A stretch of 64,000 nucleotides of DNA, taken from assembly GCA_973895155.1 (NCBI GenBank), contig OZ316891.1, positions 22,711,884 to 22,775,883 on the forward strand. The letters are read 5' to 3'. The position numbers and the translations under genes were made by a program. The notes below the pieces were generated by a model. That model was not told where the DNA came from. It saw only the letters and a program-made list of their open reading frames with translations, and made no database searches. The stretch comes from Marsupella aquatica. Lineage: Eukaryota > Plantae > Marchantiophyta. Shown piece after piece: positions 1 to 64,000 of the stretch. Positions within the stretch are counted from its first letter, which is position 1. Each line of letters begins with the position of its first letter.

Positions 1-1262
1 ACATTACTAATTTTAATTTATGAACTGACACTAATATAGTACACATTAAACATTATTGAATGTATTTAAACAAGAAGGCCATCAATAAACCAATAAGAAG
101 CCTTTTCTTTGTTCTTCCTTGATTGAGTATTTTGTTTGAGACACCATTTCCACCTGTTGAGGGCCTTTTGTATTTTAGCAATTTGAATTTTACCATTTAA
201 TTTGTTCTACTTTGCCGGCTTGAGTTCTACAACTTCTTATCTTAGGGGCCTCAATATAAGGGGTGTCCCATACCACACGCAAAGTTTTGGGGAAATGAAC
301 ACCTAAAACTTAGGTGAATAAAGTTTTTTTGAGTAATTGTTTTATCCCTAACTTAATGGAATATTTTTGGAATATTCTCAAGTTTGGTTTTAAAACACCC
401 GAATCATGTTTGTCACCAAAAATTGAAAAGTCTTTCACTAAACCCAATAAAAAAACCCTATACTTATTTGCGCATGATGGGTTGGAAGAAAAGAAGTGAG
501 GACCCCGGGCTTCTTACAGAGAGTGAGTTTCTTGAGCTCCTCTTTGCTTCACCTGCTAGTTCATCCTATTAATAGGATAATGGTTAGGGTTTCTAGCCTA
601 TAACCCTGTGATCAGAAAATAGCAACCCTGATTTAATTGTCGCTCCCTCATGGTGCAGGTCCCTGTCGGATCCGTGGGGGCTCACCCTGAAATGGGTTCC
701 CTAGAATGAATGTTGTCACTATTGGGGTGGGGAGAGACTATTAAGTGTTCTTCCTCATTTCCATACAAGACCAAAAAGGACTTGTAGACTTTTACAAACC
801 ACAGTAGTCCCGTAAGTTTATATTTATAAATGACTTGAAGATTTAATTTGTTGTTTGTTGTTGTCCCTCATTGCTAGAAACATCTTACTACTATACATAG
901 AATCAAATTACAGAGAGGGTGCCATGATGTCACCTTCCAAAAGTTAAGTAAGGCAATATATAGTGAGGAAGTCTCAAGGCTCGGAGTTTAGTTGGGAGTT
1001 TAATGGACCTTAACTCTGAAGTTATGGGTTAGATACATTCAAAGTTACGGACAAAAAGTTACGAATAACCAAATTCAGAGTCCATAACATTTGTCATATG
1101 CCATGACCATTAGTCATGAAAGAGGCTAGTGAAAAAAAACCTTTAGCAAAATCTTGTGAGAAAGTTATGACCATTCCTTTATAGCCAAAAGCCATAGTCC
1201 GTAACTTCGAAGCTTTGAGATGCCCCAGTCTTCACTAGAAGAATCCGAGGTGAACTGAGACC

Positions 1263-1590
1263 GCAATATATGACTCATTTTGGCTCATGTGACTTCATTG
1301 TGACTCAACGTGACTTGACCCACGCTGTGACCCTTGGAGTTGCAAAAGTTGAGACCAAAAAATGGAAGTCACTATTGATACTGGGCTTTGCAACTTGCTT
1401 GATACCCATTTGTGACTGATCTGTGACTTTATTGTGGAGTCTAGCCTTGTTTCGACGTGACTGCAATATGACTTCAGCGAGTCACATCGTAAGTCACATA
1501 CATGACTTACCCGCATTCAACAACGACTAGCGTGTGACTATTTAGTGTCACAGGAGAGACCAATGGAGACCCTGGCCCGCGTCACACAAC
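1263..1590. repeat. E1 subterminal GTGAC/GTCAC motif cluster (putative TnpA binding sites)
   Basis: Dense GTGACT/AGTCAC motifs in both orientations next to the TIR; AGTCAC/ATGAC motifs recur at ~19640-19815. Confidence 0.7.
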
Positions 1591-2087
1591 AGAACCATTT
1601 GGGACTCTATATACTCATGTTTATAACTAATAAGGTTCACATGCAAGTTATAACCATGACTAATGAACACAGAGGGACAGTTCATAAGAAGAGAGAGCAC
1701 TCGACATTACAATACATAGAAACCTGATGTTCTAACTTTAGAAATATAACACATTGAATACAAGAAATGAACATAGCATGAATGACATCCACATGAAACA
1801 AAGCATCATATAAGCAGATCCTACATAAAACATTCATAAGAATTAAACACAATCACAATCTTGCTAAAAAATGAAGATCATTTGAATTCCAATGGAATAG
1901 TTTACAATGTGATCAATGTAATTTAGACAAAACAGGAACTCATAATTGATGACTGTAGGATGAGATAACTGAAAGCACATGCATGATACTATGAATCTCC
2001 AAGAGGACATGATTCTTGTACTGCTTCTTGACATCTAAAATCTACATAACATGACTCACACTACAAACAAATAATGGCATGACATTG

Positions 2088-5000
2088 TTATGGATCCTCT
2101 ATGAACTTGCTTGGCCATAATACCAAAGAACCTGCAGCATCTCCAAGTGTCTTTTGAGGAGGATCATCATTTGTGTTTGGAATGGGAAGGACAGCTTTAG
2201 GTTTCACTAGTAATGTGACTAACACTACTGAATAACCTGGGGGAATCCTCTTGCCATGGAACGTTGTGGAACCAACCTGCACTCTGGCAAATCCTACTCG
2301 TGTTCCACTCTCATCAACAGCTAACAAGCCACTTTGTCCCTCAGCATTAGGTGCTTTCCCCACTTCCACCTTAGATCTTTCTGCCAGCACTGTTCTTGGA
2401 GGTTTGTATGAAACCTTTGACGTGGCTCTGCTCCCACCAGCAGACTTGCTTCGTGTGCGCATGCTTCCTCTCTTCACAGTAGTGAAGCTAGGCTCAGTAG
2501 GTTCCTCTGTTAGGACTGTCACAGTAGCAGGTTCATCACCTGGGAGTGTCATACCAACTAACTCTTTGGTTGGATTTATCTCAACAAGAGGCACACCTGT
2601 CATTGAGAATGATACATTCTGCAAATCATTTATCTCTGCAATGGAGTCAAGATCTACATAGCATGAATCTGGCTCAATGGTATCATTGTCATGCTTGCTG
2701 ATATCCTCATTTGCCCCAACATTGATATCATCCACTCCCTTGCCAATGTCATCCTCATCCAAACATGGTTGACTGCCCTCTGTCAAACAAGTTGCTTGTA
2801 CAGACTGCAACTTTGTTGCCTCTAAATTACAGCGAGTATTTGCCAGGTTCTCATACTTCTTCTCTGTAGCACCTGTCTTATTCTCTATGGACACAACAAC
2901 CACAATATATGTTACTGAAAATAACACATTCAACAAACAATGTCAATTCAAACTATACATTTAATAATCATATCCCACACAGTTGTAAAGGCCTTACCTT
3001 CAAGCCTACATGTCGTTGGCATGCCAGAAGAGTGCATCGACTTTGCCACCTCAAGTGGTGATGGTGGAACTCCTGCAGAATTGGAATCAATTTTATCTCT
3101 CACCGACACAACAGCTTCCATTAATGTCTTGAAGTTCACATGGAACAAGTCAGTCAATGAATTCAAACGTTCATTGATCTCTGGAAGACATGTTTCGACA
3201 GCCTTCAAACGACCACTTATCTCTGTAAGTGAAGATCCACCTCCCTACATGACACAGGGGTATAGGTTCAATCACTCCATATGAAATGTTGGGCAATATA
3301 TGCACAATCAATGTTATATACAGTGTACACCTGAAATTCAACGCAGGTCATTCAATTACCAATCAGAACTCATATAACTTACATGCTTGGAGGATTCAGA
3401 TGCACCCTCTTGAGCCCGGGTGTTCACAATTTCAGCCCTCAACTCTTCTTTTGAAGGGCTTTGCCCCAATTGGGCTTTCTGCACATGCATGGCAAACACA
3501 AGTTATCGATCAATATTCAGGGAACGTACACTAAAAAACAAAGTTTACATGTATGGGTTTACACTAAAAAATAGTACATAGTGTAGCATAAATTACATAG
3601 CTAGGCCATTCATTCTTACCAAACGTTTAGCTGTCGGTGCAGTGCCGGTCCTTCCTGTCAGATTAGGGTTCTGAACACTCAACCTGGCCTCGGTCATCTG
3701 TGAACTCTTCTTTTTTGAAGCATCTGTTACAAAATAAGCTACTAACCTTGCCCACACTTTATCATCACAACTGGCTGGTGGAGGCATATCTGGCTTCTCC
3801 CCACCTTCCTTCCAAGCCTTATGCATTCTCCACCTCTCTTGCTTGATAATTTTACCTGCTGTACTCTCTAGGCAACCTATGTCCACGCCATCATCACTGC
3901 CCACATAATTCCATTTGGCAGCAACATTTTCACATACAGTCTTCCAATCTTTTGGATGCTGTTTTTTAAAATTAATAACACTCACATCTAACCAACGCAA
4001 TACTTCAGCTTTCAAATCAGCATGCCATCGGTTCTTGCGAGGACACTCAGCATCCACCCATTGTCTCTCATTCAACTTTACATTCCCTTTCTTTGTCACC
4101 TCCCCTCGTGCACTGCTCTCGGTAGTACTGGGCGTTGTATTGGCCACCCCTTCATTCACCCTACCTGGGGTTCTGAAGCCACCTGGGAAAATACAATGCC
4201 ATTCATGCTTGAGAACTACATATAGCAGAATGGATGACGGCAACATTCAATGCTTCACTTCAAGAAAAATTCTTCAAACATACATACCTGTAGCTCTGCC
4301 TGTAGATGCCTGTGCAGGGACTGCACTCTGAAATTGTTGCGACCCTGGACCACCTGTCCAGCCTAGTACAGGGGCCGGATGATGTCACTTTCTAGGTATG
4401 TGTGTGCAAACATATGTACTGAAAACTAAGTACAAACTGTAGGAAAACAACTGAACATTCACTGACATACCTGTCCCCCTTCCGTGCTGCATCTGCATAG
4501 GGGCATTAGTGAATACTTGAGTCGATGGTTCGACTGTCCAACCTGCACACATACATTTTCTATCATTATACATGTGCAGAGTCCCCCCCACGTGAATGGA
4601 CTCCACATATAATGAGTTCTTCCATTGCTAACAAGATCAGACATTACCTGCTCCTCTTCCAGCGTTTGTAGGTACTGAATTTTGATATCCCTGCCAATTA
4701 CCTTCACCACCTTCCCAACCTTGTTCATTCCACGACCCACCACCATCCTCCCAACCTGGTTCAACCCATGTCTGTCCTTGTGGACATTGGAACTGATCAT
4801 TACTAGCATTTGCCCAATCAGGTTGGGCAGAATCTGCATGCAATGGCAGGTGGACAGAATTTCATGTTGTCTGAATCCAATACATCCCAAACAATGTCAA
4901 AAATTGATATGCAGTCTGAAATTCAGGAGTGCCATGCCTTCACAAAGAACTGGCATATAGATATATACTCACATCCCCACGGTTGAGGTGGACGTCCATA

Positions 5001-5878
5001 CCCACGAGATTGTGGGTTTGGACCTGCTCTGCCTCTACCACGGGCATAACCTAGAGCTTGCCCCCTGCCATAGTATTGGGCACCAGCCTGGGATCTACCA
5101 CTACTACCACCTCGCCAACCTTGATCAGAGGTCAGCCCCCCCTGCTGGTATGGTGCATGCACAGGCTTCGAAGGCAAAACAGAACTGGCAGGACGCTGCA
5201 TCACATCACCAACTACAATGTCAGGAACTAAGCAAGGTACATATGTGTAGTACTGAACATATGAAACCTCTAAACAAGAGTTTTTAACTCAAAACCTTGT
5301 TGGGAAAACTACTTACATGTTTCTTTTGGGGCTGCTCTGCAATGTATTCATCTTCATAACCCCCATCCTCATCCATTTCCTCTGGAAAATACTCATCATC
5401 TGCATCTTCTTGTCTAGTGTCTGCACCCACCTGTGCAGCATCAATGTCATCTCCACATTCTGCCATTGTAGGTACGACCTTCTTGCTCAACCTGTCACTC
5501 CGACGCACAGGCCCAGAGATAGTGCTGGTCACCCTTCTTGCGTACTCCTTTTGTTTCTTTGAAAATGTTGTGGCTCTGCGACATTCCAATATGAGAATAC
5601 AGTCACAATTTCAGTGCCACATTGAACTATTCATGTCACACAAACTCAGCGGAGGGGTGTAGTTGAGAATCGTTCCCTTACAATTCAGCCACATCCTTTT
5701 CCAGATCCAGTTCTGCGATTTTGGCTTTCACGTATGCTCGTTGTTCCATAGCTTTCCTTTCATACTCACACATCTCTGTGTCACTCTGTTCCATCCTACT
5801 GGACCACAAAAACATGTCATCTATGGTCACCCCGTATAACACAATGCAACCACAATCACCAGGCATCCATCCATACAT
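2088..5878 (-). CDS. E1 multi-exon TnpA/Tnp1-like protein
   Basis: Exons within ORFs 5678-5878, 5284-5589, 4923-5204, 4637-4843, 3593-4246, 2948-3208 and 2088-2936, plus mini-exons 4471-4542 and 4288-4362, bounded by GT-AG sites. Ptta/Transposase_24-like segment (W..V...V..KW...IIKQER..P.....W..LV.YF...NPN.TG) and a C-terminal Tnp1/En/Spm-like domain (FHG..IP.GY..V.V.....A.LP.P.......L.DA.G..V.W). Start and exact exon set uncertain. Confidence 0.75.
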
Positions 5879-5950
5879 CTGTGTTGCTTCAGAATTACTT
5901 TATTACACATCCTTCCCCTCACTAATGTCTATGCAAACAATTCACATTAC

Positions 5951-8900
5951 TCATGGCACAGGCACACTGTTGGCATCTGCATCTCTGAATTCGCCTCCTT
6001 CAGCAAATGCATCTACCCTTGTCACAGGAATGAAGTCCCCGCTATCATGAACTACAGGCACTTGGTCTGAACGCCGACGATCAAAGGCACTATGAGAGTG
6101 TAAATGAAACTCAAGGTTTGATCCTTCCATCCGGCGTTGCCTGGCCTGTTTATGACACACTACACGCCAACCTGGGGAGTCTTCCACATCCAGGAAGAAA
6201 GCTTGCTCCACCTGACTAGGAAACACAAATGGCTCAGACCATTTGGGCAATTTCCCTCTGAAATTGGCCAGCAAGAAACCGTCGTTGTCTCTCTTCATGG
6301 TAGCCCTGTTACCAAGCCAATCCTGCCGCACCCATGAACCTTTCATAAGAATCACAGGACTGGACACCGCCCCATAGTCCAGAGCCCATATGTCAACTAA
6401 TTCTCCCACATATCCCATCTCCATCCAGGCCCTGTCGTGATTGTGGCTCTGTTGCTCAAATATAGTGATGAGCCCGCAGTCATTCGTCACCCTGTAGGCA
6501 CTGTCACCATCCTTCACTCGGAAGTGATTCCCATATGCTCTCATCCGTTTGTAAGTCTTCACTTTCAGGCTAGGGGCATTAGACAGTAGGTAAACATCTG
6601 CATCCATGTCTGGGTGGGTCTCGTGATGCTCTCTAATTGCCACTCTGATCCACTCCATGAAACCTGGAAAAGTTGTTCCTGCAGTGGGATGGGCCGCCTT
6701 CAATGACTCATACTCCCTGAACGAACAACCACACAGCATTAGCTTGGGTAAACATGAACAGGCTGAAGGAGAAAACCACACGAACACAACATTTAAGCTC
6801 ATGAACTGGATTATAGCACATGTATGCACTCACTGTATCCAGGGTTCCATCACCACAGTGTTGTGCAATACAAAGTCATGTGCCAAGTCTCTCATAGATA
6901 TGGTCAGGTTCTTTGTGGTTGCAGCCCCTTCCAGTACTTCACCTACCACCCCTTCCTCCTCATCAGAATTCCACACCCTGGTCTTCACATGCTCATATTG
7001 TGCTATGTATTCGGTCAGAAATCCCAGAGTCTCATCCTTGATGTAACCTTTAGCCATGCTTGCTTCAGGTTTGTAATATGTTCTCACGTGACCTTTGAGT
7101 AGCTTCATGTACCGTTCCAAAGGGTACAACCAACGAGCACTCACAGGCCCAAATTGGTGTAGCTCTTCCACAACATGGACAAGTAGGTGGGTCATGACAT
7201 CAAAAAATGCGGGAGGAAAATAAATCTCCAGGTCACACAGCACCTGAGCGACATCTTCTGTCAGTTGTGGGAAGTGTGTTTCATCCCAAACCTTCACACA
7301 AATACGACGAAACACATCACTGAGTCGCATGATCACAGTACGAACAGGCTTCTGCAACAGGCCCCTCAGGCATAAAGGCAACACCTGTTGCATCAACATA
7401 TGGTAGTCATGGCTTTTCATACTACCAAGCTTTCTAGTCATGATATGCTTCTTGAAAGCACTGCCATAGTTTGAAGGAACCTTCAAAGAACTCAACCTCT
7501 GCACAAATAGTTCCCACTCTGTGTCTGTCAGAACATAGGGCGCTTGGTACTTCAAGAGCACATCAGCTCTGTGGGCATGTGGCCTCAACCAAAGATGGGG
7601 TTTCATTCCCCTCTGTTCAAGATCCAATCTCACTGAACCAGTGTCTTTCTCTCCACACAAGAATCTGAGTAGACTCTCACAAATATTATTTTCAATGTGC
7701 ATAACATCAATGTTATGTTTGCTTGGCTCAAACTCCTGCATCGTTGCAATGCAAAAGCGTCAGGAAATGCCTCAAGTTTAGTCTCTCTCTTCGAAATGAA
7801 TGCACATGCTCTGAACCAAAACATGTATCCCAATTAGCATCAACTCCAAGAGGCTTACCCTCCAGTACTTGAGCTCCAAGTCCAATATGCTCAGTCTTTT
7901 TACACCATATCGCTTTATTGGATCACTCACTCCATCTTCCCTGCCCCCTCGTTTGATATAGTCATCTCTCAGTGCTCCCCACTGCCTGATCTCCTCTTTG
8001 GTCACTCGTGCCGGGGGTCCACGTTGCTCAATCTCATTGCCAAAGTGTGCAATCAGTGCCTGTCTTTCTCTGTAAGGGTGATCTGTCTTCAGAAAACGAC
8101 GATGGCCCATGTATATCACTTTCTGCAGGGCTCTGGAGTACTCACTGGTGACATTGCGCCCACAGATAGTACAAGCACAATATCCTTTTGTTGTTTGGCC
8201 TGATATCATCCCATGGGCTGGGTAGTCAGCTATAGTCAGAATGACAATGGCTCTAAGGATGAATGGGTTTAACCTCCCAAGCCTCTGTAGGACATCATAT
8301 GTGAGAACTCCTTCCTCCCAAAGCTTTCTCAATTCCTCCACTAGGGGAGCCAGAAACACATCTATGTTGGCAGATACAGCACTGTCTGGCCCTGGTATCA
8401 GTAGGACCATCAGAACAAAAAATCGCTTTGTAGTCATCCAAGGAGGAAGGTTATAATTCAAAATAGTTACAGGCCAGCATGAAAATTTGTTGTTCTTGTC
8501 TCCAAATGGGTTTACCCCATCCAATGACAGCCCAAGTCTGACATTCCTTGGCTCAGCAGCAAATTCGGGATACATCTCATCTATGAGTTTCCATTGCCTT
8601 GAATCTGCAGCATGTCGTTGTAGCCCATCATCACTTTTCTTGTCAGTTGCCCAAGTCATCATCTCCGAGATGGCACGGCTTCTGAACATCCGCTGAAGTC
8701 TGGGAATGAGTGGAAAATGACGAAGTACCTTGGCGGGAACCATAGACTTTCCTGAGTTCCGATACCTGTGCTTCCCACACTTAGGGCATGTCAACGATTC
8801 TTTATACTCCTTTATGAAAAGAACATGCCCATCAGGACAGGCATGGATCGAATCATAGTTCAATCCAAGATTAGATATGCATCTTTTTGCCTCGTACATG

Positions 8901-9682
8901 TTCTTGGGCAAAATATTACCATCTGGTAGCACAGTTGTTCGCAAGAATGCCAACAACTCAAAAACCAAAACGTTGGGGACATTGTGGTTGCCGCAAATGT
9001 TCAGGAACATGATGACAAATCCCAGTTTAGAACATTTGCTACCGGGGTACAAAGACTTCCTGCCTTCCTGTATTTGCAGGGGAGAGCCAAACATCCCATC
9101 ATGCCCAGGGGTTTCCTGCCCTATCTCAAACTCATCAAGAGGCTCTTCGACAGGGGGCACACTTGCATCTGCAGCCGTATCCTCTTCATTGTCCAGCCCA
9201 TCATGAAATGCATCCAAGTCTTGGAAGATGTCTCTCACCATCTCTTCCACATGAATTCCTTTGTCACGTGGTGCTGCCTGAGCACCATCCCGTTGGAGAG
9301 CTGACAACCCACAGAGACCAGCTACAACATTTTCAAATGCACCAGGCAGAACCTCACTTGCCCGTCTTGCAGCATTGGCAGCATCAAATTCTAACCTCCA
9401 CTCCTCGTCGGAAGAATCTTCCTCTGCAGGATCATTCCAAACTCGATGTCGTGGATCTCTTCCATGAACCGCGATATGCCGCCAAACCTCATTCAGACCC
9501 CTGGTACGGGATCCTTGGCAGATTGCACAAGGACATCTCATCCTACTGGCTCCTGAAAGTCTGGTTCGTAACCTTTCACGCTGCCAAAGCTTATTATCAT
9601 GGCGTGATATCCTTGTGGGATGATGCAAAGGCAGTGCCTGTGCCCTGGGCTGGGTCTGGGGAGGGTGGTGACCAGGGTGCAT
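5951..9682 (-). CDS. E1 CACTA transposase (Tnp2/TnpD type), 3 exons
   Basis: N-terminal CPCxxC..H Zn motif; Transposase_21 core (RNVRLGLSLDGVNPF, WPVTILNYNLPPW, ADYPA); intron ~7858-7736; DUF4218-like exon (DVMHIENN, MKSHDYH, FPPAFFDVMTHLLVH, LYPLERYMKLLK); intron ~6833-6717; DUF4216-like exon (EPFVFPSQVEQAFF). No internal stops seen. Confidence 0.93.
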
Positions 9683-10115
9683 TGTAACAGGCTGGGAGCT
9701 CTGCAGTCATGGACAGCAGTGAACAAGGATGCCTAATGGTGGTATTTGTGTTCCATATATCCCTGACTGTATCTGCCAAAAGAGTTAACATAACGTGTAC
9801 TAAATTCTCACAAACCCTAAACCACCCCAAAAGAAAAAAACAGGTTCGCAAGTAGTGTACCTATTGTCAAGTGAATGACACAAAATTTCTAAATGTTGGA
9901 GGGTGTCACCACCTCCTCCGCTGTCCTCAAATGTACCGCCTCTGCATGTACGTTTACAGTGACACCCCCAGGCAGCAGGAAACAACAATCCGCCAACAGT
10001 AAAATAAGCCCAACTGCCACCAACCATAACAAGGTACATTAGTTCAAAGATCACATTTATTTCAATGATCTGATTTATACAAAAAAACTTGTGTCCAAAC
10101 TGATGCTACTACTCC

Positions 10116-10994
10116 TCACTCTGATTCAGAATCGCTAATGACCCATTCCTCACTTGTTGTCTCATAGTCCTCTCTGTAAGGATCCTGACCCTTCCGTGGC
10201 CAGGCCTCAAAAAGATCATAGTCCATTGGGTTTTGACGCTTCCCAGCTGCTACTGATTCCACAAGCCAAGCATATGAAACCACAAACACATTATGGGACA
10301 TGACATAAAAGCGAATGTCTCCCTTCCCAAACTTGCGGCAGGCTTTGGGATATGACTTAGTAATGACATGAGTGGTGTCCTCTGTTATATTCTCCTCCAC
10401 TGTCCCACCTAGGTCAAGCACTGTGGACTTGTACACTTTGCACTTAACCTCTCCAATTCCCGCCTCCACAAATACCATGCTCAGCCCTTTCAGAATGGGG
10501 GTTGGTTGCTTCGTCTCCTCAGCCAACATACTCTTCAGCCTTGTAGAGCTCTGTCCTTTGTTGAGTACAGGTCCATATTGGAGATCAGCAAGCCGTGCCT
10601 TTGCTTCCCAGACTTCTTGTTCAGCCCAAGCTGATGCAGTAGCTTCTTCATCCTCCCACAACTCATATTGCTCAGTATCCTGTACAATCTTATGTGCTAT
10701 GGAATCTGTGATCCAAGAGGCCTCAACTACTTTTAGGCCTTGCTTAGTAATTGCAGAATTCATGTAGGACCATGACCACTTCTTTATCACTGATAGCCAT
10801 GTCCCTGCAACAACATGTGTAGTCTCTGGAGTGATGTCCTGAACTACAGTGCCATGGAGCTCAGAGAATCGTTTCTGTACAGTTGGCCAATGCACTTTGG
10901 TCAACCCATGCTGGCCATGGACCAAAATCGCTCTGACCCCTGTAAACACTGCTGGGTGGTCACACTTTCTACGTTTACCAGGCTCCATGTACAC
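10116..10994 (-). CDS. Tandem BRCT-domain protein (DNA polymerase lambda-like BRCT), transposon cargo
   Basis: 292-aa intronless ORF with two BRCT repeats (FTGVRAIL..LHGTV...ITPETTHVV..VVEASWITDSI; LKGLSMVF..LGGTVEENITEDTTHVI..VVSYAWLVESV). Confidence 0.85.
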   Translation of the reverse strand: MYMEPGKRRKCDHPAVFTGVRAILVHGQHGLTKVHWPTVQKRFSELHGTVVQDITPETTHVVAGTWLSVIKKWSWSYMNSAITKQGLKVVEASWITDSIAHKIVQDTEQYELWEDEEATASAWAEQEVWEAKARLADLQYGPVLNKGQSSTRLKSMLAEETKQPTPILKGLSMVFVEAGIGEVKCKVYKSTVLDLGGTVEENITEDTTHVITKSYPKACRKFGKGDIRFYVMSHNVFVVSYAWLVESVAAGKRQNPMDYDLFEAWPRKGQDPYREDYETTSEEWVISDSESE

Positions 10995-11580
10995 ACACCC
11001 TACGTGATGACAGTGAATTTTGGAAGAATGGGTTCACCTGACAATACAAGGACAACAAAATTCCTGCTTTTTGAGTTGATCTGGCCCACTGGTGCTCAGG
11101 TCCGATTTTGATAGGTACAAGGGATATGTGAACAATACGTACTAGGCACCTGCACGGATGCAGGACATTGTTTGAATATATACTACAAAATCCATATCCG
11201 TGGTGAAATGAAGTGCAACCAACTTGTCATGGCACATACATATTTTGTTGTAAAGGAGGATACATTCAATGACAAACTTATAGGGCAATTTGATTAATTG
11301 CATGCCTGATAATTTATACGCTTACAACTTAGAAGTCTTGTTTTAATTTAGCAGTGTGATGAAAGTGTTTATGAAAATGACCACTCAGCCTAAATACTTC
11401 CAAGAAGGCTTGTAAGGATAAGTTTGTATAGGCATGTACCCAGCCACTGACGCCAGAGCACAAGATAAGTGCTGCCTATATAAACTCGCCTACCCAACTC
11501 CTTTTCAAAATTGGAATCTCTGCAATCTCAAAAAATAGTACATCCACATCAGGTGCACTGTGCATGTACAATGTTCAGCT

Positions 11581-12261
11581 TCACAGCCAAGATATGTGAT
11601 CTCTCACAGGAGTGCGCGAGGTAGGATCAATGGCATGGCGATGACAATAAAATATCCATCGATCAACACCATGTGCAGAGTGATCATAGATTTCTCTGTC
11701 ACAAGCATAACCCTCTGCTTGATGATCTTTCAGGCAATGATAGTGCCACATAGTGGGACACCTAGCACAGTGGACTATGTCAGTCCAGTAGTCATCATCA
11801 TGCTCACCACATGCCTTGCACCTATGAAGTGGGCAAGCTGTGGCATGAGCAGGCAAACACTCAAAACAGAAAAATCTCACACAAAAACGGTCTGGACATT
11901 TCCTAACATTTGCTGCAGCATCAACAGAGCCCTCATAGGACCCCAACTTCCCACACTGTGCACACTTAGCCTGCTTCTCCAAACAATCAGTGCACATCCA
12001 GTCTCCCTGGTGTGTTGACGGGAGGCCCACCCCTGGACAGTTGTTTTCTGCAGCAAGGTCAGACTCCGGGTTGAGGTGGAAATGCCTCATGCAAGGGCCC
12101 TCACAAATGACCAGGCCCCCACCATCGTCACAAATGGCACAACAATGAGCTGCCTTCTGGAAAATCTGACTTGCAGAGAAGTTAGTAGCATCTGCCCCAA
12201 GTACACCTGTGTTTCTCACCTCTGTCACACGCTTTTTGGCTTGAATTTTAGGCCGTGCCAT
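11581..12261 (-). CDS. Stand-alone EDM2-type composite PHD-finger protein (E1 cargo)
   Basis: 226-aa intact ORF: CAICDDGG.L..CEGPC.R.FH, WxCxxC, CxxC..LG, CPLHxCxxC, CxRCP..WH..CL, YC..H.ID....TPVRDHI, as in the PHD region of Arabidopsis EDM2 (recalled). Confidence 0.88.
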   Translation of the reverse strand: MARPKIQAKKRVTEVRNTGVLGADATNFSASQIFQKAAHCCAICDDGGGLVICEGPCMRHFHLNPESDLAAENNCPGVGLPSTHQGDWMCTDCLEKQAKCAQCGKLGSYEGSVDAAANVRKCPDRFCVRFFCFECLPAHATACPLHRCKACGEHDDDYWTDIVHCARCPTMWHYHCLKDHQAEGYACDREIYDHSAHGVDRWIFYCHRHAIDPTSRTPVRDHISWL

Positions 12262-12272
12262 GCCTGCGCATG

Positions 12273-12416
12273 AGATAGACTCTACAATTTAGCAGACTGC
12301 ACAGAAAGTAATATATATTTAGCATTTAAGGTACAAAGGCATTTAGATAGACTCTACAATTTAGCAGACTGCACAGAAAGTAAAATATATTTAGCATTTA
12401 AGGTACAAAGGCATTT
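12273..12416. repeat. 72-bp tandem duplication just upstream of the PHD ORF
   Basis: AGATAGACTCTACAATTT...GGCATTT twice (12273-12344, 12345-12416), one mismatch. Confidence 0.95.
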
Positions 12417-13031
12417 GCTACTGCAATGAATTGGAATGGCCACACAAGGATGCAGAGCACACATACTTTTGGTATGTTGAGCCCACACACAAAACTGATC
12501 CCCTAATACAATTTCTCCACCAACACCTCAATTTTAATTGTGGCTATGATTCACCAAAGGAGATCTGCAACAACATTTCATGCATTTGAATCACATACAA
12601 TAGTCGTGACATGTAAAACAGGCATTCTTCGAAGAGGATTGGTATGAAGCAGTGTCATAAGGGTTGAAATTTATACATCCTAAATAGGTTATGATAGTGG
12701 CTGAGACAAATAAGTGAGGCATAAATCATTTTGCATATTATCACATGGCCCATTAATTCATTCAACGTTGCAATGTTCACCAGGTTAAAGCAGTCATGAA
12801 AGCAGTCTTTCAATAGAGACTTTTATGCGAGTTTGCTAGCCTCTTAAATTAGGATATTTTGCTTAGTACAGGCATAATAGGATATAAGTTATGTACTGTT
12901 GACCCTAAACCCTGGACCCAAAATTGCTCATACATCAAAATTTTAAGTAAATATCCTCTGTGTTGAAGTCAGAGTGTTAAGCTATAGGTCAATGGTATCT
13001 GGTCTGTGCATGCGGTGTGACAAGTGGTCCT

Positions 13032-13481
13032 CTAGAGCATGTGATCCAAACATGTGTAGACACCAAAGTCACCGGTGGTGGGGTCTGGGAGGGCAGGACA
13101 AGTGACATCACCAGGCACACTGCAGGATGGCGAGTGGTTCCAGATGATACATTGTGCTCTGTGCAAAAATCGGCATCCAAGAGAACGGTCATCCAATTCT
13201 GGGCCAGAAGCCCTACAGGCAGGACAGTCATATTGGCAACTGTGTACACACCCTTGGCACCTAATTTGTGGCGGGTCATGTACAAGAGACACAAATACCA
13301 AGGATGTCGGGAAGGGTACTGAAGCAGGTAGAGGCCGGCTGTAGTTGTTCCTAGAAACAACAGGGTACTCAAAGTACCATGCAGACTGGGCTGGAAGGAT
13401 CCCAAGTCTGACATACTCAAGGCGCAACATCTCTGCCTTGCGTGCAAGTCGCACATGTTCAGCGTTGCGGGTCCTCACCAT
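13032..13481 (-). CDS. Cys/His-rich putative zinc-finger protein (PHD- or DC1-like), E1 cargo
   Basis: 149-aa ORF starting MVRTRN; CxxCxxxCxYxCxxC...CxFLHxxxC...YxCxxH pattern; same strand as other cargo, with a candidate splice acceptor upstream (~13611). Confidence 0.5.
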   Translation of the reverse strand: MVRTRNAEHVRLARKAEMLRLEYVRLGILPAQSAWYFEYPVVSRNNYSRPLPASVPFPTSLVFVSLVHDPPQIRCQGCVHSCQYDCPACRASGPELDDRSLGCRFLHRAQCIIWNHSPSCSVPGDVTCPALPDPTTGDFGVYTCLDHML

Positions 13482-14489
13482 AAGTGTTGCTTTCGTTGTG
13501 ATGTCCTCTGTTCACGTCCTTTGATGAGCAAGGTGAGCAGGAGGTCGACTTGCCTCGCCAACAGCAACCACCTAAACTAATCAGTTCCCACTCATTGTCT
13601 TGGTTCCAACTACAGGTCATAGTATACACATAGCATGAAACGTGCATAGTACATATTTGATTCTGAGTTTATGAGTTTCCTAAGACAAAGAGCTTGGTGA
13701 TAAACCCATATTCTCGATGGACATGTATATCAATCATATTAAACTCCTGTTTTTTCATCCAGAAAGACCGAAAGTCTCACCTTGCAGGTTGCAGCAGAGA
13801 GAAAATTCACTGGTTGTCGTGTTGTGCAAGTGAACCTCCACTGATGCCCCGGTGTAGCCCCTCAGATGCAGGTGACACTTACCAACTCCCAAGTTGCCTG
13901 GTCTAACAGAAAATGCTTATATCTTCAGAACTTTATAGAGCAAGTACATGATCACATACTTCTGGATCTATTCATATTTGGAACTCTTGCCAACTACAAC
14001 TCCCATTATGCACAAGCTCACATCAATAGAGAAAGATACAGAATGCATACTTACTATGGCTCTAAGCACCTTCACTACCTTGTTGAACCCAGTCCTGAAG
14101 TCTTTTCAGCGTGTTTGTTGTGCTGTCTCCTTTGGCACCCAACACCTTAGTCCTTGATGTAACAGAATGCGATTTTACAAGTTAGATGCTTTGGAACCTT
14201 CTATGGTCTTAGCTGAATTGATGTCATCGTAAGTGGTGAAAGACAAGGAAGACGAAAGCTGGTTGAAGAGCTGTGGACAACACACTAGCATGAAGTGCTT
14301 CAACCAATCCACTGCCAAACGGAACTCTTACACAGTCACATTCTTTTAGTAAACAAAAACTCAGTCAAACTTCAGAATCAAAGTACAGACTCTGAAGGAC
14401 CAAAGGAGGATGTTGTGAGTTTCTCTGTTGTTTAATGTGTTACCCTTCTAGTTTCGAAGTTAGCAAATGCTGAATAATGTGTCTACCAG

Positions 14490-14832
14490 ATCTTCAAAAA
14501 GAAGCCCACCACAATTAAGAACTTCGGTATCTGGGTCCACGTATCAGAGTCGTACAGGTTATCACAACATGTACAAGGAATATTGTGATACCACAAGAAA
14601 CGGAGCTGCAGAGCAGATGTATGATGAGATGGCTTCTTGTCATAGAGTTTGGTTCCCTTGCATCCAGATCATGAAGACTACGACAGTCCCTGTCTCTCTG
14701 TGCAAGCGAGAAAGTACCAAGCAGTTCCATGATTCAAAGATCAAGTTCCCCTTGACGTACTGCAAGATTCAACCTCCATTGCGAAAGCTAAAGAAGACTT
14801 ACAAGGCCACCAAGCCCAACACAATTGTTTGA
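14490..14832 (+). pseudogene. RPL18A: Captured 3' exon of 60S ribosomal protein L18a (eL20)
   Basis: After CAG acceptor: [16 protein letters not shown], +1 frameshift, then [60 protein letters not shown]...KLK.TYKA.KPN. Confidence 0.93.
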
Positions 14833-16022
14833 GTAGTGCGGGTGCAGGTTCCCAATTTTGAGACAATTTGGCTCATTTTATGTCCCGAGGGAATCCTGGA
14901 GTTTATGTATTGAGTTTCTAGGTGAAGATGCTTAATATAAGGAAATTCAATTATCACTTCGTTCCCAACTTCTATTAATTGAAAATACACAAGCTGGAAG
15001 CAAGAAGACAAGCCACAATCTAGCATCTTAGCCAAACACAATCGTCCCGACAAAGCAAAACTCAGTTGGACAGAAGTCACTCGGATCCACAAAAAATTGA
15101 AGATTCACCTCCAAGCCGGAGGCTGATCACTTCAGTACAGCAGCTTCTAGACTGAACAAACTCTACTCAGCCCCACAGAAACACAAATGTTAAGGCTCCA
15201 AGTCAGAGCTCACAAACAGAAACTCAGATAAATAACATTCAAAATCTGTCCAGGTTTGTGCAAAGTGTACATATTCATTCTTCTGGAATGAACACGCAAT
15301 GCATACATCACCTAGACACAGTCATTATAAATCATTGGGCGATTGGGGACCACTAAGCAGGTGTGTTCCTATTTCGAGGCTACAGGAAAGGATAGAGTGA
15401 CACCAAACTCAAGAGTACACCAAAAGAAAAACAGCAAGAACCAAAGTCAATCATGTGTGGATAAACTGCACATGGGAAGTTCCCCTGAAGAAGCATCAGT
15501 TGCTAACATTGTCACCCGAACCACACCTAGTTTATGACCTCAATGTCTTCAGCCTCAATACCTAATCCTCAGCCCCCTGGTGCTTCCGTGTTTGTTCTGA
15601 AAATTTCTGTGATGAAATAATTATTCAATACATTCAATAGGAGTTCAGACAATCTGAAGAGGACTTTGGACTTGAATGGGGGACAGCGTGGCCATATAGT
15701 TATCCTTGTGGCCTTCAGCTACGTGTCTCACGCTGAATTTCACTTTCCAGTTTCGAGAGTTGTGAAGGTCTAGTTTTAGTAACTTCCTCCTGACTCGACT
15801 TGGGAGCATTCTCTGTATTATTTTGCTAGCTTGTAGTTAGCTTTGACTCCTTTCAGCTTAGTTGACGACCCTCTTGAGATATTAACAATTAGAACAAACA
15901 CAAGTTGTCAAGACAGATTCCACCGGAGCAAAAAGTCCAAAACCAGGTGAATGAAAACCTAAGGAGAGTCCATAAGAACGAAAGTAGGAAGGCAGGCGCA
16001 CGGGCCACCGAGAAAAGTAAAG

Positions 16023-16183
16023 GATGCATGTCATTAGTGGGGAGGGATCTTAGCAAAAGCAGGGGAAAGCAAGGGAACTTGCGGCTAAAATCAGCTGAAA
16101 GATGCATGTGATTAGTGGGAGGGATCTTAGCAAAAACAGGGGAAAGCAAGGGAACTTGCGGCTAAAATCAGCTGAAAGATGCA
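16023..16183. repeat. ~78-bp tandem duplication
   Basis: GATGCATG..GGGATCTTAGCAAAA.CAGGGGAAAGCAAGGGAACTTGCGGCTAAAATCAGCTGAAA twice. Confidence 0.9.
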
Positions 16184-17487
16184 CAGTTCCTAGAAATGTA
16201 GTGAACCTTAAGGTCGTCTGTTCACCCCCCCACCCCACCGCCGGGCACAAGGCATGTTCTGATACAGGGAGGAGCAAAACAATCATGTCAAGCAAGAAGT
16301 GTGGAGAGACCAATCTGTAAGCAAAAATAGGGGAGAACATACATACATCAGCAGCAACAGGAAACAAGAAAGATGAGTTTGGAAAGCATCTTAGGGTCGG
16401 GGACATCACTGCAACACCGGGACTTAGGATATGACTTGTTCTTAATCTGTTGATAGCATCCGGTAGGCCGGCAACCCATGGCAAAAGGGCAGAGCAGCAA
16501 TAACAGTTTGAATCTGACGGATGAAGCTCCAGGCAAATGAGCTCCAGGCGATTGGGTGCATGATTGAGCAGGCGATTGTAACAGCAGGCACCAGGTAATT
16601 TAAAGGAAGCAACATTCGGCAATGGACCTAGGCAGCTCACAAATTTTGCTTAGCAGCGATGTCACCTAGACCCTAAACACGCAATGCATACATCACCTAG
16701 ACAACTATACTTGCAGTCACGAGGTGAGTCCGCGTCGATAGGGGATTGCAGCCTTACCTGTGCCGATGTAGCACCAAGCCGCCCTAACTGAAGCTGCATA
16801 GCAATCCGCAGCAATCGCTCAATGCAAAACAAGTCCCCGGTTGGCCTTGCAGCCCGATCATCCACCTTCAACCCTGCCACCAAGCAATGAGCTCTCCGCT
16901 GTTGCTCACCCTAAACCTTCAACACTCCCGCAAAGTTGTGTCTGCCCGCAAGATTGGGTGCGTGATTGATTCGGCAATTGTAACAACAGGCAACCGCAAT
17001 CGGTCGCAGGTCATGGATACACAAGCTCCAATGTGCTCCCTTTAGCTGAAACAATACCAGTTGTCGCTCACCACCAACACTTTCAGCAACAACACATATT
17101 TGTTGTAGTCCGCACCTTAAACCTTAGCCATGGGGTGGTCAATCAAGTTCCGCAATGCCTAAAACACCGACCACCTGACTTACATGAAATGTGCACACAG
17201 CTAAGCTCACCTGCAGCTCACGCCAACCACATTGAGACAACTGAAGTGAATACTGCCGTAGCTGAACTCGACTCCTCGCGACTCTTTCGCGCCTTCGTAG
17301 ACTGCCTTACTCAAGTTGTCATTTTTGTATATTGAATCCCTAAACAACCCAATAAGTAGACAATTCATGCACGTAGCTCCTTCAATGGTTGACAGTGAAT
17401 ATATTCAGAGTCAAAAGCAAAGCTTGGACATGTGACTATGCTAGACGTTTACACGGGGGAGGATCTAGTTCACTTATGAGACCGCAT

Positions 17488-17577
17488 CTCAAACAGCTCA
17501 ACTCTCTGTAACCGTAGCTCAAAGAGCTCAACTCTCAGTGACCCCAGCTCAAACAGGTCAACTCTCAGTGCCCGCAC
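17488..17577. repeat. 30-bp tandem repeat, 3 copies
   Basis: CTCAAA.AG.TCAACTCTC.GT... repeated at 30-bp spacing. Confidence 0.8.
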
Positions 17578-18879
17578 TTGAAACTCAATTTGCTGAAACT
17601 CAGAAGGTCAAAGTGACTATTGCATGAGTAAGAACACCCTTTACCTCACTGGTGCCGAAAGCTCTCACAGGGGCTGTCACATTTCTCAGAAGTACTCTGT
17701 CACTAAACAAGAAACATGTGAAACTTGACTCCAGCTCCGGCTCCAAGTAAACAAGCTGGACTGCCGCGACAAGTTCCTGGTTCCTAATCCTAGTTTGCAG
17801 CTGAACGTTGAAGCAACTCTCATAAAGCTTTTTATCCATTGGCAATCACTACCTTATCATTTCAGCCTTATTATCTCATTGTGCAAACCTGGATGTCACG
17901 GGGCATCTTGGGAGGTGAATGCAGCTAAGCAAAAGCTACAACATCTATTGCAAGCCGGTTCATGCAGATGGCAAGTTAAAGTCAAGCTTGAAATACACTT
18001 ACAGCCGGCCGAATGTCAATAGCGCTCACTGTAAAAGGTTGAGATGTTGTCAATGACGGTAGCGCATTTTCTTATCCCTTCCACCTCACCAGTTGTAGCC
18101 CACACTCATGTTTAGAAAAATTTGCGTTGGTGAAACTTGGCCGGAACCTGAGTCAAAAATAGCTTCACAGCACAAAGAAGTCAACCAAACTTGCAGCCGC
18201 GAGGTCACATAGCAAAGATAGGGGATTGCAGCCTTACATGGGCTGATGCAGCACCAAGCCGCTCAAACTGAAGCTGCGTAGTAATCCGTAGCAGTATGTG
18301 AAGCTGAGCAACAATCCCCCGCTATTGCAATGTGATGGCAACTCAATCTTCAACTCACTTCCAACCCAGCTCCACTTGAAAGCCTCCTAGTCGGACTGCA
18401 ATGTACATCCAAAGGCGATCAATGCAATGTCTCCAGGCCTGGAGTCCCACTTTGCAAGAACAGTCCAAATGCACACCAAACCGCAATGAGAAGCTCCTGG
18501 TTCTCGATCCCAGGTTGCAGCTGAACGTCAAATTGACTCTCCCAGCTTGAAGGAACAAGTGCCTCCTACAGTGCCTTGCGCAGTGGCAAACGCCTCCTGC
18601 AGTGCCTCCCACAGTGCCTATGATCAATGCTAAACACATACAATGGCTGAATGTTGCCTACGACTCACATTCTGTTTTGTCTATGCAACACCCTAAACTC
18701 GCTCTTCTTGCCTCCTACTACTCCCATTGCAGTCGGGATTGCAATTTGTCAATGCAGCTTCAGCCTTAGTGATCGACAAACTGCCCCCTTTTTTCCCTCG
18801 CAAAGAATGCGCGATCAGCTCCTCGTCCGCAAATCCAAAGGAATCCAAGGCGCAATGGGAGTTGGCGTGAAGGAATCCA

Positions 18880-18965
18880 TTAAACCCTAAACCTGGTTTA
18901 ATGTGCCCATATTTGTTTTCAACCGTCAGATCATCCTTTGATTAAGTTTACGACCGTCAGATCCT
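18880..18965 (-). promoter_or_regulatory. Putative E1 promoter region (telobox plus two ACCGTCAGATC motifs)
   Basis: AAACCCTAAAC at ~18882 and ACCGTCAGATC at ~18922 and ~18953, beside a CpG-retaining patch about 0.9 kb inside the right end. Confidence 0.35.
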
Positions 18966-21390
18966 TGCTTGATTAATTAAGGTAAGGACTGTCACAAGTT
19001 CTTATGCTCATTCCATGAGCATAGTGTGTGGGGTGCCATTATCAGATATGTCTAATTATAACATGTAGACATGCCAAGTACATGGAGGTTCCAGCTGCAT
19101 TCCCAGTTCTTGGTGATTTTGAACCTTTAATTAAAGGAATCTAGATGGAACAATGTGTGGAGGGGGTACATGACGGTATGTATGCATGGCATGGCGTGCA
19201 ATAAGTAAAAATAACCTGCCCTTGCATATGTGAGAGTTAGAGATAACCAAGGAGATAACTTCAAATGTACCCATTTAGACACAAAAATGAGTCCAATTAA
19301 TATTACATGCATGCCATTGTGGGACCCTAGCTAGTTGGGATTATTTTGTTATGTTGTAACACTTGTAAACTTGTGGCATACATATGTTGTAATTCAGTCT
19401 ACTCTAATGTAGAGTATATATTTGAGATCTGTTAGCATTGACATTGACCAAGGACCTTTACTTACCTTGTAGAGTTGCGTACTCACACAATATCCCGAGG
19501 GCATCTCCTTTAGTCCCATTGACAACTAAGAAAATTAGGATATATCCTAAATGGTATGTGTTGGGCGGGGTCAAATGTGGTTAGATTGTGGTGTTAAACC
19601 CTAAGGCTCTCTTACATATATAACGCTCTATTGTAGAGGGAGTCACTTATACAACTTCATTCTTGTTGGCTGAACTTAGTTATAGTTGCAACTTCCCCAA
19701 TAGTTATAGAAATGACTTCCCAAGAATTCTCCAAAACTCAGTCCACAACTTGTAACTATAATGACACCCAAAACCTAGGAGTCACAAATTTTGCAAGGTC
19801 TCATTAGAGTCACTTAAGGCAGGGTCTCAGAATGGGCCGGTTTCTTCTAGTGCTTACATGCTTGAGGTGTAACTTGATTTGTAGCTCCCTAACCAAAAAG
19901 AAGTTCTTGTCATTTTGCAACCTGGCTATTGAGGGCTATGCTTCCAGGTTTTTGGGCCCACACTTCCTTTCTGTTATACATTTACACTTAGGTTACGACT
20001 GCAGCCATAGTCGAGCTAACTTTAGTTGCAAACTTAATAAGGTTAGCTGTGTTGCATACTACATACCCAAGTAGTTGTCACACCATTCTAGGTAGTGCTA
20101 GAGTGTATCGTACTATCTAGATCTGTATGTTTGGTATGTGTGCTATATGAGCCAATAAGGTTCCGTTAGGTTTGTGTGAGAGGGTAGTTCTCTCTTGTGA
20201 GGCATTCAAAGGTTATCTTTCAATGTTGAGCCTTGGAGAGAGAGGAGCTTGAGTGTGGCTACGGTGGTTGTGAGCTCCGCTTGTGTAACGTGGATTCCTT
20301 GAGTAGTGCAAGGTGCGTTGGCTTGACATACGTGTATGATCGGATCGGTGCGGTATCGATGGGGTATTGTTGACCGGGATCGTTATGCCGATTGTATTAA
20401 GATTACATTGAAAGATCAGATGCGAACTCTGTTGTGCGGACTGTGCAAATAGAAGTTTGTTTCGTGGCAATTGAGTTGGCGACGGCTCGTGGAAATTGTT
20501 TGAAGCTGTTGCGTGCATGGATCGTATTGAATAGATCATTAGTATTCAATAACTAGCGGGTCAGCAAGCCCCGATACATGAGGAGAACTTGCAAGTGTTA
20601 CAATTTTGAGTGCCAGATTTGGTGCATAATGACAAGTGAGAGGTCACCCATCCCAAAGCTATTCCTCCCCCACACACTTAACTATGTGGTTCTTAAGTGC
20701 TCTTGTGTGCACACACTCCTTTCCACTTTGATGTTAATAGAATGAGCACTTAGGCATTTTATACACATTTTGGTTTGTTTAGATTGCCATTTTGGGCCAA
20801 ATTATAAGCTCTTTCAGGGTTTTTGAGGTTTTTGAATCCACCTAAATGCATGGATTGAACCAATTGTGCATGGATCCTTAGCTACGACATTGAACATTGA
20901 GAGGCCTATTATGAAGGCCCCACATTGAACATTATGAACATTGTTTGATTGATGTATGATCACTATTGATGTGGAGAGTTCTTGTGGATCTCTTCTTGTT
21001 GATTGCATCCTCTCCACATATGCTTCTTGTTTATGCGCCATGTTAGTTTGGCATGGGCGCTTGATTCTATAGGAGTGATCCGGGTTTGCAACCGGACATT
21101 CTAGTTGTGCTACGTATTTCTCTCCTGGTGATGTTAGAGTGATGCCCAACACACCATGGTGAGTGTTTGTGTTGCTGACAGGGACAGATTGCCCTTAGGG
21201 TTAGCATATAGATTAGATTAGGTTGGTCACCACGGATTCTTCTGATGTTGCTGGGTTACCCGATGGACGACGGACTGGTTTCACTCAGAGTGGGGCGCAT
21301 TTTTGGCCAGCGGCATTGGTGGCAGTCAGCAATGCAGCTTCAGACAGTGATTCCGACAAGGACTCAATTACCAGTTCTCCTCGTCATCAG

Positions 21391-22470
21391 ATGATTGCAC
21401 CTTTGTTGTGGGATGTGGAAGAGATGTACGGGGCTACAAAGGGCCCACGACGATACTCTGGTGCAGTTGGCATGATTGATCTGGATGACTTCATCCAGGA
21501 GTTTGATACGTGATGCGATATGCAAACATTGCGTAACGCCACGTTGTTTACCCCTTTCATGGCATGGAAGGGATTATTTTAGCATTTGGAGGGGCCACCC
21601 ATGGATGACTACCATGAGTTTTGGAAGGCTCATTTGGTTGAGATTGAGGCATGGAGGCAGCATTGGTTGCCTAATTACGTGTCCATCACCTATGGCACTA
21701 GTGCGGCTGCCCAACCCATTGCCATAGTTGCTGCTTCTTCTAGCAGCACTAGCCAGAGTGGCATACCATCTACCAGTAGCACTCCAGCAGCATCCACCAC
21801 TACTCCTGCCGGTGTGATTGTGATAGGGACTGGAGTTGCGCCAGCATTTAATCCCGTGGTGGAATTCTTTGAGGTACTGAAGCAGAACTATCAGGGTGTG
21901 AGAATTGATAAGTTGAAGGGTCTCCCGGAGTTTCAGCGCAAGGCTGGAGAGAGTCTACGGGAGGCATACACTTGTATGCGCAGATTGATCACTATCACCA
22001 AGGGAGTGACAAAGGCTCAGGCAGTCCAGTTTTGGTATGCAATTCTAGATAGAGAATTGCAATGCAGAGTGAGAGATGTCACTCTACTTAGGGATGCAAA
22101 TCCCACATTAGCAGTAGTTTTTACACTTTTGGAGCACATTGAGCTCAATATGGTGAACAAGAAGGTGGTGACTTCCGGATTTGCCAAGGAAGCACCAAAG
22201 GCTTCATCTACATCCACACCACAGCCTATTGCACAGAAGAGCCAAAGGGAGAAGCCTACTGCATGAGAGTCTACCAGCCAGAGACCTGTGCCCTCTTATG
22301 TTGGACAGCAGTCAGGATGTTGGACCTGTGGTGGGGATCATGCACAGAGATATTGCCCAGATCATAGAGGATCAGGGGGAGCATCAGCGCCTGATCACCG
22401 TTAGTGTGATACTTTGGAGCTCCTGGACACACCAAGGATAGGTGTTTCTCACTCCATCCTGAGTTACGGA
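21391..22470 (+). pseudogene. gag: Degenerate retroelement gag with CCHC zinc knuckles
   Basis: DLDDFIQEFD, FQRKAGESLREAY.RMRRL-like major homology region, zinc knuckle CWTCGGDHAQRYCP (~22318) and a frameshifted second knuckle (..GHTKDRCF.LHPEL); several in-frame stops. Confidence 0.75.
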
Positions 22471-23229
22471 GAGGAGGATCCCATACACATGATCAGGGAA
22501 GAGGAGGAGGAGGTAGAGGTGGTGGATGTGGTCGTGGCATGCCACATGCAGGGAGACAAGGAGGTGACGTTGCCCCTGCTGTAACCATAGATCCAAAGGA
22601 TGCTAAGATTGCTCAATTGGAGCAATAGCTAGCTGCCATGGCTAGTTCCCACGTGAGACCTACTTTTGGTGATGGGGCATCTACATCCTATGGACCTTCC
22701 ACATCCCATGGTCCTTCCACATCTTATGGAGTTGATGGAGACCTTGCCACCATGGGATTCATGTGTGGCACTGCAAATATTGATGCATCAACAGCTTTGA
22801 CATGTGGGGCAGCCAAAGCTCTTGAGCCCCAAGGAGCAATAGTGAAGCTAGATCCACAGAGGGGGGATGCACGTTGGTAGACAAAGCTTCCTCAGTCTTT
22901 TACAATGTCAGAGACAGTTCAGACTGCCTCTATGAACCCGGTTCGGATAAACCCTGGCATGGGTAAGTTGGCAGAATCAGGTAGTGATGCAGCAGGGATG
23001 ACAGGTACCCTGCAGTTGGGGGCGGCTACTGCCATAGTACGCACCCCATTATTTTCAGTGATAGACATGCTAAACTTGGGAGTTGGTCTTGCATAAGTGT
23101 TCAGATTGGTAGCTACACTCTGTGAGGACACTCCAGTGGTTGCTTCCCATGCAGAAGCAGCTTGTAGTGTTGAAGCAGGGAAGACCATGCCACCTACTAC
23201 TACTAGTGAGACATGGCATGTAGCAGCAG

Positions 23230-23600
23230 CGAGGTTGGTGGATTTACCAGCACGCCCTACATTTGAGAGGACTAGGTTTAAACCTAGTGTTGTGTCATTG
23301 GATAATCGGAGTGGTATGTTCTGATTAGTTGGGCCTTTTGGAACAGTATACCAGCTAGAGAGAGTGTTACTGGATACTGGTGCTCAGCCCTTGATGTTGG
23401 AGAAGTCTACCATACGTGGATTAGGATTGCGTCCAAAGGATTTGGAGGATTGTGCCTTTCCCATTCAGACTTCATTGGGGGGACCTACACCTACGCAGCA
23501 TATCACCAGGAGACCACTTGATTTGAGGATTCAGGAAGGTCATGCCACAGATAGCTCACAAATATAGGTGCGAGCCATTTTGATTAAGGCAAAGTCATAT
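23230..23600 (+). pseudogene. Retroelement aspartyl protease, N-terminal part (interrupted by E2)
   Basis: VLLDTGAQ active-site motif; frame ...IKAKSY resumes after E2 as DVLVG at 61353. Confidence 0.85.
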
Positions 23601-24649
23601 CACTAGTAGAAAACAATATATTTTATGACGGAAACAATGACTATTAATCAGGTCTTTTTAACAAAACAATGATGCAATCATTCTCGTCTTTCCAGATGCG
23701 TCACAACGGACATTTTGGTCACGGTCATTTTGGACAAATGACACTAAAAACATGTGGTCATTTCATACTATCCTAAATGACGGTTTTTATGATATGGTCA
23801 TAAATGTTGAACGGTCCTAAATGATGACACAAATCACCATCGACGGTCAATTGCCGTTGACCGTCAACGGTCCCCATACCCAATCACACAACGACATGTG
23901 GCAGTCAAAAAACAAATAACATTGGTCATTTTGGACTTGTCCAAAATGATGTACATTATATAACAAATCAAATAGTGACACATGGTTCAAAGAGGATTCA
24001 CCATCAAATGGCAATATATTTGGGTCATTTTGGACGTGTCCAAAATGACTACGATATAAACAAGTCATATTAAGACACGTGGTTCAATTAGGAGGAGACA
24101 TAAAGATACACATTAGTCATTAATGACATGTCTTGAATGACATAAAGTGAGTCATAGTGGACTTGTTTATAATGACCATGAGAGCGGTCATTCTTTGAAT
24201 CATTTAGTCTATGTCTTTAATGACCAGAGTTGAGTCATATTGGTCACAAAGATAGTTGTGGATAATGACCATTACATCAGTCATTCTAGCCAGTCATTTA
24301 GGTGAAGTATTCAATGATTTGGAGAAATTCAAATTTAAGTGATCATGATAAATAAAACTTCATGTCATTCAAAAATCATACATTACAAAGCCATTCAATA
24401 GATTTGCTGAATGAAAACTTAAAGAAACATTCCATATATATCACAAATCCAATTGACATTCATACAAGATACCTTCATAAGTCTCACAGTAACTATTGAA
24501 CTCAATGCAAATTTATGAAACAAAATTACATTGACATCAATAATATTAGAGTGTCAATTGTTACAACCTGACATACCAATCACTCTGCATGTTTTAGAAA
24601 AATAGAGTTGATTCTATCATGTCTAGTGTTTCTTGACAGAGTGCTATTT

Positions 24650-27600
24650 CTATTGCTTCTTAAGCAAGCTAGAGTTCCATAGGGCATTCATCCCTTTCAC
24701 ATCAGATAATTAAGACTGTTTCTCCCTTGCATTGGCAAATGGCAATGCCACATCTACAAACACTTCAATCACACGCACTCGCAAGAAAGGGCTTTCAAAA
24801 TCTGCACAATGAAACTTATCTTCTCCTGGCAGCCCTGTCACCTCACCTTCTGCCACTATCATGGAATTGTCCACAACGCTCTTCATCTTCACCAAATCTC
24901 CTCTTGCAAACTGTGAACAACACATTTTGTTAAAAATGCAAATAATAAACAGAAATTGAAAGATAGAAGAACACTCAAATCAAACACACATTTACCTTTG
25001 CAATGGGGTTAGGAGACTGCATTGGTTTCTTCTGTGCAGGTGATGCATTTGCTGAAGATCCTTTCTTCCTTTTCTTGTTTCCCTTTCTAGTTGATGGAGT
25101 GTCATCATGCTCACTTGGAACAGGAGTTTCTTTTGGCAACTTAGATGATTCTGGGGTTACATCTGGTGTCAACTGAGTCGACTTATCCTCTGGCAACTGA
25201 AAGGCATCTGAAATGGCTTCTTTGGGCAACTTAGATGGCAAAAGGTTCACTTCCAATTCAGTTTGCTTCAGAGTACTGTTAGCTGTGTCAGTTGGTCTTC
25301 CTTGCGACACAGGAGGCTCCCCTAAAGATGCTGTCATAAAACACACACAAGAGAAATGCATAAACAAACATGTATACACCAGCAACATATAATCACACTA
25401 GAACATGCAAGAACATTATAAACATACAATGACATATATACACCACAATAATTACATTGAATGGACAGTGAATAGATGATAGAGAATTTTACCTCCATTA
25501 TCACCTGAAAAAGTAAGAGATCGTTTTCTACTACCTTCTTTGGTAGTTGTAGTCAACTTACTGTGACTAGGAACAAATGTTGGAACTTGTGCATTACTGG
25601 AGTGATGTGCCATCCATATAGTCATCATGTTTGTCAACTCCTTCACAGTGCCTTTCAACTCATCGACATCCAATTTGACAGCCCAATGGCAATGATCTCT
25701 TCTTTTGAATGTGGGGTCTGTAAATGAACCACAAACCAACACAACATTCTCACTGTCAAACTAACAAACGACACAACAATCTATCAAATGGAAAATGATG
25801 TACAAATCAGATTGGAATGGCAATACTCACAGCTGATCCATGCCTGTATCCTTGCCCCAGTAAGCTAGCACTTTTACCCTCCCCACTTGCCAATGATGGG
25901 CTCACCTTTGCTCCCAAAAAACTACCAGTCTGACCTTCTGCACTTGCCAGTGATGGGCTCATTGTCACCTTTGGCAATGAACCCTAACTACCAAGGTTTT
26001 CTTTCAGGTCAGATATACCTGGGCTTGATCCTCTCTTCTGCTTCTGTTCAAACACACAATGAATGAGAAACTCAGAGTCTGTTTTCATCAAGATTCACAA
26101 ACAAGACAGAATTGATAGTGAAAATGATATAGACAGTTTACCATTCTCTTTGCTGCTGCAGCATGCCCTCCTCTACCAAAGTGACTGGTATATTGCACTC
26201 GTGCTCTTTTATCAGTCATCTGTTTACTCAAAGATATCAATGCTGGACTGGTGAAATGAGATACCAAAGCTGCCCATTTCTTTGGATCAACACCAGATGG
26301 CCCAGGTTTGGTTGGATCCTCATTGCAAACTTTCTTCTAGTAAACATGCATTTTATGGCGCTCTCTCTTCAATATGCCACGACAATGACTCTGGAATTTG
26401 TTGTCAATAAATTCCCCACCCACATACTTCCACTCAGCTGCCATGTTCTTTCACACACTGGTTATATGAACTCGTGGATGATCAGTCCATTTTGGCTTTG
26501 ATACATCAAAGATTCTGAGTACATTGCCACGAAGTTCCTCCAGCCAGTATTGTTTGTTGGGATCATAATCATCAATATCATTGTCATAAATCTGTATTTC
26601 ACATGCAATGTCAATTCATAACTCTAGAATTTATGCATAGTCTAGGTTTTATATACACAATAACAGAGAGGATCTATGTCTAAATCTACATTCAAAAAAA
26701 GTACAATACTCACTTTAATGTGTTTGGGCAAATCTCCCTGATTCCTTCATACTTTGGCAGCATTATCAAACATCTTCTTAGCATGCCTTCATTCCCTGCG
26801 CATCTCAAAGGCCCCGCCTGCAATGCACACACATGCTTTCACTCAGAAAATATGTACATTGAAAAGTTGAGCAAATGCACTTGCATATGCATGACAAGCA
26901 AATTTGTATTACCTGAAGATCCTCTGGAATGTAGTACGTCAGATTGACCTGATCTGCCTTCAGATGCTGATGGAACCACTAAACAAACACACACCACCAA
27001 GCACTTCAATGAATTTTAGGAAAATGTAGAATATCAACTTCCAAACACACTGAAAAGGTATATCAGTACAATCCACTCACTTTCATATAACAGTCCAGTG
27101 TCTGGGTCTTTCCAACATCTCACCAGCCCACCTCCACCAGGCCTAGTCTTCTTAGGACCACGATTTTGTTTCTGTACCTACATCATGGACAATGTAGGCA
27201 TATTAACAAATACTTTGAAACAAGGACACTTGAGGATTTAGGGTTTAGGATGATGAAGTTCAAGCATTACCTGCTGTTCACTCTCAGGTTTTGACCCTCC
27301 AATGTCAGAATCCTTAGTGTCATACCCAGCACTGGCATAGCCATCATCACGAGACTCTGCCATGTTCACCTTGGTAACTTGTGATAGTCTAGAGCTCCTC
27401 CTCTTTGGCAATGTTCCAGTTGAAGTACCTTTCACCAATGCAGGCTTTTCTCTCTGTCGTTGTACATGTGTGGTTGGGCCTCTAAGGAACAAAGCAATCA
27501 TCAACATACACCAATGCAGATCAAACATACATGCAAGCAAAATCTACAACACAGTAATAATGGTACTTATGTACAGGTTCCATACTAGTATGAGACCAAT

Positions 27601-27904
27601 CTGGAATATGAAAATAGAACATGAACCTGACAACTCCATATATCTACTGAATCAAATTAATTTGCAACAGACATTTTAACACACACATCAGCATGCAGTC
27701 TGGCCCCAGTCCTAGATCACGCATAATGCTGACATTATGCTCTATGTTCCGCTTTCGGGCCTCCTCATAAGCATTCACAGGATGTGACAATTCAACCCCT
27801 GCAATCTTCCTTTCACAGGCTGCATTCACCAACTGCACAAATGGGCAAAACATTAGTCTGATTTCATATATAGTCCATACATGTAGTCCATCTATGGACT
27901 TCAC
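24650..27904 (-). pseudogene. E2 multi-exon TnpA/Tnp1-like gene, degenerate
   Basis: Exons paralogous to E1 TnpA (NAYEEARKRNI; RRSSRLS.V..V.MAE; terminal exon VAEGEV...FH.....F.RV.V..V..DVALPF); frameshifts and stops around 26100-26600. Confidence 0.65.
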
Positions 27905-29007
27905 ACACCTAAAACCTATTCACTGCTTAGGCCTACCCTTTCTTGCAGATCCCTCTACATCTCTGCCTCATTTGGGACTAGTACTTGGTCCTGGATTTGC
28001 TCTAGTCCTACAGGCTTTAGCCAATTCAATGTGTAATTTGGCATTGTTTTCCATTGTAGCATGGAAATCAACATCTGTGTAATCACCTAACACCCTTGTG
28101 GACCTGGATTCTTTGTGGAGGATTGTTCTCCATGCTATCCCCTTCTCATTGGGGTGGAAGAAAACCTGCTCCACTTGCTTTGGGAAAATGTAATCCATTT
28201 TCTTGGACACACCCAGTTCTCAATGGAAATTCACCTGCCAAAGACCAGACTCAGAATACCTCATACTGGCAGAGGATTTAGGAGTCCATGATGGATCTGC
28301 CCATTTCCCTTTGAAAAGAATCACCTCTTTCCTCAAGCTGCCGTAATTCAGTACTAAGATATCTGTCAAGGCCCCTACATACTGTACAGATTCTTCTCTA
28401 GTTGTGCCAGACCTGTCCACCCGCTTCTCAGTGAATGTCGAAGCCATCCCATAGTCAAAAGTGTTGAATGCACCAGAATCACAATCACTCAAACACCCCA
28501 AGGATGGAATAGTCCTCCAGTGATGCCCATAGGCTCTGCATGCCCTATACAGTCGTGCCTTCAAACTAGGTGGTGTGGAGTATGCAGATAGTAATGAGCA
28601 CTCAGACTCTGTCTCAAAATTATGGGTATTGACTAATGTTTGAAACCATTCCCTGAAAGGTGGCAGTTCTTGGCAGTCAAGGGGAAATTCCACTGGTTTT
28701 CTTCGATTGGCAGGCTTCCTCATCCATTCCTTCCGGAAATCCACTCTTCGTTTGGTAACAGTCTCATTGGTAGCATCATATATCCTACATGGCAACAACA
28801 ACACTCAAGACATTAGTGCATGATCCACCATGAATATACAAACACAATGGGGCAGCATAATTATAATCCATATGGTACAGGGTTTACATACCTGTACCAT
28901 GGAGCCACTATCTCTTCATTCTCCAATATATAATGATGCATGGCCATCATTTCAGACCAATTCAAAGTTATCTCCTTTGCAGCCCCTTCCAAGACAATGC
29001 CTGCAAC

Positions 29008-29446
29008 TGTTGAGCATAGACGACGATCGCAACGGCAAGCCCATGAACCATCCAACGCACAATAGTCGACACAAGAGATACGTGGTTCACCTCCTTGAGG
29101 CTACGTCCACGGGAACACACAAGAGAGCTTTACTGAACTCTAAGCCCGTCGGCTATACCGAGTCTCCATAGTGTAAGCTCTCCCTATCTCTCAAGTGGCT
29201 CCATAACAATGAGCCTTGGTTCTACCTCTCCAAGCACACATGCCTCTTATGATATAGTGTGCAACTTAGTTGTACCTAACCACATAGTTGTACCTAATCA
29301 CGTAGTTGTACCTAACCACATAGTTGTACCTAATCACGTAGTTGTACCTAACCACATAGTTGTACCTAATCACGTAGTTGTACCAACCCACGTTGTTGTA
29401 CCAACCACGTCATACCTAACCTAGACGTAAGAGTAAGTACCCAACA
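29008..29446 (-). repeat. Copia 3' LTR (439 bp, 8 copies of an 18-bp unit)
   Basis: TGTTGAGC...CCCAACA; GTTGTACCTAAYCACRTA tandem array; near-identical to 35099-35519. Confidence 0.95.
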
Positions 29447-29460
29447 ATCTTCCCCTTGAC
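29447..29460 (-). promoter_or_regulatory. Polypurine tract
   Basis: Minus strand GTCAAGGGGAAGAT directly before the 3' LTR. Confidence 0.85.
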
Positions 29461-29637
29461 TCTGATCTAGGGGAGAGTAATACTGCCAATGTATATGATC
29501 CCTCAGCGGGAAGTTCTGGACAGAAACCAAACCGGTTTCCCTCTCTAACTAGAGCAAACCAGAACTAAGCCGTAGCCTAATACATAGGAATGAGAAAGAG
29601 CATATATCAGTAATTACAATGAATGTTTAAGAAAACT

Positions 29638-32600
29638 CTACTTGTGATGCAATTGCAAAACCTGCAATACGTCACGGTGTCTAGAGAAACTCTCCAAAGG
29701 AATCACTTTGGTAAATGCGTCAGCCGGGTTGAGTTTACCATCAATCTTGACTAGCTCAAACAAATTATCAGACACAGCCTACCTGATAAAATGGTACCTG
29801 ACGTCAATGTGCTTCACTCTGCTGTCCATCACCTGGTTCACAGCAAGGTGGAGCGCACTTTGACTATCACAATGGAGCTTCACATTCCCCTGTGGCAATC
29901 CCATTTCAGTGATAAGTCTATCCAACCAAATCGCTTCCTTTGCTGCTTCCGCAGCTGCAACATACTCCGCTTCTGTAGTAGACTGAGCAATACACTTCTG
30001 CAAAGTAGACCTCCAACTTATGCATCCACCGCCAAGTGTGAACACGTATCTTGTTGTTGATCTCCTTCGGTCCAAATCTTGTCCATAGTCAGAATCTACA
30101 TAGCCAATCAATGATCTAGCATTCTTTGCATTCGCATCAAATAAAAGACCATGATCCACGGTACCCTTCAAGTACCTGATAATCCACTTCACTGCTTCCC
30201 AGTGTACCTTCCCTGGATTCGACATGTACCTGCTCACCTTGCCCATAGCCATGGCAAGATCAGGTCTAGTGCAAGTCATCAAATACATGAGACTCCCCAC
30301 TGCCTTGTCATATGGAACCTTTGACATCAACCCCTTCTCTGTGTCATCCGTAGGACAGAACGCTGATGATAACTTGAAGTGTGGAGCCAACGGGGTACTT
30401 ACTGGCTTGCTATTCTCCATGTTGAACCTTGCAATTACCTTCCTCGCATAACTGCTCTGCGTCAACCATAGCTTGCCAGCCTCCAAGTCCCTAGTGATCT
30501 CCATACCCAAAATCCTCTTAGCTGGCCCTAAGTCCTTCATCTTAAACTCTGCACTAAGCAGTGCCTTGAGCTTAACAATCTCAGACCTATCCTTGGCTGC
30601 AATTAGCATGTCATCCACATAAAGTACTAAAACAATGAACCCAAACACAACATTCTTCACCGGTTTCAAATACACACAAGGGTCAAATACACTTCTGTGA
30701 AAACCTTGTGACCGAATCCAATCGTCAAACCGCTTGTTCTACTGTCTTGGTGACTGCTTCAACCCATACAAGGATTTCAGCAATCTGCAAACCAATTCCT
30801 CCTGTCCTCTATTCACAAAACCTAGCGGTTGTCTCATGAAGATCACCTCTTCCAATGTGCCATAGAGGAAAGTTGTGACAACATCCATCTGATCTAGGAG
30901 CAGACCAAACATTACAACAAGTACACACAATAGTCGTATTGTAGAGTACTTAGCAACTGGTGAGAAGACCTCATTATAATCCACACCTTTCTCTTGTGTG
31001 AATCCCTTTGCTACCAATCTAGCCTTGTAGACCTTCGATCCACCTCCTATGGAATTATCCTTCAGCTTGTAAATCCACTTGCTATCCACCACTTGCTGAC
31101 CCTTAGGCAGCTTAACAAACTCCCAAGTTTTGTTGTCCTTTAGTGACTGCATCTCCGTTTGCATTGCTGCAGTCCACTTCTGCTTCTCCTTTGAAGCACT
31201 TGCCTCATGAAATGAAGAAGGTTCTCCTTCTTCCAAAATTAACGCATCACCCTCATCATCAGCTGTAAAATCATCCTCTTGCAGTTGAGATGAATCAACC
31301 CACTGTCCATACCTTGATGGAGCGCGTACAGTGCGACCAGATGTTCTTCTAGCCGATGACTCCGGTTGATCTGCGTGTGCTGGTACAATTTGAAGCTCAA
31401 CAGCATCCACTTGCTGCTCACCAGCATCAACAAACTCCTCTGGTTCCTCTGGCACAGGAACCAGCTCCATAATTGGAGCAACTCCTTCTCTCCGGTCATG
31501 CACCTCATAACCAATCTCCCCCTCAACGAGATCCGGGATAGGAGATTTTCCTTTGTTAGTACGGGAGACCTGAGTATTCTCCCCCTCCTTCAATAATCTG
31601 GATTCATTGAAGGAAACATCCCTACTGACAACGAGCTTACAGGCAATAGGATCCCATAGCCTATAGGCTTTCACACCACTCTGGTACCCAAGAAAAACAC
31701 ATTTCTTGGAGGTAGGATCCAACTTGGTCCTATTCTGCTTTGGTGTGAGAGCATATGCATCACTTCCAAAAATTACCAAGCCATGATAGTCTGCTTGCCG
31801 CTTATAGCGCATCTCAAACGGCGTTTTGAAATTGATAGCACTAGAAGGAGAAAGATTTACCAAATAAGCTGCGGTATTGACAGCTTCTGCCCAAAATTCT
31901 TGTGGTAAACCTGATTGGCTCAACATACTCCGTGACCGCTCCAACAGTGTCCGATTGAGCCTCTCAGCGACACCATTCTACTGCGGAGTATAAACTGTGG
32001 TGAGATGGCGAGTTATCCCCTGTTCTGAACAGTACTCTTCAAATTCCATTGAAGTGTACTCCCCGCCGTTGTCTGACCTCAGACTCTTCACCCTTGTATC
32101 CAAACACTTGATCGTGTTTCCAGTCTGATTCTCCACCTGGGCCTTCCACTTCTTAAAAATGGACAAGACATCAGACTTATGCGTCATGAAATAAATCCAC
32201 ACAAATCTTGAGTAATCATCAATAAATGATACATAGTACAACTTTCTAGAGTGTGAGGGAGTCGGGGATGGACCCCACACGTCACTATGTATGTACTCAA
32301 GAACCGCTTTGGAACGATGAGTTCCAACACCAAAAGCACGACGATGCTGCTTTCCAAGAATGCAATGCTCACAAAACTCTAATTTACAAGATTGCAAATC
32401 AGAAATGAGTCCATTCTTCCGTAAGATAGCCAAACCCTTCTCACTCATGTGGCCTAGCCGTGAATGCCACAGTTGAGTCATCTCCTCGTGAGACTTGGTT
32501 ACATTGGCCTCTCCACATACAGTATTGCCCTGTAACACATACAAATTCTTTTGTCTACTCCCCTTCAAAATCACTGTCTCTCCCGACCTGACTTGAAGTT

Positions 32601-33945
32601 CACCATCAATAACGCTCCATTGATGACCATTTGAATCCAACACACCGAGTGAAATCAGATTCTTACGCATGCCAGGTACATACCTGACTCCGGACACTGT
32701 GCGCACAGCGCCATCAAACATTTGAATCTTCACAGACCCAATTCCTTCAATTTGACAGGAGTGATCATTTCCCATCAGAACTGAACCGTTTGAAACAGAG
32801 TAAGAACTGAAAAACTCACGAATGTAACAAATATGAAAAGAGCAAGCACAATCAAGAATCCACACATCATCTGCTCTCCTAGATGACGTGCACAGGGCAT
32901 ACCCCCGACTTCATAAAACATACTCATCATTGAGTAAATCAGCTTCTCCATCAGCCCTAGCCACATTTGCCGATGAAGTTTCCGCTGCCTTTCCCTTACA
33001 GTCTCGCTTGAAGTGTCCAACTTGGTTGCACTTCCAACATGTCACCTGCCTCCTCTGAGGGGATTTACCCTTGGACTTAGATCTGGATTTAGATCTAAAC
33101 TGGGTTCTACGGTCCCCAGTTGGTCGCTGCATACTCCTCCCACGGTTAACATTGAGGGCAGCACCAGATGATGAAGGCTGTGACGTGATGTGCATCTTCT
33201 GCTGAAGATCATCACTAAGCAGAGAACTTACCACGTCATTGTATGAAATGGTATCCCTATCACGATGCAACAACACTCGTGATAGGGACTGGTAAGATGG
33301 AGGCAATGAACTAAGAAGCTGCAGAGCCTTCGTCTCATCATTCAAAGTCTCCCCAAGGTTTTCCAAGTCAACGACCATGTCGTTGAAAGCATCCACATGG
33401 TCTTGCAACTTCGTACCAGATTCCTTCATCCTGAAACTCATCAGTTTGTAAGAAGTGTAGAGCCGGTTCGACAACTCCTTGCGGTGATACTTGCTCTGCA
33501 ATTCCGCAAACAAGGACATGCAATCCTTATGTGCACCCAACTGCTTGATGATGGGAGGCATGAGATAGAGTGTAACACACCACACTCCTTGCTCCTGCAT
33601 GCGGTCCCATTGTTTCTCATCAACATCGTCTTCACGAGGGCTCAGCAGTTGGCCCATCCCTGACGCATAAAGCACTCCCTTCACTTGCTTCTCCCATAGC
33701 AAGTAGTCAGAGCGCCCATCATACTTTGTCACTTCATACTTGGGTCCCCCAAGCTTGAAAGTCCCCATCTTCTTCTTTACCGTGAGCTCCGGTAGTAGTA
33801 CTGCTTCCTCCATCACACGCCGCACCGGTGATGGTATCGGTGTCACGTGCTCTTCCTCCTGCTCCTCTCTCTGCCCCTGAAACCTCCGCGGTGATCCTCG
33901 TGCTTCAAGTTCCACATCTTCGAAAAACTCCTCCGAATCACTCAT
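29638..33945 (-). pseudogene. Copia gag-pol polyprotein, single frame with four in-frame stops
   Basis: Gag with CWKCNQVGHFKRDC; WILDCACSFH protease; WHSRLGH..CEHC and HSDVWGP / LRSDNGGEY integrase; YKARLVAKGF, LYGLKQSPR, LYVDDML RT; GYVDSD..TEAEY..DSQSA RNase H. Stops at 32911, 31978, 30739 and 29779. Confidence 0.95.
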
Positions 33946-35084
33946 ATGAGAAAGTCACAAAAAATGTTGTTTTTCACAACTTCTCAAAAAACTCAAAACT
34001 CAACACCGCCGCGTAGCCCACAAAGCTAGGAGTCCAATACTGAAAACCGAAATCAAAATCGAAATTTGACGGAAAAGTTATTCAAATTTCGGTCGAGGTG
34101 GGTAAAATCTTGGGAAACTCCCCCGTTTTGACCACCTCAGGGAATAACCGAAATACCAAGTACAACCCGTTGTCGGAATTGCGATGTGATTGGTGCGCTG
34201 CATTGCCAACTTCAATGGCTACGACCTCGCCGAAAAATAACCAAAAAAGTTACCGTTCGGCGGATGAAATCTTTGTCGGACGGTCAAAAAATAGCTCTCT
34301 GGTTTTTTGGAATATTCTATGACCCTTGTACAGGCCCTGTGGGAATTTTGGAAGAACAATCGAGGGGCTGACATGTGTCCTCGAACCCCCAAAACCCCCT
34401 ACCACCCTTCGTCATCGAAATCTGGTCGCGCGCGCAGAAAATACACACGGCAGAATGTACCCCTCGACACCAAACGCAAGATATCTCACTCGGGTTTTGA
34501 CAAAATCAAGATCCGATTTCAGATTTGGAAACTAGACTCCGAGGCGATGAAGATCGATATAAGAAGCACCCAAAACGAGGAAAGAACGAGGGAGAAAAAA
34601 ATTGGTAAAGATGACAGATTTCTCTCAATTGCCATAGCCAATTTCGAATCAGTTTTTCAAAGAGAAAAAAATGGTACCTTGTCAACAACGAATGTTGATC
34701 AATTGCACTTGGTGCCGTCACCAAGTCCAACAAGGTAATTGATTTTGCTTAGCCTTCCTCTTTGCATCAAAGAGCCAATCCCGGACTCAAAAACAATCGT
34801 CTTGCCTCAATCTCTCCGTTGAGTCAAAACACTTGACGCTTCTCCCTCCGAGTCGATTGCCAACTTTCTTCACAAAATCCAGAACAACGAAAACTTAGAT
34901 CTCTCTGCACCACGAGCTCCGTTCAACGATTTCTTCACACCGTTAGAAAGCTCTTGCCCTGATCTATCCGTTAAGCCCATAAACTCCAAGTTCCATGCGA
35001 TGGAACTCTGGAAAATCCACCAACACTCAACGCTGGAAAACCGTCATGAAATCCCGTCACGAACACACGTCACCTCCCAAGCAT

Positions 35085-35096
35085 GCTCTGATACCA
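35085..35096 (-). promoter_or_regulatory. Primer binding site (tRNA-iMet)
   Basis: Minus strand TGGTATCAGAGC, 2 nt after the 5' LTR. Confidence 0.95.
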
Positions 35097-35098
35097 AT

Positions 35099-35519
35099 TG
35101 TTGAGCATAGACGACGATCGCAACGGCAAGCCCATGAACCATCCAACGCACAATAGTCGACACAAGAGATACGTGGTTCACCTCCTTGAGGCTACGTCCA
35201 CGGGAACACACAAGAGAGCTTTACTGAACTCTAAGCCCGTCGGCTATACCGAGTCTCCACAGTGTAAGCTCTCCCTATCTCTCAAGTGGCTCCATAACAA
35301 TGAGCCTTGGTTCTACCTCTCCAAGCACACATGCCTCTTATGATATAGTGTGCAACTTAGTTGTACCTAACCACATAGTTGTACCTAATCACGTAGTTGT
35401 ACCTAACCACATAGTTGTACCTAATCACGTAGTTGTACCTAACCACGTAGTTGTACCAACCCACGTTGTTGTACCAACCACGTCATACCTAACCTAGACG
35501 TAAGAGTAAATACCCAACA
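35099..35519 (-). repeat. Copia 5' LTR (421 bp, 7 copies of the 18-bp unit)
   Basis: Matches the 3' LTR except two visible substitutions and one 18-bp unit. Confidence 0.95.
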
Positions 35520-38500
35520 GCAACGCCAGCATCCTCCTCCAACTCCCAGGTTCGTTTTCCCTCTCCCTTAGCATCAATCATGTATTCAGAAAGGAATCCC
35601 AAAGACTCATCTAATACATAGCCTTCAGCCATAGAAGCCTCTGGACGTGCCTTGTTTTGTACATAACCCTTCAATACCTTCAGGTTCCTCTCTATTGGGT
35701 ACGTCCATCTGCCTGTAACTGGGCCACACAAGTCTAATTCCTCCACTAGGTGAATCATTAAATGAGTCATGACATCAAAGAAGCTTGGTGGAAAATGGAT
35801 TTCCACAATGCAGAGAGTGAATGCAACATCCATCATCAAATTCTCATACATTGAAGGGTCCCACACCTTTGTACATATCTGGCGATAGATATTGCTCATC
35901 CCAGCTATGGCCAAGCAAACCCCTTCATCAAGTAATCCCATTGTTGCCAGAGGGAGAATCTGTTGCATGAGTTGGTGGAAATCATGTGATTTCAACACAG
36001 AGAGTTTCTTGGATTTTGTAACACACTTTGCCAAAGAACTTGAAAAACCAGTGGACCCTTTCAAGGTCAATAACACCTCCAAGAACCTTGTTCTTTCCTT
36101 CTTGCTCAGACAATATGGGGCTGGGGGCATCAACAATTTGTCATTGTTACGCTTGGGAGCTGGATTGGGTACAAGCCATAGGTGTTGGCGCACCTGTAAG
36201 AGCTTCAGGTCTTCTCGCACAGAAGGAGTGTCCTTGGTCCCAATGATAGTGTGCACAATGTTGTGTGCAAGATTCTTCTCATAGTGCATGGGATCTAGAC
36301 AATGGTTAATGAGTAGTTCCTGCAGTGGACACACAATTCAGAAATTAGGGCATTGAATACAACAATTACAAAATCTGGGCTATAGGAAGTAAACACATTT
36401 CAAAGTCATATGAAGAGATTGCAGAAATTCATTGTAGTAGTATGGAGTCTTACGTTCCAATAGGGCAACTTGTACAGACCAGTAGCCCTCTTCACTCCAT
36501 GCACCTTTATGGGGCAGCTCTCATCCTCAACCTTGGTTCCTCCCTTCTTCAAATATTCTGTTGTCTCGTCTTCCCACTTCTTTCTATCAGAGCTTGACAT
36601 TCTACACGGTGCAGGTCGGCTCTCAATTGCACCATCAAAGTATTGTGCACTGTCTGGTCTACGAAAAAGATGCCTTGCTGCTAACCATCGACGGTGGCCA
36701 TTGTACTCTAATTTCTGCAAGTGCTTAGAACCACGTGCCACACATTTTGGCCCACAGATGACACATCCTTTGTATCCAGCGTGTTGTTGTCCAGATATTA
36801 AACCATATGCAGGGTAATCATTGATTGTCCACAATAGCACAACCCTTAGGTTGAAGTGTTGAGACATTCAATCCTGGGCGTGGCAATTTGTCAAAGCAGG
36901 GCACTCCTTTCGTCCACAACAGCTCCAGCTCCTCATAGAATGGGCCCAATATTATGTCCAGTTGTTCCTCTGTTACTGAATCAAGTCCTAGAATCAGCAT
37001 AGCTAGCATGACAAAGAACTTCTTGGTGGTAAGCCAAGGAGGTAAATTGTAATTCAACAACAAGATTGGCCAGGTAGACCAAGCTATGGAATTATTCCCA
37101 AAGGGATTCACCCCATCAAGTGCCAACCCAAATCGCACATTCCTTGGTTCAGCTGCAAATTTCCAATCAATATTTGTATCCACATGCTTCCAAGCCTTGG
37201 AATCTGCTGCATGCCAAACCATGTTGTCTGTGCTTCTATTCTCATGATGCCAAGTCATGAGTTTAGATGTACCAGTAGTGGCATACAATCTCTTCAACCT
37301 GGGAATTACAGGGAAATACCGCACCACCTTCCTTGCCTATAATGAATTCCCCACTCTTCATCTTCGGCTGCTGACACACTGAACAGTTTTCTAACTTGGC
37401 AGACTCACCCCTAAAGAGCATGCAACCTTTCTCACAGACAGGGATTCTCTCATAATCCAAGCCAAGCTTTCTCAATAGATGCTTTGCAGCATATAAGTTC
37501 TTGGGCAGATTATGCTCTGCAGGCATACCATGCTCCCCCATCAAAGCCAACAATGCATTCACTCCTTTGTTTGAGAATCCATGGCCATGACAGATGTTGA
37601 GCAGAAGCAACATGAATGACACAACATCTATTTTGCTGCCTGCGAACAAAGGTTGCATTGATGCATCTAAAGATAACTATGCAGGATCAGTCTCCACAGG
37701 AGTTTCAGAGGTTTCAAGGGGGTTTACAGGATGGGCACCTCCTTCACTCTCATCATCCCCAAGTACAAAATCCAAGTCAAAACGGTCCTGATCATCTAGT
37801 TCATGCTCAGGGGATTCTTCACTGGTTCTCAGCAACGTTTCTTCCAGTAGAGCCCTGATATGTTCTTCGACATCTATAGTTGGATGTTCTTGAACATCCA
37901 CAGTTGGATACTCTGGAACATCTACAAATAAATGTTCTTCAACATCTAGAGTTGGCTGTTGTGCATAGGTTGCCTGCTGAAGGTTTGCTACCCTCAATGC
38001 CTCAGGGCCATGTTGTGACATGTAGTCAACACCCCACTCTTCATCAGAAGAGTCCTGTCCCTCTCCCACCCACACTCGACATGCAGGATACCGACCATGT
38101 TTAATAAGGTGCAGTCTAGCAGTATTCCGATTAGTCCTATAATTCCCTTTGCAATTCACACAAGGGCAGTACATCTTATGGTCCCCACTCTTGTGGCAGG
38201 CCTTTTGTTCTCAAACCCACAAAGCATCATCACAATGTTGTACTCTAGCTGGATGGAAGAGCGGCAACTTTGGAGTTCTACCCACACCTAACCTATTCTG
38301 TGGCAATTGTGCCATGCTAGCTTGATTGAAATTGTATTCAAACTCTGATTTTCAAACTCAATCAGTGTGACATGCATACAAAATTGGGCCTACCATCACA
38401 GTTGTACAACCGATGCCAACCACAGTCCAATTGCTCAAACCCACAGAGCCCAGTTTCTCAAATCCACTGTAGTGGGGCACCTTCTCCTTCTTGCATACAA

Positions 38501-38905
38501 ATAGAGCATCACAGACAGTGTCATCAGAATGATACTATGAACGTAAATCTCTGTGCCTTCATCATTTCCAGTATTTATGAATGTGAGCAGACAGGTCTGG
38601 AATGAGTGACGTTTGTGACACCAGTGAAAATTTTACAAGTGAAGTTTAGACATCAACAGTGACAGGTCTCACATTCAAAGCACATGCATGAAAATCGGAA
38701 TCCTACCCTGGTTCCATATAGTAAAGTTGATTTCTCAAAATTAATTGCCTCAATCCGCAATGCAGTGTCGTAGAGTGTGTATACATGAGGAGTTCATCAA
38801 ACTGCATATAAATAGTCCACATGTTTTAGCACTCTGAAAATTGTTTAAGTCCATGTGAAACCATCAAAAACATCTATCTCAAGTTTGTGTTCTATCCAGC
38901 CTCAA

Positions 38906-39565
38906 TCAAATCCAAGAAATGTGGCTCCTGGTAGGAGTGCCTAGTGTAGGATCAATGTCATGGTTAGGACAGTAAAACATCCCCTTCTTGGGCTGCCCAT
39001 GCGCTAAGTGATCCCAAATTGTTTGATCATGGGCAAATCCCCTTTGCTGGATAAACTGCAGGCAGTCCTTGTGCCATGCCTTAGGACACCTCATGCACTG
39101 AACCAAAAAGCCATTAGCCCCATCATTGGGCCCCTGTCCACAAGTGTGACAAATATGGAGTCCACATGATGCTGTGCCAGGAACCAAACACTGCCGACAG
39201 TAAAACCGGGCACAGAGAGGGTCTGGACATTTTCTTACCTCTTCACCAATTTTTCCAGACACATGGCACTTAAAGCAAGAATGTTCCTCATTCTTGCAGT
39301 CAACACAAAGCCATTCTCCAACATGGCCATCAGCCAGGGATATAGTTGGGCATAGCCATTGCTGACCCAAAGGACAGGAAACATTCTTATGGAAATGTCG
39401 GTGGCAAGGCCCATCACAAACAATGAGATCCCCTCCCTCATCACAAATTGCACATACATGTGGGCTAAATTGGTTAATCTCAATGTCTGAATATAAGGAC
39501 AATTGAGGTGCTTGAGAGGATTCACCTCTGCAATGATTCATGGCCTTCTGCTTATTGCGAGCCAT
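38906..39565 (-). CDS. Stand-alone EDM2-type composite PHD-finger protein (E2 cargo)
   Basis: Intact ORF from ATG 39565 (MARNKQKA): CAICDEGGDLIVCDGPC.RHFH, WLCVDC, VRKCPD..C.RFYC..CL, C.LH.C..C, C.RCPKAWH..CL, FYC..H.IDP...TP.R.HISW; collinear with 11581-12261. Confidence 0.88.
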   Translation of the reverse strand: MARNKQKAMNHCRGESSQAPQLSLYSDIEINQFSPHVCAICDEGGDLIVCDGPCHRHFHKNVSCPLGQQWLCPTISLADGHVGEWLCVDCKNEEHSCFKCHVSGKIGEEVRKCPDPLCARFYCRQCLVPGTASCGLHICHTCGQGPNDGANGFLVQCMRCPKAWHKDCLQFIQQRGFAHDQTIWDHLAHGQPKKGMFYCPNHDIDPTLGTPTRSHISWI

Positions 39566-42108
39566 GGTCCTACACACTCAGACCCTACATCAGATTGTGA
39601 AACAAGAAGGAATAACAGGGTTCAGCATGACACAAAAGAATGAGGGTGCAACATAAAATATGACATGTAACCACAAGGGTGCAGCATAAACCAATGCTTT
39701 ATGGATGGCAAAGCACTAGGACTGAGCAGCGCAAATAACCTTGGCCTATGATTGGAAGCAATCACAAATATTGCAACCTATATGCCTTCGCCTGCTGTCC
39801 AGCAGTGCTCACTCACCCTGCCTTTTTAAAATCTGTAAGGGCAACACAGAACAAATAGCAATTGAGTTTCAGCAAAGCATTGGTTCTCAAGTTTTAAAAT
39901 GGACAGACTTGTTTCATTGCCTGCCTTGTGCGCAGCAGGCTAAGACCGATCAGGGCAAACAAAGCATTTGACACAACAATGTGCACAAAAAAGCACAGAG
40001 AGCAACAAAACTCCAGCAAACTGGGACTCAGGCAAGAGATACAAATTTCAGCAGCGAAATCAAATCAAGATTTGGACCTGTAAGTTCAACATGCAAACCA
40101 TTAAAGGTGACACACACTTCCCCAAAGGTCCCAAGCCTTCTACATCTTAAGGTGCTGGACACATCTGTTATAGAACCGTAAGTTATTGTACTCTCAACAA
40201 GCTTTCTCCTTGTGAGCTTTCTCATGTTTTAAGCTCCATTCGCTGCGCATAAGAAAGTCAGAAGTACAATGAACTTTCTAATGCAACAATGTGCTATTAA
40301 CAGGACGTGATGGAGAGAACTGTCTGACACAATGAGAGTGAATTGTTTAAGTACATTCATCATATATAATGTCAAATGGTACATAGCAATTAAGGCAGCG
40401 AATAGTTCATGTATTTTTAACTTGAAATTCGGATTCAAGTAGGGAGAGCTATAAATTTATATATTCAAGTAGTGAGAGCTACAAATTTAAATTTGCTGGG
40501 ACAGTTTTCCACTTCTGGATCCTGTTGCGCTTTATATACAGCAGCAACCTGAGCTCCATGAATTCATTTTTTATAGACCAGCTTTTGACCACGGCTACAA
40601 CTTCAAAACAATCACCCAATCAAATCATGACAAAACCCACCTGCAAGCTGAACACAGAGGACAGAGACAAGAAAATCTGTGAAAGAAAGTAGAGCGCAAC
40701 AGAGATCCAACATACGCAGATTTTCGTCATTCAGTGGGTCTTCACTAGGTCTGGGCTATGGTACTGTCAAGGGCAAGTCCCTCTCTGCAAGGATTAACAG
40801 CCGGTGATTCTATATACTTCAATGCCTCACTCAGCTTAGACCTCTTGTATATTAACACTGGGGTCTAAGGCACAGGTTGAAAGCATTGCCATCTGTTGCA
40901 TGAACTTCACCAAATGGGATGTGGACTGGAGAGATGGAAACGGAGAATGATACTTGGCCAGAGAGAATCAGTGAGACCTGAGTTACACATCTAGTATTGT
41001 TTGTTAGCTTAGTGCTCTATAGGTGCCTATGTGTACAAGGTTGAGAACCTCCACATATATGTAGATAGAGTCTAAGTGGTGGTAAAATTCTACTCGCGCT
41101 TGGCCCAAACTTCAAAACAGGTATACCGTGAGGTCAATGACAAAGCGAACCAACCGTTTGGAATACTATAAAATACCTGCGATAGTTTAAGCTCTTCTTG
41201 AGACACTAGGCTCGATCACCAAACTTCAATAACCGACTCTTATATCTTCATTCCCTACTAAACCCCAAACCAAGGGCTGCCTTCAACAATTCTCAAAATA
41301 TGGGGCCTCATCAAATATATGATTGTGCTCTACATACTGGCAGAGGATTTGATCACTACTACATATTGGCCCCTTTTGCGAAGCTTTTTTTTGACGTAGG
41401 GATGGTCTTGTGATGTCATCGACTTCAGATATTTTGTGATCAAACACGCATCACAATAAACCATGCTCAAAGGTTCGCAACATGGTGTTGCAAAGCTAAA
41501 TACCTCGCAATTTGTTTGAGATCGGATTGAATTTGCAACTCTTTCAGATACTATTCGTCTCGCAAAGTATTTGTGGATCCGCGACCATCGCGACTGCATT
41601 TGGATCTCTTTTGTTTCATAATTTAGCGATAATAATGTACTCAAATATATCTTGTGAACCTATTAGCTTCGCACAATATTGTGAAGTATAAATAGTCGCA
41701 AGTTACCGAATCCAGTTGATTCGCAAAATTGAGAACCCATTGGCATCACAATTACCGATGGTGTGTTATTCACAAAGTGTTCAAAAGTTGCTTCTTGACA
41801 AGCCTGAAAATGTTTTGCAAAGAGAGTTGTTTGAAAATTTTGTAGAATGGAAATGTTTGAGAGAGTTTCTTTACAAGATGGAGAATGCATGTGTTTAGGT
41901 TACAGCTAGGGTTTTCAAAAAGGTGGCATGCATGCGGATAGCTTTGGAAACGGCTAGGGTTGCATATATAACAGTGAGATGAAATTTCAAAGTCCAATTA
42001 AGTGTTTGTAAAACAAAAGAAGAAAAGTAATATGTTAATATAAATAAAACCATGATAGTTAGTTTAGGGTCAAATTTTGGGCCCACAACAAGTTTTACTA
42101 CTAGTGCA

Positions 42109-45100
42109 TCAAACCTGGTCCTCATCCTCGCCTCCATTTGATACAATAATAACGTCAGGTTTTTCCGAGATAATGGAACGGGACCGTGGCACATACGGTA
42201 TAACAACTGACCACTCTAGGTCTGGTGGGTACGGAATATAGAAACACTGCTCAAGGTGACTTGGGAATGTAAATGGTTCAGATGTTTGCCAATGAGATGG
42301 TTGAAAGCTAGTTGCTGATGTCTTCAGTCGAGTAAACCCACACTCATCAAGAAGTACCGTGCGATTATCACCAACCAGGTGAATTTTGAACCACTTACAC
42401 ATGAAGACATACTCTTCAAATTTGGAATTGGCATCATAGGATATGATCAAGATCTCCTCAATCTTCCCATAGTGAGGCACCACATCTCTGATCACATTAG
42501 TGTCATGACGGCTACTTTGTGAATCTTGCATGAACTGCCCTTGAACTCCACAATCAAAAGTTCTTCCCCTCTTCTCATCAAGGTCAGAAATCCTGAAATG
42601 CCTCCCTTGTGTCCACATTGCTGTTCTGGTTTGAACAAGTCTTAAAGGACCATGAACAATTGTTCAAACCTCAGGAGTCATATCTGGAAAATGTGATACA
42701 TTCTCACCTTGGGCCACCATAGCATCCAACTGAAGTACTTTCTCCTTCATATACTCAAGGAACTTTGGAAAGATCCTTGGGCGACGACTCTCCCTCTTTG
42801 CATCCTCATAAAACTCTCTCCAATCTTCCATCACATTGCTGTTACTCAACATGAAAGTACTAACCTGTATCAACTCCACTGCGGTTAGTAAGCGTGTTTT
42901 TTTTGCACCTGTTAAACGGTCCTCCTCCACTTCCCTCTCTTCCATCCAAGTGCGTGGACAACTAGGATGAATGGTAGCTAAGATGTTACTACAATAAAAC
43001 ATACTCTCAGCTGCCAAGTATCCAGTTGCCATGCTCCCCTCCACTCGTGCACGGTTCCGTACATAAGCCTTTAACACGGCCATATACCTTTCCAGCCAAT
43101 ACATCCACCTACAATGCACTGGACCAGCGATGGCAACCTCCCTCACAAGATGAACGAGAAGATGCACCTAACAATCAAAGAAGGAAGGAGGGAGGGCCTT
43201 CTCCAACTTGCATACCACCTCTGCTGCCAATACCTCCATCCGTGGTATCTCTTCTTCATATATTTCCTTTGAGCATATCCATCTCAACAAAGTGCCCAGT
43301 GACCAAAGGGCGTCTTGCACTTCTTCACTCCCCAAACCTATGATTGCCACAGGAAGTATATGTTGTAGTAAACGATGATAGTCATGTGTCTTGAGATACA
43401 TTGGCCATTTATGACTGCCCTCCATCCCAAAAGCCTTATGTAGATTGGCACCATAGCCTATAGGAAACCGCATCTGCCCTATGCATTGTCGAAACTCTCT
43501 TCTTTCACCAACACTCAAAACCCATGGAGCTGAAGGACGATGTTCCATCCCTGTGGATTCATCAATTGTTATCCATACATCTGGATGTCGTTCTAGATCC
43601 TGGCATGCCTCCAAAATTAATGTTCTTTTCCCCATAAAAGTGCTTGATCAAAGCCTTCCCAACATTTCCCTCTATATGCATGGGATCTAACAAGTGATGA
43701 ATCTTCAACTCAGGCCAATAGGGCAAAGTGGCCAGTATACCCCACCTTGTCAATCCACTACCATCAAATCCCATGGCATCTTCAGGGTCTGCCACCCTAT
43801 CAGCTATGGATTTCCAATACAAAAATGTTGTGCGGTCAGGTATCTCACGCTCATCACCATTGATCATGTCAAAGTCTGAAAACAAAAGGGGGTCAGACCT
43901 CATGTGATGCCCAAGTGGAAGAAACTTGGTATGACCAAGGTAGATTATCTTGTGCAGCCATTTTGAGTACTTGGCCATATCGTGAAGGCTTGGACCACAA
44001 GTGGAGCATGCCTTGTACCCTTGAGTTTGGAACCCAGAAACAAACCCAAACCCTGCTCACAAAATAACATTCTCAATTAGAGTCAAAGGAATTGAAAAGT
44101 TCATGTACATAGAATTAAAGAGGGACTTCCTTCCAAACAAACTTGATCTCCAATACATGAAAAAAATACAAATCCATACCACTCACCTGGATAGTCATGC
44201 ATGGTCCACATAATGATTTCCTTCAATTGGAAGACACGTGGTAACCCTCCTGTAGTTGTCCGACCATCATATGCCCATACACCCCCCCATAATTTATGGA
44301 GTTCCCCAACCAAGAGCGCCAAGTAGGTGTCCATGTTTTTTACCTTAGATGGACCTGGGATAATCAATGATAGCAATAAGAATCCCTTTTTCATGGACAA
44401 CCATGGGGGAAGGTTGTAATTCATAACAACCACCGGCCAAACCGAAGTAGGGCGCCCATTCCCTCCAAGGGAGTGTGGGCTTACCCCATCTGATGCCAAC
44501 CCCAACCTCACATGACGAGGGTCACGTGCAAACTCTGGCCATTGTGACTCCACATGCTTGTGAGCAGGGGAATCAACTGGCAACCGCATGACACCGGCCT
44601 CTGATCGATGTGTCTTATGCCATACCATCAATTCTCCCAAGTCAGAACATCGGTACATGTGCAACAATTGAGGAATAATAGGAAACCAACAAACAACTTT
44701 TCTAGCTAGGCACCTTTGAGGTCAACATGTTGGTTTCATATCGAGGCTCTTGACAAATTGGACACTGAGTTGCGTTGGCATTGGTCTCATGATAGAGAAT
44801 GCAGTCATTCACACAAGCATGAATGATATGGTATTCCATGCCAATAGATGATAGAACCCTCTTTGCCTCCTTCCAAGTTCCTGGCAACACATTTTCACTA
44901 GGTAACAAGAGATCATGGCAAATTGCAAACAAATCCGATAGTAGCGCATTGCTTGCCTTGTGTTTTGCCTGAAGATTCATCAATGCCAAGATGGCAGATA
45001 GTCTATTCAAACGAGCACCCCCATAAATAGGTGTTCTAGCATGTGCCTCAGCTTCTTCCCATTGTTTTTGTCCTTCAGGTGTACGTTGAGGCCTTGGATC

Positions 45101-45379
45101 ATGTGCAACATTTGGTGGAGGGTCTCCTTCATTGGGTGGGACACCTCCTTCACCACCAATGTCTACATCAAACCAATCTGTCATGAAGTCATCCATGGTT
45201 GACTCTTGGTCTTGCATGACCTCATAATCTGTCTGAGGTTCCCCTTCATCTAGACTGTCATTATCATTGTCACTTGATGAGGAATCTGCTGATGATGTTT
45301 CCCCGTCTTGTGGCAAGCCCATTTCTTGATATGTAGCTCTCAACCTCCTTGGCAACATATCTTGACTAGGCCGCACATT
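42109..45379 (-). pseudogene. E3 Tnp2-type transposase (exons 2 onward), with stops and frameshifts
   Basis: IHACVNDCILY..CPICQEPRY, RHVRLGLASDGVSP, NYNLPPW, HDYPG|intron, DPMHIEGN, LKTHDYH, PPSFFD, RWMYWLERYM, EPFTFPSHLEQCFY. Confidence 0.92.
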
Positions 45380-45529
45380 CTATAGACAATACAATAAAGC
45401 ATTCACAATGAAATTAATGCCAAATATAGTAGTGCTCGAAACATATTATTAACAATATAAAAAGAACATGTCATTACAAATTATACGTTCACATACGATG
45501 AACATATAATACATGTCCCTAAAGTAATC

Positions 45530-46345
45530 CTAATCCCATTCATAATGTGTAAACAACTCCTCTCCAGCCAGAATGGTCCTATTAGCTACAACTAGACAAT
45601 GGTCATGATGATATCTCTGCCCATAAGGGGCTGGAGGGGGACCATCAACAAAAACCCATTCACAGTTTTTCCTACGCTTAGGCCGGGTCCCCACAGTACT
45701 GTTGATGAAACCGGCAATATTCCCACTACGGATGGGATTACCATCAATTATACGCTGGTCACAATACTTTCTGGTGCAACTATCAAAAGTATCCATGTCC
45801 AATGCATAAGTCTTCCACTCAGGGTGTTGAACAAGGATCATGTTCCAATGTCTCCTCTTGTAAATGGGTCCACCATACGGGAACAACGTTGGTCCATCTG
45901 AAGAGCGCCCTTTTCCACCCATATCATCCACAATAATGTCCTGACAAGAGAAAATCCCATACCCATGCCTCTCCCCTAGGGTCGAACTCTTGACAACCCA
46001 ACGTCTTCCCCAAACTTCTATCTCCTCACCATAGGTTATATCACATGGCAAACCAAGGCACTCCGGATTCCAATCCTTTATGATAGGAACACACTTCCCT
46101 GTGAAGGTACAAGGGCCCCATCTACCATCAACCCTATAAGTGTACTGATCCACTTCCCCTCTAGGCTGTCTTTTTGACTTTTTTTTCCCTCTTGTAACAA
46201 TACTGTCACCCTGAATTGTCCCAACACTACCTTGCCCTGCTGCCACTAAATGAAAAGCTTGTGAAAGTGCCGAGCCTATAGCATCTAGAACTCCTTGTGA
46301 GGGAACATAGGGTGTTGGTGTAGTGGGTGTAGGCCTACTGGATAC
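45530..46345 (-). CDS. SET-domain (lysine methyltransferase-like) terminal exon inside the E3 transposase gene
   Basis: Open from acceptor TTCCTATAG|46345 to stop. VVKSS..GYGIFSCQDI, FPYGG, YALD, IDG...GNIAGFINS, NC, VVANRTILAGEELFTHY are SET signature motifs; no post-SET Cys cluster. Confidence 0.85.
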   Translation of the reverse strand, partial: VSSRPTPTTPTPYVPSQGVLDAIGSALSQAFHLVAAGQGSVGTIQGDSIVTRGKKKSKRQPRGEVDQYTYRVDGRWGPCTFTGKCVPIIKDWNPECLGLPCDITYGEEIEVWGRRWVVKSSTLGERHGYGIFSCQDIIVDDMGGKGRSSDGPTLFPYGGPIYKRRHWNMILVQHPEWKTYALDMDTFDSCTRKYCDQRIIDGNPIRSGNIAGFINSTVGTRPKRRKNCEWVFVDGPPPAPYGQRYHHDHCLVVANRTILAGEELFTHYEWD

Positions 46346-46457
46346 CTATAGGAAGAAATGGAACCAAGTGAGTGTGATGAACCTCCCAAATTTTATTTTA
46401 TGCTACCTAGCAAGATTTACAAAATAAAATGGAAATCACAGTAAGTTTACAACTCAC

Positions 46458-46691
46458 CATACGGGATGAAGAAGCTCCCGGTGTAAGACCTCGATGTTGG
46501 CCATATCGAGCAATGTGCTCCGCACATACATATGACTTTTGGACAACCATCCCCACACATTTTTTACAACCACAAAGTTGGCGTGGTGGACCACTAGGTC
46601 AACGTATGGTTGGTTCAGGCTGAGGAGGAGGACGACTTTCTTCATCGGAAGAGGAATCTGATGTGGTGGAAGTTGTAGAGGATGAAGACAT
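46458..46691 (-). pseudogene. E3 first coding exon: transposase-associated Zn motif
   Basis: 78 codons, MSSSS..DSSSDEE..R*PSGPPRQLCGCKKC...AEHIARYG..SSRM|GTGAGT; phase-0 donor; one TGA (probably CGA to TGA). Confidence 0.75.
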
Positions 46692-47122
46692 CTGACAAGT
46701 ATAGCAATTGGAAGGCGATTAGTAAAAACTTCACCAAAACCATTGATAATCCCTACCTAAACATATTAAAAATAATTGACAGAAAAATACCTTTATGAGA
46801 CCCGGGCTTAGCAATGCCTTGACGGATCTTGTGGCTCAAATTTCATGAACCAAATCTGGAAGGAGGGGAAAATCTGCCAATATACAATGAATTAAGCCAT
46901 GCCTTATGGTGAACCAGAAAAAAAGGATGATAGATTGTAACCCTCCATATTTACAGCAATGACTAGAAATGCATGAGAAAATGTTATACCTTTCAGATGC
47001 CCGGGCTCTCGCAAGGCATTATCATGCATTAGCCAAAACTTTAAAAAACATGGGGAAGTGCCCTACAACGCCAAAGAGTTTTCCTCTCCATGTTAATGAG
47101 ATAGACAAAGAAATATAAGTAG

Positions 47123-47960
47123 CCCAAACCCTACCCTAAACCCAAACCATGAAATGAAACCCTTCATTAAAACCTAACCCAAATCCCTCAATCACCCTAA
47201 ACCCTTACCCTTATCCTAACCAATACCCAAATCCCTCATTAAAAATTCAAACCTTTACCCTAAACCCAAACCCCTACCCTAAACCCAAACCATGAAATGA
47301 AACCCTTCATTAAAATCTAACCCAAATCCCTCAAGCACCCTAAACCCTTACCCTTATCCTAACCAATACCCAAATCCCTCATTAAAAATTTAAACCTTTA
47401 CCCTAAACCCAACCCAAATCCCCCAATTACATATAAAACCCTTACCCTATCTACACCTCACTTTACCTATATAGGCCAACTCCCACCTCTATAGTTATTC
47501 TAAACTTCACCCTAACCCCTAAATTGAGGCCCTTTTTTAAAACTTAAGCAAAAATTGTACCCCCTCAATTAGAACCAAATCCAACCCTATATCATGTTAC
47601 ACCCCAACCCAAACACTTACATTAGAAACCCAACCCCTTTAAAAAAACCACAATTAAACCCCCCAACTAAAAACCAAACCCAATCCCTTTAAAAAACAAC
47701 CACAATTCAACCCCTCAACTAAAACCAAACCCAACCCCTGTAATTACTCACAACCTAATGCAAACCTCTACCTTGAACCCTAAGCCAAACCCATTAATTT
47801 AAACCCAACCCTTTTATTCCAACCTAACCCAAGTTTTAACCCCCTTAATTAAACCAAATACTCCTAGATTAAAACCAAATATAAACCTAACCTTTAATTA
47901 AACCCAAACCTTTGTTAACTTATATTCTAGTTATCCTTACAACCCAAACATCCATTGACA
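47123..47960. repeat. Degenerate telomere-like (CCCTAAA/AAACCC) tract including a 143-bp tandem duplication
   Basis: Nearly G-free strand rich in CCCTAAACCC; CATGAAATGAAAC at 47148 and 47291. Confidence 0.85.
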
Positions 47961-48408
47961 CCCCTTCCATGTTAACTTATGGGCACTTAACATACCTTAA
48001 ATGTCGTTTGACAAACCTTAATAGCCGTTTGACACCCCAAAGTGTTTTCCAACCCTAAACCAATAAGACCTGCCTCGCAAATTATTTCACAAGTTAGAGA
48101 ATCTTTTTGCGAACCTACGACCTTCGCACTTACTTCGCAAAAACAAAGGCCGAGAATGATTTTTTGGGTCTTCTGCGGGTTGCGATGGCTTTGCAAAGGG
48201 AATAGATTCGGAAGTGCCTTGCAAGTTGCGAGACTATTTGCGAGGGCGCGGGCTTCGCAGTTTCCCATGCGTATGTCATCGCAAACCCGTTTTTGAACGG
48301 CGTAAACATTGGCGGGAGCTCGCATTCGGGCTCATTTCAGTTTTTGAGCGAGACGAGAAGGGCCGGGCACGCGCAACAGTACGAGGGAGACTGTGAGAAA
48401 GGGGAGCT

Positions 48409-50780
48409 ATGGCTACCGGTGAGGGGAGTGGAGGGCAAGGTGGTAGTGGTAGTGGTAGTGGCAATGGGGGAAATCCAGAGAAAGAGAAGAATGCCTGGGC
48501 AGACTTAGTGGCCCAACATCTCAGTGCTGCATAATTGGGAGAAGTGAATCTCAATTCTCCAGCAGGGCTTGCCTCTTTGAGTGCCATTCTTGGACAGGTT
48601 TTGCAAACTGGGATTGTAGCAGGACAAGCTACTAGAGAGGGGGAGGAGAGGGCCGCAGCTGAAGAGAAGGCTAGAGAGAAAAAAAGGAAGAGAGAGGAAA
48701 GAACTAAGTCGGGAGTTGCCTCTCCTCAAGCCCTAGAGAAGCAGAAGAGAAGAGAGGAGAGAGATTCAATTCAAAAATAGAGGGAGGAGCAACGTCAGAA
48801 AGAGGAAGCAAGAAAAAAAACTTCCATTCATTGCCTTGGAGACGAGTGGGACTCCAACTGAGCTAGCGTATGTAGGGGCTAAGAGCACAATCAAGCAGAT
48901 TATCACAAGCAATTTCTCACGAGGCATGCAGTGGGGGAAGATTGAGAAGGCAGAGCGAAAGAGGGTCATCAACCAAATCAAGGATGCATTTTGCAATGGG
49001 CCTAACATAGATGAGCAATGGTTGGCAGATAAGATTTCAAATTCTATGTCTCAAATGCGATACCATGACAGGATGAAGATTAGAGCCCACCTGAAAGACT
49101 TGAGATTATACAGGAACTTGCGCAGACCCCTCCACTTCACCGAGGACATCTGGAATTTGTTTTACAAGATTGAGGTGCAAATTAAGGCAGCTCACGAGTT
49201 GGAAGAGTGGAAGGGCAATCTAGATCGAGCCTTGAAAGCAAAGGAGGCCGGGAAGCTCCCCCCTGACCACGACCTGAAGCCACTTGAGCAGAAGGTAGCT
49301 GAGATGCAGACTCGGGGGAGTCACTTCCACGGAAGTGACACATCACGTGCGACGAAGTATAGGCCCATTTAAATGGGTGTGGCGGAAGACTTCCAAAGTT
49401 TGGTGGAAGAACACATAGGGCATGTTTTATTGATTGGTCGACTTTAAAGAACACATAGGCCTATTTAATTGCAAAAAATACTTTCTATAAAGTTTTTAGG
49501 GGTTTTTTAATAAAAAATGACAAAATTTTAAGAAAGAAAGGGCTTTGCAAAAAAATATTTTTCACTTTAAAGTTAGGGGGGTCAAACCCTAAAACGTCGC
49601 ACGCGATGTATGACCCTCCATATAGTGACCCCCCCGAGGATGCAGAAGGTGGCCGACCAGGAGGGAAAGCCACCCAAGCGTTTCACAAATGCAGCCAAAC
49701 GAGTGAAATCCACCCCCAATCCAGTCCACAAGTTGGGTCAAGGCGGGCTCCCCGGCCTCAAGTCACACTTTGTGAGTGCCTCTTGCTCCTCCCTAACCTC
49801 TCTATTCCTTTCAGAGTTGTGCAATGCAAGTGAATGACATCCCCGAAGGTTCTTGCTGTTGTGCATGCTTGCTTGGTTACTAGTTTAGGGCAACTCTGAC
49901 ACTTAGAATTTTTGGCAAATTTTTAAAAACTCTCGGGAACACAGTTTGCGAAGGTGTTGCGATGCGCATTTGTTCGCAAACCCCTCGCAAAGTCTATCAT
50001 GGACTTTTTCCATTTCAATTTTCCGATGCCTTTGCGAACAAATGCGCATCGCAAACTCCATCGCAACGCCTTCGCAAAAAAAGGTGGTTTGCAAGTTGCT
50101 ATGCTTATAGGTTCGCAAATTTGAATTTTAAAATTGTTTTGGGTCATGTTTAGTAGTTGAGGATTTAGGCGTCACTTGTGGCTATAGGGTATGCTTAAGG
50201 GCAAATTTAACCAATTTTAATTGGTTTTATGCATGGCAGTATCGGAGGTACAAAAGGAAGATATCAAAAAAGCATATTGAGGTGGCGATAGAGCATGGAC
50301 GAAAGTACCTCTTTGCGATGGTAGATGCCGAGTTGGCTACTGTAAGTGTCTAAGTGTGAACCATATGATTAGCATGCAAAGATTGTGAGTGAATCTTTAT
50401 GTCTTGCGGAAACTAGTGATATGTAATGGATGCAGGATTCGGATGAGCCTGAGGGGTCGGGTGCTGATGTGACCAGTAGTGATGACGATGAGGGGGCTAC
50501 TCCTGGTACTAGTGGTGCTCGGGGGGGGAGTAGTCGTGAGGTAGGTTCTTCCCATCGTGGTAGTGGTGGTAGTCGTGTGTCATCAGCACACGTTGATGAC
50601 CAGGGGGAGGAGGAGGACCCTGAGGATGAGGAGCAGGAGGGGCAGGAGGAGCCAGAGGAGCAGCAGGAGCAGGAGCGCCGACGGCCATCACGCACCCGTC
50701 ACCAACAGGATCCCCGGAAGGATAAGGGCAAGAAGCCAGCCAAGAAGCCAACCAAGAGGAGCCGCAAGAGTCCATTCTAG
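48409..50780 (+). pseudogene. E3 TnpA/Ptta-like gene, divergent from the transposase
   Basis: W.KI...RKRVINQIK..F......WL..KI...M...R....P..F..DIW and STPNPVHKLGQGG resemble the E1 TnpA core; stops at 48532 and 48778, a poly-A frameshift, a MITE insertion, introns and an acidic last exon (50430-50780). Confidence 0.65.
49311..49638. mobile_element. 328-bp MITE with 8-bp TSD
   Basis: TIR CTCGGGGGAGTCACT vs CTCGGGGGGGTCACT (14/15). TSD GATGCAGA at 49303-49310 and 49639-49646. Removal restores the frame AEMQ-KVADQ. Confidence 0.92.
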
Positions 50781-51934
50781 TTATTTTGTAGAGATACATG
50801 CATGAGAGTGACTTGTCATGCCGGAGCTTAGGGTAGGAAGAGGCAGCATAGGTTTAGAAGGGCGAACCTAGCATCAGATATTTCCCCCCTCTTGTCCATG
50901 TATAGGGTTCTTTGAAGCCCTATCATTTTGTTCATGCTTTTCCATTTTATATAACAACAATTTTGCCTTCCACATTGGGTCCCAAGGAAAACCCCTCGCA
51001 AATAATGTATTGAATCCTGTGTGATCATAATTTTGCGAACCCTTTAAGAACTCATTCCCATCGCACAATATAAACCCCAAGGCGTCGCACTTTTTGAGTC
51101 AATTAACTTCAGAACTTCAGATCCAAATATGTCAGGTTTTTGTAATACTTCTAGGATTGCACTTTCCTAATCGCAACCGTTCACAAACTTCTGAAATCAC
51201 CGGTATCGCTCTTTGTCATACAATCCCCATCAAAATAATTGAACCAGTATCTATCGCAAATATGATGCGATGGTAAATCCGTCTCAAATATCAACGCCTG
51301 CGCGGGACGTGTGCGTGTATGTTTGTGAACTTTATGCGACGTATAATGGATCGCAGGAGTATTGAATCTTGCGAACCTCTCAGCTTCTCAGTTTGCCATG
51401 ATGTTGCGATGCCGTTGCGATGGTCCGCGTGCGAAGTTATTAGGTTCGCAAAGTGCGAAGGTGGTGCGATGAGTGTATGTTCGCAATGGCCAGAATTATG
51501 AAAATCAGGGCTTGTTAGTTGCGATGAGATTGTCTTCGCAAAACCGGCCGATAGTGTTGTAGTGGATCAATTGATGTGCATTGGGTTAACCAGGGAGACG
51601 AGTGGCAGTTTGAACTGCTAATTCGGTCAGAGTTGTGTGAATGATTTATTTTGAGAGGCTACATTCCGCTGCATAACGAAAATAGTCATGGCCTTGAAAG
51701 ATTGAGCAAGTCTAGGCGCAGACTTGACAGAGGCTATAGGATGAACAACCTAAAACTGTACAGGAACTAGGGGGATCTGTTTAGGCAATGCTAGAACCCA
51801 ACAAACAAGACAAGGACCAACGTGAACAATCGAACACTTGATAGGGACTGTCGGAAATCGACAGACAGACAGGAAAAATGGCGTTTCCTAATTTACTTTG
51901 GCAACTGAACCCTTATTTGCAAAACTCAAGCAGT

Positions 51935-52340
51935 CAGAGAGAGAGAGAGAGAGAGAGAGGGAAGCGCACAAACCTAACTCCAGCTCTTGACCAACCAACG
52001 GCTCCTCACCGACCACAGCTCCTGCAACTCCTCCCTGATGTAACCTCTTGCAGCTCCCGCAGCTCCTCCCGCAGCTCCAGATGTAACCTCCCGCAGCTCC
52101 CGTAGCTCCTGCCTGCTATAACCTCCCGCAGCTCCTGCCAATGTGACCTCCCACAGCTCCACCAATGTGACCCCCTGCCTGTTGTGACCTCCCGCAGCTC
52201 CAATACTATCGGGAGCTTATCCCCGGTCACAGCTCGCACCTCCTTCCCAATGTATCCTCCCACTCCTTGCAGCTTATCACCCGCAGGTTATCACCGGTCA
52301 CAGCTCATCGCCCTTTGCTGAGGTAACCTCCTGCAGCTCC
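51935..52340. repeat. (GA)n microsatellite followed by degenerate GCAGCTCC/TGTAACCTCC repeats
   Basis: Direct inspection; explains the repetitive spurious ORFs here. Confidence 0.8.
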
Positions 52341-52800
52341 TTCGTAATGTAATGTATCCTCACAACAATGTGCTTATCATCAATCGCACGTTGTCACCCT
52401 TTGCAGCTTTCTGAGACCTATAGCTGCAACGCCCAATGCTTCGCAATGTTGCACGACACTATAATGGATCGGAGCTCCTCCGTGGTCGTAGCTCCCGCGT
52501 CCTACCGGCTGACCCTAAGGTTTCCTACTCCCCCGACCGCGCGCAGCACCCTGATACAATGTGGGAAGAAATGGAGTGCGCGCTCCACGGCAGCTGCCTA
52601 AACTCTGCGTGACTGACCTCAATGTGCCCCGCACTCCATGCACATTGGCCCACCGCCACTACACATTCCTCTGAAGAAAAAGCGCAGATCAACCACAAAA
52701 ACCCTACATTTCATGACTTGTGCTCTTCCCCAAAGGTCCCGTTGCGCATAGTAACTTTGGGGACATAGTAACTGTGGTAAGTAGAACAACACCAACTGTG

Positions 52801-54084
52801 TGTAATATTGCTCAAATCAACCAGGATTCGGTCCCGTAAGGAATAAGGAAAGCATTTTACTCCGGTTTTATGGTATTTGAAATCTAAAAGTGATTTCTTT
52901 ACTGGTTCTTCTCTCAGAATCCTAAAACGATTCTTCTGTAAACTCCTTAATCAACAAATTCATAGGGTCTTACTTTTTATCAATAGGTAATCGGATTTTC
53001 ATGCATCCTGGACTTCCATATACTCAAAAGAGATCGGCTTTACATCCAATGACTTACTACAATTCTCTTTTCCCTAGGTATCAAAGTTTCACTCTTACAA
53101 ATCCATGAGTTTGAGATAAGTTTGATGTTTTCAATGCACAATGTGGTACATTTCCTTTTGATTTAATCTTCCCTCCTAAGCCCAAGATTGGCATGAGAGA
53201 AAGACCCAAAATGATCAAAGATTAAGTTTGCAAGGAAAAGACATAAGCATTTGCTTGGGAGTCCAAATGTAGGGGGCTCCCTCATAGCATGGGAGAAACC
53301 AAAGGGTTTTCTCCTAAGTTGAGAAATCTATTCCTATCTAAAAATAATTCTAGACTCTAAGAGACAAGGTAAAGGTAAGACCCTTACAAATCTAAATCTG
53401 AGACTCCATAAGTGACAAGTGATCATGTCATTCTAAATCTGATCCTAATTAACTAAAATAAAGCTCAAGTAAGAGGTAAAATGATTTATGAGTCAAGGGC
53501 CAAAACTATGTAGTCTTTGTTCCGTCAAAGTTGTTGCCGAAAGTCTAAACCGATTCTGCAGTGTCCAAGCGATTGTTTATTCGAAGTGATTTTTTCGTCA
53601 AAACTCAAACTTCTTAACTTTCTCCAAAACATTTCTTTGAGGCTTAAAATGAATTAAGGGATGACGGATAGACCAGAAGAAGCTTCGAGTAAGGTTAAAG
53701 TGTTTGAAAATCTGCCATTTCCACTCCAATGCTCCGTTTTGCCATTCCACAGTAACCTTTGAAGATGCTCTGATTAAGTCTTAGGGTTAAACTCCAACTT
53801 CAAGCTCACCATGCTGCCTCATAACCTCAACCTCAACATATGGTTCACACTAAATCCACTTTAAGACCATAACTAAATACGTTTGTGACCAGAAAGCTTT
53901 GGTCACAAAAGTTGAGCCCCTTGTGGCCTTGCCAGGGCCTCATATGCCTTCCTTGGACACCTGAGTATGACCACAGTTAGACTCCACCCAATGCACCCAT
54001 CATTACCTTTGGTACATAAATGTATGTCCTCCCAACTTCTCGCCCAACTTGCAACTCCCTATGTGCAACCAATCTGGTATTATA
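52801..54084. mobile_element. Possible solo LTR inserted in E2
   Basis: Starts TGTAATA and ends TATTATA (6/7 inverted match); flanks TGTG / TATG; no ORFs and few ATGAC motifs. Confidence 0.3.
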
Positions 54085-55319
54085 TATGACCACCATAAGC
54101 CATGGATATTGTTATGCATTAACTCTTAACTATGGTTAGACTAATTGTGGAAATCACATTTGTGTGGCAACTAATGAATTATTATTGGTTTGCAAATAAC
54201 CCAATGAAGGTTATGGTATATCCAAATTAAAGAGGGCCCCACCTAAATGACCCAATGTACGGCGGGCGACTAAGGATACGACTAGTTGTTGGGTAACAAA
54301 AAATTAATAGGACCTCCAATATGCCAACATTAATGGCTTCCAATATTGGCTTCCAATATGACAGCGTGAGTGACCCCATGTTTAGTCCTCAAATTGAAGC
54401 ACCATTTAATTCACAAATGACCCAATGAACTCCCTTGTACCTCCAAAGAGAACCCCCCAATAGCCTTTGTAAAGACCACATTTCCAGTCATTTGGTACTT
54501 CTGACCTCTAGTATGACAACCAAGATTACCCTAATTTGAGGTGTTTTCATTAATGACCACATATGCAGTCAATTGCTCCAAATGACCTCCAATATGACTA
54601 CCAAGTTGACCCTTATTGTAGTCATTGGCATTAATGATAGACATTATGTGAAAATGACCCAATGAAGAGTATACTACCTCTCGGAGTGCCCCCTTACAAT
54701 TCCTTTGGAATTTAATAGAATATATCCAAAATCCAAATATCGGTACAAACATGACATAGTTATATAGGGGGCTTTTAACAATGTTAGTAAAAAGGAGAAA
54801 GCAGATAGGAAAACATATATTGATAGCAAGACAGAGCCATTGCTAGCGAAGCAAAACCTCACATTTAACTTCATTATTTGGCAGAAAAAAACTAATATCA
54901 ATTATTCAATCCATCATGAAAGTTGCTAGCAAACCTCGCTAGCAAAAATTGTTCTATCATATCCAAAACCCTATGAACCAAAATAGTACCAATAGTATTT
55001 TATTGAGATGACTTGAGATAATACATAACTAATTTTCCATTCTCAAATACATTAAAAGTACCACTTCTTTCTAAAGTGATATTTATCCACAAGGATGAGG
55101 AAATATCAAGAAGATTTGGACAAAATCAATAGTCATCTAATCCTGACTGAACATCAATAGAACTATTGGAACCTGAATTCTCTGTGCTTTCCTCGCTAGT
55201 AGATATTTCACTACTCTCAGATCTTGATGTTGATTCAGCCTCCTCATCTACAAATCTTGAGGCACAAACAACCTCATTATCAATCAGAGGATGCCTCAAA
55301 AACTTTCTATCAGATCCCC

Positions 55320-58300
55320 TCAACAGTCATCGCCCCTTCTAGGAGTTCCCCCTTACAATTCCTTTGCAATTTAATAGAAAATACCCTAGTGGAGGGGTTG
55401 CGAGCTCTATGTGGGGCCACATGGCACTCTAGGGCCCACCTTCAGCCCTTAGCCCCAAATTGGTCATTTATGCTTGTCTTCAATGACTGCACTAGGGACA
55501 CCTCAAATGATCACAAATCCAGTCATTTGACTTATGTGACAGTCCATATGACATATGTAGTGACCCTATTTGTGGTCATTGGAACTTATGACACAACTTT
55601 GTGCAAAAATGACCCAATGTTCAAGGTCCTAGTACCTCCCGAGAGAGCCCACTCTAGGTTCATTGCAAAAATAGAATATTCCTATACCTTTAACCAGCGC
55701 ACACACCATAGAGGGAAGCACCACTACCACGCCCATTCCATTGGTGTTGCACTACCTCTTGGAGGAACAAACAAATGGCTCCATTTGCCTTTGGAACATA
55801 ACATATTCATCCATGATGGTGCTTTTGGAAAATCACTCCAATGTTGTATGACTTGGGAGTGATTTCCCCAAGGTTGCATCATCCCTTAAGTAATTGCGAA
55901 AACATGGCTCCAAAGTGCTCATGGTGCAACTAGTGGTTGGAGAATAGTAAGTATAGTGTCCCGCACCTATTGGAAAGGTTGCCAGCTCCATGTAGGGCCC
56001 CATGGCAGTCTAGGGCCCACTTCCAGCCCTTATCCCCAAACTGGTCATTTAGGTTGGTCCCTAATGACACCATGAGGGACCTCTGTAATGACCAGGTATG
56101 CAATCATTTGGTCCAAATGACTGCCAAAATGACCCATATGGTAGTCATTGGCTTTAATGACACACCATTCCTCCAAAATGACCCAGTGAAGATTACACTA
56201 CCTATCGGAGTGGCCCCTAGCAAATCCTTAGCAATTTAATAGAATATTCCTCACCCAAATGCCAGCACAAACATGACATAGTTAAATCGAAGGACAACAA
56301 CCTTCCATTGGTTTTGCAAGAGAACTCTTAGAGAACAAGAAATCAACTATTATTTAACTTTGAATGTGATGGTATACATCCATGGTGACACTTTTGGAAA
56401 ATCGCTCCAAAGCCGTATGCCTTGGGAGTAATTTCCCCAAGGTTCCATCATGCCTTAACAAAATGCAAAAACATGGCTCCAAAGTGTTCATGGTGCAACT
56501 AGTGGTTGGAGAATAGTGGGTATAGTACCCCGCACCTAGTGGAGAGGTTGCCACCTTCATGTAGGGCCACATGGCACACTAGGGCCACCTTAAGCTCCTA
56601 GACTCAAAATGGTCATTTCTGATGGTCCATAATGACACCATGAGGGACCTCTATAATGACCCCATATGCAATCATTGTGCACAAATGACTTTCAAAATGA
56701 CCCTTATTGCAGTCTTTGGCATTATGACACACTATTCCTCCAAAATGACCCAATGAAGATTACAACACCTACTCACAATGCCCCAACACTATTCATATGC
56801 AAAATGGAGTATTCCCCATCCAAACACCGGCACAAACATGACACAATTACATCACAAGATGACAACCTTCCATTGGTGTTGCGCTACTTCTTGGAGAGAC
56901 AAAAAATGACTTAGATACGGTGGTATGCATCCATGGTGACACTTTTGGCAAATCACTCCAAAGTAGTATGACTTGGGAGTGATTTCCCCACTGAAGGTGC
57001 ATCATGCCTTAAGTAAACGCAAAAACATGTGTCCAAAGTGTTCATGGCACAACTAGTGGTTGGACAATGATGAGTATAGTGTCCCGCACCTAGTGGAGGG
57101 GGTTCTCAGCTCTATGTGGGGCCCCATGGCACTCTAGGGCCCACCTCCAGCCCCTAACCCCAAACTGGTCATTTGTGCTTCTGCTTAATGATTGCACAAA
57201 GGACCCCTCAAATGACCACAAATCCAGTCATTTGACTTATGTGATAGCCCAATGACAGATTTAATGACCCTACTTGTAGTCATTGGTATTTATGACACCA
57301 ATTTTTTTAGAAATGACTCAATGAAGATTACACTACCTTCTTGAGTGCCCCGTCACTATTCATTTGCAAAATAGAATATTCCCCATCCAAACACCGGCAC
57401 AAACATGACACAATTACATGGAAGGACAACAGCCTTGCACTACTTCTTGCAGAGACAAAAAAAAATGGCTTCATTTCCTTTTAGATAGGACGGTATGCAT
57501 CAATGGTGACACTTTTGGCAAATCACTCCAAAGTGGTACGACTTGGGAGTGATTTCCCCAAAGGTGCATCATGCCTTAAGTAAACGCAAAAATATGTGTC
57601 CAAAATGTTTATGTCGCAACTAGTGGTTGGACAATGATGAGTATAGTGTCCCGCACCCAGTGAAGGGGTTCTCACCTCTATGTGGGGCCCCATGGCACTC
57701 TAGGGCCCACCTCAAGCCCCTAGCCCCAAACTGGTCATTTGTGCTTTTCCTTAATGATTGCATGAGGGACCCCTCAAATGACCACAAATCCAGTCATTAG
57801 ACTGATATGACTCTCTATATGACAGTTTTAATGACCCTACTTTTAGTCATTGGTATTAATGATGGGCCATTGCTCACATATGATCCAATAAAGGCCCTAG
57901 TACCTCCAAAGAGACCCAGCTTTAGATTCCTTACAAGATTGGAATATTCCTCTTCCCTAATCCCGCACCCACACCATACTGAGAAGCACAACTCCCCTAC
58001 CCATTCAATTGGTGCAGCACTACCTCTTGGAGAACCAAAAACAACTTTTTTTTGCCTTTGGATGTGATGGTATGCATGCATGGTGACACTTTTGGCAAAT
58101 CACTCCAAAGTGGTATGACTTGGGAGTGATTTCCCCAAAGGTGCATCATGCCTTAAGTAAACGCAAAAATATGTGTCCAAAATGTTTATGTCGCAACTAG
58201 TGGTTGGACAATGATGAGTATAGTGTCCTGCACCCAGTGAAGGGGTTCTCACCTCTATGTGGGGCCCCATGGCACTCTAGGGCCCACCTCAAGCCCCTAG

Positions 58301-60480
58301 CCCCAAACTGGTCATTTGTGCTTTTCCTTAATGATTGCATGAGGGACCCCTCAAATGACCACAAATCCAGTCATTAGACTGATATGACTCTCTATATGAC
58401 AATTTTAATGACCCTACTTTTAGTCATTGGTATTAATGATGGGCCATTGCTCACATATGACCCAATAAAGGCCCTAGTACCTTCAAAGAGAGCCAGCTTT
58501 AGATTCCTTGCAAGATTGGAATATTCCTCTTCCCTAATCCCGCACCCACACCATACTGAGAAGCACAACTCCCCTGCCCATTCAATTGGTGCAGCACTAC
58601 CTCTTGGAGAACCAAAAAACAACTTTTATTTGCCTTTGGATGTGATGGTATGCATGCATGATGACACTTTTGGCAAATCACTCCAAAGTCGTACGACTTG
58701 GGAGTGATTTCCCCAAAGGTGCATCCCCTGGGCCCTCACTCTTACTATATTAAGTGAACCCCCCTGAGAACACACACCCCCCGTGTACCCCTTCTTAATA
58801 TTTTTGTTCACAAAAAAAATCCCATTGTTAATGTAAAAATATTAACTTTTCCTATTAAATTTTATCCTTTTGTAAATTATAATAGAGTTTTTCAAGGAAT
58901 TGAAAACATCCTTGAATTTTTAGAATTACAAATATCATATTGAAATAGATAAAACTTTATCTTTCATAGGGGACTTGTATGTTATGCTCGATCTTCAAGG
59001 TACATATTTTATATATAAATAAACAAAATTAGTACGAGAGAAAATTATAGTTCTTCCTATAGTTTACACACAGCCATGCACTCTTGTCTTAGTGTTCGCA
59101 AAAGTGCCTCTGAACTTCTAGTTTCATAAGTACTATATATGTATAATCCAGGAATAATACTCCAAAGTCTGAACCAACTATAACAAACATTGTTGAGCGC
59201 CTGAGACCCCTCCCTCAACACACAAACACATTTGGCCTCATACCTGGTTGTTTGATTCAAGGGAATTCAAAAGTAATCTTGTCCTTCCATGTGGGATTGA
59301 TCCGTGGATCCCCATCAATCCTAGTTTCCCAACCAAGTTGGGCCCAAAGATTATGGCCCAAAGATTATGGCCCAAAGATTATGGCCCAACATTTACTCAA
59401 CTCCCCAGTTAACTCCTAAACATGCGGGTAAACATGTCTACCCAAACCCATTTGTTTCACCATAAGGGGACCAACGAAACCAAACTTGCCTTAAGACGAT
59501 AAATAATTAAATGTTTGATTTACTATATGGACACGTATGCAAATGAAGTGATGACATGTGTGCCAACCATATAGTGACGCTTGTACTTGGCATTTTGGGT
59601 ACCCTTGCATAAGATTTATGTGACATGTATTTGATAAGAGTCTTATTACTAATATTATGGCGAATGTATATAGAGGGATGTTGCCTACTTTAAAAACTAT
59701 TATAAAAATTAGTTTGCATTACATTAAAAATACCCTTGTGTTGTTCGCACGTCCTCCCTGTATTCGTAACACTAAGGACCCAGGGGGTGCATCATGCCTT
59801 AAGTAAACGCAAAAACATGTGTCCAAAGTGTTTATGTCGCAACTAGTGGTTGGACAATGATGAGTATAGTGTCCCACACCCAGTGGAGGGGTTCTCACCT
59901 CTATGTGGGGCCCCATGGCACTCTAGGGCCCACCTCCAGCCCCTAGCCCCAAACTGGTCAATCATTTGTGCTTGTGTTTAATGATTGCATGAGGGACCAC
60001 ACAAATGACCACAAGTCCAGTCACTTGACTTATATCACAGTCCATATGACAAATTTAATGACCCTACTTGTAGTCATTGGTATTTGTGATGCAAATGTTT
60101 TTAGAAATGACCTAATAAAGATTACACTAGCTCCTTGAATGCCCCATCACTATTTATTTGCAAATTAAAATATTCCCCATCCAAACATCGGCACAAACAT
60201 GACACAATTACAACAAAGGATGACAACCTTCCATTGGTATTGCCCTACTTCTTGGAGAGACAAAAATGTTTCATTTGCCTTTGGAACGATAGTATGCGCG
60301 CATCTATATATGGTGACACTTCTGGAAAATCACTCCAAAGGTGTATGACTTGGGAGTGATTTCCCCAAAGCTAGGTGCATCATGCCTAAAGTAAATGCAA
60401 GACATGTGTTCAAATTGCTAATGCTGCAACCAATGGGAGGACAATGATGACTATTGTGTCCCGCACTTAGTGGAAGGGTT
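55320..60480. repeat. ~550-580-bp satellite array (about 7 copies) in the E2 right arm
   Basis: Anchor ACTTGGGAGTGATTTCCCC near 55851, 56420, 56971, 57541, 58118, 58696 and 60348; units rich in AATGAC/GTCATT. Confidence 0.92.
58726..59785. mobile_element. 1060-bp non-autonomous TIR element with 8-bp TSD
   Basis: TIR CCCTGGGCCCT vs CCCTGGGTCCT; TSD GGTGCATC at 58718-58725 and 59786-59793; interrupts a satellite unit; internal (GGCCCAAAGATTAT)x3 at ~59341-59388. Confidence 0.9.
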
Positions 60481-60569
60481 ATCAACTATATCAATGACTC
60501 TACAATTATGACCGGTGTCTGGAATGACTATTGAGTATTTTAATCTTCATATCTCTTGGGTTCTTTAAT

Positions 60570-60995
60570 GACTCTATAAGTAGTCATTTATGCAATAAGT
60601 CCATAATGACTGTATGTTATTGTAAACATTGATATATCATGATTTTTAGATTGACCCTATATTTAGTCATTTATGCGACAAGTCCATAATGACAGTATGT
60701 TGTTGTAAACACCGATATATCCTAATTTCAAGATTGACTCTGGAGTTAGTCATTTATGAGAGAAGTCCATAATGACGGTATGTTCTTGTAAACACTGATA
60801 TGTCCTAATTTTAAGATTGACCCTAGAGTTAGTCATTTATGAGAGAACTCCATAATGACGTTATGTTCTTGTAAACATTATGTCCTAATTTCAAGATTGA
60901 CCCTAGAGTTAGTCATTTATGGGAGAAATCCATAATGACAATATATTGTTGTAAACACTGATATATTCTCATTTTCAGATTGACCCTATATTACC
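60570..60995. repeat. ~83-bp tandem repeat, about 5 copies (E2 subterminal)
   Basis: TAGTCATTTATG at 60581, 60664, 60747, 60830 and 60910. Confidence 0.92.
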
Positions 60996-61352
60996 GTCAT
61001 TTAACACCGTTGGTTAAAATGACGGTAATACATTTTTTGTCATTTATCACCGTTGTCCAGAGTGACTATAATGTTGCTAAACACTGATTTATCATTGTTG
61101 TTATTAATTGCGTCATTTAGGACATGTATCTAAATTGACCATTTAAGGAAATTGGGTCATTTTGGTTGCATCAGTCATTACAAACATTATACAAAATGAC
61201 GCAAAAGTTAACATTTTGTCTTTTCGATCTATTGGTCATTGTGGACAGTCATTCCCCTGTCATTCTTTTTGTGTCATTAGAAATTTTGGTCATTTATTCA
61301 TCTCCGTCATTGGGTGATTGGTCATAAAGGGCCCTGTTTTCTTCTAGTGTAT

Positions 61353-62479
61353 GATGTGTTGGTGGGATGTATAGTGCTCTACCCCATGAGATTTATTCTT
61401 GATTTTTGGGAGGAATCAGTGTCATATTGACCTGATTGGCAGTCAGGAGATGCTCGATTAAGCAAATTGCCAGTGAGATTTAGTGGACCTGTGGGAGGCC
61501 CTAAGTCCACACCATTATCTTTGGTAGCATTTAGTGGTGTAATTATTGGACCTCATGATTTGATTGAGGGTAATGCGCATGCACCAGATCTTCCACCATT
61601 GGAGGAGTCTCATGAGGAGCACATCATGCAGGGATTACCTGTTGGCAGTGTTGTGCCGCCAGTGTGGATGCACAGGCCTTGCCATAGGCAGCAGCACGAT
61701 TGGTACATGATGCATGGCATCATGCTTTTACACCTCAGTCAGGAGCAGAGCAGTCTCTTGCAGATGGACTGGTGACTCTTTCACCATTGGATACCACTCC
61801 TATTGCTTGGCAGTATCCATCAGAGGGTATTTGTTTGTTGGATCTTTTTGGTGGGATGAGCACTATATTGGCTATTGTTCTTCAGGCAAGAATTCCTGTA
61901 CGTCGTTATTTGTATGTGGAGACAGATGAGATAGCACAGAGGGTCTCATTGCAACATGTGGCTATGTTGGTGGATAGATATCCACAGTTGTTGCCAGTGG
62001 ATGCTGTTCGTGGTTATCAGCATGCACTACCTGCTGATATTTCATTGTTGGGGGTGGATCATCTGCATCGTGTTGGCCCCATTGATTTGGTGTTTGCTGG
62101 TTAGCCATGTCAGGGCCAATCTAGAGCTGGCGTTAGATATGGACTTCATGATCCACGCTCTACATTGTTTTGGGAGATGTTACGGGTGCTGCGTCATCTT
62201 CAGCTACATCAGACAGTCTCTAGCATACATTTTGGAGAATGTGCCATTGTTAGGTGATGATCGTAGTTGGATTGTTGCCAGTGTTCACAAGGTGGCATCT
62301 TGGATTGGACTTGCTATGTTATTGGATGTTGCACGTGTGGGTTCTCGTGCACATCGTCCACGCTTGTGGTGGACTAATTTGATCTCATGTGAGGTGCTGA
62401 AGCGCGCATTTGACAGCATTCCACGCTCACCAGCCTTAGTGGTGGATGATATTTTGGATCCAGGGCGTCGTGCACAGGG
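61353..62479 (+). pseudogene. Retroelement pol continuation: protease C-terminus plus DNMT3-like C5-cytosine methyltransferase domain
   Basis: DVLVG protease end; then motif I LLDLFGG, II YVETD, III ADI, IV DLVFAG*PCQ (TGG to TAG), GL.D.RS.LF, VI ILENV, VIII AHRPRLWWTNL; frameshifts; cut off at 62479. Confidence 0.88.
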
Positions 62480-64000
62480 TGTGACCCAACCTTGTAATTA
62501 GGTGATTATTCCAAAAAGAGAATTAAAGTATCAAAATCATAAAAAAATTAAAATTTTAAGTTTTTTATAAGCCCCTTTAAGCAAAATTAAGTTAGTATAA
62601 GCTGAAATGGGTAAGGATACCATTGGAAGACGTCAAGGCCACCCTGGTTTTCACATATTAAGCGTCAAGATGACAAGAAGTTGAAAGGAGCTTCAAAAAT
62701 GAGGTGATGGCCTCCTTGCAGGGACGGCGCCGTCTTGGATGGCCTCCTCATGAAGACGGCAAAGACGGCGCCGGCTTGGACGGCTTCTACATAGGGACGG
62801 CCAGGACAACACCCATTTTTTTGCCAAGGATGGCCAACTGCTTTTGCGCCGGCCCGCGTGAAAAACTTGAGGATGTCTTGGACGGCCTCCACGCAGGGAC
62901 GTCTAGGACGTCCACCCCGCCATGACCTAATGTGACGTCCGTGCCGGCCCGAGCCTTTTTCTCCATTTTTCTTGAGGGACGTCCATGGCGGCCGGCAGTA
63001 GGGCGCAAGCTTTGACCCTCAGTGCTCACTCGTTAGACCACCATTCGAGCTCGTTTCACTTGCTATAGCAGCACAACTGCCTAGAGATTGTTCACCCCAA
63101 TTCTGAATTGCCATTGATGAGACGTTGAGGAGTATTGGGTCATCAATGCTCTATGATTTCTTGGAATTGAAGAAATTGCAATTTTGAGAGCTTCGCCCAC
63201 ATTTCTATCTCTTTCCAATTCATTTCTTCTCCCACAGCAGCACAGCTACCTTAGATTCCTGAGATTTCATTCTTGAGCCTCAATGCTTAGCCATTTTTAG
63301 GAGGAGAGCTCTCAAGCCTTCTCAGATTTTCTGAGCTATGGCCACCAGAAGCTTATCAATTAGTAAGGCCATTACGGTGACCTTACCCCCAGGTCCTAAG
63401 GCTTACTTTAGACTCCTAAGTAACCTGGTAGAGATGGGCTTGAGTTTCTTACTTTTTCTTCCTTGGGATATGGTGCATGGGTCCATCATTGCCGATTTTC
63501 TTCTTCCACCTTGAGCTGGCGCTTTCCGAAGTTCTACTAGAGGTTCAGCTTATGTGTGTACCGCTGCCGTTGTTTATGAGGTGTACTAGTTGAGCCAGGA
63601 GGGAGAGAGACTGATCTCTATTGGGGAGGACTTGATTATCCCCTACTTTAGAGGCACCAGGGACCGGAGGTCTGGTTGGAAGATTGATCAGTGCAGGAAC
63701 CGGGAGCTAGCTCATCTACTCCGATTCCTTGTACCTATCTTTCATCCGACCAAACCCATCAGGGCAATGGTTTACTTGACCAGCTCTATCATCGTATTAT
63801 GGACCGGCAAGAGGAGGATCAACTGGGCCCTAGCTCTTTCGGAGGTGATCGCCAAGCAGGTATGTGGCTGTCCTGTCTACTACCGGTGATACATATCTGA
63901 CACCCTACTTGGCGCACGTTTACTTTTCAAGAGGCTGCTTGTTACCAGTGGAGCTGAGCAATTGGAGGAGGAGAGCGAGATACTTTGAGCTCCCTCAGCC
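62480..64000. mobile_element. Probable LTR-element insertion truncating the DNMT (runs off the window)
   Basis: Abrupt switch at TGTGACCC to AT-rich then GC-rich repeated sequence and a decayed ORF (~63340-64000); the other end is not visible. Confidence 0.45.

Follow-up and report, generated by a model that had tools for sequence, protein, structure and literature searches.

The question raised by this locus is why CACTA transposons of the liverwort Marsupella aquatica should encode, upstream of their transposase, a separate protein resembling the plant histone reader EDM2, and what that protein might do for the element. An earlier note on the window (the whole stretch of 64,000 nucleotides analysed here) had described two divergent CACTA elements, each with such a gene. 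The first element, E1, contains the following features:

1233..19852, minus strand: CACTA element E1, 18.6 kb; terminal inverted repeat (TIR) CACTAGAAGAA(T/A)CC, target duplication CTT/CTT, GTCAC-type subterminal repeats at both ends
2088..5610, minus strand: TnpA-like exons, boundaries approximate; Transposase_24 match at 3593-4246
5951..9682, minus strand: TnpD transposase, three open stretches, apparently intact (Pfam)
10116..10988, minus strand: tandem-BRCT ORF of 290 aa, uninterrupted; two BRCT stretches matched, E 2.6e-13
11581..12261, minus strand: stand-alone EDM2-type PHD ORF, 226 aa (P0001); Pfam and homology
12232..12258, minus strand: candidate H3-like N-terminal tail of P0001, 5/9 residues as in H3
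13032..13481, minus strand: Cys/His-rich ORF, 149 aa, open frame with no assigned function

E1 has the structure of a CACTA/EnSpm element, since its CACT(A/G) terminal inverted repeats (1233/19852) differ at 1 position in 14, its 3-bp target duplication is CTT/CTT, subterminal repeats are common to both ends (as they are in the second element), and its TnpD carries the Transposase_21 (E 2e-70) and DUF4218 (E 5e-28) domains of the CACTA/EnSpm transposase together with DUF4216 (E 6e-5). The Transposase_24 match of TnpA (E 1.5e-4) is below the curated Pfam cut-off, and a Pfam search of the 149-aa Cys/His-rich ORF gave no significant match. On the TnpD strand the PHD ORF is followed by the tandem-BRCT ORF (10988-10116) and then by TnpD; thus while the PHD gene does lie upstream of the transposase on the same strand in both elements, in E1 another ORF stands between them. 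The second element, 'E2', was found to be something other than a simple CACTA element ending at 42106, being part of a larger composite unit:

23601..61349, minus strand: composite CACTA unit of 37.7 kb, or 31.2 kb once the copia is subtracted; TIR CACTAG(T/A)AGAAAAC, target duplication TAT/TAT
24713..27543, minus strand: TnpA-like exons, approximate, assigned by 39% similarity to E1 TnpA alone (at 26139-26555)
27971..38315, minus strand: second TnpD ('E2'), broken, split by a copia element; Pfam and similarity
29008..35519, minus strand: Ty1/copia LTR retrotransposon within the second TnpD; 5-bp duplication GCAAC
38906..39565, minus strand: second stand-alone EDM2-type PHD ORF, 219 aa (P0002); Pfam and homology
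39536..39562, minus strand: candidate H3-like N-terminal tail of P0002, 5/9 residues as in H3
42093..42106, no strand assigned: internal TIR-like sequence, crossed by contigs of other runs
42109..45379, minus strand: third TnpD, frameshifted, of a more distant lineage (34-46% to the other TnpDs)
45530..46345, minus strand: SET-domain ORF immediately 5' of the third TnpD; its SET match (E 4.6e-6) passes the Pfam cut-off

The pair 23601/42106 lacks a matching target duplication (TAT/CAT), while the pair 23601/61349 has 1 mismatch in 14, a 3-bp duplication TAT/TAT and five plus six AAATGAC subterminal repeats at its two ends; the sequences flanking 23601..61349 read as a single gag-protease frame. 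The duplication and the shared subterminal repeats therefore pair 23601 with 61349, which places the second PHD ORF between two TnpD genes. The internal TIR-like sequence, at which no shared subterminal repeats were found, is probably a remnant of the 5' end that an ancestral E2 once had. As had been described, the second TnpD is broken: it contains three in-frame stops, two frameshifts (absent from its other copies) and the copia insertion. E1 and the composite both sit inside a nest of other transposons. Beside the PHD gene, E1 carries the BRCT pair and the composite the SET ORF (Atlas 0.97 to a streptophyte SET cluster), both chromatin-type cargo; the earlier note contained neither this cargo, nor the composite structure, nor the H3-like N-terminus.

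On the minus strand, each PHD ORF has an uninterrupted frame between its ATG and its stop (12261-11581 and 39565-38906). The two proteins align end to end with 41% identity (E 2e-58), while self-blastn of the window detected no DNA similarity between the two genes. Their ligands have been kept despite this divergence, with 20 of the 22 Cys of P0002 also Cys in P0001, against 73 of 195 for other positions. The ORFs had been called intronless, which holds for the coding part, but an AG 2-3 bases 5' of both ATGs looks like the acceptor of a 5'-UTR intron. Such an AG is found just before the ATG of the PHD, BRCT and TnpD genes alike. The survival of an intact PHD gene beside a broken transposase, advanced earlier as a sign of selection, is a weak argument, because with five point lesions in ~3.75 kb the chance of none in 657 bp is about 0.42. 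Contig depth over the PHD ORF is similar to that over TnpD, where depth is not copy number and the runs were chosen via the PHD gene.

The assignment to EDM2 was borne out by homology searches, in which the named top non-element matches were EDM2 or EDM2-like plant proteins. The proteins have the atypical repeated PHD module of EDM2 with its C-terminal TPxRxH tail, and the match to EDM2-like proteins runs through this YCxxHxI...TPxRxH region. Pfam did not find the N-terminal RFD-like and C-terminal ELP (methyltransferase-like) domains of EDM2 in the 219-226 aa ORFs; holding the PHD module only, they are EDM2-derived rather than EDM2. A predicted model is confident (pLDDT 85), with the NSD2 PHD-C5HCH tandem as best fold match (Z 5.5, rmsd 2.5 over 75 residues). 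It superseded a poor fold built from 6 sequences (pLDDT 52); the top Foldseek matches, PZP domains with TM ~0.2, reflect generic PHD likeness only.

In trees that took in 78, 34 and 26 of 161 proteins, both ORFs fall in one stand-alone clade with support 100/99, in which the members whose genomic surroundings are known are the two window copies and the second copy's family. The clade is marked by a His-to-Cys change at a PHD2 ligand (14/14 scorable element-type proteins, 2/124 scorable others) and by loss of a 20-residue insert (at most 8 residues in 12/13 against 0/128). A His pair near the C-terminus is new and conserved, and the acidic residue that 101/119 other matches have three positions ahead of the first Cys is kept in 0/17 element-type proteins. 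The loss of this residue implies a changed histone pocket, which counts against the explanation preferred below, and with ligand, insert and acidic residue all diverged, the specificity of Arabidopsis EDM2 cannot be assumed. The sister group varied with taxon choice: two trees gave liverwort paralogues without ELP domain, and one, with long algal branches, was unresolved. These paralogues (e.g. Marchantia Mp1g03210) group with the element clade at 88/83 and have a W-x-H motif in 5/6 cases, compared with 10/10 element-type proteins and 2/108 others; other EDM2 sisters stayed compatible with the data in AU tests (p 0.07 and 0.15). A single capture of a host gene of the EDM2 family is the likely origin of the PHD gene.

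All 20 element-type proteins seen are stand-alone, none exceeding 245 aa. A search for longer forms gave four matches (two of them annotated as EDM2 or hypothetical, the other two as PHD zinc-finger proteins), with no transposase fusion by Pfam; a metagenome scan reduced 174 pattern matches to one relative, with no transposase on its 1.5 kb. The longest contig is equally long for one PHD homologue (P0014) and one TnpD homologue (P0193), which hints that these two genes may be linked. Chromodomains target some gypsy elements to chromatin, and the PHD protein might likewise join a TnpA/TnpD complex and steer excision or insertion to marked chromatin, as the position of its gene just 5' of TnpD in both elements, the BRCT pair of E1 (a module of DNA-break type), the location amid nested transposons and the discussion of transposon reader domains as tethers (10.1101/2021.11.30.470311) would suggest. 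We regard such targeting as unlikely: the PHD gene forms an ORF by itself and ends in a stop, no fused form was seen among these 20 proteins, and the N-terminal tail is left unexplained.

The gene evolves under purifying selection. Cys/His residues are invariant at 27/38 sites against 36/181 other sites (p 2e-9), and between the E1 and E2 ORFs dN is 0.56 and dS 3.3. Among copies, 17 synonymous and 9 non-synonymous variants are listed (omega 0.17-0.20), and omega stays below 0.5 even if 13 further variants are all counted as non-synonymous. The claim that the cargo is selected rather than passively carried thus stands on ligand invariance and an omega of about 0.2. Only 9/20 element-type database proteins have the whole module, and L001 is frameshifted, which counts against the explanation preferred below. 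A recently captured host fragment in neutral decay might be seen in the 11/20 that are truncated or frameshifted, and in the comparison of the window's second copy with its family (5 synonymous, 9 non-synonymous), which is not distinguishable from neutral. However, individual insertions of any transposon gene are expected to decay, and saturated synonymous sites with conserved ligands, the low omega among copies and conserved clade-specific features absent from hosts have largely refuted passive capture, which we consider barely credible.

The N-termini of the PHD proteins match histone H3 residues 1-9 in register, at 4-7 of 9 residues in the best seven tails. Across 17 N-termini there are 37 identities to H3 1-9 compared with 16.3 +/- 3.7 in composition-matched shuffles, and at positions 3-9 alone 23 compared with 11.7 +/- 3.1, the p-values from such shuffles being too low because the sequences are related. 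Within the window, an M[AT]RxK start occurs at 2 of 143 ORF starts, exactly those of the two PHD genes. A profile of nine tails, chosen for their x-R-x-K start (9/17), had histone H3 as its sole match among 177,635 PDB sequences, at a non-significant E of 1.4, and the single tail of P0003 had no PDB match at E up to 10. Six of the 17 N-termini have no H3-like motif at a Met, and two more have it two residues in. A MAR start is also seen in several host EDM2-like proteins of seed-free plants and algae (8 of 19 listed), so tail positions 1-2 may be inherited. We treat the resemblance as a lead drawn from sequence. The zinc fingers might instead serve as a scaffold for some other partner or nucleic acid, with the basic N-terminus as a nuclear localisation signal or DNA-binding arm; the lost acidic residue, the new His pair, the Lys/Arg-rich tail and its non-significant PDB match would all fit. 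Yet a nuclear localisation signal needs no H3-like register, while the H3 match stays fixed to the N-terminus even though 33 to 49 residues, depending on the protein, separate it from PHD1, and at positions 3-9 it lies above the level of composition-matched shuffles, making this alternative rather improbable.

We propose, with a probability of about 0.45, that the CACTA-borne EDM2-type PHD gene, captured once and carrying an H3-like N-terminus, encodes an adaptor or decoy that acts on chromatin so that the element can still be transcribed. Splicing would join a 5' leader to the gene at the acceptor that immediately precedes the ATG, and removal of Met would expose a free Ala1-Arg2 as on H3. 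The PHD module, free of RFD and ELP, may then bind H3 tails on element heterochromatin as host EDM2 does, while the H3-like tail (K4, often K8/K9) may be a target that host H3 readers bind and host H3 writers modify, or may instead act as a switch by folding back into the PHD of the same protein. As a result, the element would be silenced less strongly or would yield more transposase RNA of full length. Host EDM2 binds chromatin marked by H3K9me2, holds back the use of proximal polyadenylation sites and increases the level of COPIA4 transcripts (PMC7529245, PMC3632883), but in Arabidopsis it is also a repressor of the DNA transposon Mu1, raising H3K9me2 there (PMC3632883), thus the effect on the element could go in either direction, which weighs against this proposal. 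The same repression of Mu1, together with the AG before the PHD, BRCT and TnpD ATGs, which would allow an alternative-splicing switch, could suit a protein that limits element activity by bringing in silencing or by promoting early polyadenylation; since most chromatin genes known from transposons are interpreted as counter-silencing (PMC12730594), self-limitation of this kind seems highly improbable.

The module might also occupy EDM2 sites or partners genome-wide as a dominant-negative, being a reader stripped of the other EDM2 domains, and host EDM2 affects more than 2,000 transposon loci (PMC7529245). Against this, the module shares just 29-36% identity with host EDM2-like proteins, sits at the end of a long branch and has changed ligands, and blocking EDM2 would also cut heterochromatic intron read-through and could harm the element; we find this quite improbable. 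A broader version of the adaptor or decoy reading, possible though doubtful, is that CACTAs of one seed-free plant lineage carry a modular chromatin toolkit 5' of the transposase (EDM2-type reader with H3 mimic, tandem BRCT, SET), in which the PHD protein, at once reader and decoy, would dock on silenced chromatin while its fake H3 tail draws off or diverts the host's K4/K9 writers and readers, or else controls the binding of the protein itself, allowing the element to hijack EDM2 read-through for the benefit of element transcripts.

To our knowledge, few plant transposon-encoded counter-silencing proteins have been described. The best studied, VANC, acts through DNA sequence, while EDM2, which forms a complex with ASI1/AIPP1, lets RNA polymerase read through heterochromatin; a selected stand-alone EDM2 reader, if true, would represent a second counter-silencing route, via histone marks. 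The H3-like tail offers a sharp test with cheap peptides, and it hints that the conserved MAR start of EDM2 proteins in seed-free plants may have a role. A 220-residue protein with a confident predicted fold may ease structural work on the EDM2-type module, for which a PDB sequence search gave only NSD proteins.

Compared with EDM2 and EDM2-like proteins (Arabidopsis EDM2, PMC7529245; Selaginella XP_002976689; Marchantia Mp2g00350), the element proteins retain the same whole PHD module and TPxRxH tail at the identity given above, but have no RFD, acidic or ELP domain, have exchanged the PHD2 His for Cys, have lost the 20-residue insert, have added an H3-like tail and are encoded in transposons. 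NSD1/2/3 resemble them in that NSD-type Pfam PHD models match and NSD3 is the best PDB sequence match (E 1e-9), but this match ends at residue 166 of 219 and the ORF has no PWWP or SET domain by Pfam. The VANC-type domain corresponds to DUF1985, and Pfam searches of the PHD ORFs up to E 0.01 gave PHD families only, with no VANC-type domain and no likeness to modifier families.

Transposon-borne chromatin genes are already known, and in the titles and abstract openings searched (Repbase and subscription journals aside) we did not find a CACTA-borne EDM2-type PHD gene, a plant transposon H3 mimic or their combination. VANC of VANDAL MuDRs, SET genes of HarbingerS and MuDR in Phytophthora, and TET/JBP of fungal EnSpm and other DNA transposons (PMC12730594) are likewise separate cargo genes of DNA transposons read as counter-silencing, while the PHD cargo is a putative histone reader from a host heterochromatin RNA-processing pathway, with no catalytic domain. 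PHD and chromo domains on transposon proteins (10.1101/2021.11.30.470311, whose text, its supplementary table aside, does not mention CACTA or EnSpm) were recruited as readers too, but are fused, whereas the present gene is stand-alone and EDM2-derived. Viral histone mimics, influenza H3N2 NS1 (H3K4-like) and SARS-CoV-2 ORF8 (PMC11738798), have the same short H3-tail match on a parasite protein; by comparison, the putative mimic described here lies at the true N-terminus, belongs to a plant DNA transposon and is carried by a protein that also has a PHD reader.

Both PHD ORFs in the window are real, selected cargo genes. The two open ORFs of the earlier note, at 11581-12261 within the CACTA element E1 and at 38906-39565, were confirmed on the minus strand, and encode proteins of 226 aa (P0001) and 219 aa (P0002) sharing 41% identity end to end. 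A Pfam scan placed NSD-type PHD families in both, above the cut-off for P0002 and below it for P0001, and the best structural match of a model built from 30 sequences (pLDDT 85; residues 1-20 disordered) was the NSD2 PHD-C5HCH tandem, with a middling Z score of 5.5. A profile search of 1.84 billion representatives, with E limited to 0.001, recovered 745 proteins, with 14 short element-type proteins, relatives of P0001 and P0002, among the best 150 matches. Together with six identified earlier these amount to 20, none exceeding 245 aa, in line with the proposal that the module stands alone. Among 2,095 candidates for longer relatives, 4 matched. One bears the name EDM2, one is hypothetical, and the remaining two are PHD zinc-finger proteins that carry the RFD domain of EDM2. 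Among named proteins, the closest are EDM2-like paralogues from liverworts that lack the ELP domain (grouping support 88/83) and share a W-x-H motif with the element-type proteins; other EDM2 sister groups remain compatible in AU tests. The proposed EDM2-type homology is upheld. These relatives point to a seed-free plant as the probable host. Depending on the tree, 10-14 element-type proteins form one clade (support 96, 100/99 and 100/100). Cys replaces His in PHD2 in 14/14 scorable element-type proteins vs 0/6 liverwort paralogues and 2/124 others, and a short linker replaces the 10-58 residue host insert in 12/13 vs 0/128. Six further short EDM2-like PHD proteins (P0008, from a grass, P0035, P0037, P0054, P0059 and P0064) lie near angiosperm EDM2 in the tree.

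E1 and the genes near the PHD ORFs were delimited as follows:
1233-19852: E1, with CACTAG termini and a CTT target duplication
10116-10988, minus strand: tandem-BRCT ORF of E1, open, 290 aa, between the PHD ORF and the transposase gene TnpD
13032-13481, minus strand: Cys/His-rich ORF of E1, 149 aa, starting M-V-R-T-R
45530-46345, minus strand: SET-domain ORF, open, adjoining the third TnpD on its upstream side

From its 5' end E1 carries the 149-aa Cys-rich ORF (no significant match in the Pfam scan), the PHD ORF and the tandem-BRCT ORF, followed by a TnpD that appears intact and by the TnpA exons; the BRCT ORF is a second cargo gene, of chromatin or DNA-break type. The second PHD ORF likewise lies 5' of a TnpD (46-49% identity to that of E1), so that the described position upstream of the transposase is correct in both cases. 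Two divergent CACTA families had been proposed. E1 stands by its termini and CTT duplication, and the second belongs to a larger composite. An 18.5-kb unit ending at the TIR-like sequence at 42106 was rejected, the flank there being CAT vs TAT at 23601, and no AAATGAC repeats are shared with 42106. Instead, 23601 pairs with 61349, since both termini are flanked by a TAT target duplication, their ends carry 5 and 6 AAATGAC copies, and the flanks join into one gag-protease frame. This makes the mobile unit a composite of 37.7 kb, which inserted as a single unit. Contigs of two other runs span the 42106 junction. The composite contains two TnpD genes of different lineages, the third TnpD of the window being accompanied by the SET ORF, for which a PDB sequence search gave no match at E up to 1; a short ORF-like stretch with Cys/His residues at 46410-46598 may be its upstream exon. 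Each of the window's three TnpD lineages is immediately preceded by a chromatin-type gene.

Several other features were observed. The composite divides a degraded gag-protease retroelement (21217-23600 and 61350-62500, plus strand), whose 3' part at 61688-62101 resembles by eye a cytosine methyltransferase start (LDLFGG) and has no Pfam match. An array of ~570-bp and then ~80-bp tandem repeats occupies 54551-61003 in the composite's 5' region, a 211-aa open stretch (48737-49369, plus strand, opposite to the third TnpD) is TnpA-like by eye with no Pfam match, and a copia element at 29008-35519 (minus strand) has single stops in frame and LTRs that are identical except for 3 mismatches and one gap. 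Across the window, CG is depleted in genes (0.14-0.50 of expected) and CHG is not (0.7-1.2).

Among six diverse members, 27/38 Cys/His columns are invariant vs 36/181 of the other columns. Between the two PHD ORFs dN is 0.56 and dS 3.3; four-fold sites are close to randomised (10/30), as in the transposases. Variants on the second ORF were called from four public runs, and among the 40 of 53 variants listed, 17 synonymous and 9 non-synonymous changes distinguish copies (omega 0.17-0.20, p < 1e-4; with CpG sites left out, 16 and 8). Counting the other 13 entirely as non-synonymous would raise omega to 0.40-0.48, and the only listed frameshift is in a single minor contig. The window copy differs from all runs by 14 changes (5 synonymous, 9 non-synonymous), compatible with neutral drift after insertion. 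Against selection, the whole module is present in only 9/20 database members and a metagenome relative carries a frameshift; the argument that the PHD ORF is intact although its transposase is broken is also weak (chance P = 0.42). The low omega and the invariant Cys/His columns nevertheless bear out the claim of selected cargo, and passive capture of the PHD gene is scarcely credible.

The N-termini of element-type proteins resemble histone H3 residues 1-9. When starts were set by a rule on the spacing to the first Cys, the 17 N-termini compared gave 37 identities vs 16.3 +/- 3.7 after each had its initial 15 residues shuffled (23 vs 11.7 +/- 3.1 at positions 3-9 alone). P0001 and P0002 match at 5/9 positions each, and P0003, another member, at 7/9. 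x-R-x-K directly follows Met in eight N-termini, and an internal Met in a ninth; a profile of these nine had a sole match at E up to 10 among 177,635 PDB sequences, histone H3 (7uqj_G, E 1.4). M[AT]RxK begins only 2/143 ORF starts in the window. On the other hand, the tails are kin, were chosen after the pattern was seen and are basic, resembling a localisation signal, and host EDM2-like proteins of seed-free plants likewise begin MAR (outside seed plants P0019, P0020, P0022, P0023, P0024, P0027, P0038 and P0098; the angiosperm ones shown differ), possibly an old H3-like start. On balance, the likeness slightly favours a functional mimic.

Arabidopsis EDM2 is reported to bind H3K9me2-marked chromatin (PMC7529245) and, with ASI1 and AIPP1, to suppress proximal polyadenylation (PMC7529245, PMC10241880). 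It reportedly also increases COPIA4 transcripts and decreases those of Mu1 (PMC3632883). We tentatively propose, at a probability of about 0.45, that the element PHD protein might act as an adaptor or decoy keeping the element transcribable. The mark that it would read may differ from that of EDM2: an acidic residue precedes PHD1 in 0/17 element-type proteins vs 101/119 other matches, and in land plants H3K27me3 has been reported to show a bias for DNA transposons (10.1101/2024.09.22.614159). A role in targeting is a lesser possibility, and a non-histone scaffold seems rather unlikely. A dominant-negative action of the element protein is unlikely, and self-limitation very improbable.

No description of a CACTA-borne EDM2-type PHD gene, consistent with the novelty that had been suggested, and no plant transposon H3 mimic was found in the literature searched, a scope that did not extend to Repbase. 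Compared with host EDM2, the element protein retains the module but none of the remaining domains, and has acquired a tail resembling that of H3. Transposon-borne chromatin genes described in the sources consulted include VANC, SET in HarbingerS and MuDR, and TET/JBP in fungal EnSpm (PMC12730594); PHD and chromo domains are reported fused to transposon proteins (10.1101/2021.11.30.470311), and histone mimics are reported from viruses (PMC11738798).

What the first reader, a model, noticed from the sequence alone, without database searches (positions are those of the whole stretch)
12232..12261. Histone H3 N-terminal tail mimic at the start of both PHD proteins
Seen: E1 starts M-ARPKIQAKK and E2 (39536-39565) starts M-ARNKQKAMN, against H3 M-ARTKQTARK. 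A1, R2, K4 and A7 match in both, Q5 in E2, and K9 in E1, while the following linkers are unrelated. Known: PHD fingers bind the free A1-R2-x-K4 terminus, and viral histone mimics exist (influenza NS1). Inference: the tail could auto-inhibit or polymerise the PHD, or act as a decoy substrate for H3K4/H3K9 writers and readers. The motif is short, so chance or an NLS role is possible.
Basis: partly seen in the sequence, partly recalled or inferred. Interest (0 to 1): 0.85.

Follow-up and report, generated by a model that had tools for sequence, protein, structure and literature searches.

The report
Transposon histone reader with H3-like tail
Two plant CACTA transposons in this window each carry a small histone-reader (PHD finger) gene whose predicted protein begins with a conserved look-alike of the histone H3 tail, which likely plugs the protein's own histone-binding groove and could help the transposon tune or distract the host's gene silencing.

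Summary
E1 (11581-12261, minus) and E2 (38906-39565, minus) are 41% identical EDM2/NSD-type PHD cassettes. Each lies just upstream of the transposase in a different CACTA element. Among 18 related proteins (cassettes 38-85% identical), the start keeps A1 in 16, R2 in 17, K4 in 15 and A/S7 in 15, while the linker behind varies freely. Listed copy variants at R2, A7 and K9 are all synonymous. The EDM2- and NSD-like host proteins checked lack the tail. PHD1 is closest to AIRE PHD1 and keeps its A1 and R2 pockets but not its K4 acid. A four-member subgroup with two extra N-terminal residues has lost the loop glycine that binds the A1 amine. Best reading (0.4): the tail docks on its own PHD1 as a built-in competitor of H3. 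Main rival (0.25): a decoy for host readers or writers. Limits: T3, Q5 and T6 are not kept (K6 instead), K9 is only in 9 of 18, and the start codon, expression and binding are untested. Seven literature searches found no transposon-encoded PHD protein with its own H3 mimic.

The parts
12232..12261 (-). E1 N-terminal H3-like tail (Met plus mature residues 1-9)
   Evidence: copy variants
12181..12231 (-). E1 variable linker (10-23 residues long across the family)
12142..12180 (-). Conserved pre-PHD segment (aromatic-S-x-x-E/Q-x-x-Q-x-S/A-P/A-H), absent from the EDM2/NSD proteins checked
11581..12141 (-). E1 EDM2/NSD-type PHD cassette with EDM2-like C-terminal extension
   Evidence: Pfam PF23011/PF22908/PF23004 below cut-off; NSD2/NSD3/AIRE in PDB; EDM2-like P0017
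12264..12266 (-). Splice-acceptor-like CAG ending 2 nt before the E1 ATG (inferred leader intron)
   Evidence: not confirmed by RNA
39536..39565 (-). E2 N-terminal H3-like tail
38906..39535 (-). E2 linker, pre-PHD segment and PHD cassette
   Evidence: PF22908 and PF23004 above cut-off; 41% identity to E1
39570..39572 (-). Splice-acceptor-like TAG ending 4 nt before the E2 ATG (different phase from E1)
1233..19852 (-). CACTA element A carrying E1: terminal inverted repeats (12 of 13 nt) and CTT/CTT target-site duplication
5951..9682 (-). Tnp2 transposase region of element A (PF02992, PF13960, PF13952 in three ORFs)
3593..4246 (-). TnpA-like ORF of element A (PF03004, below cut-off)
10116..10988 (-). 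Tandem-BRCT cargo ORF between E1 and Tnp2 (element A only)
23601..42106 (-). CACTA element B carrying E2 (left end 23601; right end 42106 with TAT/CAT flanks, or 61349 with TAT/TAT), collinear with element A and interrupted by a Copia-like element

Best explanation
These CACTA transposons carry a stand-alone PHD reader, likely captured from an EDM2-like host gene, whose predicted N-terminal A-R-x-K-x-K-A tail likely folds back into the H3-binding groove of its own first PHD finger (or that of a neighbouring copy), where it would compete with histone H3. Shown: the transposon context of E1 and E2, the EDM2/NSD-type cassette, conservation of the tail, and the kept A1/R2 pocket residues. The result would be a gated reader that engages only some chromatin states, for example at the element's own copies during transposition or escape from silencing.
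For: Tail conserved against a free linker: mean pairwise identity 0.77 at K4, 0.49 at position 6, 0.51 at position 7, against 0.06-0.11 at positions 10-19 (17 sequences). E1, E2 and L001 use different codons for the same A, R, K, A. Listed variants in relatives of E1 are synonymous at R2, A7, K9 and mostly non-synonymous beside them (Fisher p 0.045-0.06). The best PDB match of E1 PHD1 is AIRE PHD1 (E 7.5e-4). AIRE binds R2 with Asp312, the A1 amine with Gly333/Pro331 carbonyls, and the A1/T3 methyls with Leu308/Trp335 (PMC2685098, passages). The equivalents: D/E in 18 of 18, L/I in 18 of 18, and a Gly 2-3 residues before the Trp in 10 of the 11 M-AR members that could be scored. That Gly is absent in 4 of 4 M-P-x-AR members, as expected if tail and pocket adapt to each other; DPPA3 shows that this loop shifts to admit a non-terminal VRT (bioRxiv 2022.06.14.496052, passages). 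K6 in place of H3 T6 (12 against 0 of 18) fits a private partner better than host H3 readers. The linker is never shorter than 10 residues. Precedent for intramolecular mimicry: BAZ2B (PMC5663869, abstract).
Against: The K4me0-binding Asp297 of AIRE is His in 16 and Gln in 2 of 18, and Asn295 is Ser/Ala, so no canonical pocket for the conserved K4 is seen. The extension/Gly-loss link is one evolutionary event (clade support 94/92, only 58/88). L001 lacks the Gly with a plain M-AR start, and P0007 has an extension with a Gly four residues before the Trp. A1 and R2 were the anchor for the tail alignment, so their counts are partly circular. In 5 of 18 (P0003, P0008, P0011, P0012, P0014) the database start is further upstream and I took the internal Met. 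P0002, P0003 and P0006 lack K4 or the whole motif yet keep an intact cassette. Transposon context is shown only for E1 and E2.
Confidence: 0.4

Rival explanations
1. The tail acts in trans as a decoy or recruitment tag for host H3 readers and writers (H3K4 methyltransferases and demethylases, VIM/UHRF1-like PHDs), while the cassette anchors the protein on chromatin, as PAF15 does with its N-terminal VRTK.
For: A1, R2 and K4 are the most conserved tail positions. PAF15 VRTK and H3 ARTK bind the same UHRF1 PHD through the free amine. The cassette lacks the K4 acid, so K4 may be read elsewhere. P0014 starts with exact ARTK.
Against: T3 1, Q5 1 and T6 0 of 18; K6 in 12; position 8 never R and K9 in only 9 of 18. 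5 of 18 have an extension that would block host PHDs needing a free A1.
Confidence: 0.25
2. The tail is a basic N-terminal arm for nuclear import or DNA/nucleosome contact, and resembles H3 only because both are short basic tails.
For: K-x-K-x-K periodicity with K6 conserved; extensions tolerated in 5 of 18. A small nuclear protein needs targeting, and EDM2 has putative NLSs outside the PHD region (PMC3632883, passages).
Against: K[KR]x[KR] occurs before the PHD in only 4 of 18 and not in E1 or E2. Conserved small residues at positions 1 and 7 and a fixed N-terminal position are not expected of an NLS (general knowledge).
Confidence: 0.17
3. The ATG is not the true start: the ORF is the last coding exon of a longer spliced gene, so the motif is internal.
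For: Acceptor-like YAG sites lie 2 and 4 nt upstream of the ATGs. An ORF at 13032-13481 lies upstream of E1 on the same strand.
Against: The two acceptors are in different phases relative to the ORF. A Met sits 0 or 2 residues before the motif in 17 of 18. Upstream in-frame translations of relatives are unrelated to each other. The upstream ORF has no counterpart near E2. No change at the ATG is among the 14 listed variants.
Confidence: 0.1
4. The likeness is chance in a neutrally drifting N-terminus.
For: The motif is short; the members share one ancestor; 3 of 18 have lost K4 or the motif.
Against: The motif persists across cassettes as far apart as 38% identity while adjacent linker positions fall to 0.06-0.11 identity, with synonymous codon turnover.
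Confidence: 0.03

Closest known systems
EDM2 (plant PHD reader of the ASI1-AIPP1-EDM2 complex) and NSD-family PHD cassettes
   Same: Same PHD-PHD-variant cassette. The profile scores EDM2-like P0016/P0017 at 82/81 bits against 39-51 for three NSD proteins, and P0017 shares the C-terminal extension. EDM2 binds H3K9me2 (PMC9910501, passages).
   Different: Stand-alone 213-245 aa protein inside a transposon, without EDM2's RFD domain or long C-terminus. The acidic stretch before PHD1 in P0017 is replaced by a basic H3-like tail and a new pre-PHD segment. Only two grass EDM2-like proteins were compared.
PAF15 and DPPA3/STELLA H3-tail mimics binding the UHRF1 PHD
   Same: A short ART/VRT-like motif that fits the H3 groove of a PHD, N-terminal (PAF15) or internal with a loop shift (DPPA3) (bioRxiv 2022.06.14.496052, passages).
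   Different: Those are host proteins acting in trans; here mimic and PHD are in one transposon protein, and binding is untested.
BAZ2B histone-mimicking linker
   Same: A lysine-rich segment competes intramolecularly with H3 for the PHD (PMC5663869, abstract).
   Different: An internal, electrostatic mimic in a host protein, against a position-fixed N-terminal A-R-x-K motif.
Viral histone mimics (e.g. influenza NS1)
   Same: A parasite-encoded short motif resembling H3 (PMC11738798, search listing only; the NS1 detail is recalled).
   Different: Encoded by a DNA transposon and fused to its own reader domain.
Transposon-encoded chromatin effectors (VANC of VANDAL; TET/JBP of fungal DNA transposons)
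   Same: Accessory gene beside a transposase with a likely role against or around silencing (PMC10398659, PMC12730594, search listings only).
   Different: Unrelated domains; a histone reader rather than a DNA-binding or DNA-modifying protein; anti-silencing activity not tested here.

Membership tests
CACTA (En/Spm) transposon cargo | CACTA terminal inverted repeats with 3-bp target-site duplication | tested here: met
   Element A 1233-19852, CTT/CTT. Element B left end 23601; right end ambiguous (42106 or 61349).
CACTA (En/Spm) transposon cargo | Tnp2 transposase and TnpA-like genes within the element | tested here: met
   PF02992 E 2e-70, PF13960, weak PF13952 and PF03004; collinear in element B
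EDM2/NSD-type PHD cassette | PHD1-PHD2-variant PHD array with conserved Cys/His | tested here: met
EDM2 protein (full) | RFD domain and long C-terminal region around the cassette | tested here: not met
   E1 and E2 are 226 and 219 aa with no RFD hit; P0017 has it
AIRE-type H3K4me0 reader PHD | R2-binding acid and A1 pocket (Asp312, Leu308, Gly333, Trp335) | tested here: met
   E54, L50, G86, W88 in E1; D/E in 18 of 18
AIRE-type H3K4me0 reader PHD | K4me0-binding Asp297 (with Asn295) | tested here: not met
   His in 16 and Gln in 2 of 18; Ser/Ala at 295
N-terminal H3-tail mimic | Conserved A/V1-R2-x-K4 motif | tested here: met
   A-R-x-K in 14 of 18
N-terminal H3-tail mimic | Free N-terminal amine at residue 1 | tested here: inconclusive
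   Met directly before AR in 12 of 18, two extra residues in 5; true start not confirmed
N-terminal H3-tail mimic | Binds or is modified by an H3 reader or writer | not testable with these tools
   Needs biochemistry
H3K9-type (ARKS) mimic | R8-K9-S10 context (recalled as the K9 writers' motif) | tested here: not met
   R8 in 0, S10 in 0 and K9 in 9 of 18 (tails listed)
Classical monopartite NLS | K-K/R-x-K/R (pattern recalled) | tested here: not met
   Absent in E1 and E2; present in 4 of 18

The most novel reading that the evidence does not exclude
A lineage of plant CACTA transposons has built its own chromatin switch: a captured EDM2-type reader gated by a self-encoded fake H3 tail whose K4 is written or erased by host (or transposon-borne SET) enzymes, so the element senses the cell's chromatin state, chains up head-to-tail on its targets, and counters silencing.
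Probability: 0.15. Interest if true: 0.9.

Novelty: new variant of a known kind. Interest (0 to 1): 0.68.

Why it matters
Histone mimicry is known from viruses and a few host proteins, and transposon anti-silencing proteins are known from other families. A transposon-borne reader with its own conserved H3-like tail did not turn up in seven full-text searches. If it works as inferred, it adds histone mimicry to the transposon-host conflict. It also gives a small (about 220 aa) natural model of the EDM2/NSD PHD cassette with a built-in ligand, and natural variants in which tail and pocket differ together.

Tried and rejected
No whole genome is held for the window, so copies could not be counted. 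No RNA holder was listed; this says nothing on expression. Contigs of four runs of unrecorded kind laid on 9500-15500 gave no joint with minus-strand intron ends among the 15 of 23 joints shown. AlphaFold2 on full E1 (7 sequences) left residues 1-47 under pLDDT 50. On E1 residues 2-105 without Met (19 sequences), only residues 9-25 were under 50 and the first ten averaged 53, with no strand in the tail: no verdict on docking. Foldseek and VIA on these models returned PHD/PZP folds with low scores and did not place the tail. The complex predictor was not available, so there is no verdict on tail-cassette binding. The profile search of cluster representatives was also not available, so the family sample stays at 18. 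A search for longer relatives gave 4 proteins among 2667 candidates, one EDM2-like and three NSD, and no fused transposon form; this is weak evidence. Viral contigs: 0 of 11 pattern hits confirmed. Metagenome contigs: 1 of 60 (L001, a broken copy on a 1.5-kb contig). The upstream ORF 13032-13481 gave no Pfam or Atlas hit. An Arabidopsis TE-product atlas has no occurrence of 'PHD' or 'histone' in its main text (PMC13547354, term search only, supplements not read). The EDM2 peptide-binding paper PMC4203584 was not held (title seen only in a reference list). Rejected: the tail as an inherited piece of EDM2 (no A-R-x-K before the cassette in P0016-P0019; P0020 not scored).

Full report
Observation. 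The two peptides are at the stated places on the minus strand, at the first ATG of ORFs 11581-12261 (E1, 226 aa) and 38906-39565 (E2, 219 aa). Of 3144 Met codons in the six frames, only these 2 begin M-A-R-x-K-x-x-A, against 0.015 expected. E1 and E2 are homologues (41% identity), so this is one ancestral motif kept twice.

Context. E1 lies in a CACTA element with inverted ends at 1233 and 19852 and a CTT/CTT target duplication. Its gene order on the minus strand is: unknown ORF, E1, tandem BRCT, Tnp2, TnpA-like. E2 lies directly upstream of Tnp2 in a second, collinear but diverged element with its left end at 23601 and its right end at 42106 or 61349. The host is a plant, to judge by an L18a pseudogene; the lineage was not determined. 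Run X1 had 5619 contigs on 9500-15500 at mixed identities, which fits a multi-copy family but gives no copy number.

The domain. Both proteins are EDM2/NSD-type PHD cassettes. A profile of the family scores EDM2-like proteins (81-82 bits) above NSD proteins (39-51), and the EDM2-like P0017 shares the C-terminal extension. In a cassette-only tree, 15 family members group apart from 2 EDM2-like and 2 NSD rows, with moderate support 86/88 and long outgroup branches. Capture from an EDM2-like gene is therefore likely but rests on two grass proteins. In P0017 the stretch before PHD1 is acidic, and none of P0016-P0019 has A-R-x-K before the cassette, so the tail looks like an addition of this family.

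Conservation of the tail. Three searches gave 16 relatives of the stand-alone type: P0001-P0015 and L001. With E1 and E2 that makes 18. I left out P0016 as host EDM2-like and P0021 as a near-copy of P0011. Transposon context is not shown for the 16. Counts of 18: A1 16, R2 17, K4 15, A7 12 (A/S 15), K9 9, T3 1, Q5 1, T6 0, K6 12; A-R-x-K-x-x-A/S 14. Twelve start M-AR, five have two extra residues, and one has no motif. In five the database start is further upstream and I used the internal Met; those extensions are unrelated to each other. Positions 1-2 were the anchor and are partly circular; positions 4, 6 and 7 are not, and show pairwise identity 0.77, 0.49, 0.51 against 0.06-0.11 at positions 10-19, for cassettes 38-85% identical. 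Shuffling each pre-PHD segment predicts 0.03 A-R-x-K starts among 17, against 14 seen (the sequences are related, so this is not a p-value). Among the 14 variant rows listed for 12181-12290 in four runs, those at R2, A7 and K9 are synonymous, none falls in the ATG, A1 or K4, and neighbouring codons carry 6-7 non-synonymous and 2 synonymous changes. Three rows with equal depths were counted as one change. Fisher p is 0.045-0.06: supportive but weak.

Is it the N-terminus? In-frame stops lie 9 and 4 codons upstream, and acceptor-like YAG sites end 2 and 4 nt before the ATGs. The different phases, and a Met 0 or 2 residues before the motif in 17 of 18, favour a non-coding leader intron. This is inference; no transcript was available.

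The likely partner. The best PDB match of E1 PHD1 is AIRE PHD1. Mapping the contacts described in PMC2685098 (passages): the R2 acid is D/E in 18 of 18, the Leu is L/I in 18 of 18, and the loop Gly before the Trp is kept in 10 of 11 scorable M-AR members, but the K4me0 Asp is His or Gln throughout. The four M-P-x-AR members all lack the Gly. They form one group (support 94/92, 58/88), so this is a single event, and L001 and P0007 do not fit it neatly. DPPA3 shows that this loop can move to accept a non-terminal motif (bioRxiv 2022.06.14.496052, passages), and BAZ2B shows intramolecular competition with H3 (PMC5663869, abstract). The conserved K4 has no canonical pocket. It may contact the family-specific pre-PHD segment (aromatic in 18 of 18, Gln in 18 of 18) or a host protein; this is unexplained.

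Verdict. The tail is real, under selection and H3-like at exactly the positions that PHD fingers read. I commit to docking on the protein's own PHD1 as a gate (0.4), ahead of a decoy for host factors (0.25), a basic import/DNA arm (0.17), an internal exon motif (0.1) and chance (0.03). Seven full-text searches of open-access papers found no report of such a transposon protein; subscription papers and supplements were not covered.

Noticed in passing
window 13032-13481 (-): 149-aa Cys/His-rich ORF upstream of E1 in element A that starts M-V-R-T-R, like the PAF15 VRTK mimic. No Pfam or Atlas hit and no counterpart near E2.
   Followed up: partly
window 10116-10988 (-): Intact 290-aa tandem-BRCT cargo gene between E1 and Tnp2: a second reader-type domain in the same element.
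   Followed up: partly
window 45530-46345 (-): SET-domain ORF (PF00856) among the Tnp2 pieces of a third CACTA element; tblastx matches to the start of element A's Tnp2 lie on its far side at 46497-46938. CACTA elements here repeatedly carry chromatin domains.
   Followed up: partly
window 14467-14832 (+): Degenerate plant ribosomal protein L18a copy inside element A, a captured host gene fragment.
   Followed up: partly
window 29004-35519: Copia-like retrotransposon with 99% identical direct repeats starting at 29004 and 35095, inserted in element B's transposase region; likely recent.
   Followed up: no
window about 12275-12417: Tandem duplication of about 72 bp just upstream of E1 that repeats the T-rich, acceptor-like region (read).
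   Followed up: no
window 42106 and 61349: Two candidate right ends pair with the left end at 23601 (TAT/CAT against TAT/TAT flanks); the stop codon of the third element's DUF4216-like ORF lies 2 nt from 42106. The nesting is unresolved.
   Followed up: partly
window 55385-60478: Degenerate tandem array with a period of about 570-580 bp inside the outer CACTA span.
   Followed up: no

Follow-up and report, generated by a model that had tools for sequence, protein, structure and literature searches.

SETMAR (Metnase) unites a SET domain and a mariner transposase in one transcription unit and is a domesticated primate fusion. In maize En/Spm and Arabidopsis ATENSPM3/7, alternative splicing is described as yielding two proteins, TnpD and TnpA (PMC13547354; bioRxiv 10.64898/2026.08.24.746577). 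CACTA/EnSpm transposases are described as combining DDE residues with the motifs C(2)C and H(3-4)H (PMC12730594). SET domains are also reported as transposon cargo. In the Plavaka elements of red algae, which belong to the EnSpm superfamily, PAG2 is described as a separate gene with a SET domain fused to an N6-adenine methylase (bioRxiv 10.1101/2025.02.11.637652). HarbingerS and MuDR elements of Phytophthora are listed as carrying SET genes (Kojima and Jurka, 2014, cited in PMC12730594), and proto-Helentron-Pi is described as carrying one (PMC4067079). For the SET genes of oomycete and red-algal transposons, the available parts of these sources report no functional tests. Finally, VANC of the VANDAL elements is presented as a sequence-specific regulator with an anti-silencing function (cited in PMC12730594; bioRxiv 10.64898/2026.08.24.746577, 10.1101/2025.02.11.637652).

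Here we describe an element, E3, found in the window, that is, the whole stretch of 64,000 nucleotides of Marsupella aquatica DNA that was analysed. In this element, a SET exon stands between a first coding exon and the exons of the transposase. The element as a whole is laid out as follows.

41354-51564, minus strand: CACTA/EnSpm element E3, 10,211 bp, with inverted CACTAC.ACA ends and identical 3-bp flanks
51546-51564, minus strand: 5' terminal inverted repeat; target duplication GAT (on the plus strand) at 51565-51567
48500-50800, plus strand: second gene of E3, divergent, in pieces 48737-49372 and 50427-50780
44187-45379, minus strand: transposase exon 2, N-terminal region and Transposase_21, with a frameshift near 44702 in the window copy
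42109-44052, minus strand: transposase exon 3, remaining Transposase_21, DUF4218 and DUF4216, broken near 43612, 43170 and 42665 in the window copy
41354-41371, plus strand: 3' terminal inverted repeat; target duplication GAT (on the plus strand) at 41351-41353

E3 is a CACTA/EnSpm transposon by its ends, its 3-bp duplication and its Transposase_21 gene. CACTA termini are found at 51564 and 41354, with the target-site duplication GAT on both sides, and the 5' end CACTACAACA is identical in five related loci. Pfam recognizes Transposase_21 (E 8.8e-40) and DUF4218 (E 3.7e-23) in the transposase, as well as DUF4216 under its cut-off (E 3e-6). A pattern search finds the motifs LASDG, HDYP, CSTC, HRLLQH/HLLVH and WLER, and both C(2)C and H(3-4)H are present. 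Among these motifs are the presumed D/D/E positions. The window copy is broken, with a stop in the first coding exon plus frameshifts and stops in the transposase.

The second gene has the same position and orientation in ten related loci and is a possible candidate for a TnpA-like accessory gene. It matches no Pfam family and has no BLAST match with the Transposase_24 ORF of E1, one of the other two CACTA elements of the window; Rfam gave 0 matches over 41000-52000. TTGCGA words cluster at 41000-41999 and 48000-51999 (34 of the 54 in the window), and they likewise cluster near both element ends and the second gene in two related loci (L003, L027). These clusters are likely to be subterminal binding sites. 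A telomere-like AAACCC-rich tract (47120-47960; 19 in 1.8 kb vs. 1.0 per kb overall) contains tandem units of 143 bp and 51 bp and is milder in relatives.

The part of E3 that concerns us most lies between the second gene and the transposase.

46990-47062, minus strand: predicted untranslated exon A, inferred, with a donor at 46989
46791-46873, minus strand: predicted untranslated exon B, 83 nt, with conserved splice sites and a donor at 46790
46458-46691, minus strand: first coding exon, 234 nt, phase 0, Ser/acidic leader and Cys/His domain
46346-46457, minus strand: short intron, 112 nt, GTGAGT...TATAG
45530-46345, minus strand: SET exon, with a linker (about residues 1-70), a conserved pre-SET part (71-112), the SET core (113-271) and its own stop
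45380-45529, minus strand: A/T-rich spacer, 150 nt, predicted SET 3' UTR/polyadenylation zone and 3' end of the long intron

An earlier note on this DNA had proposed that the exon at 46691-46458 has a phase-0 donor in frame with two acceptors, of which the first opens a stop-free SET exon. Recomputed coordinates and phases bear this out. The exon ends with ATG|GTGAGT. The acceptor CTATAG| at 46345 opens a stop-free frame of 271 codons closed by a stop at 45532-45530, and its translation matches the Pfam SET family PF00856 with 27.4 bits (cut-off 22.4). The acceptor GTCTATAG|AAT GTG at 45379 opens the transposase frame after a long intron of 1078 nt. Both are in frame with the donor. The spacer between the SET stop and the second acceptor is 73% A+T, with TGTA/TGTAA words, and comparison of the window with related loci revealed no conserved donor in it.

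These related loci are 41 metagenome loci with the order second gene, exon 1, SET, transposase: on the upstream side, exon 1 is seen in 17 of them and the second gene in 10, and on the downstream side the transposase is seen in 27. Seven show a break within the SET exon, and the remainder do not extend far enough to decide. Retrieval was by SET, so that relatives lacking it were out of reach. Most belong to one young family, which matches Sphagnum proteins, so that, with L011 and the window, they amount to about three independent subfamilies. The donor GT is kept in 17/17 loci, the SET acceptor AG in 14/17, the SET stop in 27/27 and the transposase acceptor AG in 25/27. Introns are only about 55% alike, and the recurrence of the splice sites and of the stop in place is therefore more than chance. 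L011, of the third subfamily, also ends in TAG|AAT, just past the transposase acceptor. Spacer length ranges from 139 to 153 nt across loci, with 215 in L011.

Substitution rates were compared between the window and the loci, with dS about 1 and thus near saturation. Median dN/dS is 0.174/1.14 for the SET core (37 loci), about 0.15, and 0.120/0.95 for the Transposase_21 part (16 loci); exon 1 gives 0.229/0.85 and the SET linker 0.66/1.12. By these ratios, the SET core is under purifying selection, like the transposase. Inside the family, SET has a pN/pS of 0.77 and Transposase_21 one of 0.80, while 21/41 SET exons and 18/27 transposase N-parts contain a stop. These values and the common stops indicate that most copies are decaying, as expected for dead copies.

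The SET exon could be seen as a decaying chance capture or as a separate insertion, given the stops in about half of the loci and the presence in the spacer, at 45434, of a word resembling a terminal inverted repeat. However, the constraint is seen between subfamilies, transposase parts decay equally often, the layout extends to 36-44% identity, and none of the 41 SET-fetched loci has an intact SET exon with unrelated flanks. The word itself (CACTACTATATTTGG, 45415-45434) was rejected as the end of a nested element, its flanks being mismatched and the word being absent from the peat-type spacer. The earlier note had pointed to an independent insertion with its own target-site duplication, or to a SET exon missing or decayed in relatives, as outcomes that would speak against it. 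Neither a terminal repeat pair nor a duplication flanking the SET exon was found, and in relatives the exon is maintained by purifying selection. Chance capture is thus largely refuted, and its probability is negligible. That the SET gene is element-borne and selected is almost certain.

The first coding exon carries the motif CxCxxC-x13-H-x4-G (LCGCKKC...H..YG). It was said in the earlier note to be shared with the transposase starts of E1 and E2 and to be missing from the transposase exon of E3. Both points hold: hhalign aligns the exon with the N-termini of E1, E2 and three other CACTA transposases (93.5%, E 2.3e-7), and neither Pfam nor the translation reveals a Cys/His domain in the E3 transposase exon. 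The match to Pfam Transpos_assoc (PF13963) is weak (E 0.004, 17.7 bits vs. a cut-off of 27.7, model 36-64/74). On the basis of the profile comparison, the exon is homologous to the usual N-terminus of CACTA transposases. From the motif alone, we infer that the domain binds zinc. An Atlas search using it gave no usable match, and a prediction of its self-association with zinc, made without an alignment, gave no answer either way (score 0.00, mark 0.32).

In the window copy, this exon has a TGA at codon 31 (46601-46599), a stop already reported in the earlier note. The stop is private to this copy. In 4/4 DNA sequencing runs, A>G is found at 46601 in all or nearly all of the depth, and a 631-nt contig that runs from exon 1 through the short intron into SET shows 8 differences from the window. 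Both facts indicate a young family in the organisms from which those runs come.

What was called exon 1 is the first coding exon, and at least two untranslated exons are predicted ahead of it. The block of exon A and its GT donor are kept in L011, L014, L027, L030 and L037. Exon B measures 83 nt in the window, L014 and L011, with 57/87 and 62/85 aligned columns identical and no reading frame open in both members of any pair. Exons A and B both end in a similar conserved motif, GCA/CYTG..AGCCC (46791-47062), kept in three subfamilies, a possible protein-binding site or RNA signal.

Which junctions are used can be approached through gene models and sequence comparison. In gene models of 343-351 residues, which are themselves predictions, the Cys/His exon runs into SET exactly where the splice sites place the junction, as it does in P0001 (Calypogeia) and P0003 (Sphagnum, a cluster of 360 sequences). 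Splicing of exon 1 to the SET exon is therefore, as far as such models can tell, very probable.

For the transposase, the comparison concerns the residues preceding a methionine, Met8, which none of the 26 loci counted lacks. Conservation sets in at acceptor 45379 rather than at Met8 (identical 5/7 before Met, 14/16 from Met, then 2/7), and the codons before Met8 show an AGT/TCT serine switch and synonymous changes (P 0.048 for random changes, by simulation). At the nucleotide level, however, exon B (66-73% identical) is conserved to the same degree as the 21 nt before Met8 (15/21). The transposase part of P0123, a Riccia model, opens with NVFPD and has no Met for 79 residues. No database model shows exon 1 joined to the transposase; among 1295 long candidates, 5 matched, of which the two close ones (P0042/P0043, metagenome gene calls) start at Met8. 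The five sequencing runs, none of them recorded as RNA, behave as DNA, and their contigs keep the introns; among the 8 joints listed at 45150-46900, there is neither a splice joint nor one that skips the SET exon.

These data bear on another reading, in which the Cys/His exon belongs to the SET gene alone and the transposase mRNA is spliced from donor 46790 to 45379, starts at Met8 and is devoid of the domain. The untranslated exons are conserved and have good donors, Met8 is invariant and is the start of P0042 and P0043, and the matching phase may be no more than an inheritance from ancestors. Nevertheless, the residues before Met8 look protein-conserved (at P 0.048 only), P0123 has no early Met, and CACTA transposases usually begin with this domain (P0044-P0046, E1, E2). 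We consider this reading improbable. Splicing of exon 1 to the transposase exon is probable from the comparison, if less so than splicing to SET. The alternatives put forward in the earlier note, a zinc-SET or a zinc-transposase product, are thus supported for the former by the Calypogeia and Sphagnum models and for the latter by comparison, with the donor at 46790 as a competitor.

A single Cys/His-SET-transposase fusion, in the manner of SETMAR, could also be made through a donor within the SET exon or by read-through, and four gene models (P0027, P0101, P0123, P0136) do merge SET and transposase parts. However, these models differ in where they cut, and most of them lose a portion of the SET core; the SET stop is kept in 27/27 loci, and spacer length varies. 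The search for a strong phase-0 donor common to the loci inside the SET exon found none; together with the spacer result, this speaks against a fusion protein. Moreover, no homologue of greater length occurs among 2270 candidates of 476-2000 aa, which is weak evidence. A fusion is very unlikely.

The layout is not confined to the window. A word search found 41 related proteins among 663 candidates, the named ones coming from Calypogeia and Sphagnum. The nearest named protein is from Calypogeia fissa, with 66% identity over the SET exon and 79% over the core. When 1.84 billion representative sequences were searched with a profile, 129 matched; sources were retrieved for 20 of these, and those with a named source comprise seven from Riccia sorocarpa, one from Calypogeia and one from Ginkgo (E 2.4e-4). 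Members that are 36-44% alike in the core either retain the N-terminal Cys/His motif or have transposase sequence beside SET in the model. A within-family FastTree (83/99 rows, 165 columns, midpoint root, 16 rows with less than 70% coverage left out) shows that the layout extends as far as this identity range; some circularity attaches to its Cys/His labels, several of those proteins having been part of the profile. Distant members of the SET clade are P0169 (Gb_21150 of the gymnosperm Ginkgo), P0107, P0116, P0117, P0121 and P0162-P0164. Among viral contigs, 16 pattern matches were obtained, none related. In a viral fold library, SETs matched with E values of 3e-7 at best, which does not improve on cellular SETs, and Atlas feature matches to giant-virus and haptophyte SETs are leads only. 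Many models annotated as 'SET domain-containing' in Sphagnum, Calypogeia and Riccia are likely to be transposon parts.

The product of the SET exon has, in the AF2 model, a SET fold. With a 99-row alignment, the model reaches pLDDT 91 and pTM 0.86 (pLDDT 42 with 16 rows). The fold matches 6uh5_M (Z 12.0, rmsd 2.6, 124 aligned) as well as SET7/9 and SET8 (Z 11.6). H3K4, K27, K36, H4K20 and PR-type SETs all score alike (Z 10-12, 14-25% identity), so that no substrate can be named. Beside SET, no flanking Pfam domain of the named subfamilies (SUV39, EZH2, SET1/MLL, SET2/NSD, SET8, ATXR5) was found. A phmmer search of the PDB with the single SET exon returned nothing real, whereas the 99-row profile did match. 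Among solved structures, its best sequence match is LegAS4/RomA (PDB 5czy, 8swi; E 3e-8 vs. 1e-3 or weaker for host SETs). Identity is only about 22-25%, and structurally LegAS4 is tied with host SETs; it also has ankyrin repeats and a C-terminal segment, both of which E3 SET is devoid of. No conclusion on origin or on a common substrate is drawn from this match.

The following residues are kept family-wide: the GxG motif (G128 84/91, G130 88/92), the cofactor Asn215 (88/98), E263 of ELxxxY (81/84), the catalytic Tyr268 (75/81), Tyr180 (88/99) and Tyr/Phe157 (96/96). As stated in the earlier note, the NHS motif reads NST, and serine occupies the position of the histidine in 92/98 family rows. 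In the window, the protein ends 3 residues past Tyr268 (2-5 residues in 44/75 family rows); it therefore has no post-SET segment and no partner for Tyr231 of LegAS4.

LegAS4/RomA is described as an active H3K14 methyltransferase, with an inactive allele that has six changed residues (bioRxiv 10.64898/2026.05.29.728679). In a profile alignment with hand-counted numbering, Tyr268, Asn215, Tyr180 and Tyr/Phe157 correspond to its Tyr220, Asn181, Tyr159 and Tyr135, and four of the six residues changed in the inactive allele have Tyr/Asn counterparts in the SET family. The NHS equivalent of LegAS4 reads INFS, with Phe in place of His. Like E3 SET, this active enzyme does without the NHS histidine, so that NST is not disabling by itself.

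One may nevertheless suppose that both isoforms are made and that SET is weak or dead, acting by binding (as a histone-tail reader, a SAM sink or a decoy for silencing factors), or that it methylates a non-histone target, for example the transposase. The missing post-SET segment, the widespread NST serine and the fact that no subfamily can be assigned are in line with this possibility. Yet the catalytic Tyr, the cofactor Asn and GxG are kept across members only 30-40% alike, and LegAS4 is active without the histidine. We regard this alternative as unlikely. From its conserved residues, the putative lysine methyltransferase is rather likely to be active. The full combination, two isoforms from a shared exon 1 plus an active SET enzyme, we favor by a hair's breadth.

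The following mechanism can be proposed. A single transcript would begin near the divergent second gene and run through the untranslated exons to the Cys/His exon. If the near acceptor is used (112-nt intron) and the 3' end is formed in the 150-nt spacer, the default product would result, a predicted Cys/His-SET protein of 349 residues. Use of the far acceptor (1078-nt intron) would skip the SET exon and give a predicted Cys/His-transposase. Splicing to SET by default would ration the transposase, as in En/Spm. By analogy with TnpA and VANC, the SET protein might help the element, most likely through histone marking that counters silencing. That it places a histone mark on the chromatin of its own element is conceivable on this analogy, even if we would sooner expect otherwise; that the shared Cys/His domain would deliver it there, as the earlier note suggested, is more doubtful, with the conserved pairing as its sole support. 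Taken jointly, an old CACTA lineage with a SET exon, common to mosses and liverworts, in which an exon switch puts the N-terminal zinc domain of the transposase on a minimal SET enzyme, one in a class by itself, so that the element writes its own anti-silencing mark and rations its transposase, is a speculative reading to which we give little credence.

The remainder of the window has its own features. E1 and E2 carry chromatin-type cargo upstream of their transposases (10116-12288 and 38906-39577, both minus strand), where both have ORFs with an NSD-like PHD finger and the first also has a twin-BRCT ORF (Pfam); chromatin cargo seems to recur in these CACTA lineages. A Copia-type retrotransposon with 99% identical direct repeats (29004-35394) is inserted in the second CACTA transposase. 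At 55385-60478 lies a satellite-like array whose unit recurs about every 570-580 bp. Two overlapping ORFs at 61688-62501 (plus strand), without Pfam match, contain the motifs DLFGG, DLVFAG and ILENV, which we take to recall a DNA cytosine methyltransferase.

Compared with the known systems, E3 resembles En/Spm as a CACTA element in which one unit is predicted to yield a transposase and an accessory protein. Accessory proteins of En/Spm are tied to anti-silencing in the sources cited, and the SET protein is likened to them on that point. In contrast, the second product of En/Spm is the helix-turn-helix DNA-binding protein TnpA, whereas that of E3 would be a SET protein sharing the N-terminal domain of the transposase, and E3 has a second element gene that is separate and divergent. 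As in Plavaka PAG2, whose SET is compared by description, the domain is carried by an element of the EnSpm superfamily, but in E3 it sits inside the transposase gene with no N6-adenine methylase domain (Pfam). HarbingerS, MuDR and proto-Helentron-Pi, also compared by description, likewise have a SET gene on a transposon; however, they belong to other superfamilies and hosts, and their descriptions, as far as available, present separate genes and no shared exon. With VANC as described, E3 shares a likely purpose, an element protein altering the chromatin of its own element, but VANC is not a SET enzyme. Unlike SETMAR, E3 is a mobile family with a stop between SET and transposase.

In the PMC and bioRxiv texts searched, no land-plant CACTA element with a SET exon or a shared exon was found, and the available parts of bioRxiv 2024.09.22.614159, bioRxiv 2022.10.24.513474 and PMC4158355 contain nothing on SET cargo. 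A shared exon, likely spliced to either partner, means that the element could make its own chromatin-marking enzyme. The close copies in sequenced mosses and liverworts make it testable whether a transposon writes histone marks against silencing, and which mark. A short SET without the histidine or a post-SET segment would represent an uncharacterised class of enzymes. SET cargo and two-product splicing are each known, and their combination was not found in the literature searched; if true, a coding exon common to a transposase and a chromatin enzyme would be a new coupling of mobility to chromatin control.
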